Assembly (NCBI GenBank): GCA_964247055.1
Contig: OZ176060.1
Span: forward strand, 124,001-188,000
Direction of reading: 5' to 3'
Source of the DNA: Paragordius varius
Taxonomy: Eukaryota; Animalia; Nematomorpha
DNA: 64,000 nucleotides
This document shows positions 1 to 64,000 of this stretch, piece by piece. Each line of letters begins with the position of its first letter. Positions within the stretch are counted from its first letter, which is position 1. The notes below the pieces were generated by a model. The model saw only the letters and a program-made list of their open reading frames with translations, was not told the origin of the DNA and ran no database searches. The translations under genes and the position numbers were made by a program.

Positions 1-2138
1 AATGAAATTCTAAGGGTTAAACAGGCAAAAATTTTAGTTTTTAGGAAAACATCAAAAGTATAGACATAGGAGAGTTAAAAACCTAATCTTTCAAGTTTAG
101 GTTACGCATAATTTGTATATATTTTGCCATTTAATTTCGTATGATTTTCAAATAATACACATAAAATTTTTAAATTAATCAACTGATCTAAATTCGTATA
201 TTTATATCGTCAAATAATATTAAAAGGAGAGTAAATATTTCACATATACGGACAAAATGTAAAATATGAAGACAAATATAATTTTTCAAAAAATCATGCA
301 TTCTAAATCTTAATAAATTTAAATTTAACTCACATTATGTATATCTTGATAATGTTAAACATTTACACCTCGAACATTTTCGAGTTTATTTTAAAATAAC
401 TAGCCCATTTATGAAGAGCGATGAAATTTGGGATTCGGGGTCTATATCAAAAAATTAAAATATTTGAAATATCTGTTTGTCTATTTATAAGTAATTTATG
501 ATAAAATTTACTGATATTTACAAATGAACCGTTAAACCTTTATCAAAAAAAATATATTTAACATGGCGCAAATTTTGCCATACTCTGTTATAAACCGTTG
601 CAATTAAAGTGTAATTTGGTTAAATCAGTCGTGAGGATCAAAACCAAAAGCCCTATGATATTCCTAATACTTTTCCTATCGAATAATTTTTTTTATATAT
701 TTCAATTTTATAATTTAAGAAAGAAGCCTTTAGAAAGAGGATATAAATTAATTGTATTATCACGAGCTGATGAAAAATATAACGCGGAGTTTTTTTTAAA
801 GAAAATTTGACTTTATTTGGTCTTTCAAGTCGAATTCACGACAACAAGTAGCCTACGAGTAGTATTATATGTGTTATTAATTATCCAAATTTGTTAAAAT
901 TTTTTATATTTATAATAATAAAAATTGTAGTATTTTATATTTTTGTACTATGCAAATATTATAACCATTGTTTACTCGTATAATTTTGTATGTATTATCG
1001 CTAATCATATTTATTTGGTAAATTACCATCACAGAAATTTCGTTTAAAACCTATATACTAAGTGAATGATCATTTTCACATATATTTTATTATAGCGGAT
1101 AAATGTAAAAATTAACTGTATAAGTTGAATTGTTAAGTACATGCCATCTTTTTAATGTTTATATTTAATATATATCGTAATTAGTTCAAAGATAGTTTAT
1201 TAGGAATGTATAAAAAGTTATGTTACAATGTTGACTCACCAATAATAAAGTACATGACTGAAAAAATTGTTTTGATTTTCTTCTAAATATTTTTATTAAT
1301 TTTCAATTATGATTATATCTTGTTTAATGTTAAATTTATAATATTTTATTGTGAAATTAAGCTAGAATTCGCATTAAATAAAAGTCGAAAATAATTTTAA
1401 TTTATATCCATTCGATTATTTTGATATAAATTACCTTTTATATTATGCGGAATTCTCTCAATTATTCTACATTCTACCATTTTTAAAAAATATAAACATT
1501 TTTAGGAGGCACGAATATATAGAGTGCTGTGTTTTGTCCATATTTGGGTATCAATAGCAACATAAAGGGAATTCTTCCATGATTCAGTAAAAATTAAACT
1601 TATACGGCAAAAAACGTAAAATATAAAGAATTATTTAAAAGATATCCATTTTATAAACATTTTCGGCATAAAAATTGTATTGTTAGAATTAAGAAATATG
1701 TATTGATTGTGTTTAGCATAAACTTTTACTACTTTGAAATATTAACGAATGATATATAAAAAAAATAAAAATTTAAAGTACTGAAAATTTGACTATATTT
1801 TACGTTTTGTCTGTATATCAATTAAAACTGTATTAAGAAATAAAATAAATTAACTGCTTATAAAATTGAATAACTTTATAATTAATATAAAACAATTATA
1901 ATATTTTTTTTAAGATCTTTTCCTTCTTCAATCAATAACATTATTTATTTACTATTTAAAAGTATTCTTTTACAAAAGATATAATTTATTAAAATAAATA
2001 AAGATATTTAGAATATATGAAGAAAAGTGCTGCGCAACAATCAAGGGCGTGGGGAAGTTACAAGGGGAAAGAAAGAGAAATTATTATTATATATAAATAT
2101 ATAAAAAATAAAATAAAAAAAGAAATATATATATATGA

Positions 2139-3005
2139 TTACAATGATGCATTTGTTGGGTTGTTGTCTATGAGGGAATTTCGACCGCTCATAAACATGT
2201 GATACATATCCGAGGATAATTTGATAGTATTAGTGGCTATTGACTTCTTAAGTTGTGTAGGGTAACGAAAACTGATTTTGTCGAATCGAATGTAGTTTTT
2301 TGACTACCAGGAACCGAGGCTCCCTACGACAATTGGAATGACTTGGGGTTGCTGTATGTTTCCTGTAATTGTTGAGCCAAACAGCTATACTTCATTATTT
2401 TATTATTGAATGCCGTTTCGAAGGATTCTAGCCTGTTTTCAAACGGCACTGTGGGATCAATGATATAGCAATCAGTGCCATTTGTTCCAATGAGGTCAGG
2501 GGGCGTAGTCTCGACGAATCGATGGCTTGGTTTTCATTAAAGATCGTGTAATTCGACGGGAGGTAATCTTTAATCAGTTCTCTACTATGACATTGGGTCT
2601 TTTGGTTATTATATATATTATCATCTTTGAAGCAATGGTTTAAAACGTGTGCTTGGGTTTCTTTAGACTTGCCGCAGCGAAGGCACATTTGTTCAGAGAC
2701 GTCCTGAGTCGCATTTTCGTTGGTAGGAGATTGAGTCGCGCTCAATGGATGAAGTTCCAGTCTCTGAAGCGAAGATCCTTATTATTGTAAAGAAAATGGT
2801 GACTGACCTTATCATCAGCAACGCACTCCATCACCCGACCCTGCAAAGCAAAATGATGTAGCTCAGTATCCTTTAACTTTCGTTTATAAAATCGAAGGTT
2901 AGAAACAACAGCTGAGCCATTGTCTTGGAAGATTTTAGAGAACTCTGAAATTATTGTGAGCTGAAAAGATACTTCAAAAGACCAGAAATCATCAATCACC
3001 CCTTG
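2139..3005 (-). mobile_element. 3' fragment of an RLE-type (NeSL/Utopia/R2-group) non-LTR retrotransposon, pseudogenised
   Basis: Minus-strand translation across stops and frameshifts gives QGRVMECVADDKVSHHF..RFRDWNFIH*ARLNLLP, the CCHC knuckle CLRCGKSKETQAHVLNHC, ENQAIDSSRLRP, and IIDPTVPFENR..K..KY..LA..VIPIVVGSLGSW. These are the C-terminal zinc knuckle and restriction-like endonuclease motifs. GC is higher than in the flanks. Confidence 0.85.
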
Positions 3006-4390
3006 ATAATTAGTTTATTAGGTGAACATAACCTATAAATTAGATAATATAAAGCAAATTAATTATTTTTCCAATATAAGCATAAATGATATTAACAATA
3101 TGTTTAGCTAATAAATTATCAAAAAAATAGCCAAAAAATACATTCCATGATAATCATTGGCTTATTTATTAAATAAATATTTAATTATTATTAGCTTCGT
3201 ATAAAAGCAAAAGCCTTCATAATTCGTTGGAAAAAATGAAATGATTTAAAATTAAATAATAATTTTGTTGATTTTTTAAGCAAAAATGCAATTGAGGGAA
3301 AAAACAAGTGTATAAAAAGCAAACGTTAGAACCCAATTATATAAAACAATTTATAACATATTAAAATATAAATAATCTCTATTTTTATTTAAAATATATT
3401 TTGCGTTAAACAATAAATACCATATCTAGTTAATAATTAATATTTGCATAAAATAAGCCATCTATTTACAGTAAATTATACGGAAGAAACGTTGAAACTA
3501 GGGTTAATTATTTTTTCAAAATATTATCATATTTTTATTACGAGTTTTTTTATAAACTATTTTATTACAATTTAAAATTAATAATTGGTGTCCTATATAC
3601 ATCTCTTTTTCATATATTGCAATTTAAAAAATATTAGTTTAATATTTTTGTGTCCGTATAATTACAATTATTACTATATTATATAAATTACACAATTTTA
3701 ATGAATCTTAAAATTGGATATCCACAAAATTAATCATAAAGAGATTTAAATTTTAAGACAATAAAAATATTTTATATACGAGTTTAATAGGTCCAATATA
3801 TGTTAATAAAAAAGTTTTTTAAATATTAAAATTTTACTGACTAAACGTACATTTAAAGACAACATATAAAAAATATCCTATTTTTAAAATCTATCCTGCT
3901 TTCTAATTGCAAATATATGATAGATTAAATACCAAATCACATCTATATATCATATTTTGCCATTTAAAACATTGAGAATTGAAATAATCATTTTTGTAAA
4001 AGTACAGCGGTCTTTTGGAAAACTATTTTTTTACGTTTTGCCCGTATAAATTAAATTTTATATGAATAGTATTGTAGGATAAATTATATCTGGATATATG
4101 TCATTTTTAGTTTATATTTCTTGTTTAGTTCAATAATTGGTAAATTTATTCTACTTTTTTATTGTTGGTCATTTTTTTACACAATTTGTATTGTAATGCG
4201 TATGTTTATCCTTATAAAAAAACAACCTTTTTCGCCAAATTTAAATTATTTTTTATCTTACAATTTTTATGTAAATATTTTATAGTTTTAGTTTCTTAGT
4301 GCTTTACGGTTTTTAAAAGTCGAGTTAAACCAAATCGACTGAAAGGTTTAAGCTGATAGTTACAATAAAAAAGCGTGGCATGCCGATTAA

Positions 4391-4976
4391 TAGATCTTTC
4401 GCTGAAAAAACCACAAAAAATTAAAAAAAGATATTACTTCGGTATGTCCAAATATTGATTCCAATGATATAAGCATGAATGATATTAAAAATTTATTTAA
4501 TGATAACGTTAATAATGGAAAACCTATTGAATCTTCAAATTCTTCAAAATTGGGTAATAATTTTCGATGTATTCAATGTGATAAGATTTATAAGGATAAA
4601 TGCGGCTTGTCCAATCATATTCATTCGGTTCATAAACAAATTAAATATTTGTGCAAAATTTGTTCAAAAAAGTTTTCTAACAAAGGCAATCTTGGAAGGC
4701 ACATATATTCAGTTCATGAAAAAATTAAATATGAATGTCCGATTTGTAAAAATGACTTTACTGGAAAAGCAGATGTTGCAATACATATTCAATCTGTTCA
4801 CGAAAAAATTACATATAACTGTAAGATTTGTAAAAATGAATTTACTCAAAAATATCAATCTTGCAACACATATCCATGCTGTTCATGAGAAAATTAAACA
4901 TAAATGTCCGATTTGCAAAAAAGAATATACCGGAAAAGGCAATCTAACCAAGCATATAAAAAATGTATATAGTTGA
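4391..4976 (+). pseudogene. C2H2 zinc-finger gene, copy 1 (5'-truncated, 5 fingers, frameshifted)
   Basis: Five C-x2-C-x12-H-x4-H fingers spread over ORFs 4475-4888 and 4479-4976, with a +1 frameshift near 4849. The copy starts abruptly at DLSLKK, so the N-terminal region of the paralogs is missing. There is an extra A in the run at ~4423-4429. Confidence 0.85.
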
Positions 4977-7900
4977 ACACTTAATTCAACATATATAATA
5001 TTTAAAATGTTGCATTAAAAATATTGTTTAAAACCATTACGCAAATATGAGATTAATATTGTTTTATGAATACGTTTGCAAAATGCATTTTTAATAAAAT
5101 ATTTGGCATACTTTGACCGGACTGTTATCAAGTTTTTTTTGTAAATAAAAAATAAATTACAGTAAAAATCGATATTACACGGACAAGCAAAAGTATAACG
5201 AAAATATTTAACCATGATCACGATCGAAAAATAGAGTTTAATTAGAAACACAATAAATTATATATTTTACAAATAAAATTTATATTTTATAGGACAAATG
5301 TATTTTAATATTATGGTTGGTTTAAAAAAATTTCTCTTTTTATTTTTAAGATTTGTTCTTATAATTTTAAATATTACTGAAGATTACTCACTTGGCCAAT
5401 TAGCTATACAGTAGCTTATGATATAAAACAACTTTTGTCCATGAATTGATCAACAACTAATGTTGTAATTATGGGAAATTGTTTATTTTAAACCGTTTGT
5501 TGTTTCTGACACTAAAGTGAACAACATTAAAGTGGGTACTGTATATACCCTGAATTTTGTTTGAAAACAAATATATAGGGTTTAGGCGTGTCACGCTTTT
5601 TTCAAAGTAATTGTCAGCTTAAGTTTCAGCCGATTACTTATTAAACACATTTAAAGGCCGAGAACAAATAAACTAAAACTAATAGATATTTGGATAGAAA
5701 TAAATAAAATTAATAAAATAATTATTTATAATAAAATTTTTGGCGATATATGTGTATTTTATTTCTAAAAAGAATAGCATCAAAATAAAAATTAACAAAA
5801 AAAATAGATTTAACAACATATTATTAGGGTGCTTATTTGTAAATAAATTTAGAAATTAAAAATTAAAAATAAAATGCCCAGATATAATCCAGCCTACAAT
5901 GATATCCCATATAAAATTATATATATAAGGATAAACATATAGTATAAATAAAAATTTTTTTTCAAAACGTTGTACTTTCTTAAACATTTTAATATAACTC
6001 TTTATTTTAAATTTCAAAGTTTGAAATAGAAATGTAAATCGTAACGCAATGAAAAATTTTGAAAAAATATGGTTATCTTTGTAAAAAACTTTCTACCTTT
6101 TGTCCGTATTTTTAATTTTTATTTTATAAATAATATATTCTCTACGATCAAAATGCATAATTCGCTTTTGACAGCTGCTAAATGTTTATAAACGAAAGAT
6201 TTTAATTAAATATATATTTTCCATCCATGTTAAATTAATTTATCCGATTTCATAAATAGATGGCAAATATAGTGAATAAAAAAATTTTTATGGTATTATA
6301 TCAATATTAAGACTTTAATTGATAATTTTTAATATGCTTAATTATTGTATTAGTATCGCTCTTGAATTATTGTTAAAAAAATGTCATAAAACATTAATTT
6401 AATAAAATTTTAGGTAAATTTCCTTTTATCATCGTTTGTGAAGTCCTCATACTTCAACAAATTATTTCTAATTTTTGGCTAAAATTACACTTAATATAAA
6501 AAGAACACTTTTAATAGTAAGTAAATAATGTTATTGATTGAAAAAGGAAAATAGATTAAATATATTGTAATTGGTTAATATTAATCATTTAAATTTTTAA
6601 AATGTCCTCACCCGTACAAGATATGTTTTATAGAAAAAATATAAATGAAATTAGGGCATTATTTGTTGTAGTTTTTGTTTTAAACATGTTTAGATATTTT
6701 AAATTGGCGCATATTAGTGTTATGATTATTTATATTTAAAATAAACCAATCAATACAATGGTCCTTTGTTTTGTATTCTATTACATTTTAAAATTTATCT
6801 AAAGGTTTAATTTATTTTATAAGTTTTATAATAATAACAAGGAGAAAATTACCTTTCTGTTCCTGATGCCCAAATATAGGTTGAAACCTTACAGTCTATT
6901 CAAAAAAAATTCTATTTTCGTCTTTTTAAATATTTTAATATGATAAAATATGTTCGTTTAAAAGATTGTGCAATAGCATAAATATCTATACCATATACTC
7001 AAAATATTATTAATTTAAAAATAAAAATGTTAATTATTTATTTATGTTTAAATATTTATTGAAAGAAATAACATTAATTTGTTATAATTAGTTTCTAAAA
7101 AACCAAAATATTTTTCATACATATAAACTTTTATTAGGTCAATTATTAATCTAACATAATATATCTACATTTCAAGAGAGTTTTGCCTTAATAATTTAAA
7201 AATAGATTATACATAATAAAACATAAAGAAAATTGGCATATTCTTAACACCGTTTCATATTTTGTAAAAGAAATTACTACTAAAAAGATCATCATAAAAC
7301 CATAAAAACGAATACATCTTTTTAGGTAAAAATTTATATATATTTATTTGATGTAATAAAATTATTAATTTAAAAAGTAATAACCGTTGACCTTGCACTG
7401 AACTAATTCTCAACTTCAGCTATAATAAAATCAAATTTTTAACCAAATTTAAATTAGCTAATTTTATAATTTAGGATACGTAAAATACAAATGTGCATTT
7501 TAGGGTGGAATATATTGTGATTTTTATGTAAAACGCGTTATCTTTCACTTTAGCAAGTGAATAGTCAAATTATTTAATAATGTGTGCGTATATAATTAAA
7601 AATATAATAGAAATCGCTGAAAGTTAAAACAATTATATTATTCTTTATATAATTTTTTTCGTTAATCTATAACATTATTTACCTTGTTTTTAAACAGTTT
7701 TAATATAATTTCAAGAAAAATCATTTAATGAAAAATTTTACTAATGAAGATTAAAGAAAGTTTACTTATTAAATTATAGCTGTATATAACATATCTATTA
7801 AAATTATTCAAAAGCCAATTTAAATGTAAAAAAAATAACAATTAAATATTAACTTTTTAAATTAAATATTTATTTCAATATATTTGCCGTGTATTTATAA

Positions 7901-8039
7901 AATCGTATAAATCCATTTAACAATTGAAAAACTTTCTAAATTATTAATATTTTTTAAAAGAAATATCAAGTGTTTCCACAATTGTTCATATGACATCCGG
8001 ATACATTTTCAACCGAAATTCCAAATGTTAACGATCTCT

Positions 8040-8520
8040 GATTAGTTTTCTTTAGACATTCAAATCTACGCTTTAAGAAAATGGTAGAGTATTTAAGTTT
8101 ATTCAACATATTATCAAATGGAGATAAAATATGGAAATGTATTGTTTATGTATTAAGAGATTTCTCCATTATCATCGACATTTTTAAAAGCAACATTTCG
8201 GATTACGTCAATAAAAATAATGCTTTAAATGACTGTTATTTAATTGTATTTGAAATATTATTAACATATTACATCAAAAAACAAGAATAAAAAGCAATAG
8301 TAGATCTTTTAGTTGTGGATATAAATAATCTTTCGTCAGTTAAATAGTTATAGCTGTAGTAAAATTGTCTTGATCTTTATGAAACAGCACGACTTAACCA
8401 TTTTGCATCTGTATTAACTCTAATTTTAAAACTTCGGCGCAACACTCTTTTCTTGATGACTATCTTAAACCATTTATTACTTTGATCATTTAAAATCCGT
8501 CGCAAGGTGTACAGTTAATT
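8040..8520 (-). pseudogene. Possible highly decayed Tc1/mariner-type transposase remnant
   Basis: One minus frame reads LYTLRRILNDQSNKWFKIVIKKRVL...*...NYLTDERLF, resembling the TIRRIL ... FSDEKLF region. A downstream frame has LPFS*SVDLNV, resembling SPDLN. Spacing is too short and stops are present. Confidence 0.3.
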
Positions 8521-8581
8521 ATCCATTGTAAATTTCATATAAATAATGTTAATTTAGTATTTGTACACTGATGTTGGAAAC

Positions 8582-8803
8582 CAGAGGTCTTCTGAACATT
8601 ATATATTTTGATAAAATTGATATTTTATATATAATTTACCCAAAAATAATTATTTTTTGTATTATTTATTTTAAAATGCACAGTGTTAGTCACCCCCAAC
8701 CTTAAATAGAAATTTATAAATTTTGTAATAAATCTTATACGTACCCGAGTCGAATTTTCTCCCAAAAAAGTAGCCCGATGGAAAAATAGGTTGGCCACCT
8801 CTG
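8582..8803. mobile_element. hAT-like MITE remnant
   Basis: Begins CAGAGGT and ends GTTGGCCACCTCTG (rc CAGAGGTGGCCAAC, a hAT/Charlie-like terminus). The 8-bp flanks do not match. Confidence 0.4.
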
Positions 8804-11121
8804 ATCTAAAGGATCGGTTTGTTCTCCTACTAACGATATGGATTTTGGTCTGAAAATAAAATTTATGTATTTTAACAAATATTATTTCTATTAAGGTGAA
8901 ATAATGAAAAATTACCACTTCTTTGAAGGTATATATTTATAATTATCAATTATATAAAATAACACCCTCTCTTATAATGGTATTAAGATCACCTAGATAA
9001 TTTGAATATAATTAAATGTATTTTTACAATCACCAAAATTTTAATTAAAAACCCACAACCCACCTAGAATATTAGGGGTCTATCGCCCTCCGTAAGTTAT
9101 AGGAACTCAATAAAGGCTTATTCTCCATTTTTGCTTCTTGAAATAGAATATTTAAATGTGCATCATACATAGGTATACAATTATTACTTTCGCATTTGTA
9201 AAAAAATATAATTATACGGACGAAACGTCAAAAAATTAAAGACAGAATTTTTTTTTAAAGACAAACATACTTTAAAATTTAATTGTTTCGAATACTCTTT
9301 ATCATTTTGGTATAGGGAAGTTGTAAATGGTTAAAATATTATGTATATTATAACTATACAATTTATTGGGGAAAAAACAATGTTTGAAAGAATATGGTTA
9401 TCTTTTATAAAAAATATGGTTGTTTTATGTTTTTACGTTGTCAGTATATTTTCATTTTTTACTTTATGTAAAAACTATTTATATTGAATATTATTGTAAA
9501 TGTTAATACATGTACTAAATCTAAATTATTTAAATCTATAGTTTTTTCCTTAAAACTATAAGTCTAATTTTGATGTTTAATAAATATATTTTAACTTAAA
9601 TCACTTAAAGTTAATTTACAAAATTAGGCTCTGCAATATAAGCAAGTAAATTAGGGGTAACGAAATATTAATAATATCCTGCCTTTATAAAATAGTAATT
9701 AATCTTTAACTTTTTTTCCTTTTTTTAGAAATATTCTTTTTTCAGCAATCTCTAATTTTGTTATTATATTACATCTCTATTCCTGATTTAACAACCCAAA
9801 ACAATAGTTATAATAATTTGGCCATTTTATTTATTATATTAATAAATAGAAATCGACTAAAAAAATAATGTTATCACTAAAATACATATTATATAAATTT
9901 TAGATAATATTAAAATTTGTTTTTCTAGTTTATATTTTAAATAATTTTTCATTAAAATATTTTTAAATTTAAATATATAATAAATATTTTATTATATTAT
10001 TTTTAATTTAGCTAATTTTTTATAATATAAATTTTTTATCATATTCTTTAATTATATTAAAACAATTTTCTGTTAATATAATATTCAAAAAATAATCAAA
10101 ATATATTTTTTTAATTTTATGATAAAAATGAGCATAATCAGAGACGGACAAAATGAAAAATATAAAAACAACTATTCTAAAAAACAATAATAATTTTTAA
10201 ATTATTTTGCTATATAAGCATATTTATATTAATAATATGTATCTCTATTTCACTTTGGCATATAAAACAATAAGTTATATTAAAGAACAAATATTAAGTT
10301 ATCCGCACATCAGTATAGCCTAATACGACTCCCCGCCCAATTTAACGAAATATATATAAGTAAAATTGTATATATCTTAGTCTTATTATTATCTACAACT
10401 TTAATGAAACATTATAATATATTTTGTAATATATTTGCATATATATATATATATAAACGTAATATATATTTTAAAATAAATTGAAAATATTAATGTTGGT
10501 ACAGACGGAATCGCCAGGAAATTAATAAGCCAGTGTTTATGAACGAAACGCTTCGGCGGCTTGATTCTAGCCTTCAAAAGTGTCTTTGATAATAAATTTA
10601 CTTAAACCTTGTCAAGCTATTTAATTGTTTAGTACCCATTTAACTGCTGTCGCAAAAAAATATGGGATTTTCGATCTCACATCTAATTGATTTTTAATGT
10701 TTTGCTTTTGATTGTAGTTTATGGCATATTTAGTAATTTTTTTCGGAATGAAGCATTTACTTTTACCAAAAAAATTTATCACAAAAATTGGCAAACTTTG
10801 ACATTTTCTCACAAAAGTGTTAATAAGTTTTTTATATCACTCATAAGGGCTTCAACCAAAAGCACCATGATAATTTTGATACAATTTTCTAAGAAATATT
10901 ACATTAGGATATTTGCAAAGCGTATACATATTGACAATATTTTTGAATTAGCAATTAGCTGTTACTAAAACATTCATATTTAAGTAGTGGGGAAATTTTG
11001 TCATTTTCTGATATGAAACGTTAACACAAAACTGTGAATAACACTCTTAAATCACTCGGGAACAAAATTTTAAAAAGCAATAATCTTGATACATTCTCCT
11101 GTAAATATATATATATATATA

Positions 11122-11959
11122 TACCATTTGCACTTCAAGAGTGTCCTTGAACACTTCAAGTTGGTCCTTGAACAATTCAAGTTGGTCCTTGAACAGTTAA
11201 AGTTGGTCCTTAAACAGTTCAAGTTGGTCCTTGAACAATTCAAGTTGGTCCTTGATTCAAGTTGGTCCTTGAACAATTCAAGTTGGTTCTTGATTCAAGT
11301 TGGTCCTTGAACATTTCAAGTTGCTCCTTGAACAATTCAAGTTGGTCCTTAAAATTTATATTTTGATTTGACCATAATTTTTGCATATATTTTTTAATTT
11401 TATTATTTATTAACCTAATTTTCTTTATTTATTATATATTTATTCATTTAAAAATAAAATTTCTTATTGAAAAACCACTTTTTTGTTTCAAACTATTTTT
11501 TCTCAATTAAACAAAATTATTGACTTTTGAATGTTTTTAATGAAAAATTTTAATTAATAACCCAGAAAACTTATATATTTTTTCATTTCATTTTAAAAAC
11601 TTTTAAATATCCAAAATTATTTTAAGAAATTAATAAAGATATACGGTTTCTCAAATATTAAAAGTTGATATGGATTTTAAATTAATGTTAAATAATAGAA
11701 AATAGGTTAAAAACAATAAAATAGATTAATTATTTACGATTTGATTGATAATAGTTAAAAACAAGTGGACCAACTTGAAGTGTTCAAGGACCAATTTGAA
11801 ATGTTAAAAGACCAACTTGAACTGTTCAAGGACCAACTTGAACTGTTCAAGGACCAACTTGAACTGTCTAAGGACCAACTTTAACTGTTCAAGGACCAAC
11901 TTGAATTGTTCAAGGACCAACTTGAAGTGTTCAAGGACACTCTTGAAGTGCGAATTGTA
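11122..11959. mobile_element. Foldback-like MITE with TIRs built of 21-bp tandem repeats (TACC family, subfamily A, copy 1)
   Basis: The left end is TACCATTTGCACTTCAAG followed by ~11 units of TTCAAGTTGGTCCTTGAACAA. The right end has ~8 inverted units and ends CTTGAAGTGCGAATTGTA. It is TA-flanked and inserted in a (TA)n tract. Confidence 0.85.
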
Positions 11960-11993
11960 TACATATAATATATATATCAGGTTATTTTTTATA

Positions 11994-12695
11994 TACCATT
12001 TGCACGTTGGTCCTTGAACATTTCAAGTTGGTTCTTGAACATTTCAAGTTGGTCCTTGAACAGTTAAAGTTGGTCCTTAAACAGTTCAAGTTGATCCTTG
12101 AATAGTTCAAGTTGGTCCTTGAACAATTCAAGTTGGTTCTTGATTCAAGTTGGTCCTTGAACATTTCAAGTTGCTCCTTGAACAATTCAAGTTGGTCCTT
12201 AAAATTTATATTTTGATTCGACCATAATTTTTGCATATATTTTTTAATTTTATTATTTATTAACCTAATTTTCTTTATTTATTATATATTTATTCATTTA
12301 AAAATAAAATTTTTTATTGAAAAACCACTTTTTTGTTTCAAACTATTTTTTCTCAATTAAACAAAATTATTGACTTTTGAATGTTTTTAATGAAAAATTT
12401 AAATTAATAACCCAGAAAACTTATATATTTTTTCATTTCATTTTAAAAACTTTTAAATATCCAAAATTATTTTGAAAAATTAATAAAGATATACGGTTTC
12501 TCAAATATTAAAAGTTGATATGGATTTAAAATTTGTGTTAAATAATAGAAAATGGGTTAAAAACAATAAAATAGATGAATTTATTACGATTTGATTGATA
12601 AAAGTTAAAAACAAAAAAAAAAGTCAAAGGACCAACTTGAATTGTTCAAGGACCAACTTGAAGTGTTCAATGACACTCTCGAAGTACAAATGGTA
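11994..12695. mobile_element. Foldback-like MITE, TACC family subfamily A, copy 2
   Basis: Termini are TACCATTTG...CAAATGGTA. The AT-rich body 12200-12610 is nearly identical to 11350-11765. A TA duplication follows from the empty paralogous sites (rc of 26750-26770 and 52650-52672: TTTTTTATACTTCCCG). Confidence 0.88.
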
Positions 12696-13962
12696 TACTT
12701 CCCGATTTCGGACGCAGTGTAATACAAATATTATAAACCATAAGACCTTTATCATAGTTTTAAATAAACTTTAACCTAATTCATTAATATTTATGGTTTT
12801 AAAGCAAAAAATTTAATTTAAGGTAAATGTCCATAAAGAATGTATATGTAGGTAACATAAGTACCCATATATATTTAATAAATTACACCATATCAAAAAT
12901 TAAATTATCTGTATTTTTCTATCAAATAAGTTTGGCTTTACAATAAATGTAATATTCAGTTTCTTATACATAATATTTTTAGTAGTTTGATTAACACTAA
13001 ACAAGTCATCTATTTATAAAAATTAAAAAATTTAGAAAAAACTTAATATAACGACAAACATTTTTTATTTTCAAAGACAACCATTCTTAAACCTTATTTT
13101 TGCCTATATAGGTTTGTTATTGCAAGTGTATAATACAAAATTGATGTGTAATTAATATACATCTCTTTTAACTTTGTAGTTTATATCAATTAGGTATTTC
13201 CAAATATATTAAGTTTATAAAAGTACAGTTTTGAAAAAAAACATTTGTCCTTATATATTTGTATTTTATCCTAATAATTAAAAATTTAACTGTATTTCAA
13301 ATATTTGTTTATCCAAGGAGTGTAGCTATCTATATCCGCCCAACTATATATATTTGTGCTCCAACAATATTATATTAAATAGCGCTTATATTTATGATTA
13401 AGGTTATATGTAAAATCATTTAAAAAATTATAAATAATAAAATTATTATTTTCTTATTTACGTAAGAATTATTGAAATAATTCTGTATATGCGTAAAAAT
13501 GATAGATTGTTTGACATCAATACATGTTATGAACAAATATTTATAATTTTACTAACAAATTTTTATAAATCTATATTAAACGAATACAAATCTAAAAGGA
13601 ATAGAATGTCATTAATTTATATCTTATCCCTTTAATTTCCATTAAATAAATTATATAAAAATCAAGGTTTTAATTTGGCCTTCTTAATAAAACAGTTAAT
13701 AATTTTTAACTTCTACCTCTCTTTATAATTTATATTCATATTATTAACGAGGCCATAACTAAACAAGAATGCCGTAAACTAAAGCACTAATTTGGTAAGA
13801 AATTTTGATGAAACAAAAGGGTAACCAAGATATGGGAATAAAACATATATTTCCATAAAACATATACCAGAAGTGTTCCAAAATAAATACTATTACACGC
13901 TCATAAAATAAAATTAAAATTGGTTATAAAACAGAAATGTCATAAACTAATGGGCAAAAATA

Positions 13963-15470
13963 ACACTGGACAACAAATTTTTCTGCCACTCGAGTTTTTT
14001 GCATTTTCTGATACTTAGTATCATTCTAACAGTAAATCCGAAATAAAAATTATAACCCGTTGGAAGAATTTTGTATAATTTGATTTTTTTGATTATGCGC
14101 CCTCTTTATCAAAATTTTACTAAAAAATGTTTTTCTTTGAAAATATAGAAGTAATGCCCTTTTGTAATATATCATTCGAAAGAGTTATAAAAACTCTTTA
14201 AAATGCATACTAATATGTATTACATCGACAGTTAATATTCGACACAAAGAGGACAAACGCGCGAAGCGAGAGCACTTTTTTTAAATATTATATTTTTGAA
14301 ACTAATGGATGAAAATATCTCAAACTTTGCTTAGATGGTGATGAATGTCCAAAAAAGATAACACAAGAAAGTTTTTTTGATTAAAATATTTTTTATTGGT
14401 TTTATGTCACTCAAAACAGCCATTTTTAAGTTTTTTGTTGTTTTAAAAATTACCGTCTCATCAATATTAATTTATATTCTTTACGAGGTTGATAATTTCG
14501 AAATTTTAAAGATAATAACAAAGTTTAAGGTGTTTTTGATCTTTTATAGCCATTATGTAATAAATTTAGAGCTATAACTATGATCGAAAGAGCGCAAAAA
14601 ACTGCATTTTTTAAATGGTAGTAAGTCATTTAAATCAATCAGATGTAAAAGTTATTTGGATTTAAATGGTCGAAATTTTCAATCCTTAATTAAGTCAAGA
14701 ATTTTCACAGACAAACTAATTTGAAAATCATATAAATTATTTTAATATAATAATTAGGGTTATATTAGTATTTAATTTAAAAAATATGTTTGAAAAAGCT
14801 TTTGGCTTGCTTTTTTAATAAAAATTATTATTATCATAAATATTTTACCTAGTGGATACTAAAATGGTAAGTTATAACTGTAAATTTATTACATAATGGC
14901 TATAAAAGATCAAAAACACCTTAAACTTTGTTATTATCTTTAAAATTTCGATATTATCAACCTCGTAAAGAATATAAATTAATATTGATGAGACGGTAAT
15001 TTTTAAAACAACAAAAAACCGAAAAATGGCTGTTTTGAGTGACATAAAAGAATAAAAAAAATATTTCACACAAAAAAATTTCTTGTGTTATCTTTTTTGG
15101 ACATTCATCACCATCTAAACAAAGTTTGAGCTATTTTCATCCATTAGTTTTAAAGATATATTAATTAAAAAAAATGCTCTCGCTTCGCGCGTTTGTAGCT
15201 ATTTGTGCCCAATAATAACTGTCGATGTAATACATATTAGTATACATTTTAAGTTTTTATTACTTTTTTATATTACAAATGGGCATTACTTGTATATTTT
15301 CAAATAAAAACATTTTTCAGTAAAATTTTGATAAAGAGGGCGCATAATTTAAAATATCAAATCATAAAAAATTCTTACAAGGAGTTATAATTTTTATTTT
15401 AGTACTGTTAGAATAATACTAAATATCAGAAAATGCAAAAAACTCGAGTGGCAGAAATGTTGTCCAGTGT
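13963..15470. mobile_element. 1.5 kb non-coding foldback DNA element with ~600-bp TIRs
   Basis: 13963-14579 is the imperfect reverse complement of 14870-15470, with termini ACACTGGACAACA / TGTTGTCCAGTGT, TA on both sides and a ~290-bp spacer. ORFs 14377-14577(+) and 14872-15069(-) mirror each other. Confidence 0.85.
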
Positions 15471-15510
15471 TATAGATAAGAGCTCTTCTTACCCTATTTT
15501 ATTTCGGATT

Positions 15511-15680
15511 TATGTCCGTATAATAAAAAATTTGTCCGTTGAAAAAAAAATTTGTCCGTATAAAAAAAATTTGTCCGTATAATCGAGAATTTGTCCGTAT
15601 AATAAAAAATTTGTCCGTATAATCGAGAATTTGTCCGTATAATAAAAAATTTGTCCGTTGAAAAAAAATTTGTCCGCCAA
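15511..15680. repeat. Tandem array of nine ~20-bp units with core TTTGTCCGTAT
   Basis: Units start at 15511, 15531, 15551, 15570, 15590, 15610, 15630, 15650 and 15669. The core equals the inner motif of the CAGT-MITE TIR. A CAGT-family right end (TTCGTCCGGATAATTACATATTTTACTG-TA) follows, ending at 15778. Confidence 0.92.
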
Positions 15681-17577
15681 TTAAAAATTATAATCTTTTG
15701 ATTTTAACTCTCTGTCTCTTATATAAAAATTATGTCTGTTAGTTAAAAAATTCGTCCGGATAATTACATATTTTACTGTAATATATAAAAAAGAGTTATG
15801 TTTTGTTGCATATTATATAGCATCATATCACTAATTAAGTTTTAAAATAAAATTTTTAAAAATATATTATATAGTGTACAAATAAACTCAAGAAACAAAT
15901 GTTGTCTAGTGTGGTCCGTCTATGTTTTTATTGGTGATATATTCAAACTGTTATTGGATAATTAAACGTTAGACGCCATCTATTTTAAACAAAATTATAT
16001 TTTATATTTTTAAGTATATCAATCTCTATTTGTATAAAAGTTAATAATTAATATTATTTACAAATATATAATGTATACTTTTGAAATAAGCTGTGTTATA
16101 AATATTTAAGCAATATATTCATTAAATAATTGAGCTAAAACGTTAAAAAACTGTGTTTTTGTTATCATTTAATACCGACAAATAAAATTTAATCTATAAA
16201 TTAAGTACTATTTTTCCATAAACAATAGTATAATCTATTTCGAAAAACTAAAAATAAATTTTATTTATAATGGCAGTACACGAAAAAAAGTTGTCGCATA
16301 AAAGAAGTTAAGGGGTGAAAATACAAAAAGTGTAGACATAAATGGTTCATAACTATTAGGATCTATATTAAATTTAAACTTTTTTAATTTATTGTTTCTG
16401 TAGAGCAAAAAAACTCATAAAGCTGTTCGGAGTCAAACTAAAAATAGGACTTGTCAATAAATTATGCTAGTATACACAATGTTTACTTTTTTATGAAAAT
16501 GGTTTTTATTTTATATTATTTAATGCAAATTATAAAAGTATCATTATGGGGCGTAATGATTGTTAGATTGTCAAATTCATGCATATTGTATTCAATTATT
16601 TTTTACTGCTTCTTTAATACACAAAAATATCGTTAAAAATTAAATTTAGACAGTATTGATTTAAATGTAAAGTATTATGTAATACATTCAAGTTAAAATA
16701 ATTAAAGGAGTAAGTATACATTGCTAGAAATTTATTAATTCTTGCCAAATAGCATAAACAATAAAGGGTAGTATTATTGGTTTATATATTTTTTCTAATT
16801 TTAACTATTATTGGCCAATAATAATTCTTTTTGTTGGCAATAATTAATAACTTTTGCAATATACATTTACTAATATTGTCTACGGAAAAAGTAATAAAGA
16901 TAACTATTTTTTTCTAAAAGACAACCCTACTTTTCAATTCTTTTTTTTGATATAAAACATGGAATTGCAAAGGATAAAGTAGAAATGTACATTGGTAACA
17001 CAAATTACATATTTTTCGTTATTTAATTCTCATAGGATATAAGGATTTATAAAATATGGTTATCTTTTGTAAAAAAAATTGTCTTTATTTTTTTACGTTG
17101 CTTCCATATAATATCAGTTTTTACTGTATTATTGCTTCTAATGCCCGCTCGCTTTTACACAAATAAACACGTGTAATTCTTAGTCTTGTTATCAGTTAAT
17201 CCATTTACAGATGTTAACTTTTTCTGATAGAAGTTGAAGAGGTCATTAGTTGAAAAAATATTCAACTAAAAAAATTATTTTACTAATTTTAATATCGAGA
17301 AATTTTGAATAAAAGCCTGTATATATCTTCTAATTATCTCAAACTGCTCTATGTATTTTGACACCTTTTGGATCAACTAAGGCTGAACTGGATTAGTCTT
17401 AGTTTAAATAAAAAATCACACAAATTGATTAATGAGGATGTCAAAATCATCAATTGTCGATAGAAAATAAAATATCAATAATTGAGGCAAGGTACTCATA
17501 TATCATGATTTAATATTTAAAATAAATTTTGGATTTTTATCTATTTTGCGAAGGGGAGGTAGTAAATGTTTTTTTTT

Positions 17578-17624
17578 GGGGGGGGGGGGAGGGGGGGTGA
17601 ACAAAAAATAGTTGGGAACCACTG
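17578..17624. mobile_element. Orphan hAT-like terminus preceded by a G-run
   Basis: GTTGGGAACCACTG at 17611-17624 (rc CAGTGGTTCCCAAC) with a poly-G tract at ~17578-17598. No partner end was found. Confidence 0.35.
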
Positions 17625-18546
17625 GTGTAAATCATTGAGTTTTATTTAGGAAAATCAGGATATTAAAATTGGACATATTATTAATTATTATTAATTCAAA
17701 TATATAATATTACAGTCTTACTATATGTATGTTAGAAGTTAGTCGTGATGCGCCTATAAGCTTTCTCATAAATAAGAGAATATAAATTTTTGTCTTATAA
17801 AATATACTAAACCTATATATATTAATTGGAGCAACCAAATTTATATATACCATGTGGACTTTAAGTGTGTTTTACACTTCAGGTTGGTTTATAAAACACT
17901 TAAATTTGTTCTTTTGGTAATCCTCCGAAATTTTGCGAAATTTATTAATATATCTTAGATTTTAACATTAAAAAATAATTCTCTCAAAAATTGCATTTTT
18001 GTTGATAAATTTAATATCTTTTTGTTAACGCCTACTTCATCTATTTCAAGGCATTACGAAAACGACATAGGCTCTATATAAAACCACTAATCAATTTTAT
18101 ATTACATTTTCCTTAATAAAAGCTTTAATCAAATTCTAAGGTGATAAAATACATTTCCATCCTAATTTAAATTACCGTAAAATACAGTTCATCATTATGC
18201 AAATATTTATATTTTTAACAAGAGTGCATTTTTTAAAAATATTTTTTTGTATAGCAAAATCTCGGTTTTTGCTTTTGTTTGAAAAAACTAACCCATTTTA
18301 GACGTGTCCAAATCTGCAATTTAATTTCTTTGAAAAATCTTGTTTTGCTTTAATGTGTAGTTTATAACATATTTAATTGATATTTTTGGAATAAGGCAAT
18401 TTACCTATCACCAAATAAATTTAAAAGAAATAGCTTTCTCACTCAAACCCAACTAAAATCACAATACTGATATATTTATAATGAGAATGCATATTTCACA
18501 GGATATATTTACTGAATTTTAGGAGAGTTATTCTTATGAATATGTA

Positions 18547-18820
18547 CAGTAAAATTGAAATTATACGGAGATAACAAAAAATATAAACACATTTTTAAAA
18601 GAACAGCCATACCATTTGAATTTTAATTTTTACAATGAATACTCATTGTTTCAATTTTTAATCCAGGAAATAAAGATAATCGATAAAAGAAGCGATTTAT
18701 GTAGTATCCAATTGTAATTATTTTAATAGAATAAATTAAGGTTTAAAAAGTATCATTGTATCTTTGAAAAATTTTTTTTTAATACATTACGTTTTGTCCG
18801 TATAATTTCAATTTTTCCTG
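18547..18820. mobile_element. Tc1/mariner-type MITE (CAGT family)
   Basis: TA-CAGTAAAATTGAAATTATACGGA ... TTTTGTCCGTATAATTTCAATTTTTCCTG-TA; 274 bp. Confidence 0.85.
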
Positions 18821-21344
18821 TAATTGGAAAATTATAACAGCTGTATTATATAAATAATATTTATTTAAGAACATATATGAACTTGATTCCGAACATGATG
18901 AAATTATTAGTGGCCATAAAATTTTAAAACAATGCTACTTATGTGAATTTATCAAATAAAAAACTTATTGTGTTAATTTATTAGAGTAAAATATGAGAAT
19001 GAATTGACTAAAAAGTATATTATATTTTTTCTAACAGTATTTTAGGCAAAAATTTTAAAATTCAGGAAAAAACGGGTGTACAAAAAGCAATGTCTAGAAC
19101 CCTGTTATATAAAACAATTTATAACATATTAAATATTAAATAATCTCTATTTATATTTAACATATATATTTTGCGCTTAACAATAAATACCATATGTAGT
19201 TACTAATATCTATAAAAATATAATAATATAATTAAATAAGCCATTTATTTATAATAACATTAAAATAAGAGAGATATATTTTTTTAATAATACAAAATAT
19301 TTTTATTCTGCGGTTTTTTAAACTATGTAAAAACGAATTTAAAATTAATAATTGGTTTCCAATTTATTTCTCTTTTTCATACTTTTTCAATTTAAATAAT
19401 ATTTGTTTAATATTTTTGTGTTTTGTCCGTAAATTACTATATTATATATATATTATAAATTACACTATTATAATGAATCTTAAAATTGGATATCCACAAA
19501 ATTTTTTATTAAGAGATTCAAATTTTAAGACAATAAAAATATTTTTTTACGAGTTTGATAGGTCCAATATATGTTAATAAAACAGTTTTTAAATATTGAA
19601 ATTTTTAAATCAAAACGAAGATTATAAGACAACATAAAATTCTGCATATTTCCCAATTGCAAATATATAATTAAATTAATTACCAAATCACATCAAATAT
19701 CATATTTTGCGATTTAAACAAGATTGAAATAATTATGTTTAGAAAATATGTTATGTAATGCTTGATTTTGTGGATATCCAATACTATTCAAAAATTTACT
19801 AATACTATCGAATAATTTATAATATATATATGACATAGTAATAATTGAAATTATAAGAAAAAAACACAAAAATAGACAAATATTTTTAAAAAGACATTTG
19901 TCTTTTCATCCAATTTACAAAGTAAGAAATCGAGACGTATATTGAACCCAAATAATATACTTTTTAATTGTAATTGAATAGTTTTTAAATAAAAACCGGT
20001 TAATAAAAGTATGTTTGGATTTTGAAACAATCATGCCTAATTTTTTACGTTTTTTCCTTATAATTTAACTGTAAATAGATGGCTTAAAAATTTTCACACT
20101 TGTATTTAAGAAGGAAATATTTATCAGTAAAGTGCATATTACATTTTTTACTGAGCGCAAATATATTTTATATAAAATTAGAGACTATTTAATTTTTGGA
20201 GAAGGCATAAATTGTTTTATATAATTGGGTTCTTACGTTGCCTCTTTTGGTAGACCCGTTAAAACGTTTTCCTAAATTTAAATTTTTGCTGAATAACTCA
20301 CCTAAAAAATTAATTTTGTGTCAATTCATATTATATTTTAGTATAATAAATTATTGCAATATGTCTGTTTTTTTCACTAATAAACTTTCTATTAGATTTT
20401 AATATAATTCAAATTCACAACGTCTACAAAATGATAACCTGATTTCTGATAGTAAGTATCAAGATTATATGGGTGCTTTTGATTGCCCTTACAAGTGATT
20501 ATTAAACCTATTTAAACTTTTGTGGACATGTTTACAAATAAAAGCAAAATAATATTTTCAAAAAACTTTAATTTTTTAGAAATGGGCTCCAAAAGTCCCA
20601 AATAAAGCTCTTTGAAAATGGGATATTCCTTTTAATATAAACGCCCAGGATTGCGCGAAAAAGAATTTTAATAGATTAAATATTGATACTAAAAATGCCA
20701 AATTTTTTTAAAAATTTAATTTTTAGCAAATTTTGAAGCGTACTTCATACTTTTTGAGGTATTCTGAAGAGACTATAAAAGAGGTAAAGATATTATAAAA
20801 ACACTTTTTCTACATAATTCTATGTGAACATTTCTATCATGACAGAATTTCGATTAAAAAATCTGTTTATTTTCAAAGTTAAATATAATTTTTTTAATCC
20901 TAAAAAAGATAATAAACAGACTTTTTAATAAAAATTCTCAACAGTTTTTAATGTTTATCACTATTAAATAGATAGAAAAAGTTTTATTATTATAATTTAA
21001 GCGTTTTTATACCCTTTCCATAAATATATTTTAAAAAACAAGGTAGCAGAGCTATATAATAAATTAAAGATGGCATATAAACTAATTAATGCATTTTTTA
21101 TGGCGGTTATAATAAAGTAATTGTATTTAAATAACTTATTCTTTTCAAGATATAAATTCACTTTTTTTACTTTCATCAAATTGTTAAACATAACAATAGA
21201 ATCTTTGTATAAATGGAATAAGCATTTAATAATAAAAAGTAATGTTGTATCATGTCAATTATAATTGATTTTAATGATAGAAGGAACAGTCATGTTTTAT
21301 TTAAAATAAAAATATTAAAACTACCAACTCTATACCTTAACTTA

Positions 21345-21601
21345 CAGTAAAAATTGAAATTATACGGACAAAAGGTAAAAATATACAGGCAAATTCTTTT
21401 TTTAAAAGACAACCATACTTTTTTAAATTTAAATTTTTCTATATTAGCTATTTAATTACAATTGTAAGATTTGATTGTGTTAGTTATGTGAATTTTATTT
21501 TACATTTTTTTATGTTAAACGATGAGTTATAAAAATTAAAGTTAAAATAGTATAGTTTTTCTTTTATAAATATTTGTCTTTATTTTACATATTGTCCGCT
21601 G
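21345..21601. mobile_element. Tc1/mariner-type MITE (CAGT family), right TIR partly deleted
   Basis: The left TIR TA-CAGTAAAAATTGAAATTATACGGACAAAAGG is complete. The right end reads TTTTACATATTGTCCGCTG-TA. Confidence 0.7.
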
Positions 21602-22805
21602 TATATTAAAAGAATGACCTACGGGTATATTTATAATAATGACACCATAAAATAATATTTCATTAGTTAATTAACCATTATAATAAAGTTTCATTTAACT
21701 TCACAAAAAAAGTTTTAACTATAACATAATTCACGAGAATTTATATTATATAAACCTGTTCATAGCCAAAAATTAAATAATATAATATGGACTAAACAGG
21801 ATTTTATTGGCAAAGATTAAATTAGCTTTGTTAACTTATACCAATTTTTTCATTATTAAGTCCTACAATTGGTCATTAGAAACTATAAATTAAAGTATCA
21901 TATATAAAAAATGTCAATGTACATGCCATCTATTTAGATCGTATGAATTCTTTTATTAGCGATAACAATTATCAACCAACAATAGCGAGTAGCATGTTGA
22001 TTGCACAAAATATATTATTTATTTTTTACAAAAAATATAAGATAATCTAAAGAATAGATTATACCTGGATACTTTTAAATTTTATTTTTGTTTCTATATA
22101 TTGATTTTATAAAAGTATAGTTATGCACAATTTTGAAAAATATTTTTTAATTTACATGCTATCCTATCTAAATACCTTTCTCGCCAAATTTTTTTTAAAT
22201 TATTTAAATATCTTAGAATTTCTATACGAATATTTTATAATTTTAGTTTATTAGTGTTTTACGGTTTTTATGAAAAAGACTCATCTTAACCTTTTGACAA
22301 TTACATTTGCCGATTTAACCGTAGAGCCTATTTGTTTTAAGTCAGAAAACTTAGAATATATACAATTCCACTTTAATGTTAGACACTTTACATTATTTTT
22401 AGACAATTGGCAATACAATAATGTGTGTGAGTAAAAATCAATCGGACTGAGATAAACATTTTTTAGTGTAGTTACAACATTAAATAAATCTATTAAATTA
22501 TGGACGAAATTTTTTTTATATCATATGTATTGTATTGCTAATTGGCCAACAATAAAGTGAGTATTGTAAATTATTTTTGCTGTAAGAATGCTAATCTAAA
22601 ATAAACTTCAGATACCAATAAAATAGCATGGCAAATATCTTATGATCTAAAAAATCAAAAAATAGTTTGCAAAGCGTCTCCATAAAATGAATTTAAATAT
22701 ATTTATTTCTAAAAGGGATCGAAACGGCTAATATATTTACAAATGATATTCAATGTACATTTTAAAAATGCCTATTAAGATTGTTTTTATTTGTATATTA
22801 AATTT

Positions 22806-23634
22806 TCAAATCTTACATTTATATGTAATTTTTTCGTGAACAGCATGAATATGTGTTGCAACATCTCCTCTTCGGGTAAACTCTTTTTTACAAATCGGAC
22901 ATTCATATTTAGTTTTTTTATGAACACCATGAATATGTCTTGCAAGATGGCCGTTTTGAGTAAATTCTGTTTTGCAAATCGGACATTCATGCTTTATTTT
23001 CTCATGAACTGAATAAATGTGCAGAGTAAGAGAGCTTTTTTGAGAAAACAGCTTTGAACAAATTTTGCACGGATATTTAACTTGTTCATGAACGGAACGA
23101 ATATGTTGGGTCAAGCCTCTTTTATACATGTATATCTTATCACATTGAATACATCGATAATTATTGGCCAATTTTGAAAAGTTTAAAGATTTAATAGGTT
23201 TTGTTTTGTTACTATCAAGCTTGTTAATATCATTCAAGCTTATGCCATTGGAATCAACATTTGAAGATACCGAGCTTATATCTTTAACATTTTTTGGTGA
23301 TTTTTTCAGAGAAAGATCTAAAGGTTCTGTCTGTTCTCCTACCAAATCAATATTTAGGGTATCTTTGTTGGTTTTGGTATCATTTTTATTTTCATTTAAA
23401 TATTATTTTGAGTATTTTCGCTTTTATGTTCCCTTAAATAACAAAGGTTATGGAAAGAAGCCTTCAAAATTCTTCGTAAATCATCGTTTGTAAAGTCTTC
23501 ATTTTCCAATAAATTAAGAAATGAGGCCGGTTTAGATGGATCCTCAATATACGTTTCTTGTTGATTTTTAAGTTCTACTTTATAAAGCTTAGTATCAAGA
23601 TCACACCAAAGTTTGTAAGTCGAGTCGCCAAAAT
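22806..23634 (-). pseudogene. C2H2 zinc-finger gene, copy 2 (N-terminal region + PLDLS + 4 fingers + decayed 5th)
   Basis: After an acceptor-like CTAACAAATTTTTTAG the frame reads DFGDSTYKLWCDLDTKLYKVELKN...LCYLREHKSENTQNN. A 1-bp deletion near 23400 shifts it into ORF 22806-23345 (GEQTEPLDLSLKK...4 fingers). The last finger is broken by TGA. Confidence 0.85.
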
Positions 23635-26600
23635 CTAAAAAAATTTGTTAGAAATGTAATTAAAAAGTCAAATTATTAATAATGAAATAAGTTTTGAAAG
23701 CCCAAGACATAAAACTTAGTGTACAGGTTTATTATTGTCACTAAAATTACAACCGCAAACATTAAATAATTACACTAATGATTATAATTGATAGATAAAT
23801 GTAAAAGTATAAAGAAAAATATTTTTTTATGATATAAAACTATACTTTATTAAAAGGAAAACTTTTCTACATAAACTATTATATTAAATATGATATCTAT
23901 ATTAACAATTATATCTTTATGGACTATTTTTTAAATCAAATCCATGAGTGTTATATGTATATATAAATATTCAAAGTATGGCTGTCAATTGGATTTATTA
24001 TTATTTTTTTTAAATAAATATTATACAATATTATAAGGTGGCCCTAAAGTCGCTTATAAAGCTCGATTAGTGAAATATTTTAATTTATACAAAGGACACT
24101 AAAAAAGATAAAAAACTATTATAAGGAAAGATTCATTGAGATTTTGAAATCATAAAATTAATTTGTTATATATGTATAATTCAGCTAAAATTATATAAAT
24201 TTATTATGATATTTCGATTACTTTAAGTAATCTTGGTCAAACGTAAAAATAAAATTAAAATATATACTAAAATTTAAATTAATTATTTTTCTAAAAAATG
24301 TTGCAAACAAAATAAAACTAAATTATAATTATTATTATTATTATAATTATCAATTGATCCAATTTATAAAATATTAGCAGTTATTTGTCTAATAAAACGT
24401 TATCAATTTTAATAACAGGTGATGTTATATATTGATACATTAAAATGGATTGATTTCATTTTTACGATTTAAATATATATACATTTAATTTGATAACATA
24501 AATCATTCAAAATTAAAAAATATTTTATATAAATTAAAAATTAAAATTTATAATCTTAAAAATAAGCTAAAAATATTTTCTAAATTTCGGTTAATAAATA
24601 TAAATTATAGCTAAGAATTTAAAAAGATAATTAATATTAAATTAAATTACAAAAAAATATTCCATTAGTTAAAGAATTTAATTTAATTAATTTACAATTT
24701 TTTCTAAAAATTAAAGTTATAAATAATAAATATTAAAAATAATAATTGATACAAAAATAATTTAAAATAAAAAAAAATAAAATATTTTACAAAATTTTAA
24801 AAACATATACCCATTTTTCAAATAATTTGAATATTTTATCGAATAAATAAAATGTTTTATTATTTAAAATTATTATATTATTAATTTATTTAAATTATCT
24901 GAATAATTTTAATAAATAGATTATTTATTTTGCTAATTGTCAATTTTTTATTAATGATTTTTTCATAAATAAAAGTATTAAAATATTTTAAATTCTTAAT
25001 TACTGGAATCGCAAAATAAAGTGTATGATATATTTCAATTATTATTTAATTCGCTCCCCCCTTTTTTTAAAAAAATATTTAATTAAATAAATTCTTTCAA
25101 ATTATATATTTTCAAGTAAAAATGGTTGAACTCGAATAAATTGAATATATTATAATTTAATTTTAATTTAATAAATAATATTGAGAAAATATTTTGTAAA
25201 AATATTTGATTCTAATATATATTTACAAGGGCTGATGGTAGTCTATATAAAATTATCGAAATCTAATAATATATCTTGTTAATACAGTAAAAATATAATC
25301 ATACAAACAAAACTTTAAAACAAAAAATTTTTTGGACAAATTTACCATACTTTTCAACAATGGTTTTTGAAGTACAAACTAAATATGTTTTTAAGATATG
25401 ATAAAATATTTTCGGTTAGACATTTTTACCTCAAAATTTTGATTATAAAGTTAGATTGGGTAATTAATCGTAATATAGAATTTATATTTATTTTAATTTA
25501 AAGGCGACAAAATAATCGAAATTTCGAGGTGATGTATTTAATATATAGTCAATCCGGTTATAGCATTCATTTTTTGTGTAATTTTTATTTTCTTTTATTT
25601 TTGTAACGTCGGATATAATCGCAATATTTATTATATGTGTAGTATTTATATTTTATTGGCCATATTTTGGGTACCCCTTTTAACATTAGAAAACATATTT
25701 CTCACCATAATTCAGTTTACGGCATTCTTGTTGTTTTAAGTCATGGCAATAGTATAAATATAAAAAAATAAGAAGTTAAAGATTTATTACTGTTTTTAAA
25801 GGCTAAAAATTATAGGTTCATTTTTGGAAAAGCTATGTTTTTGATTGAGAGCTAAGAGATAACCTATAATTAAATAACATTCTATTGCACCTATATTAGT
25901 TTTAAAGTACCAATAAAAAAAATATGGATTTATATAAATTAAATTTTCCAAATGTGAAATCAACAATCTAACATTATTACGGAAAACTCACATGAATAAT
26001 TTAATTTACTTAAATTGGAAAGAGTATATTATGATAATAATTTGATACAATATAACCTTAAGTTTATATATAAGCGATTTTTTCATACAATATTGCTAGA
26101 GCCAAAAAGAGACAATCAAGAGGGGCAGAAAATAACTACATTTCTTGGTTAATGAATTAATATTTAAATTACAGTATTTGGATTTTTACAATTAAAAATA
26201 TATAAGGACAAATGTTTTTTTAAAAGATTACCTATGTACTTTTATAAGCTTGATATGTTTTAAAATTCATGATTATTATAAACTACAAAGTAGGAAATAG
26301 AGATTTATATGGGTTAAACAATCAAATATGTATTATACAATTGCACAATTATATAATAGGGGAGAATAATGTTTAAAAAAATTATGGTTATTTTTTATAA
26401 AAAAATATTTGTTATATTGATTAATTTTTATTTTTGGTTTAAATAGATGGCTTATTTACTCTCATTTGTTACGTCTTATGTAATATAATCTTTTAGTAAC
26501 TCTATAATACAGTTATTATCAGGTGCATATATTTTTAAATGATATCATTTTTTGATATGTTATAAATTGTTAAATATTATTGGGTCCTTACATTTGCTCT

Positions 26601-28404
26601 TTGTACATCAAAGGACATTTTTCTAAAAATAAAATTTTTGTTTAAAAACCATAATTATATTTAGTCAATTAAGTTATTTAATTTAATAAGGATCGTGTCT
26701 AATTTATTAAAGGTTTATAATATTTGTATTACAGTGCGTCCGAAATCGGGAAGTATAAAAAAATAATCTGATGACATATATGTATATAAATATTCTGACA
26801 AGAGAATGTAAAGATTATCATGGTGCTTCTTTTGATTTTTGCTTTTACGAGTGATTTAAGAAAGTTATTATTAACAGTTTTATGGTGAGTGATCTTTATC
26901 AGAAAATGGCAGAATTTGCCCACATTTCTTAAATAATTTTTTAATAAAAGCTAACTGATAATTCAAAAATATTATTAACAAGTATAGTTATTGATAATAA
27001 CACAGCGTCTCACAAATATCCTAATGTAATATATATTCTTAGGCAAATGTATCATATGGTGCTTTTGTTAAGCCCTTACGAGTGATTCAAGAAAGTTATT
27101 TAAACTTTTGTAAGAAATGTTCCATATCGCAAAATTTGAAAACAATTTTTTTAAATAAATTTTTTTGGTGACTATAGGCTTCAATGCTAAAAAATCACTA
27201 AATAATTTATTATATATACATATAGAGTTAAAACAATATAAAAACTTTAATTTTTAGAAGTGGCCCAGATGGTCCCATATTATTCGCTCTTCTAAAATAG
27301 GATAGTCCTTTTAAAATAAACGTCAAAATGCCGAGATTGCGCAATATTTAAATATATTTGATACAAAAAATATTTATATAAAAATACAAATTTTTTTAAT
27401 CTAATTTTTATCAAAATTTTGAAGCTACTTCATACTATTTTAAGGTATGATGAAAACAGTATAAAATTGAGATAATAAATTTTTTTTTACATAATTTGAT
27501 AATTCTAAACATTTATATCATCTCATTTCGATTATAAGATGTTTCTTCAAGTTAAATATAAACTTTTTACAATCAAAATAATTTAAAGCAATCATTATCT
27601 AATTAAATGAACTTTGAAATGTTATCACTATTGAATTATATTTAAAAAAGTTTATTTTAATGTCTTAAAGCGTTTTATACCTTTTTTGCTAAATTTATTT
27701 TATAAGTTTATTTGTTATTTGATAAAAATTTGGCGAAAATTGTTACCCGTTTTTTAAAAAGCATGTATTTTAAATTGAAAATAGCAGAGCCGTATTCCCT
27801 TAGATTAATTAAATAGATGGTATTTTACATGTTTTTCCAGTCAAATTAAACTAACTGTGTTAGAATAAACATTCACCTATTTTTACTTTTATGGAGTTTA
27901 TAAGCATAACATATTTATCCTACATATATTACTATAATATTACCAATATGTCTGTTATTCTAAATTGTATTTTATAAATATAAATAAATTAATCATCTCT
28001 AAACTAATCCAAATTTTCAAACAAAGAAACTAACACAACTAAAACTCGCCAATGTAAATAATTAAGTCTATTTTTGGTTCATATATAGACGTTTGCTTTT
28101 TGGAGTATTTATTTACTTTAAAATATTACAATATAATCTGAATATTTATTAGAATTGAGTTAAAAAATGATAAAACAATTTTTTTATAAATTTAAATTTC
28201 AGAACACCAATTTTTAATATATATTAGGGTCTTAATTATTTTTGAAATATTTTTTGCACAATGATTTTTTATATTTAATCATATAACTAAAAATTTTTTT
28301 TAGACTTGAATTTTTCTGAATTTTTTTTTCAATTATCTTCGTGAAAAAATATTCTATTATCAAAGAGTCGGTTTTTTCAAGATTAATCAATTAATATATT
28401 AAAG

Positions 28405-28672
28405 GAAGGGGGTCCAACACTTGTGGGTCGCATTTTTAGCTCAAAAATTACGACCAACTGCATTCGAAATATATATGCGAGCATTCTTAAATAATTTATA
28501 TGATTTCAAACATAAGACGTCGAAACAAAAGGACATTCTTGCTATTTGACATTAATAAAAATTTTCTCAGGAATATCAATTTTACTAAGATTTTGCGAAC
28601 ATGTTTTTGCAAATTATAAATTCCAAGTTTTTTTGCAGGCAGCACGGACAGAGGGCCAAACACTGCCCCCCT
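28405..28672. mobile_element. Old hAT-like MITE embedded in the duplicated unit
   Basis: Paralogous to 39239-39516; carries AGGGGGTCCAAC..GTGGGTCGCATTTTTAGCTC at the left and GGGCCAAACACTGCCCCCT at the right. Confidence 0.45.
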
Positions 28673-29190
28673 TTGGTGTTAATCATTTAATTTTATAGTA
28701 AAGATGAATAACTTTTAAGTAAACTTTTCTAACCATTTTTCTGGCTTTTTTTGTCGTTTAAAATAATTGACTGCTTCTCAAAAATATCAGAATCGCAAAA
28801 TAAAAAAAATTAAATTTTATTAAAAAAATATTTTTTTTAATGAAACATAATTATCTTTAATAAATTATTTAATATTTCATCAATAAAAACTGATAAAATT
28901 GTTAATAAATATAGGTTGGTATTTTTAAAATAATAATAGTTATTGAAAATTAACTATTTTTAAATGTTTACAGTATTTATATTAATTTTTAAAAATTATA
29001 ATTGTTAAACCATCAAAATAATAGAAAAAGTATAAAATGAAACGACAGACGATTTCTTTTTAAACGGTTTTTTAAATTGTCTGCTTTTTATTTATTCGAA
29101 AAAATATTCAAATTAAATTTGGCAATCATGATCAGGTCAGTGAACATTTATTTTTGGACCATGGTCATTTAGAGGTTGGTGGTATTTTAT

Positions 29191-29208
29191 GAGAGAGAGA
29201 GAGAGAGA
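29191..29208. repeat. (GA)9 microsatellite
   Basis: Read directly from the sequence. Confidence 0.9.
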
Positions 29209-30166
29209 TTTTATTGATTTTTTATATATATATGCCTTTTTAACAATATAAAATTGTTAAACATGCATCTTTATGACATTAGCATTAGGCATATTCATCG
29301 ATTCAAAAAATAATACAATCAAGCTCTTTGCAAAATATGCAATCATTCCATATATATAAACAATGAAAACATATTTTATAATTGGATATTTCAATGATGA
29401 AAGAAAGTGTAAAATAAACTAGGTAAAATTTTATTTGAAATATTCAGTATTCAGCTATGTATTTGAAGATTCAGAAGGCGACAAATATGTGACAAAATCT
29501 ATTCGAAAACAAAATTTTTGATTAAATTTGATTGAAAATATATGTAAAATAAGATATATCAAAAATGTATATAATACAAAGCAAGAAAATATAATTAATG
29601 AAACGCAAGTGTCGTTAGAGCATTATTTTCACAATCCAATATCGCATGATAATTTAAATAAAAAGTAGGTCTGACCGGACTTTTTTTTGAAAAAGCAGTC
29701 AAATGCAAAACCCTAGTTGTCACATATGCTAATTTGAAAGTAAATCTTAGTTTTGTTAAATTCAAAACAAATTTAGGAGTGGTAAAGACGTCAAAACTTA
29801 TGATATGAAGGCCAATATTAGGAAAAAGCGCTATATTTTAATCTACTAAATAAACTCATTGTTTAAACTGTTTAAAATATATATGTTGGTAACACAATCA
29901 TTTATATATTTCAAATGTAATTGAATAATTTTACAGTAAAAAATCAAATTATAAGGACAAAACTTAATAGAGACAAATATTTTTATATAAAAGAAAACGA
30001 TACATTTCCCAACCTAAATTTATCCTATTACAATTGTATAATACATAAATTAGTTTTCATTTTACAACTTTATTTCTTACTTTATAGTTTAAATCAATGT
30101 TAATATTATGAAGACTAAGAAGATACACAAAGTATGATTGATTGTTTTTTAGTAAAACATATTTGA

Positions 30167-30168
<2 letters not shown>

Positions 30169-30232
<64 letters not shown>
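30169..30232. repeat. (TA)32 microsatellite
   Basis: Read directly from the sequence; it abuts the TACC-family element at 30231. Confidence 0.95.
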
Positions 30233-30235
<3 letters not shown>

Positions 30236-30605
30236 TTTACAGTTCAAATTCACCCTTAAACAATTCATATTCATCCTTGAACAATTAAAATCCACCCTAA
30301 AAATAAATTATGTGTTTTCGAACTAATATAACACATTATTAAAATAAAATATATCTTTATAGCATAACTAATAGTTTTTTTCAGTATTATGTTAATTTAA
30401 AACAAAATTTTATTTTTTAAAAATATATTAAAATATAGGTAATTTTTGATCTTAAAAAACATTTTATTTATTTGAGGGTGAATTTGATTTGTTCGTGAGT
30501 GAATTGGAATGGTTTAAGGGTGAATTTGAATTGTTTAACGGTAAATTTGAATTGTTCGAGGGTGAATTTGAATTGTTTAAGGGTGAATTTGAACTGTAAA
30601 TGGTA
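30231..30605. mobile_element. Foldback-like MITE, TACC family subfamily B
   Basis: TATCATTTACAGTTCAAATTCACCCTTAAACAATTC ... GAATTGTTTAAGGGTGAATTTGAACTGTAAATGGTA-TA. It has ~3 left and ~6 right 21-bp units (TTCAAATTCACCCTTAAACAA) and sits against (TA)32. Confidence 0.85.
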
Positions 30606-30991
30606 TACATACATTTAAGCACGATTATAAGAATATATAATATTTTCATTTTTTTGACTCATGGATATAATATTTTTATTGTTATTTTAGGATTGTGTTT
30701 CTATTGCTTATACAGTAAAAAAAATAAAATTATACGGACGAAACGTAATATAAAAATAGTTTTTTAAAAATATAACCCCATACTATTTAAAGCTAATCCC
30801 GATAGAAATTCATATATCTTAACAAAATGCTCTAAATACATTGTGTTATCAATCGACATTTCTATTTAATACTTAACAGTTCACTTCACTTTGATTCGAT
30901 TTGTGGTATTTAAATAGCCCAATTCAAATAGCTTTCTTACTGGCAAACCCAACCAAAACCAAAATACTGATATATTTAGAAAGATTATTTA

Positions 30992-31267
30992 CAGTAAAAA
31001 TTGAAATTATACGAATGACAAAACGTATAAAGACAAATCATTTTTTTTAAAAGACAACCATACTTTTTAAATCTTGATTAATTTAAAAGCTCATTGTTTG
31101 AACTCCAAAGTATAAAATTGAGATGTATATTGGTAACGCAATAAAGTATTTTACTTTTGTAATTAATTTATATGATAAATTAAGGTTTATAAAAGTTTGG
31201 TTGTCTTTTGAAAAAAAAATTTTGTCCTTATTTTTACATTTTATCAGTATAATTTTAATTTTTACTG
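30992..31267. mobile_element. Tc1/mariner-type MITE (CAGT family)
   Basis: TA-CAGTAAAAATTGAAATTATACG ... TCAGTATAATTTTAATTTTTACTG-TA. A further orphan left TIR lies at 30713. Confidence 0.8.
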
Positions 31268-33359
31268 TATATTTTATAAGAATATATTTATTTCTAATAT
31301 TAAGGAGAGGGTTAGTTATTTGGTATATTAAGATGAATTTGGATAAATATATCTCTTGTATTATATAAATGAGGTATTTATTAGAGAACATATTTGAAAC
31401 ATTATAAATTTTTAGTGGCCATAAATTTTAAAACAATGGAAAATATTGAATAAAAAATTATTACCAAAATAAATTAAAATTATTGTGGTTAATTTATTAT
31501 TATATAAATAAAATAATTATATTAAATTTTTTGTAGCAGTATTTTAGGCAAAAATTTTAAAATTCAGGAAAAAACGGGTGTACAAATAGCAAACGTAAGA
31601 ACCCAATAAAATAAAACAATTTATACCATATCCAAAGTTAATTAATCTCTAATTTTATATTAAATACATTTGAGCTAAATAAAAAATGTTATGTGCACTT
31701 CACTAACAAATTTTCATTCTTTAATACGAATTAGAGAGTTTATAAGCCATCTATTTACAATTAATTATATCGACACGTAAAAATATAGGGATAATTTTTT
31801 AGAAAAATACATCTATCTTTTTATTAAACGGGTTTTTTACTATAAATTTAATTATAATTGAAAAATAAATAATTGATGTCTAATATACATTTCTTTTTTA
31901 TCTTTCCAATTTAAAAGACAAAGTTTTAAAAAAATATTTGCTTAATATTTTTGTGTTTTGTCCGTGTTATTAGTATATTATATATATGATATAAACTACA
32001 CATTAGTCTTAATAAATCTTAAAATAATATTAGGTAACCACAAATTTAAACATATTATGTATAAGTTGATAGGTTATTCAATATATGTGATATAATTATT
32101 TGACTTTAAAATTTTACGGACAAAACGAAAAGACAACTTCTTATAAAAATCCTACTTCTATCTGCATAATTTTAATACTATTGTAAATACATAATAGTTT
32201 AATTACCATATTACATATGTCTATTTCAAATTTAAATTTGATTTATAAAGGAAAACACGCTTTTGTAAAAAGGTTGTTTTAACATTTTAATTTTGTACGT
32301 ATAATTTCAAATGTATATGAAATATAATTGTAGTTTGAATAATATATGGGATATATTTCATTTTTAATATTTCTTATTCCTGATGTTTAATATACCAAAA
32401 ATACACTTATTAAAGAATCAATAAATTTGTGAAAATTATTTTATATACAACTTTGTTTTTGTATTATGTTCACTTTTTCTGAACTATATACATCTATATG
32501 GCCAAATTTTTTAAATCATTTTATTTATCTTATTTTTGAATTTTTAAGCAAATATTTTATAGTTTTATTTTCTTAGCGCTCAACGGTTTTTTAAAAAAAG
32601 TAATACGTAATCGACTAAAAGGTTTAAGCTGACAATTACATTGAAAAAGCGGGCCAGACTGATTAAACCATAGAGCCTATTTGTTATATAGATAAAATTA
32701 CTTAAAGTATATACAATACCCATTTTATTGTTGGCCACTTCACATTATTTTAGGCCATTGGGCATTACAGTAACGTGTTATAAAAAACAACAAACGGTGT
32801 GAAATAAACATTTTTTTCTATTTTTACAACATTAATTGTTTATTAATTCATGGACAAGATTTGTTTTATATTCTACATTACTGTATTGCTAATTAGCCAT
32901 CAATAAAGAAATGGACAGTAAAAATTGAAATTATACGGACAAAACGTGAACATACAACGACAATTTTTTTCAAAAGACAAACTATATATTTTAGAATCAA
33001 ATTTATCGTATATAATTTGAATTGTAAAATAACATAATTGATTGTGTTACCAATAAATCTATTTAACAATCTGCAGTTAAAACAATCAGTTATATTAAAG
33101 AAAACAAGATATAATGGTTGTCTTTGAGAAAAAATATTTGGGATTAAATTTTTACGTTTGGTCGTTATTCGATTTTTCCTACAAAATAAACTCCAGAGAA
33201 GAAGGTCAAATATCATTCCAAATATTTTATTAACGATGCATTTTGCAATAAACGTCTTCATAAAATAATATGAATCTCAATATCTTTTATTTACGAAATG
33301 GATATTTAAACAAAATATATTTAATGCTACATTTAATATATTATATATGTTGAATTAAG

Positions 33360-34177
33360 TGTTCAATTATGTAATTTTTAATATGCCTGGCAAGACTGCC
33401 TTTTTCGTTATAATCCTTAAGTCAAATCGGACACTTATGTTAAATTTTCTTATGAATAGCATGAATGTGTGTTGCAAGATGGCATTTTTGAGTGAAATAA
33501 GTTTTACAAATCGGACATTCATGTTTAATTTTCTCATGAACTGAATATATGTGCCTTTCAAGATTGCCTTTGTTAGAAAACATTTTTGAACAAATTTTGC
33601 ACAAATATTTAATTTGTACATGATCCGAATGAATATGATTGGTCAAGCCGCTTTTATCCTTATAAATCTTATCACATTGAATACATCGAAAATTATTACC
33701 CAATTTTGAAGAGTTTAAAGATTTAATAGGTTTTGAATTATTATTATTATCATTAAATAAATTGTTAATATTATTCAAGCTTATGTCATTGGAAGCAACA
33801 TTTGAACATACCGATGTAATATCTTTTATAATTTTTGGTGCGCGAAAGATCTAAAGGTTCCGTTTGTTCTCCTACCAAATTAAATATCAAGGAATTTTTG
33901 TTTGTTTTGTTGGTAACATTTTGAATTTTATTATCTAAATTATTATTTTGTAGAGTATTTTCGCTTTTATGTTCCCTTAAATAACAAAGGTTATAGAAAG
34001 AAGCGTTCAAAATTCTCCGTAAATCATAGTTTAAGAAATCTTCATTTTCCAATAAATTAATAAAGGATGCCGGTTTAGATGGATCTTCAATATAGGTTTC
34101 TTGTTGATTTTTGAGTTCTACTTTATAAAGCTTAGTATCGAGATCACACCAAAGTTTGTAAGTCGAGTCGCCGAAAT
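33360..34177 (-). pseudogene. C2H2 zinc-finger gene, copy 3 (intact N-terminal region to PLDLS, then frameshift; 3 fingers + broken 4th)
   Basis: The frame is open from the acceptor-like AG at 34178 through ...GEQTEPLDLS. A small deletion at ~33840 shifts the frame. Fingers lie in ORF 33440-33778; the last has TAA and TGA where paralogs have K and C. Confidence 0.85.
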
Positions 34178-34357
34178 CTAAAAAAAATTTGTTAAAAATG
34201 TAATTAAAAAGTCACATTATTAATAATGAAATATGTTAACAGCCCAACAAAATGGTTTAAAATCAAGTTAATAGACATAAATATTAATGATTATATAATT
34301 AATGATTAACTTTGCAAATATGAACTACTAAAAAATGAAATGTTTTCTTTATACAGT

Positions 34358-36555
34358 TGTTGTTATAAGCTAGTCATATACTGATTCTGGCTTTCTCATA
34401 GATTAGTGTTCTCCATTTTAGGCGATCCTGTGTTACTCTCAACAGTTGATGAAAGGTTAGATTTGTTATTGATTTGAGCACATCGATCCACCGCTTTTTG
34501 GGTCGGCCCCTTCTGCGGGTGCCATCTACCAACCCAAAGAGTATGATTTTTTCTAGCGAGTCGGATCGCAGGATGTGACCCAGATATTTTAGCTGTTTAA
34601 AGGTTATTAAATCGTAAAGTAAAAATTCGGGTTTAATGAATTTGAGTATGTAAGAATTGGAGATGTGGGCTTTCCAGGAGATTCTCAATATTTTTCGAAA
34701 GCACCACATTTGAAAAGAGTTTATGCGGGCTTTGTCAATGGAATTGCATATCCATGATTCGGACCCATAGATTGCCACGGGGTATATCATCGCCTTCAGG
34801 ATGGCAAGTTTAGTTGGGAGACTTATGACCGATGAGTTCCAAACTTTGGACAGTTTACCCATAGTAGCACGTCCCAATGCTAGTCGTGCTCGTATGTCGG
34901 GGTCCGAGCTACCGTCGGATGCAATTATGGAGCCTAGGTATTTACAGTGATCGGTTAGTTCGATGGGGGAGTTGTTGATTGTAAATGGTAGTTTTGGTGC
35001 GTTTAGGATCATAATTTTAGATTTAGCTGGGTTCAGCTTAAGACCCATCAAACTTGCTTCAATGGTAAGATTATTTAAAAGATAGGTCATGTCCGTGTGG
35101 GATTCTGACAAGAGAATGGTGTCATCGGCGTACCGGAGATTGCAAATAGTAAGACCACCGATCCGTGCCCCAATATGTTGTGGAAAGTTACAATTGCGTA
35201 TTAATGTTTCTGTGTATAAGTTAAATAAGAGGGGAGAAAGGACACATCCTTGTCTCACACCTCTGAGAATAGGAAACCAGTCGGTGGGACCGAATTGAGT
35301 TTTAATGGCAGCTGTTTGTCCTGAATACAGCGATTGAAGTAGGAGTATTATGTGCGAGGACACTCCTGAGGATCGTAATATTCTCCATAGGCAGTCGTGG
35401 TTGACTGTATCAAATGCCATACTGAAGTCTAAAAAGCAGCAATATAGACTTTTCCCAAATTCATTGTATCTTCGAATTATTGTATTAAGATTAACTATAT
35501 GATTGGTAGTGTTTCTCTTTGCTCTAAAGCCAGCCTGCACCTCGGATATTTCATAGTCCAACGAGGATGAGATTCTTTTCAGTATAATCTTGAGAAGAAT
35601 GATGGCGATCATTCTATAGTTCTGACAAAGATGGGGATTTCCCTTTTTAAAAAAGGGTAGGAGAAAAGATTTGGTCCAATCATCCGGCCAAATACAGGTT
35701 TGAAACACTTTTTGTAAAAGATCAGTTAAGAAATAGAGGGGGATTGTGTGAAGAATTTTTATTGGAATATCATTGTAACCTAAGGAGTTGGAGGATGAAA
35801 ATTGTTTTAAGGCGTATTGAACTTCATCAGGTAAAATTGGGGGATCTAGTTCTGAAACTTTAAGGAATGTGCTAATGGATGAATGAGGACTAGAGTCGAC
35901 ATGATAAAGAGAAGTACCGAATTCTTCCCAACGTTTGATAATTTCCTTTTTATTTGTTAATATTACATTATCCGTGTTGCTTATGCTCCCCAGATTTTTG
36001 GAGTTGTGAGGAACAAGTAAATGTAGTTTTTGGTATATGTTCTGGCCTTTGGCGTGAGCCAGTTCTAATTCTTTGCAAATAGCTAGGTAGTGAAGATTGA
36101 TATCAATCTTGGATTGTATCTTGAATTGAGTATTTAATGTGCGGTAATCAGTAATGTTGTTGTTTATTTTAGCCAATCTGCGTTTATTGGCCAAGACAAT
36201 GGATTCATTTGAAAGAAATGGATTATTAGGATGTTTTTGTTGAAGTGGAAAGTGCTTGGGTATTAGTTCGTTGATGGCAGTCAAGGTCTGATGCCAATGG
36301 TTGTTTACGTTCAGATTATTAGTGTTGATATTACTTAGGGAAGTATTCAGTTTGAGTATAAATTCACTTGTAACATTGGAAAAGTCGAAGCGGTTTTTAG
36401 TTTTATTGTGCGGTAATTTAGTTCCTAACTTAAATTTAAGTTTAATAGCAAGAAGTTGATGATCGGAGCCTATTACGACTCCTGGGAAAGTTTTCGCTCC
36501 TATAATGAATTTGAGCCATTTTTGTTGGATGAGGATAAAGTCAATTTGTGAACGG
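34358..36555 (-). mobile_element. 5'-truncated RTE-clade LINE
   Basis: Contains the end of an APE endonuclease (QIDFILI..IGSDHQLL), an RT (QAGFR, LDFSMAFDTV, GVRQGCVLSPLLFNLY, LRYADD, KYLGS) and the RTE C-terminus (GTRRRGRPKKRWID..QDRLKW). A short CAA-type tail follows the stop; GC is elevated. Confidence 0.93.
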
Positions 36556-36556
36556 G
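34374..36556 (-). CDS. Reverse transcriptase ORF of the RTE LINE (partial, lacks most of the endonuclease)
   Basis: Uninterrupted frame of ~727 codons. The first 13 aa of the listed 740-aa ORF come from the MITE TIR, not the LINE. Confidence 0.8.
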
Positions 36557-39238
36557 TAAAAATTAAAATTATACGGACAAAACATAATAAAAACAAATAT
36601 TATTCCAAAAGGCAATCATATTTTTTTAAACCTTAATTTATTGATTGTTTTAGTAATATATACATATCTAATTAACACTTTGCAATATAAAAAAATGAAT
36701 ATTTAAAAAATATGGTTGTTTTTTGAATTTTTACGTTTTGTCCATAGTTTAATTTCAGTTTTTAAAGTATAAGGTTGCCTAAGGTCGCTTATAAAGCTGG
36801 ATTGATATTAATAAAACACTTGAAATGACAAAACTATTATATGGAAGATTAATTTAAATTTTAGAAATTAAACAAACATTTTTTTCAAAAAAGAGGTGTT
36901 GTAAAAATAAAACACAATTATGATTATTATATTAATAGATCCAATTTATATAATTTTACCAGTTATTTAAAACGTTAATGAATTTTAACATTAATTAATT
37001 TGATATAATTTACTGTTTATTGGGTGTATATGAATATAATTATTACAATTTACAAATACATATTTGAAATTAAAAAATTTTACTTTAAGAATAAATTAAA
37101 TAATAACATATAATTTAAAAAATTACAATTCCTAAAAAATAATCTTGAAATTTTTTAAACTTCTAATAAAATAAAATATGATAAGTTTAATTATATTGAA
37201 ACACAAAAAATATATTATTAATAAAAGAATTTATTTGAAATATTATATATTTATTTTAAGAAATTTGAGTTTTGAAAAATAATTAAAATAATTAATTGGA
37301 TATATAAAATATTTTTAATAAAATTATAGAAATATAAAATAATTATAAAAATATTAATTTAATAATTAAATATAGAAATATTTTATAATAATTATAAAAA
37401 TAAATTTAATAATTTTAAAAATATAAATAAATGAAAAGCAGACAAAGCAGACAATTAAAAAAACCCTTAAAAAATGCAATCGTTTGTCGTTTTATTTTAT
37501 ATTTTAATTAAATTTTTCAGTTATTATTTAGTTTCAATTTTAAAATTAAATAATATATTTATAACTAATAAATACCATATATTTACTTGATAGTTTCCAT
37601 TTACTTTGAAGAACTTTATAATTTTCAGATAAACTTAAACTCTATATTATTAATAATTTAAAATTGATAAATAATTTAATTCTTTATTAAAAAATAATTT
37701 TTCCTAAGAAAAATATTTTAAATTATATATAATAATATTGTTTTAATTCATTTTAAAAATTGTGATATCATACCTTATTAAAAAGCAAGCAGTCAGTTTT
37801 TCGACATAAATCAGCCAAAAATGGGCAAAGTTTATTTAAAGTTTATTCTTTTTTGATAAAAAATCAAACGATTACTTTAAACCAGGGGTGGGTCGGGTTT
37901 GGGTTCTGAGACTTTCTGTGCGGCCCGTGATAATAAAATGTTACCCGTTTTTTATAATATATTTATCTCTAGGGTATAAAAACGGTAGATATATTAAAAA
38001 ATTTTTTTTATATAATTTAATAGTGATATAGATTACGAATGGTTCAGAATTTCGAATGGAAAAGTTAGTTTGCTTGCAAATTTTTGGGTTGTAAAAATTT
38101 ATATCTAACTTGAAAAAAAGATATTTTAATCGAAGTTCTGCCGTGATATAAATTTAGCATCATCAAATTATGCAAAAAAAGTGTTTTTATATATCTTAAA
38201 ACACTTTTATACAGTTTTCCATACAATAATAGTTCAAGCAGGATTCAACAATACTTTGCTAAAATAAATTTTTTTTAAAAAGGGTGGAATTTTTATAAAT
38301 ATTTTTAGAATAAAAATGTATATTTAAATTTTTTATCGCGCAATCTCGGCATTTTTGCATTTATTTTAGGGGAACTAGCCCATTTTAGAAGAGCGAAATA
38401 ATTAGAGACCATCTGAACCCACTTCTAAAAATTTATATCACGTTCACAACTTCGATTATAAAAAGTTATATATGATTTTTTTTACGATCCAACTAAATTG
38501 ATAGCAAAATAACTTTTCCAATTGAAATTCCGAACCGTTTGAAATGTTTATCACTATTAAATTATATATAAAACGGTTTATTAATATATCTTAAACCGTT
38601 CATAAAATTATTTAAAAAACGAGAAAGAATTTTAGGACAAATTATATCAAATAACAAACAAACTCTTATGATCCAAAGTTTAGCATGTACGCAAAATAGA
38701 AAATGTAAGAGCCGTAAACCTACATCAATTAAATATATGGCATATTTTTTAATATTGGGTATCCATCTAATATTTAGGGGTAAAAATAAATAACTGTGTT
38801 TATTTAAAATATTTATTTTTTGCAAGGTATAAATATTTACCTTTTTTTCCTTTTATAAAGTTAATAAGCATAAGATATTAATCATATTATATTACCAATC
38901 TATTACCGATATGTCTGTTTAAGTCACCTCAGATATATAAATTTGCTAAATATAAAAAATTTCTAATAATTTAATCATCTAAACTAATTAAAATATAAAC
39001 TCTTGAAAATTATAGAATTAAATTTATATAAAATAAAAAAATAACTTTTTAAATTTAATTTTCCAATTTTCAATATATTATAAGATTATAAATATTTTTT
39101 ACGATGATTATAATATTTATTCAAAGCTAAAATATAGTTTTTTACACTTATTTGCTAAAGACGTTTAAAAAAACTATTAGTTTAGTAAAAAAATATCATA
39201 TTTTCAAAAAGGCTGTTTTAATCAAGTATAAGTTTAAA

Positions 39239-39516
39239 CAGGGAGTTGAAAAATGGCTTTGCGGGCCGAATTTTTAGCTCGAAATTTTCGACCAGCCTCA
39301 TTATAAATATATATGCGGGCATTTATAAATAAAAAATAAATTGTTTAACGTTAAAAAAGGAACATTATATCTCATTCTTGCTATATATGGACCTATTTAA
39401 AAAAATTGTCTCAGGAGTATTTTACCAAGATTTTATGAGGTTGTGTTTATAAATTATGAATTCCAAATTTTCGCGGGCCGCGCAGAAAGTCTCAGATCGA
39501 ACACGGACTATCCCTG
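39239..39516. mobile_element. hAT (Charlie/Buster-like) MITE embedded in the duplicated unit
   Basis: CAGGGAGTTG..TTTGCGGGCCGAATT at the left and GCGGGCCGCGC..TATCCCTG at the right. The left flank GTTTAAA resembles the GTTTAAAG flank of the inverted paralogous end at 37883, consistent with a decayed 8-bp TSD. Confidence 0.5.
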
Positions 39517-40149
39517 TTTTTTAAAGTAATCATTTGAATTATTTATTACAATAAACTCTAAATATACTCATTTCTCTGCCTTTTTTTGTAATTAATATAA
39601 AACATATTTTTATGGCAAAGTTTTTTATTTTGTCACTATTATATTAATTTTAAAATTTTCATTTTTCAAAAATATAAAATAATATAGGTAATTAAAAATT
39701 TAATTTTAGGGAAATGTTCGAGGGTGAAATCGTTCCAGGGTGAATTTGAACTATAATTTTAGTTATTAAATAAATGAAGGTATTTGAAAATTTATTTATA
39801 TTTTTATTTTAAAATGTTATAAACCAAAAAATAAGACATCAATTTAAATACGAAATGAAACGACAAACGATTTAATTCTTAACGGTTTTTTTGAAATGTC
39901 TGCTTTTTATTTATTCGAAAATATATTCAATTTATATGGAAAATGGGTATATTTTTAAATTTAATATTTTTATATATAAAATATTATAATTATTTTATTA
40001 ATTTGTATTTAATTAATTTTTAATTTTGTATTTTAATTACCAAATATTTGAAAGATACAATACTAAATTTAATTTGTTTAAATATATTTTTTGTAATTAA
40101 ATATATTGATTTACCCGTTTTTAAAAGTTAGCCTTTATATATTAACATA

Positions 40150-40982
40150 GATAAAACTAATGGTATAAGCATTGCCGGCAATATTATATCATCACTTCAC
40201 TATGCTGATGATAATATACTGCTGTCAAACTCAGTGGACAACCTGAAAAAACTCCTAACTGAATTCTCAAACGAATGTCAAAAATTTGGATTGAAGATCA
40301 ACTTTAAAAAAACTAAAATCATGATTATAAACGCTCATAACCATTATAACAACTTATCTTTTCACAACCAACAAATAGAAGTAGTGTCCCAATACACTTA
40401 CCTAGGCAGTCTTATAAATACAACTAACAACAGCACCCCAGACATTAAAAGAAGAATAGGAATTGCAAAGACAAAAATGATAAAATATAATAAACTATGG
40501 TCATCACACGACATCAAACTTAAAACAAAAATCCGTTTAGTTAAAGCCCTAATATTTCCTAGCATGCTATATGCATCAGAAAGCTGGACAATAAAAAAGG
40601 TAGACGAAAAATACATTAACGCCTTCGAAATCTGGTGCTGGCGGAAGGCACTTCGAATCACTTGGAAAGACAAAATAAAAAACACTGTAATCCTTGACAA
40701 AATAAACCCCGAGATACACCTGATTGGCATGTGCCTCAAAATGTTATCATATTTTGATCACATTACCAGAGCGAATGACTTGTAATTTCAACTATTGACA
40801 GGCAAGGTCGAAGGATCCAGGAAACGTGGATGCTGCAAGATGCGCTAGATCGAAAACCTAACCAAAGAAATCAATCTCTCTTTACAACAGTTAACATCAC
40901 TCACTTACAATCGAATAAACTGGAGAAAATACACCTTGAAAAAGCAATAAATCGACAACGATCTTTGCTACAATAATAATAT
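40150..40982 (+). pseudogene. Short 5'-truncated RTE LINE fragment (different subfamily from 34-36 kb)
   Basis: GISIAGNIISSLHYADDNILL, YTYLGSLI, YASESWTI..INAFEIWCWRKALRITW, then L*FQLLTGKVEGSRKRG..R*IE. It ends with an ACAATAATAAT tail. Confidence 0.88.
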
Positions 40983-43900
40983 GCCGCCCATATTAGTTTT
41001 GAAAATATATTTATAATACTGTATGATCGAATATTTATCGAACAGTTATTTTAATTAATAAGTTTTATAAAAATTAATTATACAATCAAAAAATTAATAT
41101 AAAAATAAATAGAAAGACAACCAAACTTTTTTGAAAACTAATTTTGCCTCTATACGCTCTTTAATTACAATTAGGGAATATAGAATTGATATGTTATATA
41201 TCTCTATTTCACATTTTGCCATTTAAAACAATTTACGAAGACTTCATTTTATTTAGTTTTCATGCCAAAATAAATATTTTTTCAGTCAATTTGTTATTGG
41301 TCAGTCAACATTCTATACATTACCAGTGAGTTTTGTTTAGATTAAGGAAAAGAGATTATTATACATAAAATACTAAACATAAAAAGATGGCTTATACATC
41401 TTAGTAATCACGTTATTAATATTTAAAGTAATCTAATATTTACAAATAATTTAAAAAAAAATAATTAAATTAAATATTTATAAAAATATTCATTAATATA
41501 AATACCCATATTTTAACTTTATTTAAATTTAAGGCAAACAATTTAAAAAAACCGTTAAGAATTGAAATCGCCTGTCTATATTTTAATTTTTGTTTTTAAT
41601 TATTTTATGGTTTTAAAATATTTAAAATGAAATAAACTATATTATGTACTAATTAAATACCATATATTAACTTGATATTTTTCATTTAGTACAAACATTA
41701 TAAATGTAAAATCTAAATTTTTTAAGTATAAATTTAATTTATAGTTATTTATTTATTAAAAAATTCCTTAAAAAATATTTTTAAAACTATATTTTTATAT
41801 ATTTGTTTTAATCATTTCTCACAAAGATATCCTTTTTAAAAAAAATAGTCAATTATTTTATTGAATTACATAAAAAAGCCAGAAAAATGAGTAGCAGCAT
41901 AGTAATAATATTTTGTAATAAAATTATACATTTTCCAAATAAAACTGCCTTTTCAAAATGTTTATTTTACTAGATTAGTCAATTTATTTTTTAACAAATT
42001 TGTTTTTCAAGCAAAATTTAAGTTTAAAATTTTTTATACGCGAATAGCATACATTTTAAAAAATCATTGTGTAAATATTTATTAAAAATGGAATGTTAGG
42101 AAGTTTCGACCTTAAATATTATAAAAAGAATTACCATTTTAAAATGCATTTTCATCAAGCTAATGCAAACAATATTTATATTATTTTTAATCAAAAAAAT
42201 TCCAAATAAAATGATTATAATATAATTAGTTTAAGCAAAAATGAAGTTATATGGTACACAAATAGTCAATATAATTTAAATTTTGTCTAATAATATACAG
42301 TGGCGAGTTTTAGTTGTGTTATTTTCATAATTGTGTTTTGAGAATTTTGAATAGTTTGGAGATTAAAAAAAATATTTATATTTAGCCAAAAATTTATATT
42401 CTGAGGTGACTTTAACAGACATATTAGTAATAGTTTAGCAATATAAATATGATAATATGCTCTTCTTATTAACTTTATAAAAGTAAAAATTTATAAAAGA
42501 GTAAGTATTATTTAAACAGAGCTAGCTTATTTTCCTTAATATACATACTATAACTTATTGTAACAATGCCATCTGTTTAATAATTTATATAGCTCTGCTA
42601 TTAATATAAAATCATAATTTTAGATTTTATAGGTGTCTTTTTAATTTGATAGAGATTTGTCCGAAAAGTGTTACTCGTTTTTTAAATTAATTTTAGGGAA
42701 CGGTATAAAAACGCTTTAGGATATATAAATATAACTTTTTCTATATAATACAATAATGATAACTTATCAAGGTTCAGAATTTTCATTTAAGAGTTTGTTT
42801 TTTGTTCTTTAAGGATTGTAAAAAAATTATATTTAACTTTGAAAACTAAGAGATTTCTACGAAATTCTGACATAATAGAAATGTTTACAAATTATGTAGA
42901 AAAAGTGTATTTAATATCTTATAACTTTTTATAGTCTCTTCAGAATACCTCAGTATGAATTACGCTTCAAAACTTTCTAAAAATTAGATTTTTAAAAAAA
43001 TTTGGCTTTTAATATAAAAATTTTTAGTATCAAAATTTTATCTATTAAAAAAAAATATCACGCAATCCTGGCATTTTTGCGTTTATATTAAAAGGACTAG
43101 CCCATTTTTAAAGAGCATTACTAGGGACTTTCGGAACCCATTTCTAAAAATTAAAGTTTTTTGAAACTATTATTTTGCTTCTTTTATATGTAAAAATGTT
43201 CACAAGAGTGTAAATTAGGTTTAATAATCACTTGTAAGGTCAACCAAAAGCACCTATATAATCTTGATACTTACTATCAGAAATCAGGTTATTATTTTAT
43301 GGACTTTGTGAATTTGAATTATAAAATCTAATAGAAAGGTTACTAGTAAAAAAACCAGACATATTGCAATAATTTATTATACTAAAATATGAGAATGAAA
43401 TGATAAAAAATTAATTTTTTTGTGAGTGTTTGAGCAAAAATTTAAATTTATGAAAACGTTTTAACGGGTCTACCAAAAGAAGCAACATAATAACCCAATT
43501 ATATAAAACACTTTGTGCCTTATCCAAAAGATAATTAGTCTCAATTTTAAATAAAATATATTTGCGCTCAATAAAAAATGTAAAATGCACCTAACTGATG
43601 GTTTTTTTTGTTTTTATACAGGAGTTTATAAGCCATCTATTTACAGTTAAATTATACGGACAAAACGTAAAAATTTGCTTAATAATTGTTTCTTATAAAG
43701 ACAACGATACTTTTATTAACCGGTTTTTTTAAAAAAATTTGATTTCAACTAAGATATATAATTTGGGCCCAATATACGTGATTAATAAATTTATAAATAG
43801 TATTGGATATCCACAAAATCTAGGTTTACAAAACACATTAAATTTTTAGGACAATAACAATATTTTGCATATGATTATGATAGGGTATTCAATATATAAT

Positions 43901-44109
43901 ATAGCGGTTATCAAACTTTTGTAGATATTTAAATTTTAAAAAAAGACATTTATAATAAAAAAAATAATCTTTCAAACCTATACTATAATTTATTTAATTC
44001 AATTGTAAATTAAATGGTTTTACAAATTCACATATATATCGTATTTTGCGATTTGAAACCTAGAGAATCAATAATCATAATTTAAAAAGTACAGGGGGTT
44101 AAAATAGCT

Positions 44110-44690
44110 TTGAAGAGAAAATTCATTTTTATTAATTGGACATTCATATAAAACTGTTCATGAACAGATTGAATATGTATGGTAAGATTTTTTGAGAAAA
44201 ATCTTTATTACGAATCGGGCAGGAATACTTAAATTGTTCATAAACACAATGTTGAAAGATGTCCTTTTTGAGTAACTTTCATTTTACATTTTGGGCATTC
44301 ATGTTTATTTTTTTTGATAAAGAAATTTGATGTGCGTTGGATATATAACTTGTTAATGAAACGAACGAACATGTGTGAATTAAACAAGTTTGTCCTTATA
44401 AATTATCATATTGAGTGCAGCGATATTAATCCTTCATTTTTTAAATGTTTAAGGACTCAATACGCTTTGATTTTGCCATTTTAATGTTATCATCTATAAT
44501 ATATTCATGCTTATATCATTGAAATCAATATCCTTTTTAAGGTCCAAAGGTTGTGTCTGCTCTCGCCTCCAAATCAATTATCAGGAGATTATTGTTGAAT
44601 TTTCAGTAACGTTTTGTATTTTTTTGCTGTTATGCTATGTGTAAAATTGTTTGTTATGCATACTTTTATTTCCTTTAAATAACAAAGTTT
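44110..44690 (-). pseudogene. C2H2 zinc-finger gene, copy 4 (heavily decayed)
   Basis: The minus strand shows LCYLKE, EQTQPLDLKK, KHECPKCK, SCPIRNKDFSQK and HIQSVHEQ in shifting frames, with many stops. Confidence 0.75.
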
Positions 44691-47600
44691 TATAATAATC
44701 ATTGGTTACGTCGGTATACGTATAATTAATAAAATTAAGATCATATTTTTTATAAATAAATAAAGTAATATAATTTTGACACATTTTTCAAGTAAAACGA
44801 TTATAAAACTATTTAAGTTTTTTTAATAATAGCAGAATCGTTACTGCATTATTTGGATGGCATATTCTATATATTTATAAAATTACTATAAGTTCTTGGC
44901 ATATACTTATCTTACTTATAATTAAATAAACATTTATTCATCATAAATGAGTTAATAGGCAATTTTTTTACTTTTATGGAGGCAATAAATATTTTATATA
45001 TATCATATATATAAAAATAATTACCTGAACCTTAACACTTGTGATCTCCAACAAAACTTAAATTTTTGACTATAAATAAATATTTCTTTACTAATCAACC
45101 AAAAATTTCAATTTAATTATTTTAAAACCTTCCTAAAATCTTAATTTGACTGTATACGCCCCCTCAAGTAAGTTATGAGCACTCAGTAAAAACTTATTCT
45201 CTAATCTCCTGTAATAATATATTAAAAAGCGCATATATATATATAGGTATAAAATTCCCATTTGTAAAAATTGTAATTATACGGACAAATAAATGACAAA
45301 TATATTTTCAAATTAATTATTTTACATATTCTTTATCGTATTTTGGGGTAAAATAGGGTAAAATAAATCGTTAATACCGCAATTATATTATATATGTAAC
45401 TATACAGTTTATCAGTTTTTTGTATTTTGGAAACCCACACGATGAGTTATAAAAAACTATATTAAATTTACACAGTATGGTAGACTTTTTGAAAGATATT
45501 TGGTTATTACCTTTTATCTTTTTTAGTTTCTATTTTGACTATTACCATCATATTTTGTAATATAATTGATAAAATTATTAATAAAAATGACACACAATTA
45601 TATGAAAATTATTTATAATAAATTATAAACCAATTTAATATTTGAAAAAATATATGTTAATATTTACAAGATTTTCCAGTTTAATAAATTTTAGAAATTA
45701 TAATGAACCATCTATTTTTATTTTTTACATCTAAATTTGAATATGTTTTTTTTAAATATTCAATAGTGCATTGTGTCTTTAATAACTGACTAATCCGTAA
45801 ACTTATAATATTGATTAGTAAAATTATAGAACTGAATATTAATTAATTAATATTAAAATTTTAGATTTTATAAACTGTTCATTTTAGCTTTTCATTTTTT
45901 TGTAGACGATATTTTGGGGGGCATTTTATAATAAGCTTTGTAAATAGACTAGTTTTAAGAGATGTTTTGCTTATTATAATTATTAATCTCTCTAGGTATT
46001 AGATAAAAAAAATAGAATTCACAGTAAACCTCTAGAAATTCAGATATCCCCAAAACACGATTGAAATAAACAGTATAAATTAAATATTGGTAAATTGTAA
46101 TTTAGAAACTATCGAGGTTAATTTATATTTTTCGATTTGCGTGTATTCGCAGTTTAAAAAATTTAAAAAATGGCGGCGAAAATGTGGGTTTATTTTGCAA
46201 TTATAGAAAGGCATTTTTTAAATATTAGCCCAGTTAAAATATTAGTTAGGTACAATATTAAATGCGAGTATGAATTTAAACCAAAAATTTATGAAATATT
46301 AAAGAATATTCATTTATAGCCAAAAATTAAAAATACCTAGGAGACTTTAATAGCCACATTGGCGATAGTGTGGTATTATACATTTGAAAAATATATAATG
46401 ATTATTATAAACTTTATGGATATAAGAAAGTTGCTATTTTTAACGCTGTAAAGAACAAATTTTTAGTTAGATAAATTAATACATATTTAGTCTAGGGATT
46501 TTTAAACTGGTATAAACTCATTTAAAAATACGCCATCTATATAATTAATTATAAAATTACCGGCAGAAATTGTTAAAAGAAAGATGCTAAATTAATCTTT
46601 CAATGGTTTGCTCAAAATATTTGTCTCAGAAATGTTACGTTTGTTTTTTATATTAACTATAAGCTCTTCATTTATTTACATAAACTAGGATGATGTTTAT
46701 ATAAGCGCAACATATATACGAATATTTTCAGCTTATAAAGTTATAACTTCAAACAGCTTCCCGATTCTTTTATATTGACTTTTATCACATTTTTAATATA
46801 TACAGAAAAATCAGAATTTATAAATTCTAATATTAAAATTTTTAAAATTTAAAATTTTATAATTATAGTGTAATTAAAAACTGTAAAGAAGGTCATAATT
46901 TTTATCAAACGTAAAATCTGATTGTTTTTATTAGTATATATTTAAGGTAATGTTTTAACTATAGAGCAATGTTCGTTTACTCTACCCTTTTTAGATTGGA
47001 GGTGATATTCTGACCTTTAACAATAAATGATATAATAAACGTTTTTTATTCCTTTTACACCAGCTTCGAGGCCGGCGTCCTTATATTGTAATAGAAAAAT
47101 TCAAATTTTGATAATTTAAAAATCAATATTATCTATAAATATATCAACTAAAAATAAACAAAAAATGTAAATGTCTTTTAGATGAACAATGTCTGATTTG
47201 GTATATACTCTAATCCATAGAAGAAATAGGCTCTTCGGTTTAATTGGTAAGCCACGCTTTTTCAATGTAATAGTTAGTTTATAGCTGGTTTTAACCCTTT
47301 AAAACTAAGAAATAAAATATAATATATTTGCATAGAAATATAATAATAAAATAAATTAAAAAATATTTTGGTTAAAGTGTTATATTTTAGATAGGATACC
47401 ATAAAAATTAATAAATATTTAACCAAAATGTATATAAAATGACTAAAAATAAGAAAAGGAAACCCGATCTATTCAAAGGTGCTTTTTAAAAAATACATGG
47501 ACACAAGAAATAAAAATATTAAAATGATATAAATCTAGATAACAGAAATATCTCATATTTTATGGAAATATAAGTAAATATATAACATATTGTGCAATCA

Positions 47601-47961
47601 AAACACTCAGCTTCTTGCTATTGAAGATTGATAAATGTTAATCGTTATCAAATATCCGTTTTTAAAATGGCATGTATCTATATGCCTGTAAGCTCTTTAT
47701 GTGATTTGATTTTAGTAATTTATAATGACTAATGGGACTTTTGTTTCTTTTAATTGGTATATTAAATAAACACTGGTCAATGAAATATTATTTAATTTTT
47801 GACCATCAACAGGTTTAATATAATAAAATTTTTAGATCAAATAATGTTTTTTTTTTAATTAAAAAAAGTCAAATTTATTCTAATGGTTAATTATAAAATC
47901 AAATATATATTATAGAGTATAATTATTGTTAATATACTCGTAGTTATATCTTTTTAATATA

Positions 47962-48200
47962 CAGTAAAAACTGATATTATACGGACAAAATGTAAAAAAT
48001 AAAATTTGGATTTTTATATTATAACGCATTGTTTAAAAAAAATGAAAAATAAATACACAATCAATTCTATATTTTACAATTTTAATTAAATAGCTAATAT
48101 GGAAAATAATTAATTTTATAATTAGTATGGTTGTTTTTTAGAAAAAAGGTATTTGTTTTAATATTTTTACATTTTGTCCATATAATTTCTATTTTTACTG
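47962..48200. mobile_element. Tc1/mariner-type MITE (CAGT family), clearest copy
   Basis: TA-CAGTAAAAACTGATATTATACGGACAAAATGTAAAAA ... TTTTTACATTTTGTCCATATAATTTCTATTTTTACTG-TA; 239 bp with ~37-bp TIRs. Confidence 0.9.
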
Positions 48201-50651
48201 TAAATATGGGAGTTAAGGTATACAGTTGTTGTAGTTGTTATGTTTATTTAATTTTAAATAAAACATAGGCATCCTATCATCAAAATCAATTATAATTGAC
48301 GTGATATAAGATTATTTTAAAATAATTGCTTATTCCATTTATGCAAAAAATTCAGTTATTTTTTTTTTAAAATTAAAAAGTAATGCTCAATGATGGGTCC
48401 AAACCCAACAGCCAATGGAAAGAAACTTTCACGTAATATATTTTTGATATGGCGTGACAACCATACTTTTTAAACCTTTTATCCTAAAAAAATCATTTAA
48501 TTTGAAGCGTAAAATACACAATTAATTGTGTAACCAATTATTTGATATTATAATTATAAAACAAAGAGTCATATTTATAATCAAGATTTAAAAGTCGGAA
48601 ATTGATTTTATTGAAAATTTTGTCCGTATAATTCCGATTTTACTGTAATTTTTAAAATAATTTACATGGTGATATATTGAAAATATTTATGACATACAAC
48701 ACAAGTTACAATAAAAAAATTAAAAAAATGTTACATTTGTTATTGATTTGTGTAGTAAATACATTAACAAATTTTTTATAGACATTAATATACTTTATTA
48801 GGTTTCTAGATAACCAAAACATCAATTTTTTTAGCCAATACTTTGTTATTGGTCAATTTCAAAATAATATTATATTACATGTCAAGTGAGTTTTGGTTAA
48901 ATTAATTAATATTTCCATATTAATACCAAGCATAAAGAAGATGGCATATTCTTAATTGCATATATAACCTTTTATATATATTTATGATGAAACAACTTTT
49001 AAAACAAAATCATCACAGATTTATTAAAACGAAAACTTTTTTACGTAAACGCCATATCTTTTTATACGATGTATTAAAATTATCAATTTAAAAAGTAATA
49101 ACTGTTAACCTTGCTCTGAACTAATTCTCAACTTCAACTAGAAGAAATCAAATTTTTAACCAAATTAAATTCAGCTATACATAATTTTATAGTTACTCTA
49201 CGTAAAATACATCTGCGCATGTTAGCGTAGAATTTGTAACATAGTGTGATATTTCAATGTATCTTTTTTTACTTTGTGTAAATAGTCAATATTTTTATTA
49301 TTTGAAAAAATAAGGTCGCTTAAAGTTAAATATAAAATCTTCTTACATCATTTTGTATAGAGCGTGTATTTGATTTTTAAACTTCGGCTATTTAGTTATT
49401 ATATAAAATGTTATAAACTTTTTAATCTATGACTTGAATTATTAGGTTAATATATTTATAATCATAATTATTGGCATTTGAAACATCAGTTATTAAAACC
49501 TATAAATTAAAAAAAATACTCAAATCATTAGTCTAAGGATTCGTTCATATATGTATGTGGTGTTATTAGACATTATTAAAATGGTGCATTTCATATAGCC
49601 AATTTGATTTTTTCCCATTAGTTTATGAAATTTCTGTTTTATAACCAATTAAAATTTTATTTTTTTTAGCGTGTAATGGTATTTTATTTGCAACACTTCT
49701 GGTATATGTTTTAGGGAGAATTATTATTCGCCATATCTTTGTTACCCTTTTGTTACATTAGAATTCCTTACCAAAATTAGTGCTTTAGTTTACAGCATTC
49801 TTGTTTAGTATAGTCTCTAATAATATGAATATAAATTAAGATGGTGATAAATAAAAAATTATTCTTGTAATAAGAAGGCCAAATATAAACCTTGATGATT
49901 GTATGAGTTATCTTTTGATGGAAGTTTAAGGAGTAAGATATAAATTAACATTCGATTACTTTTATTTTACACTAGTAATCATTTAACATATAGTACCATG
50001 GAAATATAGATTTATAAAAATTTATTCGTAACATATATTGATGTCAAACAATCTAACATTTTTACGCATATACAGAATCATTTTAATAATTCTTAAGTGA
50101 ATGAGAAAATTATAAGTTTTTTATGTATGTTAATTTTTTTGGATGATATATTACAGAATATAACTTTAAGTGAAAATAAAGGCGCTATTTCAAATAATAC
50201 TGTTGGAACACAATTATAAATAGAGGGGCGGATATAGATGGATAACACTCCTTAGATAAATTAATATTTAAAATACAGAATTTTTTTAGGATAAAACACA
50301 AAAACATAAGGACAAATGTTTTTTAAAAGACAGCTGTACTTTTATAAACTAGATATATTTTAAAATACCTCTTTGGTATAAACTATAAAGTAAAAGATGT
50401 CTATTAATTACACAATCAATTATGTAATATTATACACTTAACAAACTTATATAGGCAAAAATAAGGTTTAAGAATGGTTGTCTTTAAAAAATGTTTGTCA
50501 TTATTTTAATTTTTTCTATTTATATTTTTTGTAAATAGATAGCTTTGTATAAACTTAATTCCTATATACAATTATCTATAAGAAACCGCATATAATATAA
50601 GCGCATATATATTTTATAGAAAAAAGATAATTTAACTTTTGATGTGATATT

Positions 50652-52470
50652 GGGCCTGCTGAATAAAAGCTAGTATATACTGAAAACTAGGTTTTTTCCA
50701 GTATATACTAGCTATGTATTGAATAAAAAAATATATTGCTTTACTATCCAGTACGTACTATGTTTACCAGCATTTACTGACAAATATCATTGAATAAAAA
50801 TTGTATTTTTACAAATTTTACCTAGTAGTTACTGGTTTTTTTTAAGCTGGTAAATGGCAACATTTTAAACTATTATTTTTTTACTTAAAATAATATCGGT
50901 TATATTTTTATAAAATTTCTAAGATAAATGTTTTTTTAAATTACATGATTCATATTTAAATATTATTTGTTTTATTATTAATAATAATTTTTTTCCTTTT
51001 CTATTTTAAGCTTTGTGAGTTCAATTTGCAGAGATTATTACTTTTGTTAAAAAATATTGGTTTTTTTTTCAAGAATGTCCACAATTATATTATTTTCTTC
51101 TATCATTTCATTTTTGTGTAAAATATTTGAGTTTATATACTTTATAATGACCTTAATTTTATTTTATGAACATTTAAATTATAAATATTTGAGTGAATAT
51201 TTTTGAATGAACCTATTTTTTATATAAAAAACCACCGATTTATTCAAATTCGAGTTATGACTAAGATAAAAACCTTTTCATATTTTGACTAAAAATTAAA
51301 TATATCTTTAAGGAAACTAACTCCCAGGATGCAAATGGAGGTATTTAAAATATCATAAATCTAGATTTTGTGTTAAGCTTTCTTCGAGATCCGGGATATC
51401 AAGCGGGTGCAGGACATGATTTTAATGTTCATAGTTCCACAATATGCAAAACTATACCTAAAGTTATGGACGAAATAGTATCAAAATCTCATCAATGGAT
51501 AAAATTTCCCAAGTCATTTGAAGAGCTTAATATGGCGAATAAATTATGGCTATCCAAATATAAAATGCCAACTGCTATTGGTTGCATTGATTGTTCACAC
51601 TTTGAAATATAAAGACCGAAAGAAAATGTTGATGCCTATATAAATCGAAAGATGTACAATTTACATGTAATGCCAATGAAGAAATTACATCCGTGGATGC
51701 ACAATGGCCATGTACATGATTCAAGGATATGGCGAAACACGATTGTTCAGTCATATATGTGGAAACAAAATGTTCTGTTTGTTAGGTGATAATGGATATC
51801 CACTATTCTATCATCCTGGCTCCTAACCCCCTTCAAAAATATGATGATCGATAACGAGAAAAATTCAATAAATTACATTGTTCTGAAAACCTTATCGAGC
51901 GTGTTTTCGGTCAGATGAACACCTGATTTCCTATACTTGGTAACGAAATTCGTATAAGTCTAGAACGAATACCAAAACTTATATTAACATGTTCCATATT
52001 ACATAATGTATCCAAATATATTAAAGAACCTCTAACAGATTTTGATAATAATTCATATTTTGATATTGAATATGTGGAGGATTGAGAAGCAAACATTGGA
52101 ACCCAGATACTCTTGTCTGGCAAAATGAAACGATAGATTCAATTGATCAAATATTATTTTGATTTATTTTTTATATATTTATGAATAAATATGTATTAAT
52201 AATTGCATTATTTAAAAAAATGGGTAGATAATCGATATTTAATTTTGCAAAAAGTTACTTTCTATTTTCATATGAATTTTTCAAACGCATTTTATGAATG
52301 AAATCGAAAACTAACAATAAACAAATGAAAATAAACATTTTACACATACTAAAGACTTAAGTACGTACATGATAGTAAGTACCTATTTTTATTTAATGTT
52401 TTTTCAAAAACTGGTACATACTAACAAGCACCTACTACCCAGTAGGTGCTTGTTTTTATTCAGCATTCCC
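50652..52470 (+). mobile_element. PIF/Harbinger DNA transposon (defective), 1819 bp
   Basis: 17-bp TIRs GGGCCTGCTGAATAAAA / rc GGGAATGCTGAATAAAA (15/17), with ATT on both sides. The flanks rejoin to match the uninterrupted paralog at ~26550-26600. It contains a transposase remnant. Confidence 0.88.
51314..52130 (+). pseudogene. Harbinger-type DDE transposase pseudogene
   Basis: FLRDPGYQ, WIKFP, AIGCIDCSH, YINRK, TSVDAQWP, VHDSRIWRN, LGDNGYP, WLLTPF, IERVFGQM and TCSILHNVSKY, across several stops and frameshifts. Confidence 0.9.
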
Positions 52471-52668
52471 ATTGTTTCATATTATTGGGTATTACGTTTG
52501 CTATATCTACATTCTTAAAGGACATTTTTCTTAAATTTTTTCGCTAAAAACTATAAATATACTTAAAGAATTAAGTTAATGTTTGATTGCTATAATATAG
52601 AATCGTATCTAAGATGTTAAATTAATATTAGTATTACACTTCCGAAATCGGGAAGTATAAAAAATAAC

Positions 52669-52672
<4 letters not shown>

Positions 52673-52712
<40 letters not shown>
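52673..52712. repeat. (TA)20 microsatellite
   Basis: Read directly from the sequence. It is paralogous to the TA tract that received the 11122 insertion. Confidence 0.95.
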
Positions 52713-52715
<3 letters not shown>

Positions 52716-54639
52716 TGATAGGAAAATGTATCAAAATTAGGTGCTTTAGGTTTACCTTACAAGTGGTATAAGAAAGTTATTTATACTTTTGTGGTGCGTG
52801 CTCAATATCAGTAAATGGCAAAGCACATTTTGTAATAATTTTTTTTTGGTAAAAACTATAAACTTCATTTCTAAAAAATATCATTAAAATATATCATAAA
52901 CTAAAAAAATTTTAAAATTAGGCACAGATAGTCCCAAATTTTTACGCTTTCTAAAATGGGCTATCCCCCTAATATAAAGGAAAAATGCCGAGATTGCGCG
53001 ATAATAATTTAAATATATGTTAAATTTTTAATAATAAAAATTATTATAAATGCAAAATTTTTCAAAAATCTAATATTTAGCACATCAAATTATTTTTGAG
53101 GTATAAAGGAAACAGTATAAAAGTATTTTAAGATATTATAAAAACACTATTTTCTACATAATTCGATGATGTTAAACATTTCTATCATGGCAGAACTTTG
53201 ATTAAAAGATCTGTTTATATTCAAGTTAAATATAAATTTTTAAAATCCCAGGAATTCGAAGCAAACAAACTTTTTATATTAAGATTCTCTACCTTTCGAT
53301 ATAGTATCACTAATTATAGAGATAATCTATTATTAATATATCATAAAGCGTTTTAAACCTCCATAAAATTATTTTAAGAAACGTGTAACAATTTTCGGAC
53401 AAATTATATCAAATAAGAAACAAACCTATAATCCAAAAGCATGTATTTTATTGAAAATAGCAGAGCTGTATACCCTTACATTAATTAAATAGATGGCCTA
53501 TTTTTACATAATTTGCATTGCAATTATTGATTTGTGTTAAAATAAATATTCTTAGCAAGGTATAAATATTGATATTTTTTTAGTTTTATGAAATATAAGC
53601 ATAACATAATTATCATTATATATATATATATATATAAATCTTTATAAATACCGTAAATAAATTTAGCAATGGCGAAGGCCTGTTTTGAATTTTTATCAAT
53701 ATAATGAAAACAGTTTTACACGCGATTTATATGTGGGTCTTATTAAAAAGTTTTGTTCATATCATTTGTAGATATCCGTGCATCTTTATAAATTCCTAAA
53801 TAAATTTAGCAATGATGAAAAGCTTAAGGTCTGGAAGGCTTTAGCCAAGAAATGATCAATATTTAAATATTTATAAAATATACTTATTTATTGTGTAAAA
53901 ATAAACTATTAATAAATTATGTTAAATAAATTTGTTTCTCCGATCTACTCCTGTTTGATGGCTATTCGATATAAGAGCTGTCTGATCTTCTGATATAAAC
54001 TTTGCTAACTCATTTTCGTCATTTATGGTTTTATTGAAATATATATTACTAAATTCAAACCAAATTTAAAAATAATCGATAGTATTCCTGATTATTAGCA
54101 TTTAAATGGTTTCAAGTAAGGAAAATTATATGATGACATATTCTAAATTCTTGAAAAAACATATCTGTTATCTGTAGTTATTAAAACGATTTCTTAAATT
54201 TTCAGTTGAACTTGCTTAGAAACTTAATTATCTGACTAATATTTTTTGCCTGAATATAAAAAATAAGGCACGAAAACATTATAACCATTAGTAAGCATTT
54301 GCCCATAAAATATTTTTTGATACATGTCACAAAATTTCCATAACCTACCATATACGCATATTAAATTTACTTTATTTAGGCTAATACAGTTTTGAGATTC
54401 CAAAAATTCTATCTAGTTCTCGAGATATTGGCTTTTGTAATAACCTTAATCCTGAAAAAACCAGGCTCAAAAATTCCTCCATCTCAACAGGATGAATATG
54501 GCTCATTCACCACTTTTAATAATCCATGTGAATGAGCTCAACTCGCTTATTCACATGGTTCTAAGTCAATTCTTGGTCTGTAAAGGTTTATTGCATCATT
54601 TATAAATTATTTTTTATAAAATAAAACATATATTTTAAA

Positions 54640-55504
54640 TTTCGGCGTCGACTTACAAACTTTGGTAAAGTAAAACTCAAAAATCCAACAAGAAACGTAT
54701 ATTGATGATCCATCTAAACCGGCCTCATTTCTTAATTTATTGGAAAATGAAGATTTTACAAACGATGATTTACGGAGAATTCTGAACGCTTCTTTCGATA
54801 ACCTTTGTTATTAAAGGGAACATAAAAGTGCAAATACTCTGCAAAATAATAATTCAAATGATGAAACGAAATCAACAAAATCCCTTGATATTTGATTTGG
54901 TAGGAGAACAGACGGAACCTTTAGATCTTTATCAGAAAAAACCACCAAAAATTATAAAAAAAATTACTTCGGTGTGCGACAGTATTGATTCTAATGATAT
55001 AAGCGTGAAGGATGTTAACAAGCTAATTGATGATAACAATAATAATGCAAACCTATTGAATCTTTAAACTCTTCAAAATTTGGCAATAACTATCAATGTA
55101 TTCAATGTAATAAAATTTATAAGGATAAACATGTTTTAGCCAGACATATTCGTTCTGTTCATGAACAAATTAAATATCCATGCAAAATTTGTAAATATGA
55201 GTTTTCTCAAAAAGAAAATCTTGCTAGGCACATTAAATCGGTTCATGAGAAAATTAAACATGAATGTTCGATTTGTAAAAAACAATTTACTCAAAAAAGA
55301 GATGTTGCATCACACATTCAATCCGTTCATGAACAAGTTAAATATCCTTGTCCGATTTGTAAAAAAGATTTTTCTAGAAAAAGATATCTCACCAAACACA
55401 TTCAATCTGTTCATGAACAAATTAAACATGAATGTCCGATTTGTAAAAATGAATATACTGGAAAAGGCAATCTTAGCAGGCATATTAAAAATGTACATGA
55501 TTGA
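54640..55504 (+). pseudogene. C2H2 zinc-finger gene, copy 5 (N-terminus disrupted, five intact fingers)
   Basis: There is a ~23-bp deletion at ~54670, a TTA>TAA change at ~54810 and a 1-bp loss at ~55050. Frame 55046-55504 is open, contains no Met and encodes five complete fingers ending ...LSRHIKNVHD*. The motif reads PLDLY. Confidence 0.88.
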
Positions 55505-55693
55505 ACACTCAACATATATAAGTTTTTATATGTAGCATTAAATATAGTTTTGTTAAAAATACATTTCGTAAATAACATATACTGAGATTCATATTATTTT
55601 ATGAAGATATTTTGCAAAATGCATCGTTAATAAAATAAATGCTATTGGATCGCTTTGTTTTAGAGTTTTCTTTTGTAGATAAAAAATGAATTA

Positions 55694-55941
55694 CAGTAAA
55701 CGAAATTATACCGACAAAATGTAAAAATATAAAGACAATTATTTCTTACAAATAACCATAACTATAATATCTTGATTTTCTTAATTGACTGATTGTTTTA
55801 CACAGCAGATTATAAAGTTAAATTCGTAACACAATCAATTATGTTTTTTCCAATTCGAAAATAATTATAATAAAAAATTTAATGTATGATTGTTTTAGTT
55901 TTTTTTATTTTTACGTTTTGTCCGTATATTTTCAATTACTG
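55694..55941. mobile_element. CAGT-family MITE downstream of ZNF copy 5
   Basis: TA-CAGTAAACGAAATTATACCGACAAAATG ... TTTTGTCCGTATATTTTCAATTACTG-TA. Confidence 0.85.
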
Positions 55942-56951
55942 TACAGTACTCACTTTGATTTGGCCTTTTTTGCATTAAAAATAATTAACTGCTTATCAAA
56001 AAGGTATGATATCAGAAATGCAAGAATGATTTAAAAAAAATAAATTTATATAATTAAAAAAAGGTTTTTTTTTATGAAACATAATTATCTTTAATATATA
56101 AAATAAATTATCAATAAAAACTGATAAAATTGTTAATAAATATGGGTTGGTATTTTTAAAATAACAATAGTTATTGGAAATTAACTATTTTTAAATGTAA
56201 TATAAAGTATTATTTTTAATTTTTAAAAATTAAAATTTTTAAACCATTAAAATAATAGAAAAAGTATAAAAAGAAACGACAGACGATTTCTTTTTTAAAC
56301 GGTTGTTATTAATTGTCTGCTTTTTATTTATTCGAAAAAATATTCAAATTTATTTGGAAAATGGGTATAATTTTTATTTTTAATTTAAATATACATTATA
56401 TGATATTTATAATTATTTCATGTAATTTTTTTATTTTTATTTATAATTTTGTTTTAAATTATTTGTATAAAAAACAAAAAATTATTTTGATATTATTATT
56501 CAATACTTGAATTTTAGAAAATAAATAAATATTAGAAAATTATTGTTTGTAAATCTTAAAAATTAAATTTATAATCCAATGTTTTAGCAATTAATCCTTG
56601 TTAAACATCATATTACTTGTATATAAAAATATATAAAGGTTTTTATTTAATAATTGGTAAATTATGAATTGGATCTAATATTAATAACATGAATATATGT
56701 TTTATTTTCTTTAATACATTTTTTTAATATATTTAATATCAACGCTTTTGAGAAAAATTATAAATTGTTTTAACATTTTAAATAATTAACTTCCATATAA
56801 TATTGTTAAATTAGTATTCATTGTGTTAATAAAATATTTTACCAATCCACCTTTATAAGCGACTTTATGTAACCTTACATTAATAATGGATTTTCTTATT
56901 TTATGTTCAGTTAGTCTAGTTAGAAGTTTATCCAAAGTTTCTCAAATATTA

Positions 56952-57171
56952 CATTAAAATTGAAAGGACAAAACGTAATAATACAAAAACAATTATTTTT
57001 TTCTAAAACTTGATTCAACTGACTTTTTTAAAAAAATATAATATAGAGATGTGTATTCGCAACGGATTCAGTTATATACTTTCAAAATTAATTTAATTGA
57101 TCATTAATGTTTATAAAAGTATGGCTTTTATGTATTTTTACTTTTTGTCCGTATAATTTTAATTTTTACTG
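56952..57171. mobile_element. CAGT-family MITE upstream of ZNF copy 6
   Basis: Decayed left TIR CATTAAAATTGAAAGGACAAAACG; right TIR TTTTGTCCGTATAATTTTAATTTTTACTG-TA. Confidence 0.75.
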
Positions 57172-57293
57172 TATTTAATCAGTAATATTGAACTTACGTC
57201 ATTTAACTTGATTTTAAACCATTTTCTTGGGCTGTGTAGATTTTTCATCATTTATAAATTATTTTTAATTACAATTCTAACAAATTTGTTTAG

Positions 57294-58099
57294 ATTATGG
57301 CGATTCGACCTACAAACTTTGGTGTGATCTCGATACTAAGCTTTATAAAGTAGAACTCAAAAATCAACAAGAAACGTATATTGATAATCCATCTAAACCG
57401 GCCTCATTTCTTCATTTATTGGAAAATGAAGATTTTACAAACGATGATTTACGAATAATTCTGAACGCTTCTTTCCATAACCTTTGTTATTTAAGGGAAA
57501 ACAAAATCGAAAATACTCTACAAAATAATAATTTAAATGATAATACCGAAACCGCCAAAGATACCCTAATTATTGATTTGGTAGGATAACAGATGGAACC
57601 TTTAAATCTTTCTCTGAAAAAATCACCAAAAATTATAAAACAAATTACTTCGGTATGCCCAAATATAGATTCCAATGATATAAGCCTAAATGATATTAAC
57701 AATCTATTTAATGATAACAATAATAATACAAAACCTATTGAGTCCTTAAACACTCAAAAATTGGAGAATGATAATCGATGTATTCACTGTGATAAAATTT
57801 ATATGTATAAAAGCAACCTGACTAAACATATTCTTTCGGTTCATGAACAAATTAAATATCCTTGCAAGATTTGTTCAAAGTTGTTTTCTGACAAAAGCTC
57901 TCGTACTCATTACATTTATTGAATTCATGAAAAAATTAAACACGAATGTCCGATTTGTAAAAAAAATTTTTCTAGAAAATGCCATCTTGCTAGGCACATT
58001 CATTCAGTTCATGAGAAAATTAAACATGAATGTCCGATTTGCAAAAAGGAATATACCGAAAAAAGCAGTATTGCCAGGCATAAAAATGTACATAATTGA
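57294..58099 (+). pseudogene. C2H2 zinc-finger gene, copy 6 (full length, two nonsense codons, 4 fingers)
   Basis: A single frame DYGDSTYKLWCDL...IDLVG*QMEPLNLSLKK..., with TAA at 57587 (GAA in paralogs) and TGA at 57920. It ends HKNVHN* at 58099. Confidence 0.88.
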
Positions 58100-58287
58100 A
58101 CACTTTAAAATATAATACATGTAGCATGTGTTCACATAAATGTATAAAAATTATGATTTTCGCAAATGATATATATTGAGATTCATATTATTTTATGAGA
58201 CGTTTATTGAAAAAAGCATAATTAATAAAATATTTGGAATTCTATTTGACCGCTCTGTTCTGGACCTTTTTTTGTAGAAAAAAATTA

Positions 58288-58541
58288 CAGTAAAAATCAA
58301 AATTATACCGTCAAAACCTAAAAGTATAAACACAATTTTTTTTTTCTTTAAGACAACCATAATTTTATCTCTTTGATTTTCTTAATTATAACTGATTGGC
58401 CTATACTGCAGATTATAGAGTTAATGTTACAATCAAATATGTGTTTAACAATTGTAATTAAGTTTTAAAGGAATGTGTTGTTTTAAGAAATATTAGTCTT
58501 TATATTTTTACGATTTATCTGCATGATTTCAATTTTATCTG
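58288..58541. mobile_element. CAGT-family MITE downstream of ZNF copy 6
   Basis: TA-CAGTAAAAATCAAAATTATACCG ... ATGATTTCAATTTTATCTG-TA. It is at the same position as 55694, 5160, 32916 and 62229; the empty paralogous site is at 22567. Confidence 0.85.
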
Positions 58542-61038
58542 TACAGTACCCACTTTATTGTTCGCCAATTAATACAGTAGCGTATGCTACCATAATTTAA
58601 TAAATAAATTTAATGTTGAAATTTTATAGGTAAAAAAGCTTATTTCACACCGTGTGTTATTTTTTAATCTCACGTTTTATTGCCAATTGACCAAAAAATA
58701 ATGTGAAGCGGCTAACATTAAAGTGGGTATAGTATATACTTAGTTTTCTATCCATATAACAAATAGGCTCGACAGTTAATTGGTGAGCCACGCTTTTTCA
58801 ATGTAATTTTCAGTTATTAAACCTTTCAGTCGATTACTTTTTAATATTTTTAAAAAACTCCGAGCACTAATAAACTAAACTATAAAATATTTACAAAAAA
58901 ATTTAAAAATAAAAATAAAGTAATTTAGTAATTTATGTGCGATACAGACCTGTTTCGTTTTAAAAAAAAATGGCATAAAAATTAAAAAAATATTTAACTG
59001 AATTGCTAAGATTTAAACGATTATTAAATAAATACATTACTAAGAGTCTGTTATATATAAACAAAAATAGCAACAATATATGAGAAATAAAAATGAATAT
59101 CCAGATATAATCCAACCCCTTATTAATATCTCATATGACATGAATGTCTACAGACAAACAATTGTTCAAAAAGTTTAGTTTTTAACCAAGAGTTTCGGAA
59201 TATAACTAATTGTTTCAAATTTCATGAAATAGATATATAAATTGGTAACGCAATCATTTATATTACAATTGAATTAAATAATTTAAAAAAAAATTTAGGT
59301 TAAAAGAGAATAATTTTGAAAAAATTGTCTATATATTTGTTTTGTCTATAAAATTTTGATATTTACAAAAGTTGGATAATTTTTATTAATATATATTGGA
59401 TAACGTATTATAATCACATACAAAATATTGATAGTGTCTTAAAAATTTAAATCTGTTTAGTAATGTTTGATTTTCTGGATAATACTATTTTAAAATTTAT
59501 CCGAACTAACGTGTAATTTATATTTGATGATATATATTTGACTGTAGAGTTCAGATTATACGGAACAAAAGTATAAGGTAAATATTTTTTTTAAAGACCT
59601 TTCTTTGTCTTTTTTATTGCAAAGTATGAAAAAGAGAAATATATTAGACACCAATTATTAATTTTATAGTTGGAATTAAATAGTTTATTAATAAAAACCA
59701 AGTTATTAAAGTGTGATTGTCTTTTGAAACAAAAATTATCCCTAAAATTGTACGTTTTGTCCACATAAATTTAATATTTTACTGTAAATAGATGGCTTAT
59801 TTAGTCACACAATTGTAATTACATCTCTTTATTAATTAGTACCTTCATATTGCATTTTTTACTGACCGCAAAATATATTTTAAATAAAAATAAAGATTAT
59901 TAACTTTTAATATGGTATAAATAGTTAAAGAGTAATCGTTACTCACATTTGCTATTTGTACACCCGTTTTTTCCTAAATTTAAATTTTTGCCTATAATAT
60001 TAGCGTGTGAAAAAATTTATTATATTTTTTAACAATTCATTCTCATATTTTAGTATAATTAATATTCGCAATATGTCTAGTTTTTTTATAGATATATAGC
60101 ATAATTCAAATTCATAGCTTCCAAAAACATAACCTGATAAAATATATTATCATAAAAAACGTATCAGGATTATCGTGTTTCTTTTGATTTACGAGTCATT
60201 TGAAAAATTTATTTACACTTTTGTGTTTAGTGATCGATATTAGAAAATGGCAAATTTTGAGCTTATTTTGTTAAATTTTTTGGTAAAAGTTCGAGAGGCT
60301 TCATGTCGAAAAATATTAATATAATATACTATATATCATATAGGATGCAATTTAATTTTTTTGATGTGTGGTCTGAAATTTGCAAATTTTTTTGCTCAGT
60401 TAATATGGGCTAGTACTTAAAATAAACGCAAAAATGACGGGATTACCCGATAAAAATTTTAAATATATGGAATTTTGATATTATAAAGATGAATGATGCA
60501 AACCTTTTTTAAAAAATCTAATTTATTGGTTAGAGCGTAGGTCATATATTTCAAGTATGATGGAAACAGTATAAAAGTGTTTTAAAATATCATAAAAACA
60601 CTTTTTCTACATAAATCCATGATGGTAAACATTTCTATCACCTGAGAACTTTGATTGTAAAATCTGTTTGTCTTTAAGTTATAAAATTTATTTAGGATCC
60701 CAAAAATTTGAAAGAAACAATTTTTTTTTAAAATTCTGAACCGTGTGAAATATTTATCACTGTTAAGTTATATAGAAAAAGTTTATTAAATCTTAAAGCG
60801 TTTTTTACCCTTTCCATACATATATCTTAAAAACGGGTAACAATTTTCGGATAAATAATAACAAATAACAAACAAACCTATAAACTCCAAAATTTAGCAT
60901 GCATTTTTAATTGAAAATAGCAGAGTCGTAAACCTTTACATTAATTAAAGAGATGGCATATAATTAATTACAATGTACATAGTATTATCAGGGGTAAAAA
61001 TAAATATACTGTGTAAATAAATATTTATTGTTTGCAAG

Positions 61039-61369
61039 TGTTATGTATAAACTTTGTTTTTGTTAACTTAACTCAATTGATCTTATTTTAGTTACCTTAT
61101 GAAAATATAATATTATCCTTCTCTTTTACCTTTGTGCATAATACACCTTTGTACTTGTTACGCTAAAAATGTATATTATCTTGCTTGTGAATGCTTTTAC
61201 CTAAATACTGTAATATTGAACCTTATGCAAATATATAACTTGTGAATGCTTTCATCTAAATATTGAAATATTTAACCTTATGCAAAAATGCAACCTCGCT
61301 CTAAAACTATATATAATGGAACATAGTTTTTTATGAGATAAAATAAATTCCCTTTTTTCGCTTATTACA
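61039..61369 (+). repeat. Probable 5' LTR of a Ty3/Gypsy element
   Basis: It starts TGTTAT exactly where the unit sequence (TGCAAG|GTATAAAT in paralogs at 38.82 and 53.56 kb) is interrupted and ends ATTACA. It has an internal ~57-bp duplication (61180-61290) and is followed by a decayed PBS-like TGACGCGGTCGAT. Confidence 0.6.
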
Positions 61370-61399
61370 TTTGACGCGGTCGATTTTTCCATCAGCTAG

Positions 61400-62150
61400 T
61401 TGGTTCCAAAAAGAAATGGTGTTGGACCGAGGTACACCAAAATATTTTTGAAAGGGCGAAGTTATTAATAGGGAATAAGAGCCGCATCTTTTTTGGCCGA
61501 AATTGAACCAGGATATCGAAAAATGGGTGCAAGGATGCTCAAATTGTCAAAAGTCACGGTTCAACATTGCAGTAAGCCCGACTTATAAATGGAACCCGAA
61601 TACTACCGGTTGGGAGCGATTGCATCTCGATATAGCGGGGCCCGTCGATAACCTCTACTGGGTCATACTTATAGATCACTGCACCCGTTGGGTGGAAGTA
61701 GCACAGCTTAAAACAGTGAACTCGATCAGTATTTTGAAAGTTTTAGAAGGTTGGTTTGCACGATATGGCACCCCAAAGATGATCGTAACTGATAATGCGT
61801 CGTATTTTAAGTCCGGTGATTTTGAAAGAATATTAAGTTCCTCTAATATCAAGCATGTAACCTCTGCGCTATACCACCCTCGGACAAATGGTTTAGTGGA
61901 AAGGGTCATTCAAACATTAAAAACGCACTATTATATGTGTTCTGAAGTAGCAGATCCAGAACGCCGGTTAAATCAGGTACTGTGGGCTACAGATCAGCAC
62001 ATCACAATGGTTTAAATGAGACACCTGCACGACTATTCCTAAAACGAAATATACCGACACCGCTGTCCTGGATGAAAGGCAAACAAAGGATTATATCGAT
62101 ACCTCAGATAATATACGTGAGTTCGTTCCAGGTGAGAAAGTGTTTATATT
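61400..62150 (+). pseudogene. Ty3/Gypsy pol remnant: short RT-thumb piece fused to integrase
   Basis: KKWCWTEVHQNIFERAK, then FWPKLNQDIEKWVQGCSNCQ, LHLDIAGP, IVTDNASYF and HPRTNGLVERVIQTLK (D,D,E). After a frameshift it reads YRSAHH..ETPARLFL..FVPGEKV. Confidence 0.9.
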
Positions 62151-62269
62151 ATTAAATTATGGACAAAATTTTTATTATATCATACGCTTCTGTATTAATA
62201 TTTGGCCAACAATAAATAAAGTACTATACAGTAAAAATCGAAATAATACGGACAAAACGTAAGAATATA

Positions 62270-62355
62270 TACCATTCCCAGTCAAAAAACGTTTTCCCAG
62301 TCATTCGAAACATTTTCCGAGTCAATCGAAATGTTTTCCCATTTAATAAAAACGG
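62270..62355 (+). mobile_element. Left end of a TACC-family element, subfamily C
   Basis: TA-TACCATT is followed by four units TTCC(C/G)AGTCA(A/T)TCGAAA(C/T)(G/A)TT with periods 19, 21, 21. It interrupts the CAGT MITE that starts at 62229. The right end was not identified. Confidence 0.65.
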
Positions 62356-63319
62356 TTTTAGTTTTGATGAATAATATCAAAACAAGATATAAAAACTTTG
62401 AACCATTATCAGCAGAATATTAGGATATTATTTTTAATTAAAAACACAATTATTGAATGACAATTTTTCCAATTATATTCCAGTACACAATCATTAATGA
62501 CTTATTCTTCAAAGGTTATATTTTTGGAATTTGAGTTAAGATAATATTTTTTATTTTATCGATGGTCCGCATTAATATTTGCGGATAACTTAAAAAATCT
62601 ATAGTAATGGAGGAAATAATAAAATTTATAAAAATATACCATTTTTATCTCAGAGGTCATTTAACACTTCATATTATCTTAAACACAAACTTTACTCTAA
62701 TTTTATAATATTTATCATTTGGTCCAGGGATGGCTAAATTGATATAGAAAATGCATTTTTAAAATGGTACAACATTCTTTTATAATATTTAATGTAAATA
62801 TTCTGACACACCACTTTTCGAAATATAATAGGAAATATTTTAATCAAAATTTAATTTCTTAAAACATCGTTTTTGTTAGAGTATTTAAAATTATTAGAGT
62901 TAAATTTTTGTTTGCTTAATAATAAATTTTAATAAATTGACTAATTTCGTAAAATATGCATTTTTTTAAAAAAAGGTAGTTATATGCAAAATGTATAATT
63001 TTATTACAAAATATTATTAATATACTGCTACTCATTTTTCTGCCTTTTTTATGTCATTCATTAAAATAAAATTTAAACTTAAAAAATTTAGCTTTTGCAA
63101 GTATTTATAAAGTTTTAATGAAAATTATCAAGTAAATGTATGGTTCTTATCAGTTAAAATATATATATTATTTCATTGTAAATATTTTTAACCACAAATT
63201 AATTGAACAACAAAAATTAAAATATACAATGAAACGACAGACGATTTCATTTCTTAACGGTTTTTTTTAATTGTCTGCTTTTCATTTATTCGAAAAATAT
63301 TCAAAAATATTTAAAGAAT

Positions 63320-63390
63320 CAGTAGCGTACCGATGGGGGGGCAAGGGAATGCATCATGCCCCGGGCGCCGTTATTTAGGGGCACCTAAAT
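63320..63390 (+). mobile_element. hAT-like left terminus (GC-rich)
   Basis: CAGTAGCGTACCGATGGGGGGGCAAGGG...GCCCCGGGCGCC resembles CAGTGGCGTA..GGGG..GCCCC hAT ends. No matching right end lies in the window. An unrelated hAT-like end, GTTGAATACCCCTG, lies at 63630-63643. Confidence 0.45.
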
Positions 63391-64000
63391 TAACATTTTA
63401 AATTAAATTTAAATTATTCATAAAAATAATAACTTTCAGGTAAGATTTTTCAGCAATTTACGTAATAATCCCTAAAATAATATAATAATTATATAAATGA
63501 GATCAAGAGCAAACATTGTGCAAAAATAAACTTTCATGTATGAATTCCCTTCAACATCTGCCAACTATTTTTTCGCTTAACACTTGGATAAAACACATTC
63601 ATTTCAGTCCTTCCATATAAATTGGGGTAGTTGAATACCCCTGGCCTGTTTAGATTAATTACTTTAAAAACTATCAATGGAATTGAAACCATAGCAAAAG
63701 TTTGCATTTTTATAACCAATGAACCGAAATATTAAAAAAATTTATTCAAAAATACTTGATATAACATATTTTAAAGTAAAACCCAAAGCTAAAAATTTTC
63801 AATATATGTGTGTATTAGCAAAATTAAAAAATAATACAAAATAAACCATTTCTGTTTCTATCAGTAATAGATGGGATTTAACACTTCGATTCAAATTGGG
63901 GTATCTAAATACTCCAGACTAAATTTAAAATAATATTTTCAAAAAACTACTGAAGCAAACAATCCCAATTTAAATTTATGCTTCTATCCTAATAAAAATT

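Follow-up and report, generated by a model that had tools for sequence, protein, structure and literature searches.

The 64,000-nucleotide stretch of Paragordius varius DNA analysed here (hereafter the window) probably contains a local cluster, now dying, that belongs to a large lineage-specific zinc-finger gene family, a reading to which we assign a probability of about 0.6; the copies display the anatomy of the genes, their mode of duplication, the pattern of selection that acted on them and their decay. All six copies turned into pseudogenes after a functional past.

Copies of the family in the window

Five copies (c1, c2, c3, c5 and c6) are clear, whereas a sixth (c4) has badly decayed (Table 1), which bears out the six paralogs that an earlier note had proposed from the sequence alone. 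DNA identity between the copies is 73-94% over ~950 bp, far above chance. A six-frame scan yielded 19 matches to the C-x2-C-x12-H-x4-H finger pattern, as well as PLDLS in c2 and c3 and PLNLS in c6. The locus proved to be as rich in transposons as had been described, and the supposition that the cluster is in its "death phase" holds for all six members: each carries frameshifts, stops or a truncation, and none of the six is intact. Two other claims of the note stood in part. The N-terminal region said to be common to the six paralogs is found in c2, c3, c5 and c6, and as a trace in c4, but has been lost from the truncated c1; GEQTEPLDLS(LKK) is indeed the family motif, but its core has become PLDLY in c5 and PLNLS in c6, the forms in c1, c4 and c5 being decayed. 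An alternative genetic code, in which TAA and TAG encode Gln, was ruled out because of the in-frame TGA in c3 and c6 and the frameshifts in other copies, and is also contradicted by the 740-aa transposon ORF, which is open in the standard code.

Table 1. Family copies and neighbouring features, in positions of the window
Feature	Position	Strand	Finger matches (six-frame scan)	PLDLS motif	Other content	Lesions
Repeat upstream of c1	3235-4390				Inverted copy of the ~1.2-kb repeat found downstream of c3 and c6	
c1	4391-4976	+	4568-4801	LDLSLKK only	Pseudogene; 5 fingers	5' end lost inside PLDLS codons at ~4391; +1 insertions at ~4423 and ~4856, the latter disrupting finger 4
Seventh, small family fragment	8804-8836	-		LVGEQTDPLD	E ~0.1-0.3; 9/10 residues match	
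c2	22753-23707	-	22836-23153	PLDLSLKK (PLDLS 23310-23324)	Pseudogene; 3' splice site AG 23636-23635; exon start 23634; N-terminal region; 4 intact fingers	+5 frameshift ~23401; -1 frameshift 22807 plus stops disrupt finger 5
Candidate exon 1 of c2	24809-24846	-			Conserved block ending AAAATGG/GTATA; ATG 24814-24812; donor GT 24810-24809	
c3	33369-34247	-	33452-33685	PLDLS (33843-33857)	Pseudogene; AG 34179-34178; N-terminal region in frame with PLDLS	8-bp deletion 33842; 84-bp one-finger deletion (also in c6); TAA 33442; TGA 33424; -1 at 33380
Young non-LTR retrotransposon	34310-36640	-			740-aa RT ORF at 34374-36596; 37% GC	
c4	44100-44736	-		EQTQPLDL	Old, heavily decayed remnant; N-terminal trace; at least 3 finger remnants	Many stops and frameshifts
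c5	54571-55501	+	55097-55498	PLDLY (54918-54932)	Pseudogene; 5 fingers in single frame	Acceptor AG mutated to AA (54637-54638); 2-bp and 23-bp deletions in N-terminal region; TAA 54812; four 1-bp indels
Candidate exon 1 of c6	56328-56366	+			Same conserved block as c2; ATG 56361-56363; donor GT 56365-56366	
c6	57225-58099	+	57779-58093	PLNLSLKK (PLNLS 57599-57613)	Least damaged copy; AG 57289-57290; exon start 57291; single reading frame end to end; 4 fingers	TAA 57587; TGA 57920; 84-bp deletion as in c3; 3-bp deletion makes last finger H-x3-H

Zinc fingers and selection on the contact residues

C2H2 fingers are the only Pfam domains in the copies (PF00096, E 2.8e-17, above the cut-off), and the array has DNA-reading counterparts in the PDB, namely those of CTCF (E 6e-21), ZNF568, Aart and PRDM9. 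The fingers follow one another with a 28-residue period and are connected by HEKIK, HEQIK or HEQVK linkers; five are present in c1, c2 and c5 and four in c3 and c6, where a common in-frame 84-bp deletion fuses two fingers. The earlier description of arrays of variable length (4-5 fingers of the H-x4-H type with EKIK/EQIK linkers) is thus confirmed, and every contact string (positions -1, +2, +3 and +6) that it listed was reproduced: DCGN, YRGQ, DSGN, DHVR and YSNK in finger 1, NGNR, QSSL, NGNR and QENR in finger 2, and GADI, QGHR, QC.., QRDS and RC.. in finger 3. A word search with the c2 frame (179 aa) returned a single match, encoded on a Tara Oceans scaffold: a 182-aa protein that has an H-x4-H "SVHE" finger scaffold with 40-46% identity and lacks both the PXDLS motif and the N-terminal region; the scaffold type is therefore not unique to the P. 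varius genome, and the family itself was not found outside it by this search.

The contact set is the most variable among the 10,626 possible sets of four positions, a ranking that speaks for DNA reading; there is also variation at position +5 and just before the conserved aromatic. Across the analyses omega lies at 1.7-2.6 for the contacts, whereas the scaffold has 0.2-0.3 and the N-terminal region 0.13. Pooled Nei-Gojobori dN/dS values are 2.16 for contact codons and 0.39 for the scaffold; the zinc ligands have 0.04 and the N-terminal region 0.23. A maximum-likelihood fixed-site codon model gave omega of 2.6, 0.32 and 0.125 for contacts, scaffold and N-terminal region, respectively (2dlnL 18 versus omega = 1). 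With the fingers alone the contact omega is 1.7-1.8 (2dlnL 3.9-5.6), rising to 4.9-5.8 (2dlnL 6.6-7.9) when the contact class has a free rate; these values above 1 come from 20 codons in five recombining paralogues and reach moderate significance with the fingers alone. The data support the conclusion that the contact residues evolved as fast as neutral sites or faster, with the remainder under purifying selection. The proposal that helices diversified on a conserved scaffold is accordingly upheld by the codon site models, in which the excess of non-synonymous change lies in the contact codons.

N-terminal region, PLDLS motif and CtBP

The N-terminal region is conserved at 90-94% and is an orphan. 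A Pfam scan of N-terminal pieces with E-values up to 10 revealed no family, and in particular no KRAB, ZAD, BTB or SCAN; a profile search against 1.84 billion representative proteins gave two matches, both to unrelated repeat proteins and spurious, and an ESM Atlas feature search gave no usable match. An AlphaFold model of this region, made from three sequences, is of low confidence (pLDDT 52), so the region may be incomplete or may have no independent fold.

PXDLS is the motif by which DNA-binding factors recruit the corepressor CtBP (PMC6068344). In the P. varius family PLDLSLKK lies within the best-conserved island of the linker (pN of 0.063, against 0.179 for the remaining linker), and in the predicted model PLDLS falls in a low-confidence, unstructured part, i.e. 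the accessible, non-globular stretch expected of the PXDLS class. We infer that the intact proteins would bind DNA sequence-specifically and dock CtBP via PLDLS to silence their targets, and solely by analogy with the KRAB and FiNZ families these targets would be transposons. Taken together, these suggestions amount to a speculative and, as a joint claim, rather doubtful scenario, in which the P. varius lineage would have built its own counterpart of the KRAB zinc-finger proteins: ~100 fast-evolving genes silencing transposons, with CtBP docked via a hard-wired PLDLS and bringing histone-modifying enzymes to the targets, aided by a new region of ~72 residues.

We consider it unlikely that the family is real but bears no such resemblance to KRAB proteins, i.e. 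that the contacts simply lacked constraint or the fingers have RNA or protein as their ligand, and that PLDLS belongs to a conserved linker that serves some other purpose, with no CtBP-based arms race against transposons. The H-x4-H spacing and the non-TGEKP linkers would fit such an explanation, and a chance PXDLS match would not be unusual for a protein of 300 residues (a few percent by rough estimate); however, the motif takes its complete form, PLDLSLKK, including the basic residues that follow, and every copy retaining it has it where the linker is most strongly constrained. Similarly, the modest excess of contact omega above 1 in the fingers-only analysis and the variability of position +5 and the pre-aromatic residue have to be weighed against the much higher free-rate estimate and against the fact that it is precisely the canonical DNA-contact set that ranks first in variability.

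Duplication of the units and size of the family

Copies c3 and c6 are collinear from approximately -1.8 kb to +2.2 kb and carry the same 84-bp finger deletion, and c2 has upstream and downstream flank blocks in common with both of them. The edges of homology are not the same between pairs of copies, and identity is mosaic: c1 and c3 are 94.6% identical in fingers 1 and 2, yet the deletion is common to c3 and c6. Judging from these alignments, the copies are segmental duplicates of ~4-kb units with mismatched edges. They would have arisen by segmental duplication, accompanied by unequal crossing-over between fingers and probably by gene conversion; in the functional era the N-terminal region, zinc ligands and PLDLS island would have been maintained by selection, which altered positions -1, +2, +3 and +6, and the six local copies would subsequently have decayed into pseudogenes. 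The non-LTR retrotransposon sits ~60-130 bp upstream of the c3 acceptor, splitting the flank common to c3 and c6.

In one DNA run the summed depth over the exon is 5,600-53,000, as compared with ~220-450 for exactly matching unique contigs, and this excess suggests tens to more than 100 copies of the family. Expression, which the earlier note had left to RNA data, could be addressed in part: three contig sets from the same species, whose RNA nature is a guess, contain nothing at least 80% similar to c5 or c6, the N-terminal region included, although absence from contigs cannot prove lack of expression.

The high copy number on both strands, together with the lack of a demonstrated ATG-bearing exon and of detected RNA, could also be explained if a transposon of the Pack-MITE-like, Helitron-like or another type carried or encoded the zinc-finger unit, which would have spread by transposition rather than by host-selected gene duplication. 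This origin appears quite improbable. While a very abundant MITE has copies on either side of c6 and c3, the Pack-MITE version was rejected because the c3-c6 homology extends well beyond both flanking MITEs, as in segmental duplication; and while inverted copies of the ~1.2-kb repeat lie on both sides of c1, the units have no common termini or terminal repeats, and their edges vary from pair to pair. Moreover, the unit starts inside an intron and includes neither transposase nor RT, the RT at 34.4-36.6 kb being a later insertion confined to c3, and the combination of N-terminal purifying selection with contact diversification is the pattern of a host zinc-finger family. The mismatched edges and the extent of the c3-c6 homology also speak against cargo of a known transposon, which the earlier note had named as an outcome that would overturn its view.

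Gene architecture

Each unit opens at a 3' splice site (phase 1), followed by a reading frame without an in-frame ATG. CTAAC, a T-run and AG are conserved immediately 5' of the frame in c2, c3 and c6, and homology between the copies begins ~100 bp upstream of this acceptor segment. The shared block 1.2-1.7 kb upstream of the copies is AT-rich and non-coding apart from a short candidate ending in ATGG/GT (the slash marks the exon boundary), whose phase is compatible with the phase-1 acceptor of the large exon and whose donor in c6 is 925 nt before the acceptor; these short blocks of c2 and c6 are candidates for the genes' own first exons. ORF-versus-ORF blastp upstream of c2, c3, c5 and c6 for a conserved coding exon gave only repeat-derived matches, no exon bearing ZAD, BTB or SCAN was found on the same strand within 5 kb upstream, and Rfam and tRNA scans of the window found nothing. 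The gene would have had one large exon of ~270 codons, with an intron upstream of it and, before that, probably a tiny first exon; the large exon would encode the conserved region of ~72 residues, an Asn-rich linker with the island LVGEQTEPLDLSLKK, and then the 4-5 tandem H-x4-H C2H2 fingers.

In Drosophila, lola and mod(mdg4) contain arrays of finger-encoding units that all start from a 3' splice site, some of them lying on the opposite strand. That the P. varius units are likewise alternative 3' exons of a single locus or a small number of loci, spliced (or trans-spliced, if on the opposite strand) to common upstream exons, would account for the conserved phase-1 splice site and missing start codon of every unit, their array over tens of kb on both strands and the absence of conserved coding exons upstream of single copies, but it is very improbable, since each unit repeats the N-terminal region instead of sharing one encoded once, c2 and c6 each have a conserved ATGG/GT-ending block in the correct phase ~1 kb upstream that is probably their own first exon, common upstream exons were not seen, all units in the window are broken, and the three probable-RNA contig sets provide no support.

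Comparison with known zinc-finger families

We found no description of a zinc-finger expansion in hairworms, or of an expansion of zinc-finger genes with a CtBP motif, in the literature. What the window contributes is the anatomy of the gene (a large exon after an intron), the mode of duplication, a quantified pattern of selection and a picture of cluster death, with no intact or expressed gene.

The family resembles the KRAB-ZNF genes of tetrapods in being clustered among transposons, evolving by birth and death and leaving many pseudogenes, in placing a tandem C2H2 array, encoded by a single large exon, after an N-terminal effector part, and in combining a constant scaffold with diversifying contacts and a finger number altered by unequal crossing-over. 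It differs in having no KRAB domain according to Pfam, with a short PLDLS for CtBP as the presumed hook in place of the KRAB-TRIM28 interface, and in its arrays of 4-5 instead of 10-15 fingers, in the H-x4-H spacing and in linkers that are of the EKIK type, not TGEKP. In ZAD-ZNF genes of insects a lineage-specific clustered C2H2 expansion is likewise accompanied by a family-specific N-terminal region, but the P. varius region has no Pfam match to ZAD and lacks the pair of C-x2-C motifs.

The FiNZ family of cyprinid fish is also lineage-specific, with an N-terminal sequence unlike known domains, positive selection at base-contacting residues and an expansion parallel to that of KRAB-ZNF genes (PMC10547256). 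FiNZ itself comprises 28 residues encoded by a separate exon, and the genes are expressed at genome activation and repress LTR elements (PMC10547256). Compared by description, the two families share an orphan N-terminal sequence, diversification of contact residues and a cofactor that is inferred or not known, whereas in P. varius the region is ~72 residues long and lies with the linker and the fingers on one exon, and the family is known from the genes alone.

Single-copy zinc-finger repressors that recruit CtBP include Kruppel, Knirps and Snail of the fly. Among other factors, ZEB1 recruits CtBP by PXDLS-like motifs (PMC6068344), and ZNF366 and ZNF516 act together with CtBP (PMC1693901, PMC5612949). 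As in the P. varius family, the single-copy repressors have a PXDLS-type motif in a disordered stretch beside a C2H2 array, but they are conserved and have fixed targets, whereas the P. varius family is multi-copy and rapidly diversifying.

In the current view, animals in general counter transposons with fast-evolving zinc-finger families whose effector parts are lineage-specific, and to our knowledge KRAB is so far the only one among them with a known corepressor route. If the CtBP connection is true, a short and well-understood motif would serve as the hook, with the partner conserved and easily tested, so that the effector question could be answered by a simple binding assay; CtBP would then be the third independently recruited effector route, beside KRAB-TRIM28 and the not yet known partner of FiNZ. 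The P. varius family is probably a fresh example of the familiar class of fast-evolving zinc-finger repressor families represented by KRAB, ZAD and FiNZ.

Copies and organization of the zinc-finger unit

A six-frame scan of the window identified fingers of the C-x2-C-x12-H-x4-H type at five main sites, with PLDLS or PLNLS upstream of the fingers at three of them, and a sixth copy that is a decayed remnant, which confirms the zinc-finger copies described in the earlier note. The residues listed there for the base-contacting helix positions (-1, +2, +3 and +6) were all reproduced. The six copies (c1-c6) exhibit 73-94% DNA identity, varying by segment. A weak family-like scrap (NLLKYEDFTNDD, E 0.4) is located at 6380-6463 on the minus strand.

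Features of the zinc-finger cluster and its surroundings (window positions)
Feature	Position	Strand	Remarks
c1	4391-4976	+	
c2	23707-22753	-	
c3	34247-33369	-	
c4	44736-44100	-	heavily decayed sixth copy
c5	54571-55501	+	
c6	57225-58099	+	
Seventh scrap, LVGEQTDPLD	8804-8836	-	tiny, family-like
Orphan copies of the ATGG/GT block	39911-39951, 29092-29111	+	candidate promoter and first exon
RT ORF, 740 aa	34374-36596	-	RVT_1, E 3e-31
RT fragment	40234-40785	+	RT tail
LTR-type integrase core fragment	61503-62015	+	rve, E 4e-10
ORF with CxxC...HxxxC pattern	2428-2745	-	resembles zinc-binding tail of non-LTR RTs; no Pfam match
MITE	58282-58543, 57040-57176, 55713-55943, 21343-21596, 36556-36639, at least 9 more		two ~85-nt inverted arms
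~1.2-kb middle-repetitive element	3235-4390 (inverted), 58776-60041, 31512-32666, 19744-20353		

In c2, c3, c5 and c6 the homology begins about 100 bp ahead of the reading frame, which is directly preceded by TTCTAACAAA-T(7-8)-AG. This stretch, made up of a CTAAC that resembles a branch point, a tract of pyrimidines and the acceptor AG, is retained in c2, c3 and c6; in c5 the AG has become AA. Since no in-frame ATG was found after the acceptor and the junction codon is split after its first base, the unit is an internal or last exon. It encodes a region of ~72 residues (DFGDSTYKLWCDLDTKLYKVELKNQQETYIEDPSKPASF...NLCYLREHK), followed by an Asn-rich linker carrying the island LVGEQTEPLDLSLKK, and by 4-5 fingers with the usual 28-residue period, joined by HEKIK, HEQIK or HEQVK. 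Both c2 and c6 are preceded, at a distance of about 0.9-1.2 kb, by a conserved block of ~55 nt, ending with AAAATGG/GTATA (the slash marks the putative exon border), immediately past which the similarity falls off. It is no more than a candidate first exon; its ATG and one further base ahead of the GT would fit the acceptor phase exactly, so that the protein is predicted to start with M-D-F-G-D. The donor is weak. The block has been lost from c3, and its orphan copies at 39.9 and 29.1 kb are followed by no zinc-finger exon on that strand; the latter is truncated, ending before the ATG, and over ~230 nt upstream it has about 90% identity with the copy at c6.

Database searches yielded Pfam matches in the unit for the C2H2 fingers only. 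Among PDB entries, the best matches of the five c5 fingers are the DNA-reading arrays of CTCF, ZNF568, Aart, and PRDM9. For the N-terminal region no Pfam family was found, a profile of three copies retrieved nothing real from 1.84 billion representative proteins (two matches, to unrelated repeat proteins, were rejected as relatives), and a search of the ESM Atlas gave no usable match. The AlphaFold model of this region is poor (pLDDT 52) and shows a beta hairpin, two helices and a disordered PLDLS stretch. The sole relative detected by word search is a 182-aa protein encoded on a 661-bp Tara Oceans scaffold (marine metagenome), which possesses four H-x4-H fingers with the same "HIxSVHExxK" scaffold, lacks the N-terminal region of the family, and carries ahead of the fingers QTEPLDF, which is not a PXDLS motif.

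Selection on the base-contacting residues

Codons were compared by class, using a codon map derived from a MAFFT alignment of the units. Pooled Nei-Gojobori estimates for the contact codons gave pN 0.455 and pS 0.262, i.e. a ratio of 2.16; the ratio was 0.58 in the linker, 0.39 in the scaffold, 0.23 in the N-terminal region, and 0.04 at the zinc ligands. Within the linker, constraint is strongest on the PLDLS island (pN 0.063 vs 0.179 for the remaining linker). A maximum likelihood codon model, in which each class had its own omega and branch lengths were common to all, gave omega of 2.6 for the contact codons, 0.56 for other helix positions, 0.32 for the scaffold, 0.43 for the linker, and 0.125 for the N-terminal region; fixing the contact omega at 1 cost 2dlnL = 18. 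The signal was weaker for the fingers alone (contact omega 1.7-1.8, 2dlnL 3.9-5.6 over the three best topologies), and reached omega 4.9-5.8 (2dlnL 6.6-7.9) when the contact class was given its own rate, as a guard against the comparison of non-orthologous fingers. In a model-free comparison, -1, +2, +3 and +6 proved to be the most variable of the 10,626 possible sets of four non-ligand positions. The omega values and the ranking of the sets thus bear out the proposed diversification of the contact residues, with an excess of change at these helix positions over neutral decay. The estimate of a contact omega above 1 comes from 20 codons in five recombining paralogues and needs intact members for confirmation.

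Decay of the copies

All copies are broken. In c1 everything upstream of LDLS is gone and +1 insertions occur at two sites. The linker of c2 contains a +5 insertion, and finger 5 of this copy is disrupted by stops and a -1 deletion. In c3, 8 bp are missing immediately past PLDLS, and there are also a -1 deletion and two stops. Besides its lost acceptor, c5 shows N-terminal deletions of 2 bp and 23 bp, four indels of 1 bp, and a single stop. The frame of c6 is continuous but interrupted by TAA and TGA, and c4 is heavily degraded. Reading the copies with a ciliate-type genetic code would not restore them, because TGA stops and frameshifts persist. With lesions in every copy, the claim that the family is here in its "death phase" holds. 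Omega of the N-terminal region and of the ligands is still 0.04-0.13, from which we infer that most of the divergence arose under selection and that the pseudogene phase has been comparatively short.

Origin of the copies and the surrounding repeats

With the retrotransposon insertion upstream of c3 left out, collinearity between c3 and c6 extends from about -1.8 kb to +2.2 kb relative to the first finger, and both carry the same in-frame deletion of 84 bp, by which two fingers are fused. Upstream and downstream blocks of c2 are also found in c3/c6, and c1 has 1.3 kb of downstream flank in common with c3. As c3 is nearest to c1 in the first two fingers (94.6%), and identity across all copies is 90-94% in the N-terminal region compared with about 72% for the flanks, the pattern suggests that the copies underwent gene conversion or recombination. 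That the units are cargo of a transposon was rejected as the main reading, because the edges of homology vary between pairs and extend beyond the abundant MITEs flanking c3 and c6, and no common termini or terminal repeats were found at the unit ends.

Self-comparison shows that a large share of the window is repeated; tRNA and Rfam scans of it gave no match. The window is highly AT-rich, with a GC content of 17-30% in 2-kb bins, except for one 37% bin covering the retrotransposon ORF. This RT ORF (37% GC vs 22% for the background) keeps at its start only the tail of the endonuclease domain, its first residues continuing out of a MITE, and has the appearance of a young non-LTR element inserted immediately upstream of c3. 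The MITE is present in at least 14 copies in the window, with strong enrichment in the zinc-finger cluster; since its depth in the DNA run is 1.1-1.5 million vs about 300 for unique contigs, it probably occurs in thousands of copies genome-wide. The ~1.2-kb repeat lies downstream of c3 and c6. Its inverted copy directly abuts the truncation point of c1, which places c1 between inverted copies of this repeat, at which it has been rearranged.

Copy number and expression

Only two runs, from one sample of one study, contain the c5-c6 stretch, and for neither is RNA on record. Four runs were compared with c5-c6 at 80% likeness. In the DNA run the summed depth over the exon was 5,600-53,000 vs 220-450 for exactly matching contigs; summed depth is not a copy number, and we take these values only to indicate that related copies number from tens to over a hundred. 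The other three runs, contig sets with the same species label that are probably, but only by guess, RNA, gave no match on the exon at this likeness, which is a weak negative, as contigs drop rare transcripts.

Comparison with known families

The earlier note proposed that the copies may be a KRAB-ZNF/ZAD-ZNF-like family of diversifying, CtBP-recruiting repressors, possibly directed against transposable elements. The family, its diversification and its decay stand; CtBP recruitment is plausible from the motif, and the targeting of transposable elements is only an analogy. Since no KRAB, ZAD, BTB, or SCAN domain was found in the unit, we place the family outside KRAB-ZNF and ZAD-ZNF, and probably outside FiNZ-ZNF. 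Our literature search found no description of an expanded, diversifying family built on PXDLS. Other zinc-finger proteins work with CtBP (PMC1693901, PMC5612949). In its behaviour the family resembles KRAB-ZNF, ZAD-ZNF and, above all, FiNZ-ZNF, which is characterized by an orphan N-terminal sequence, lineage-specific expansion, and selection at base-contacting residues (PMC10547256); the hairworm family likewise combines an orphan N-terminal region with selection at such residues. It differs from all three in its putative effector hook, PXDLS, by which many DNA-binding repressors, e.g. E1A and ZEB1, are known to dock CtBP (PMC6068344).
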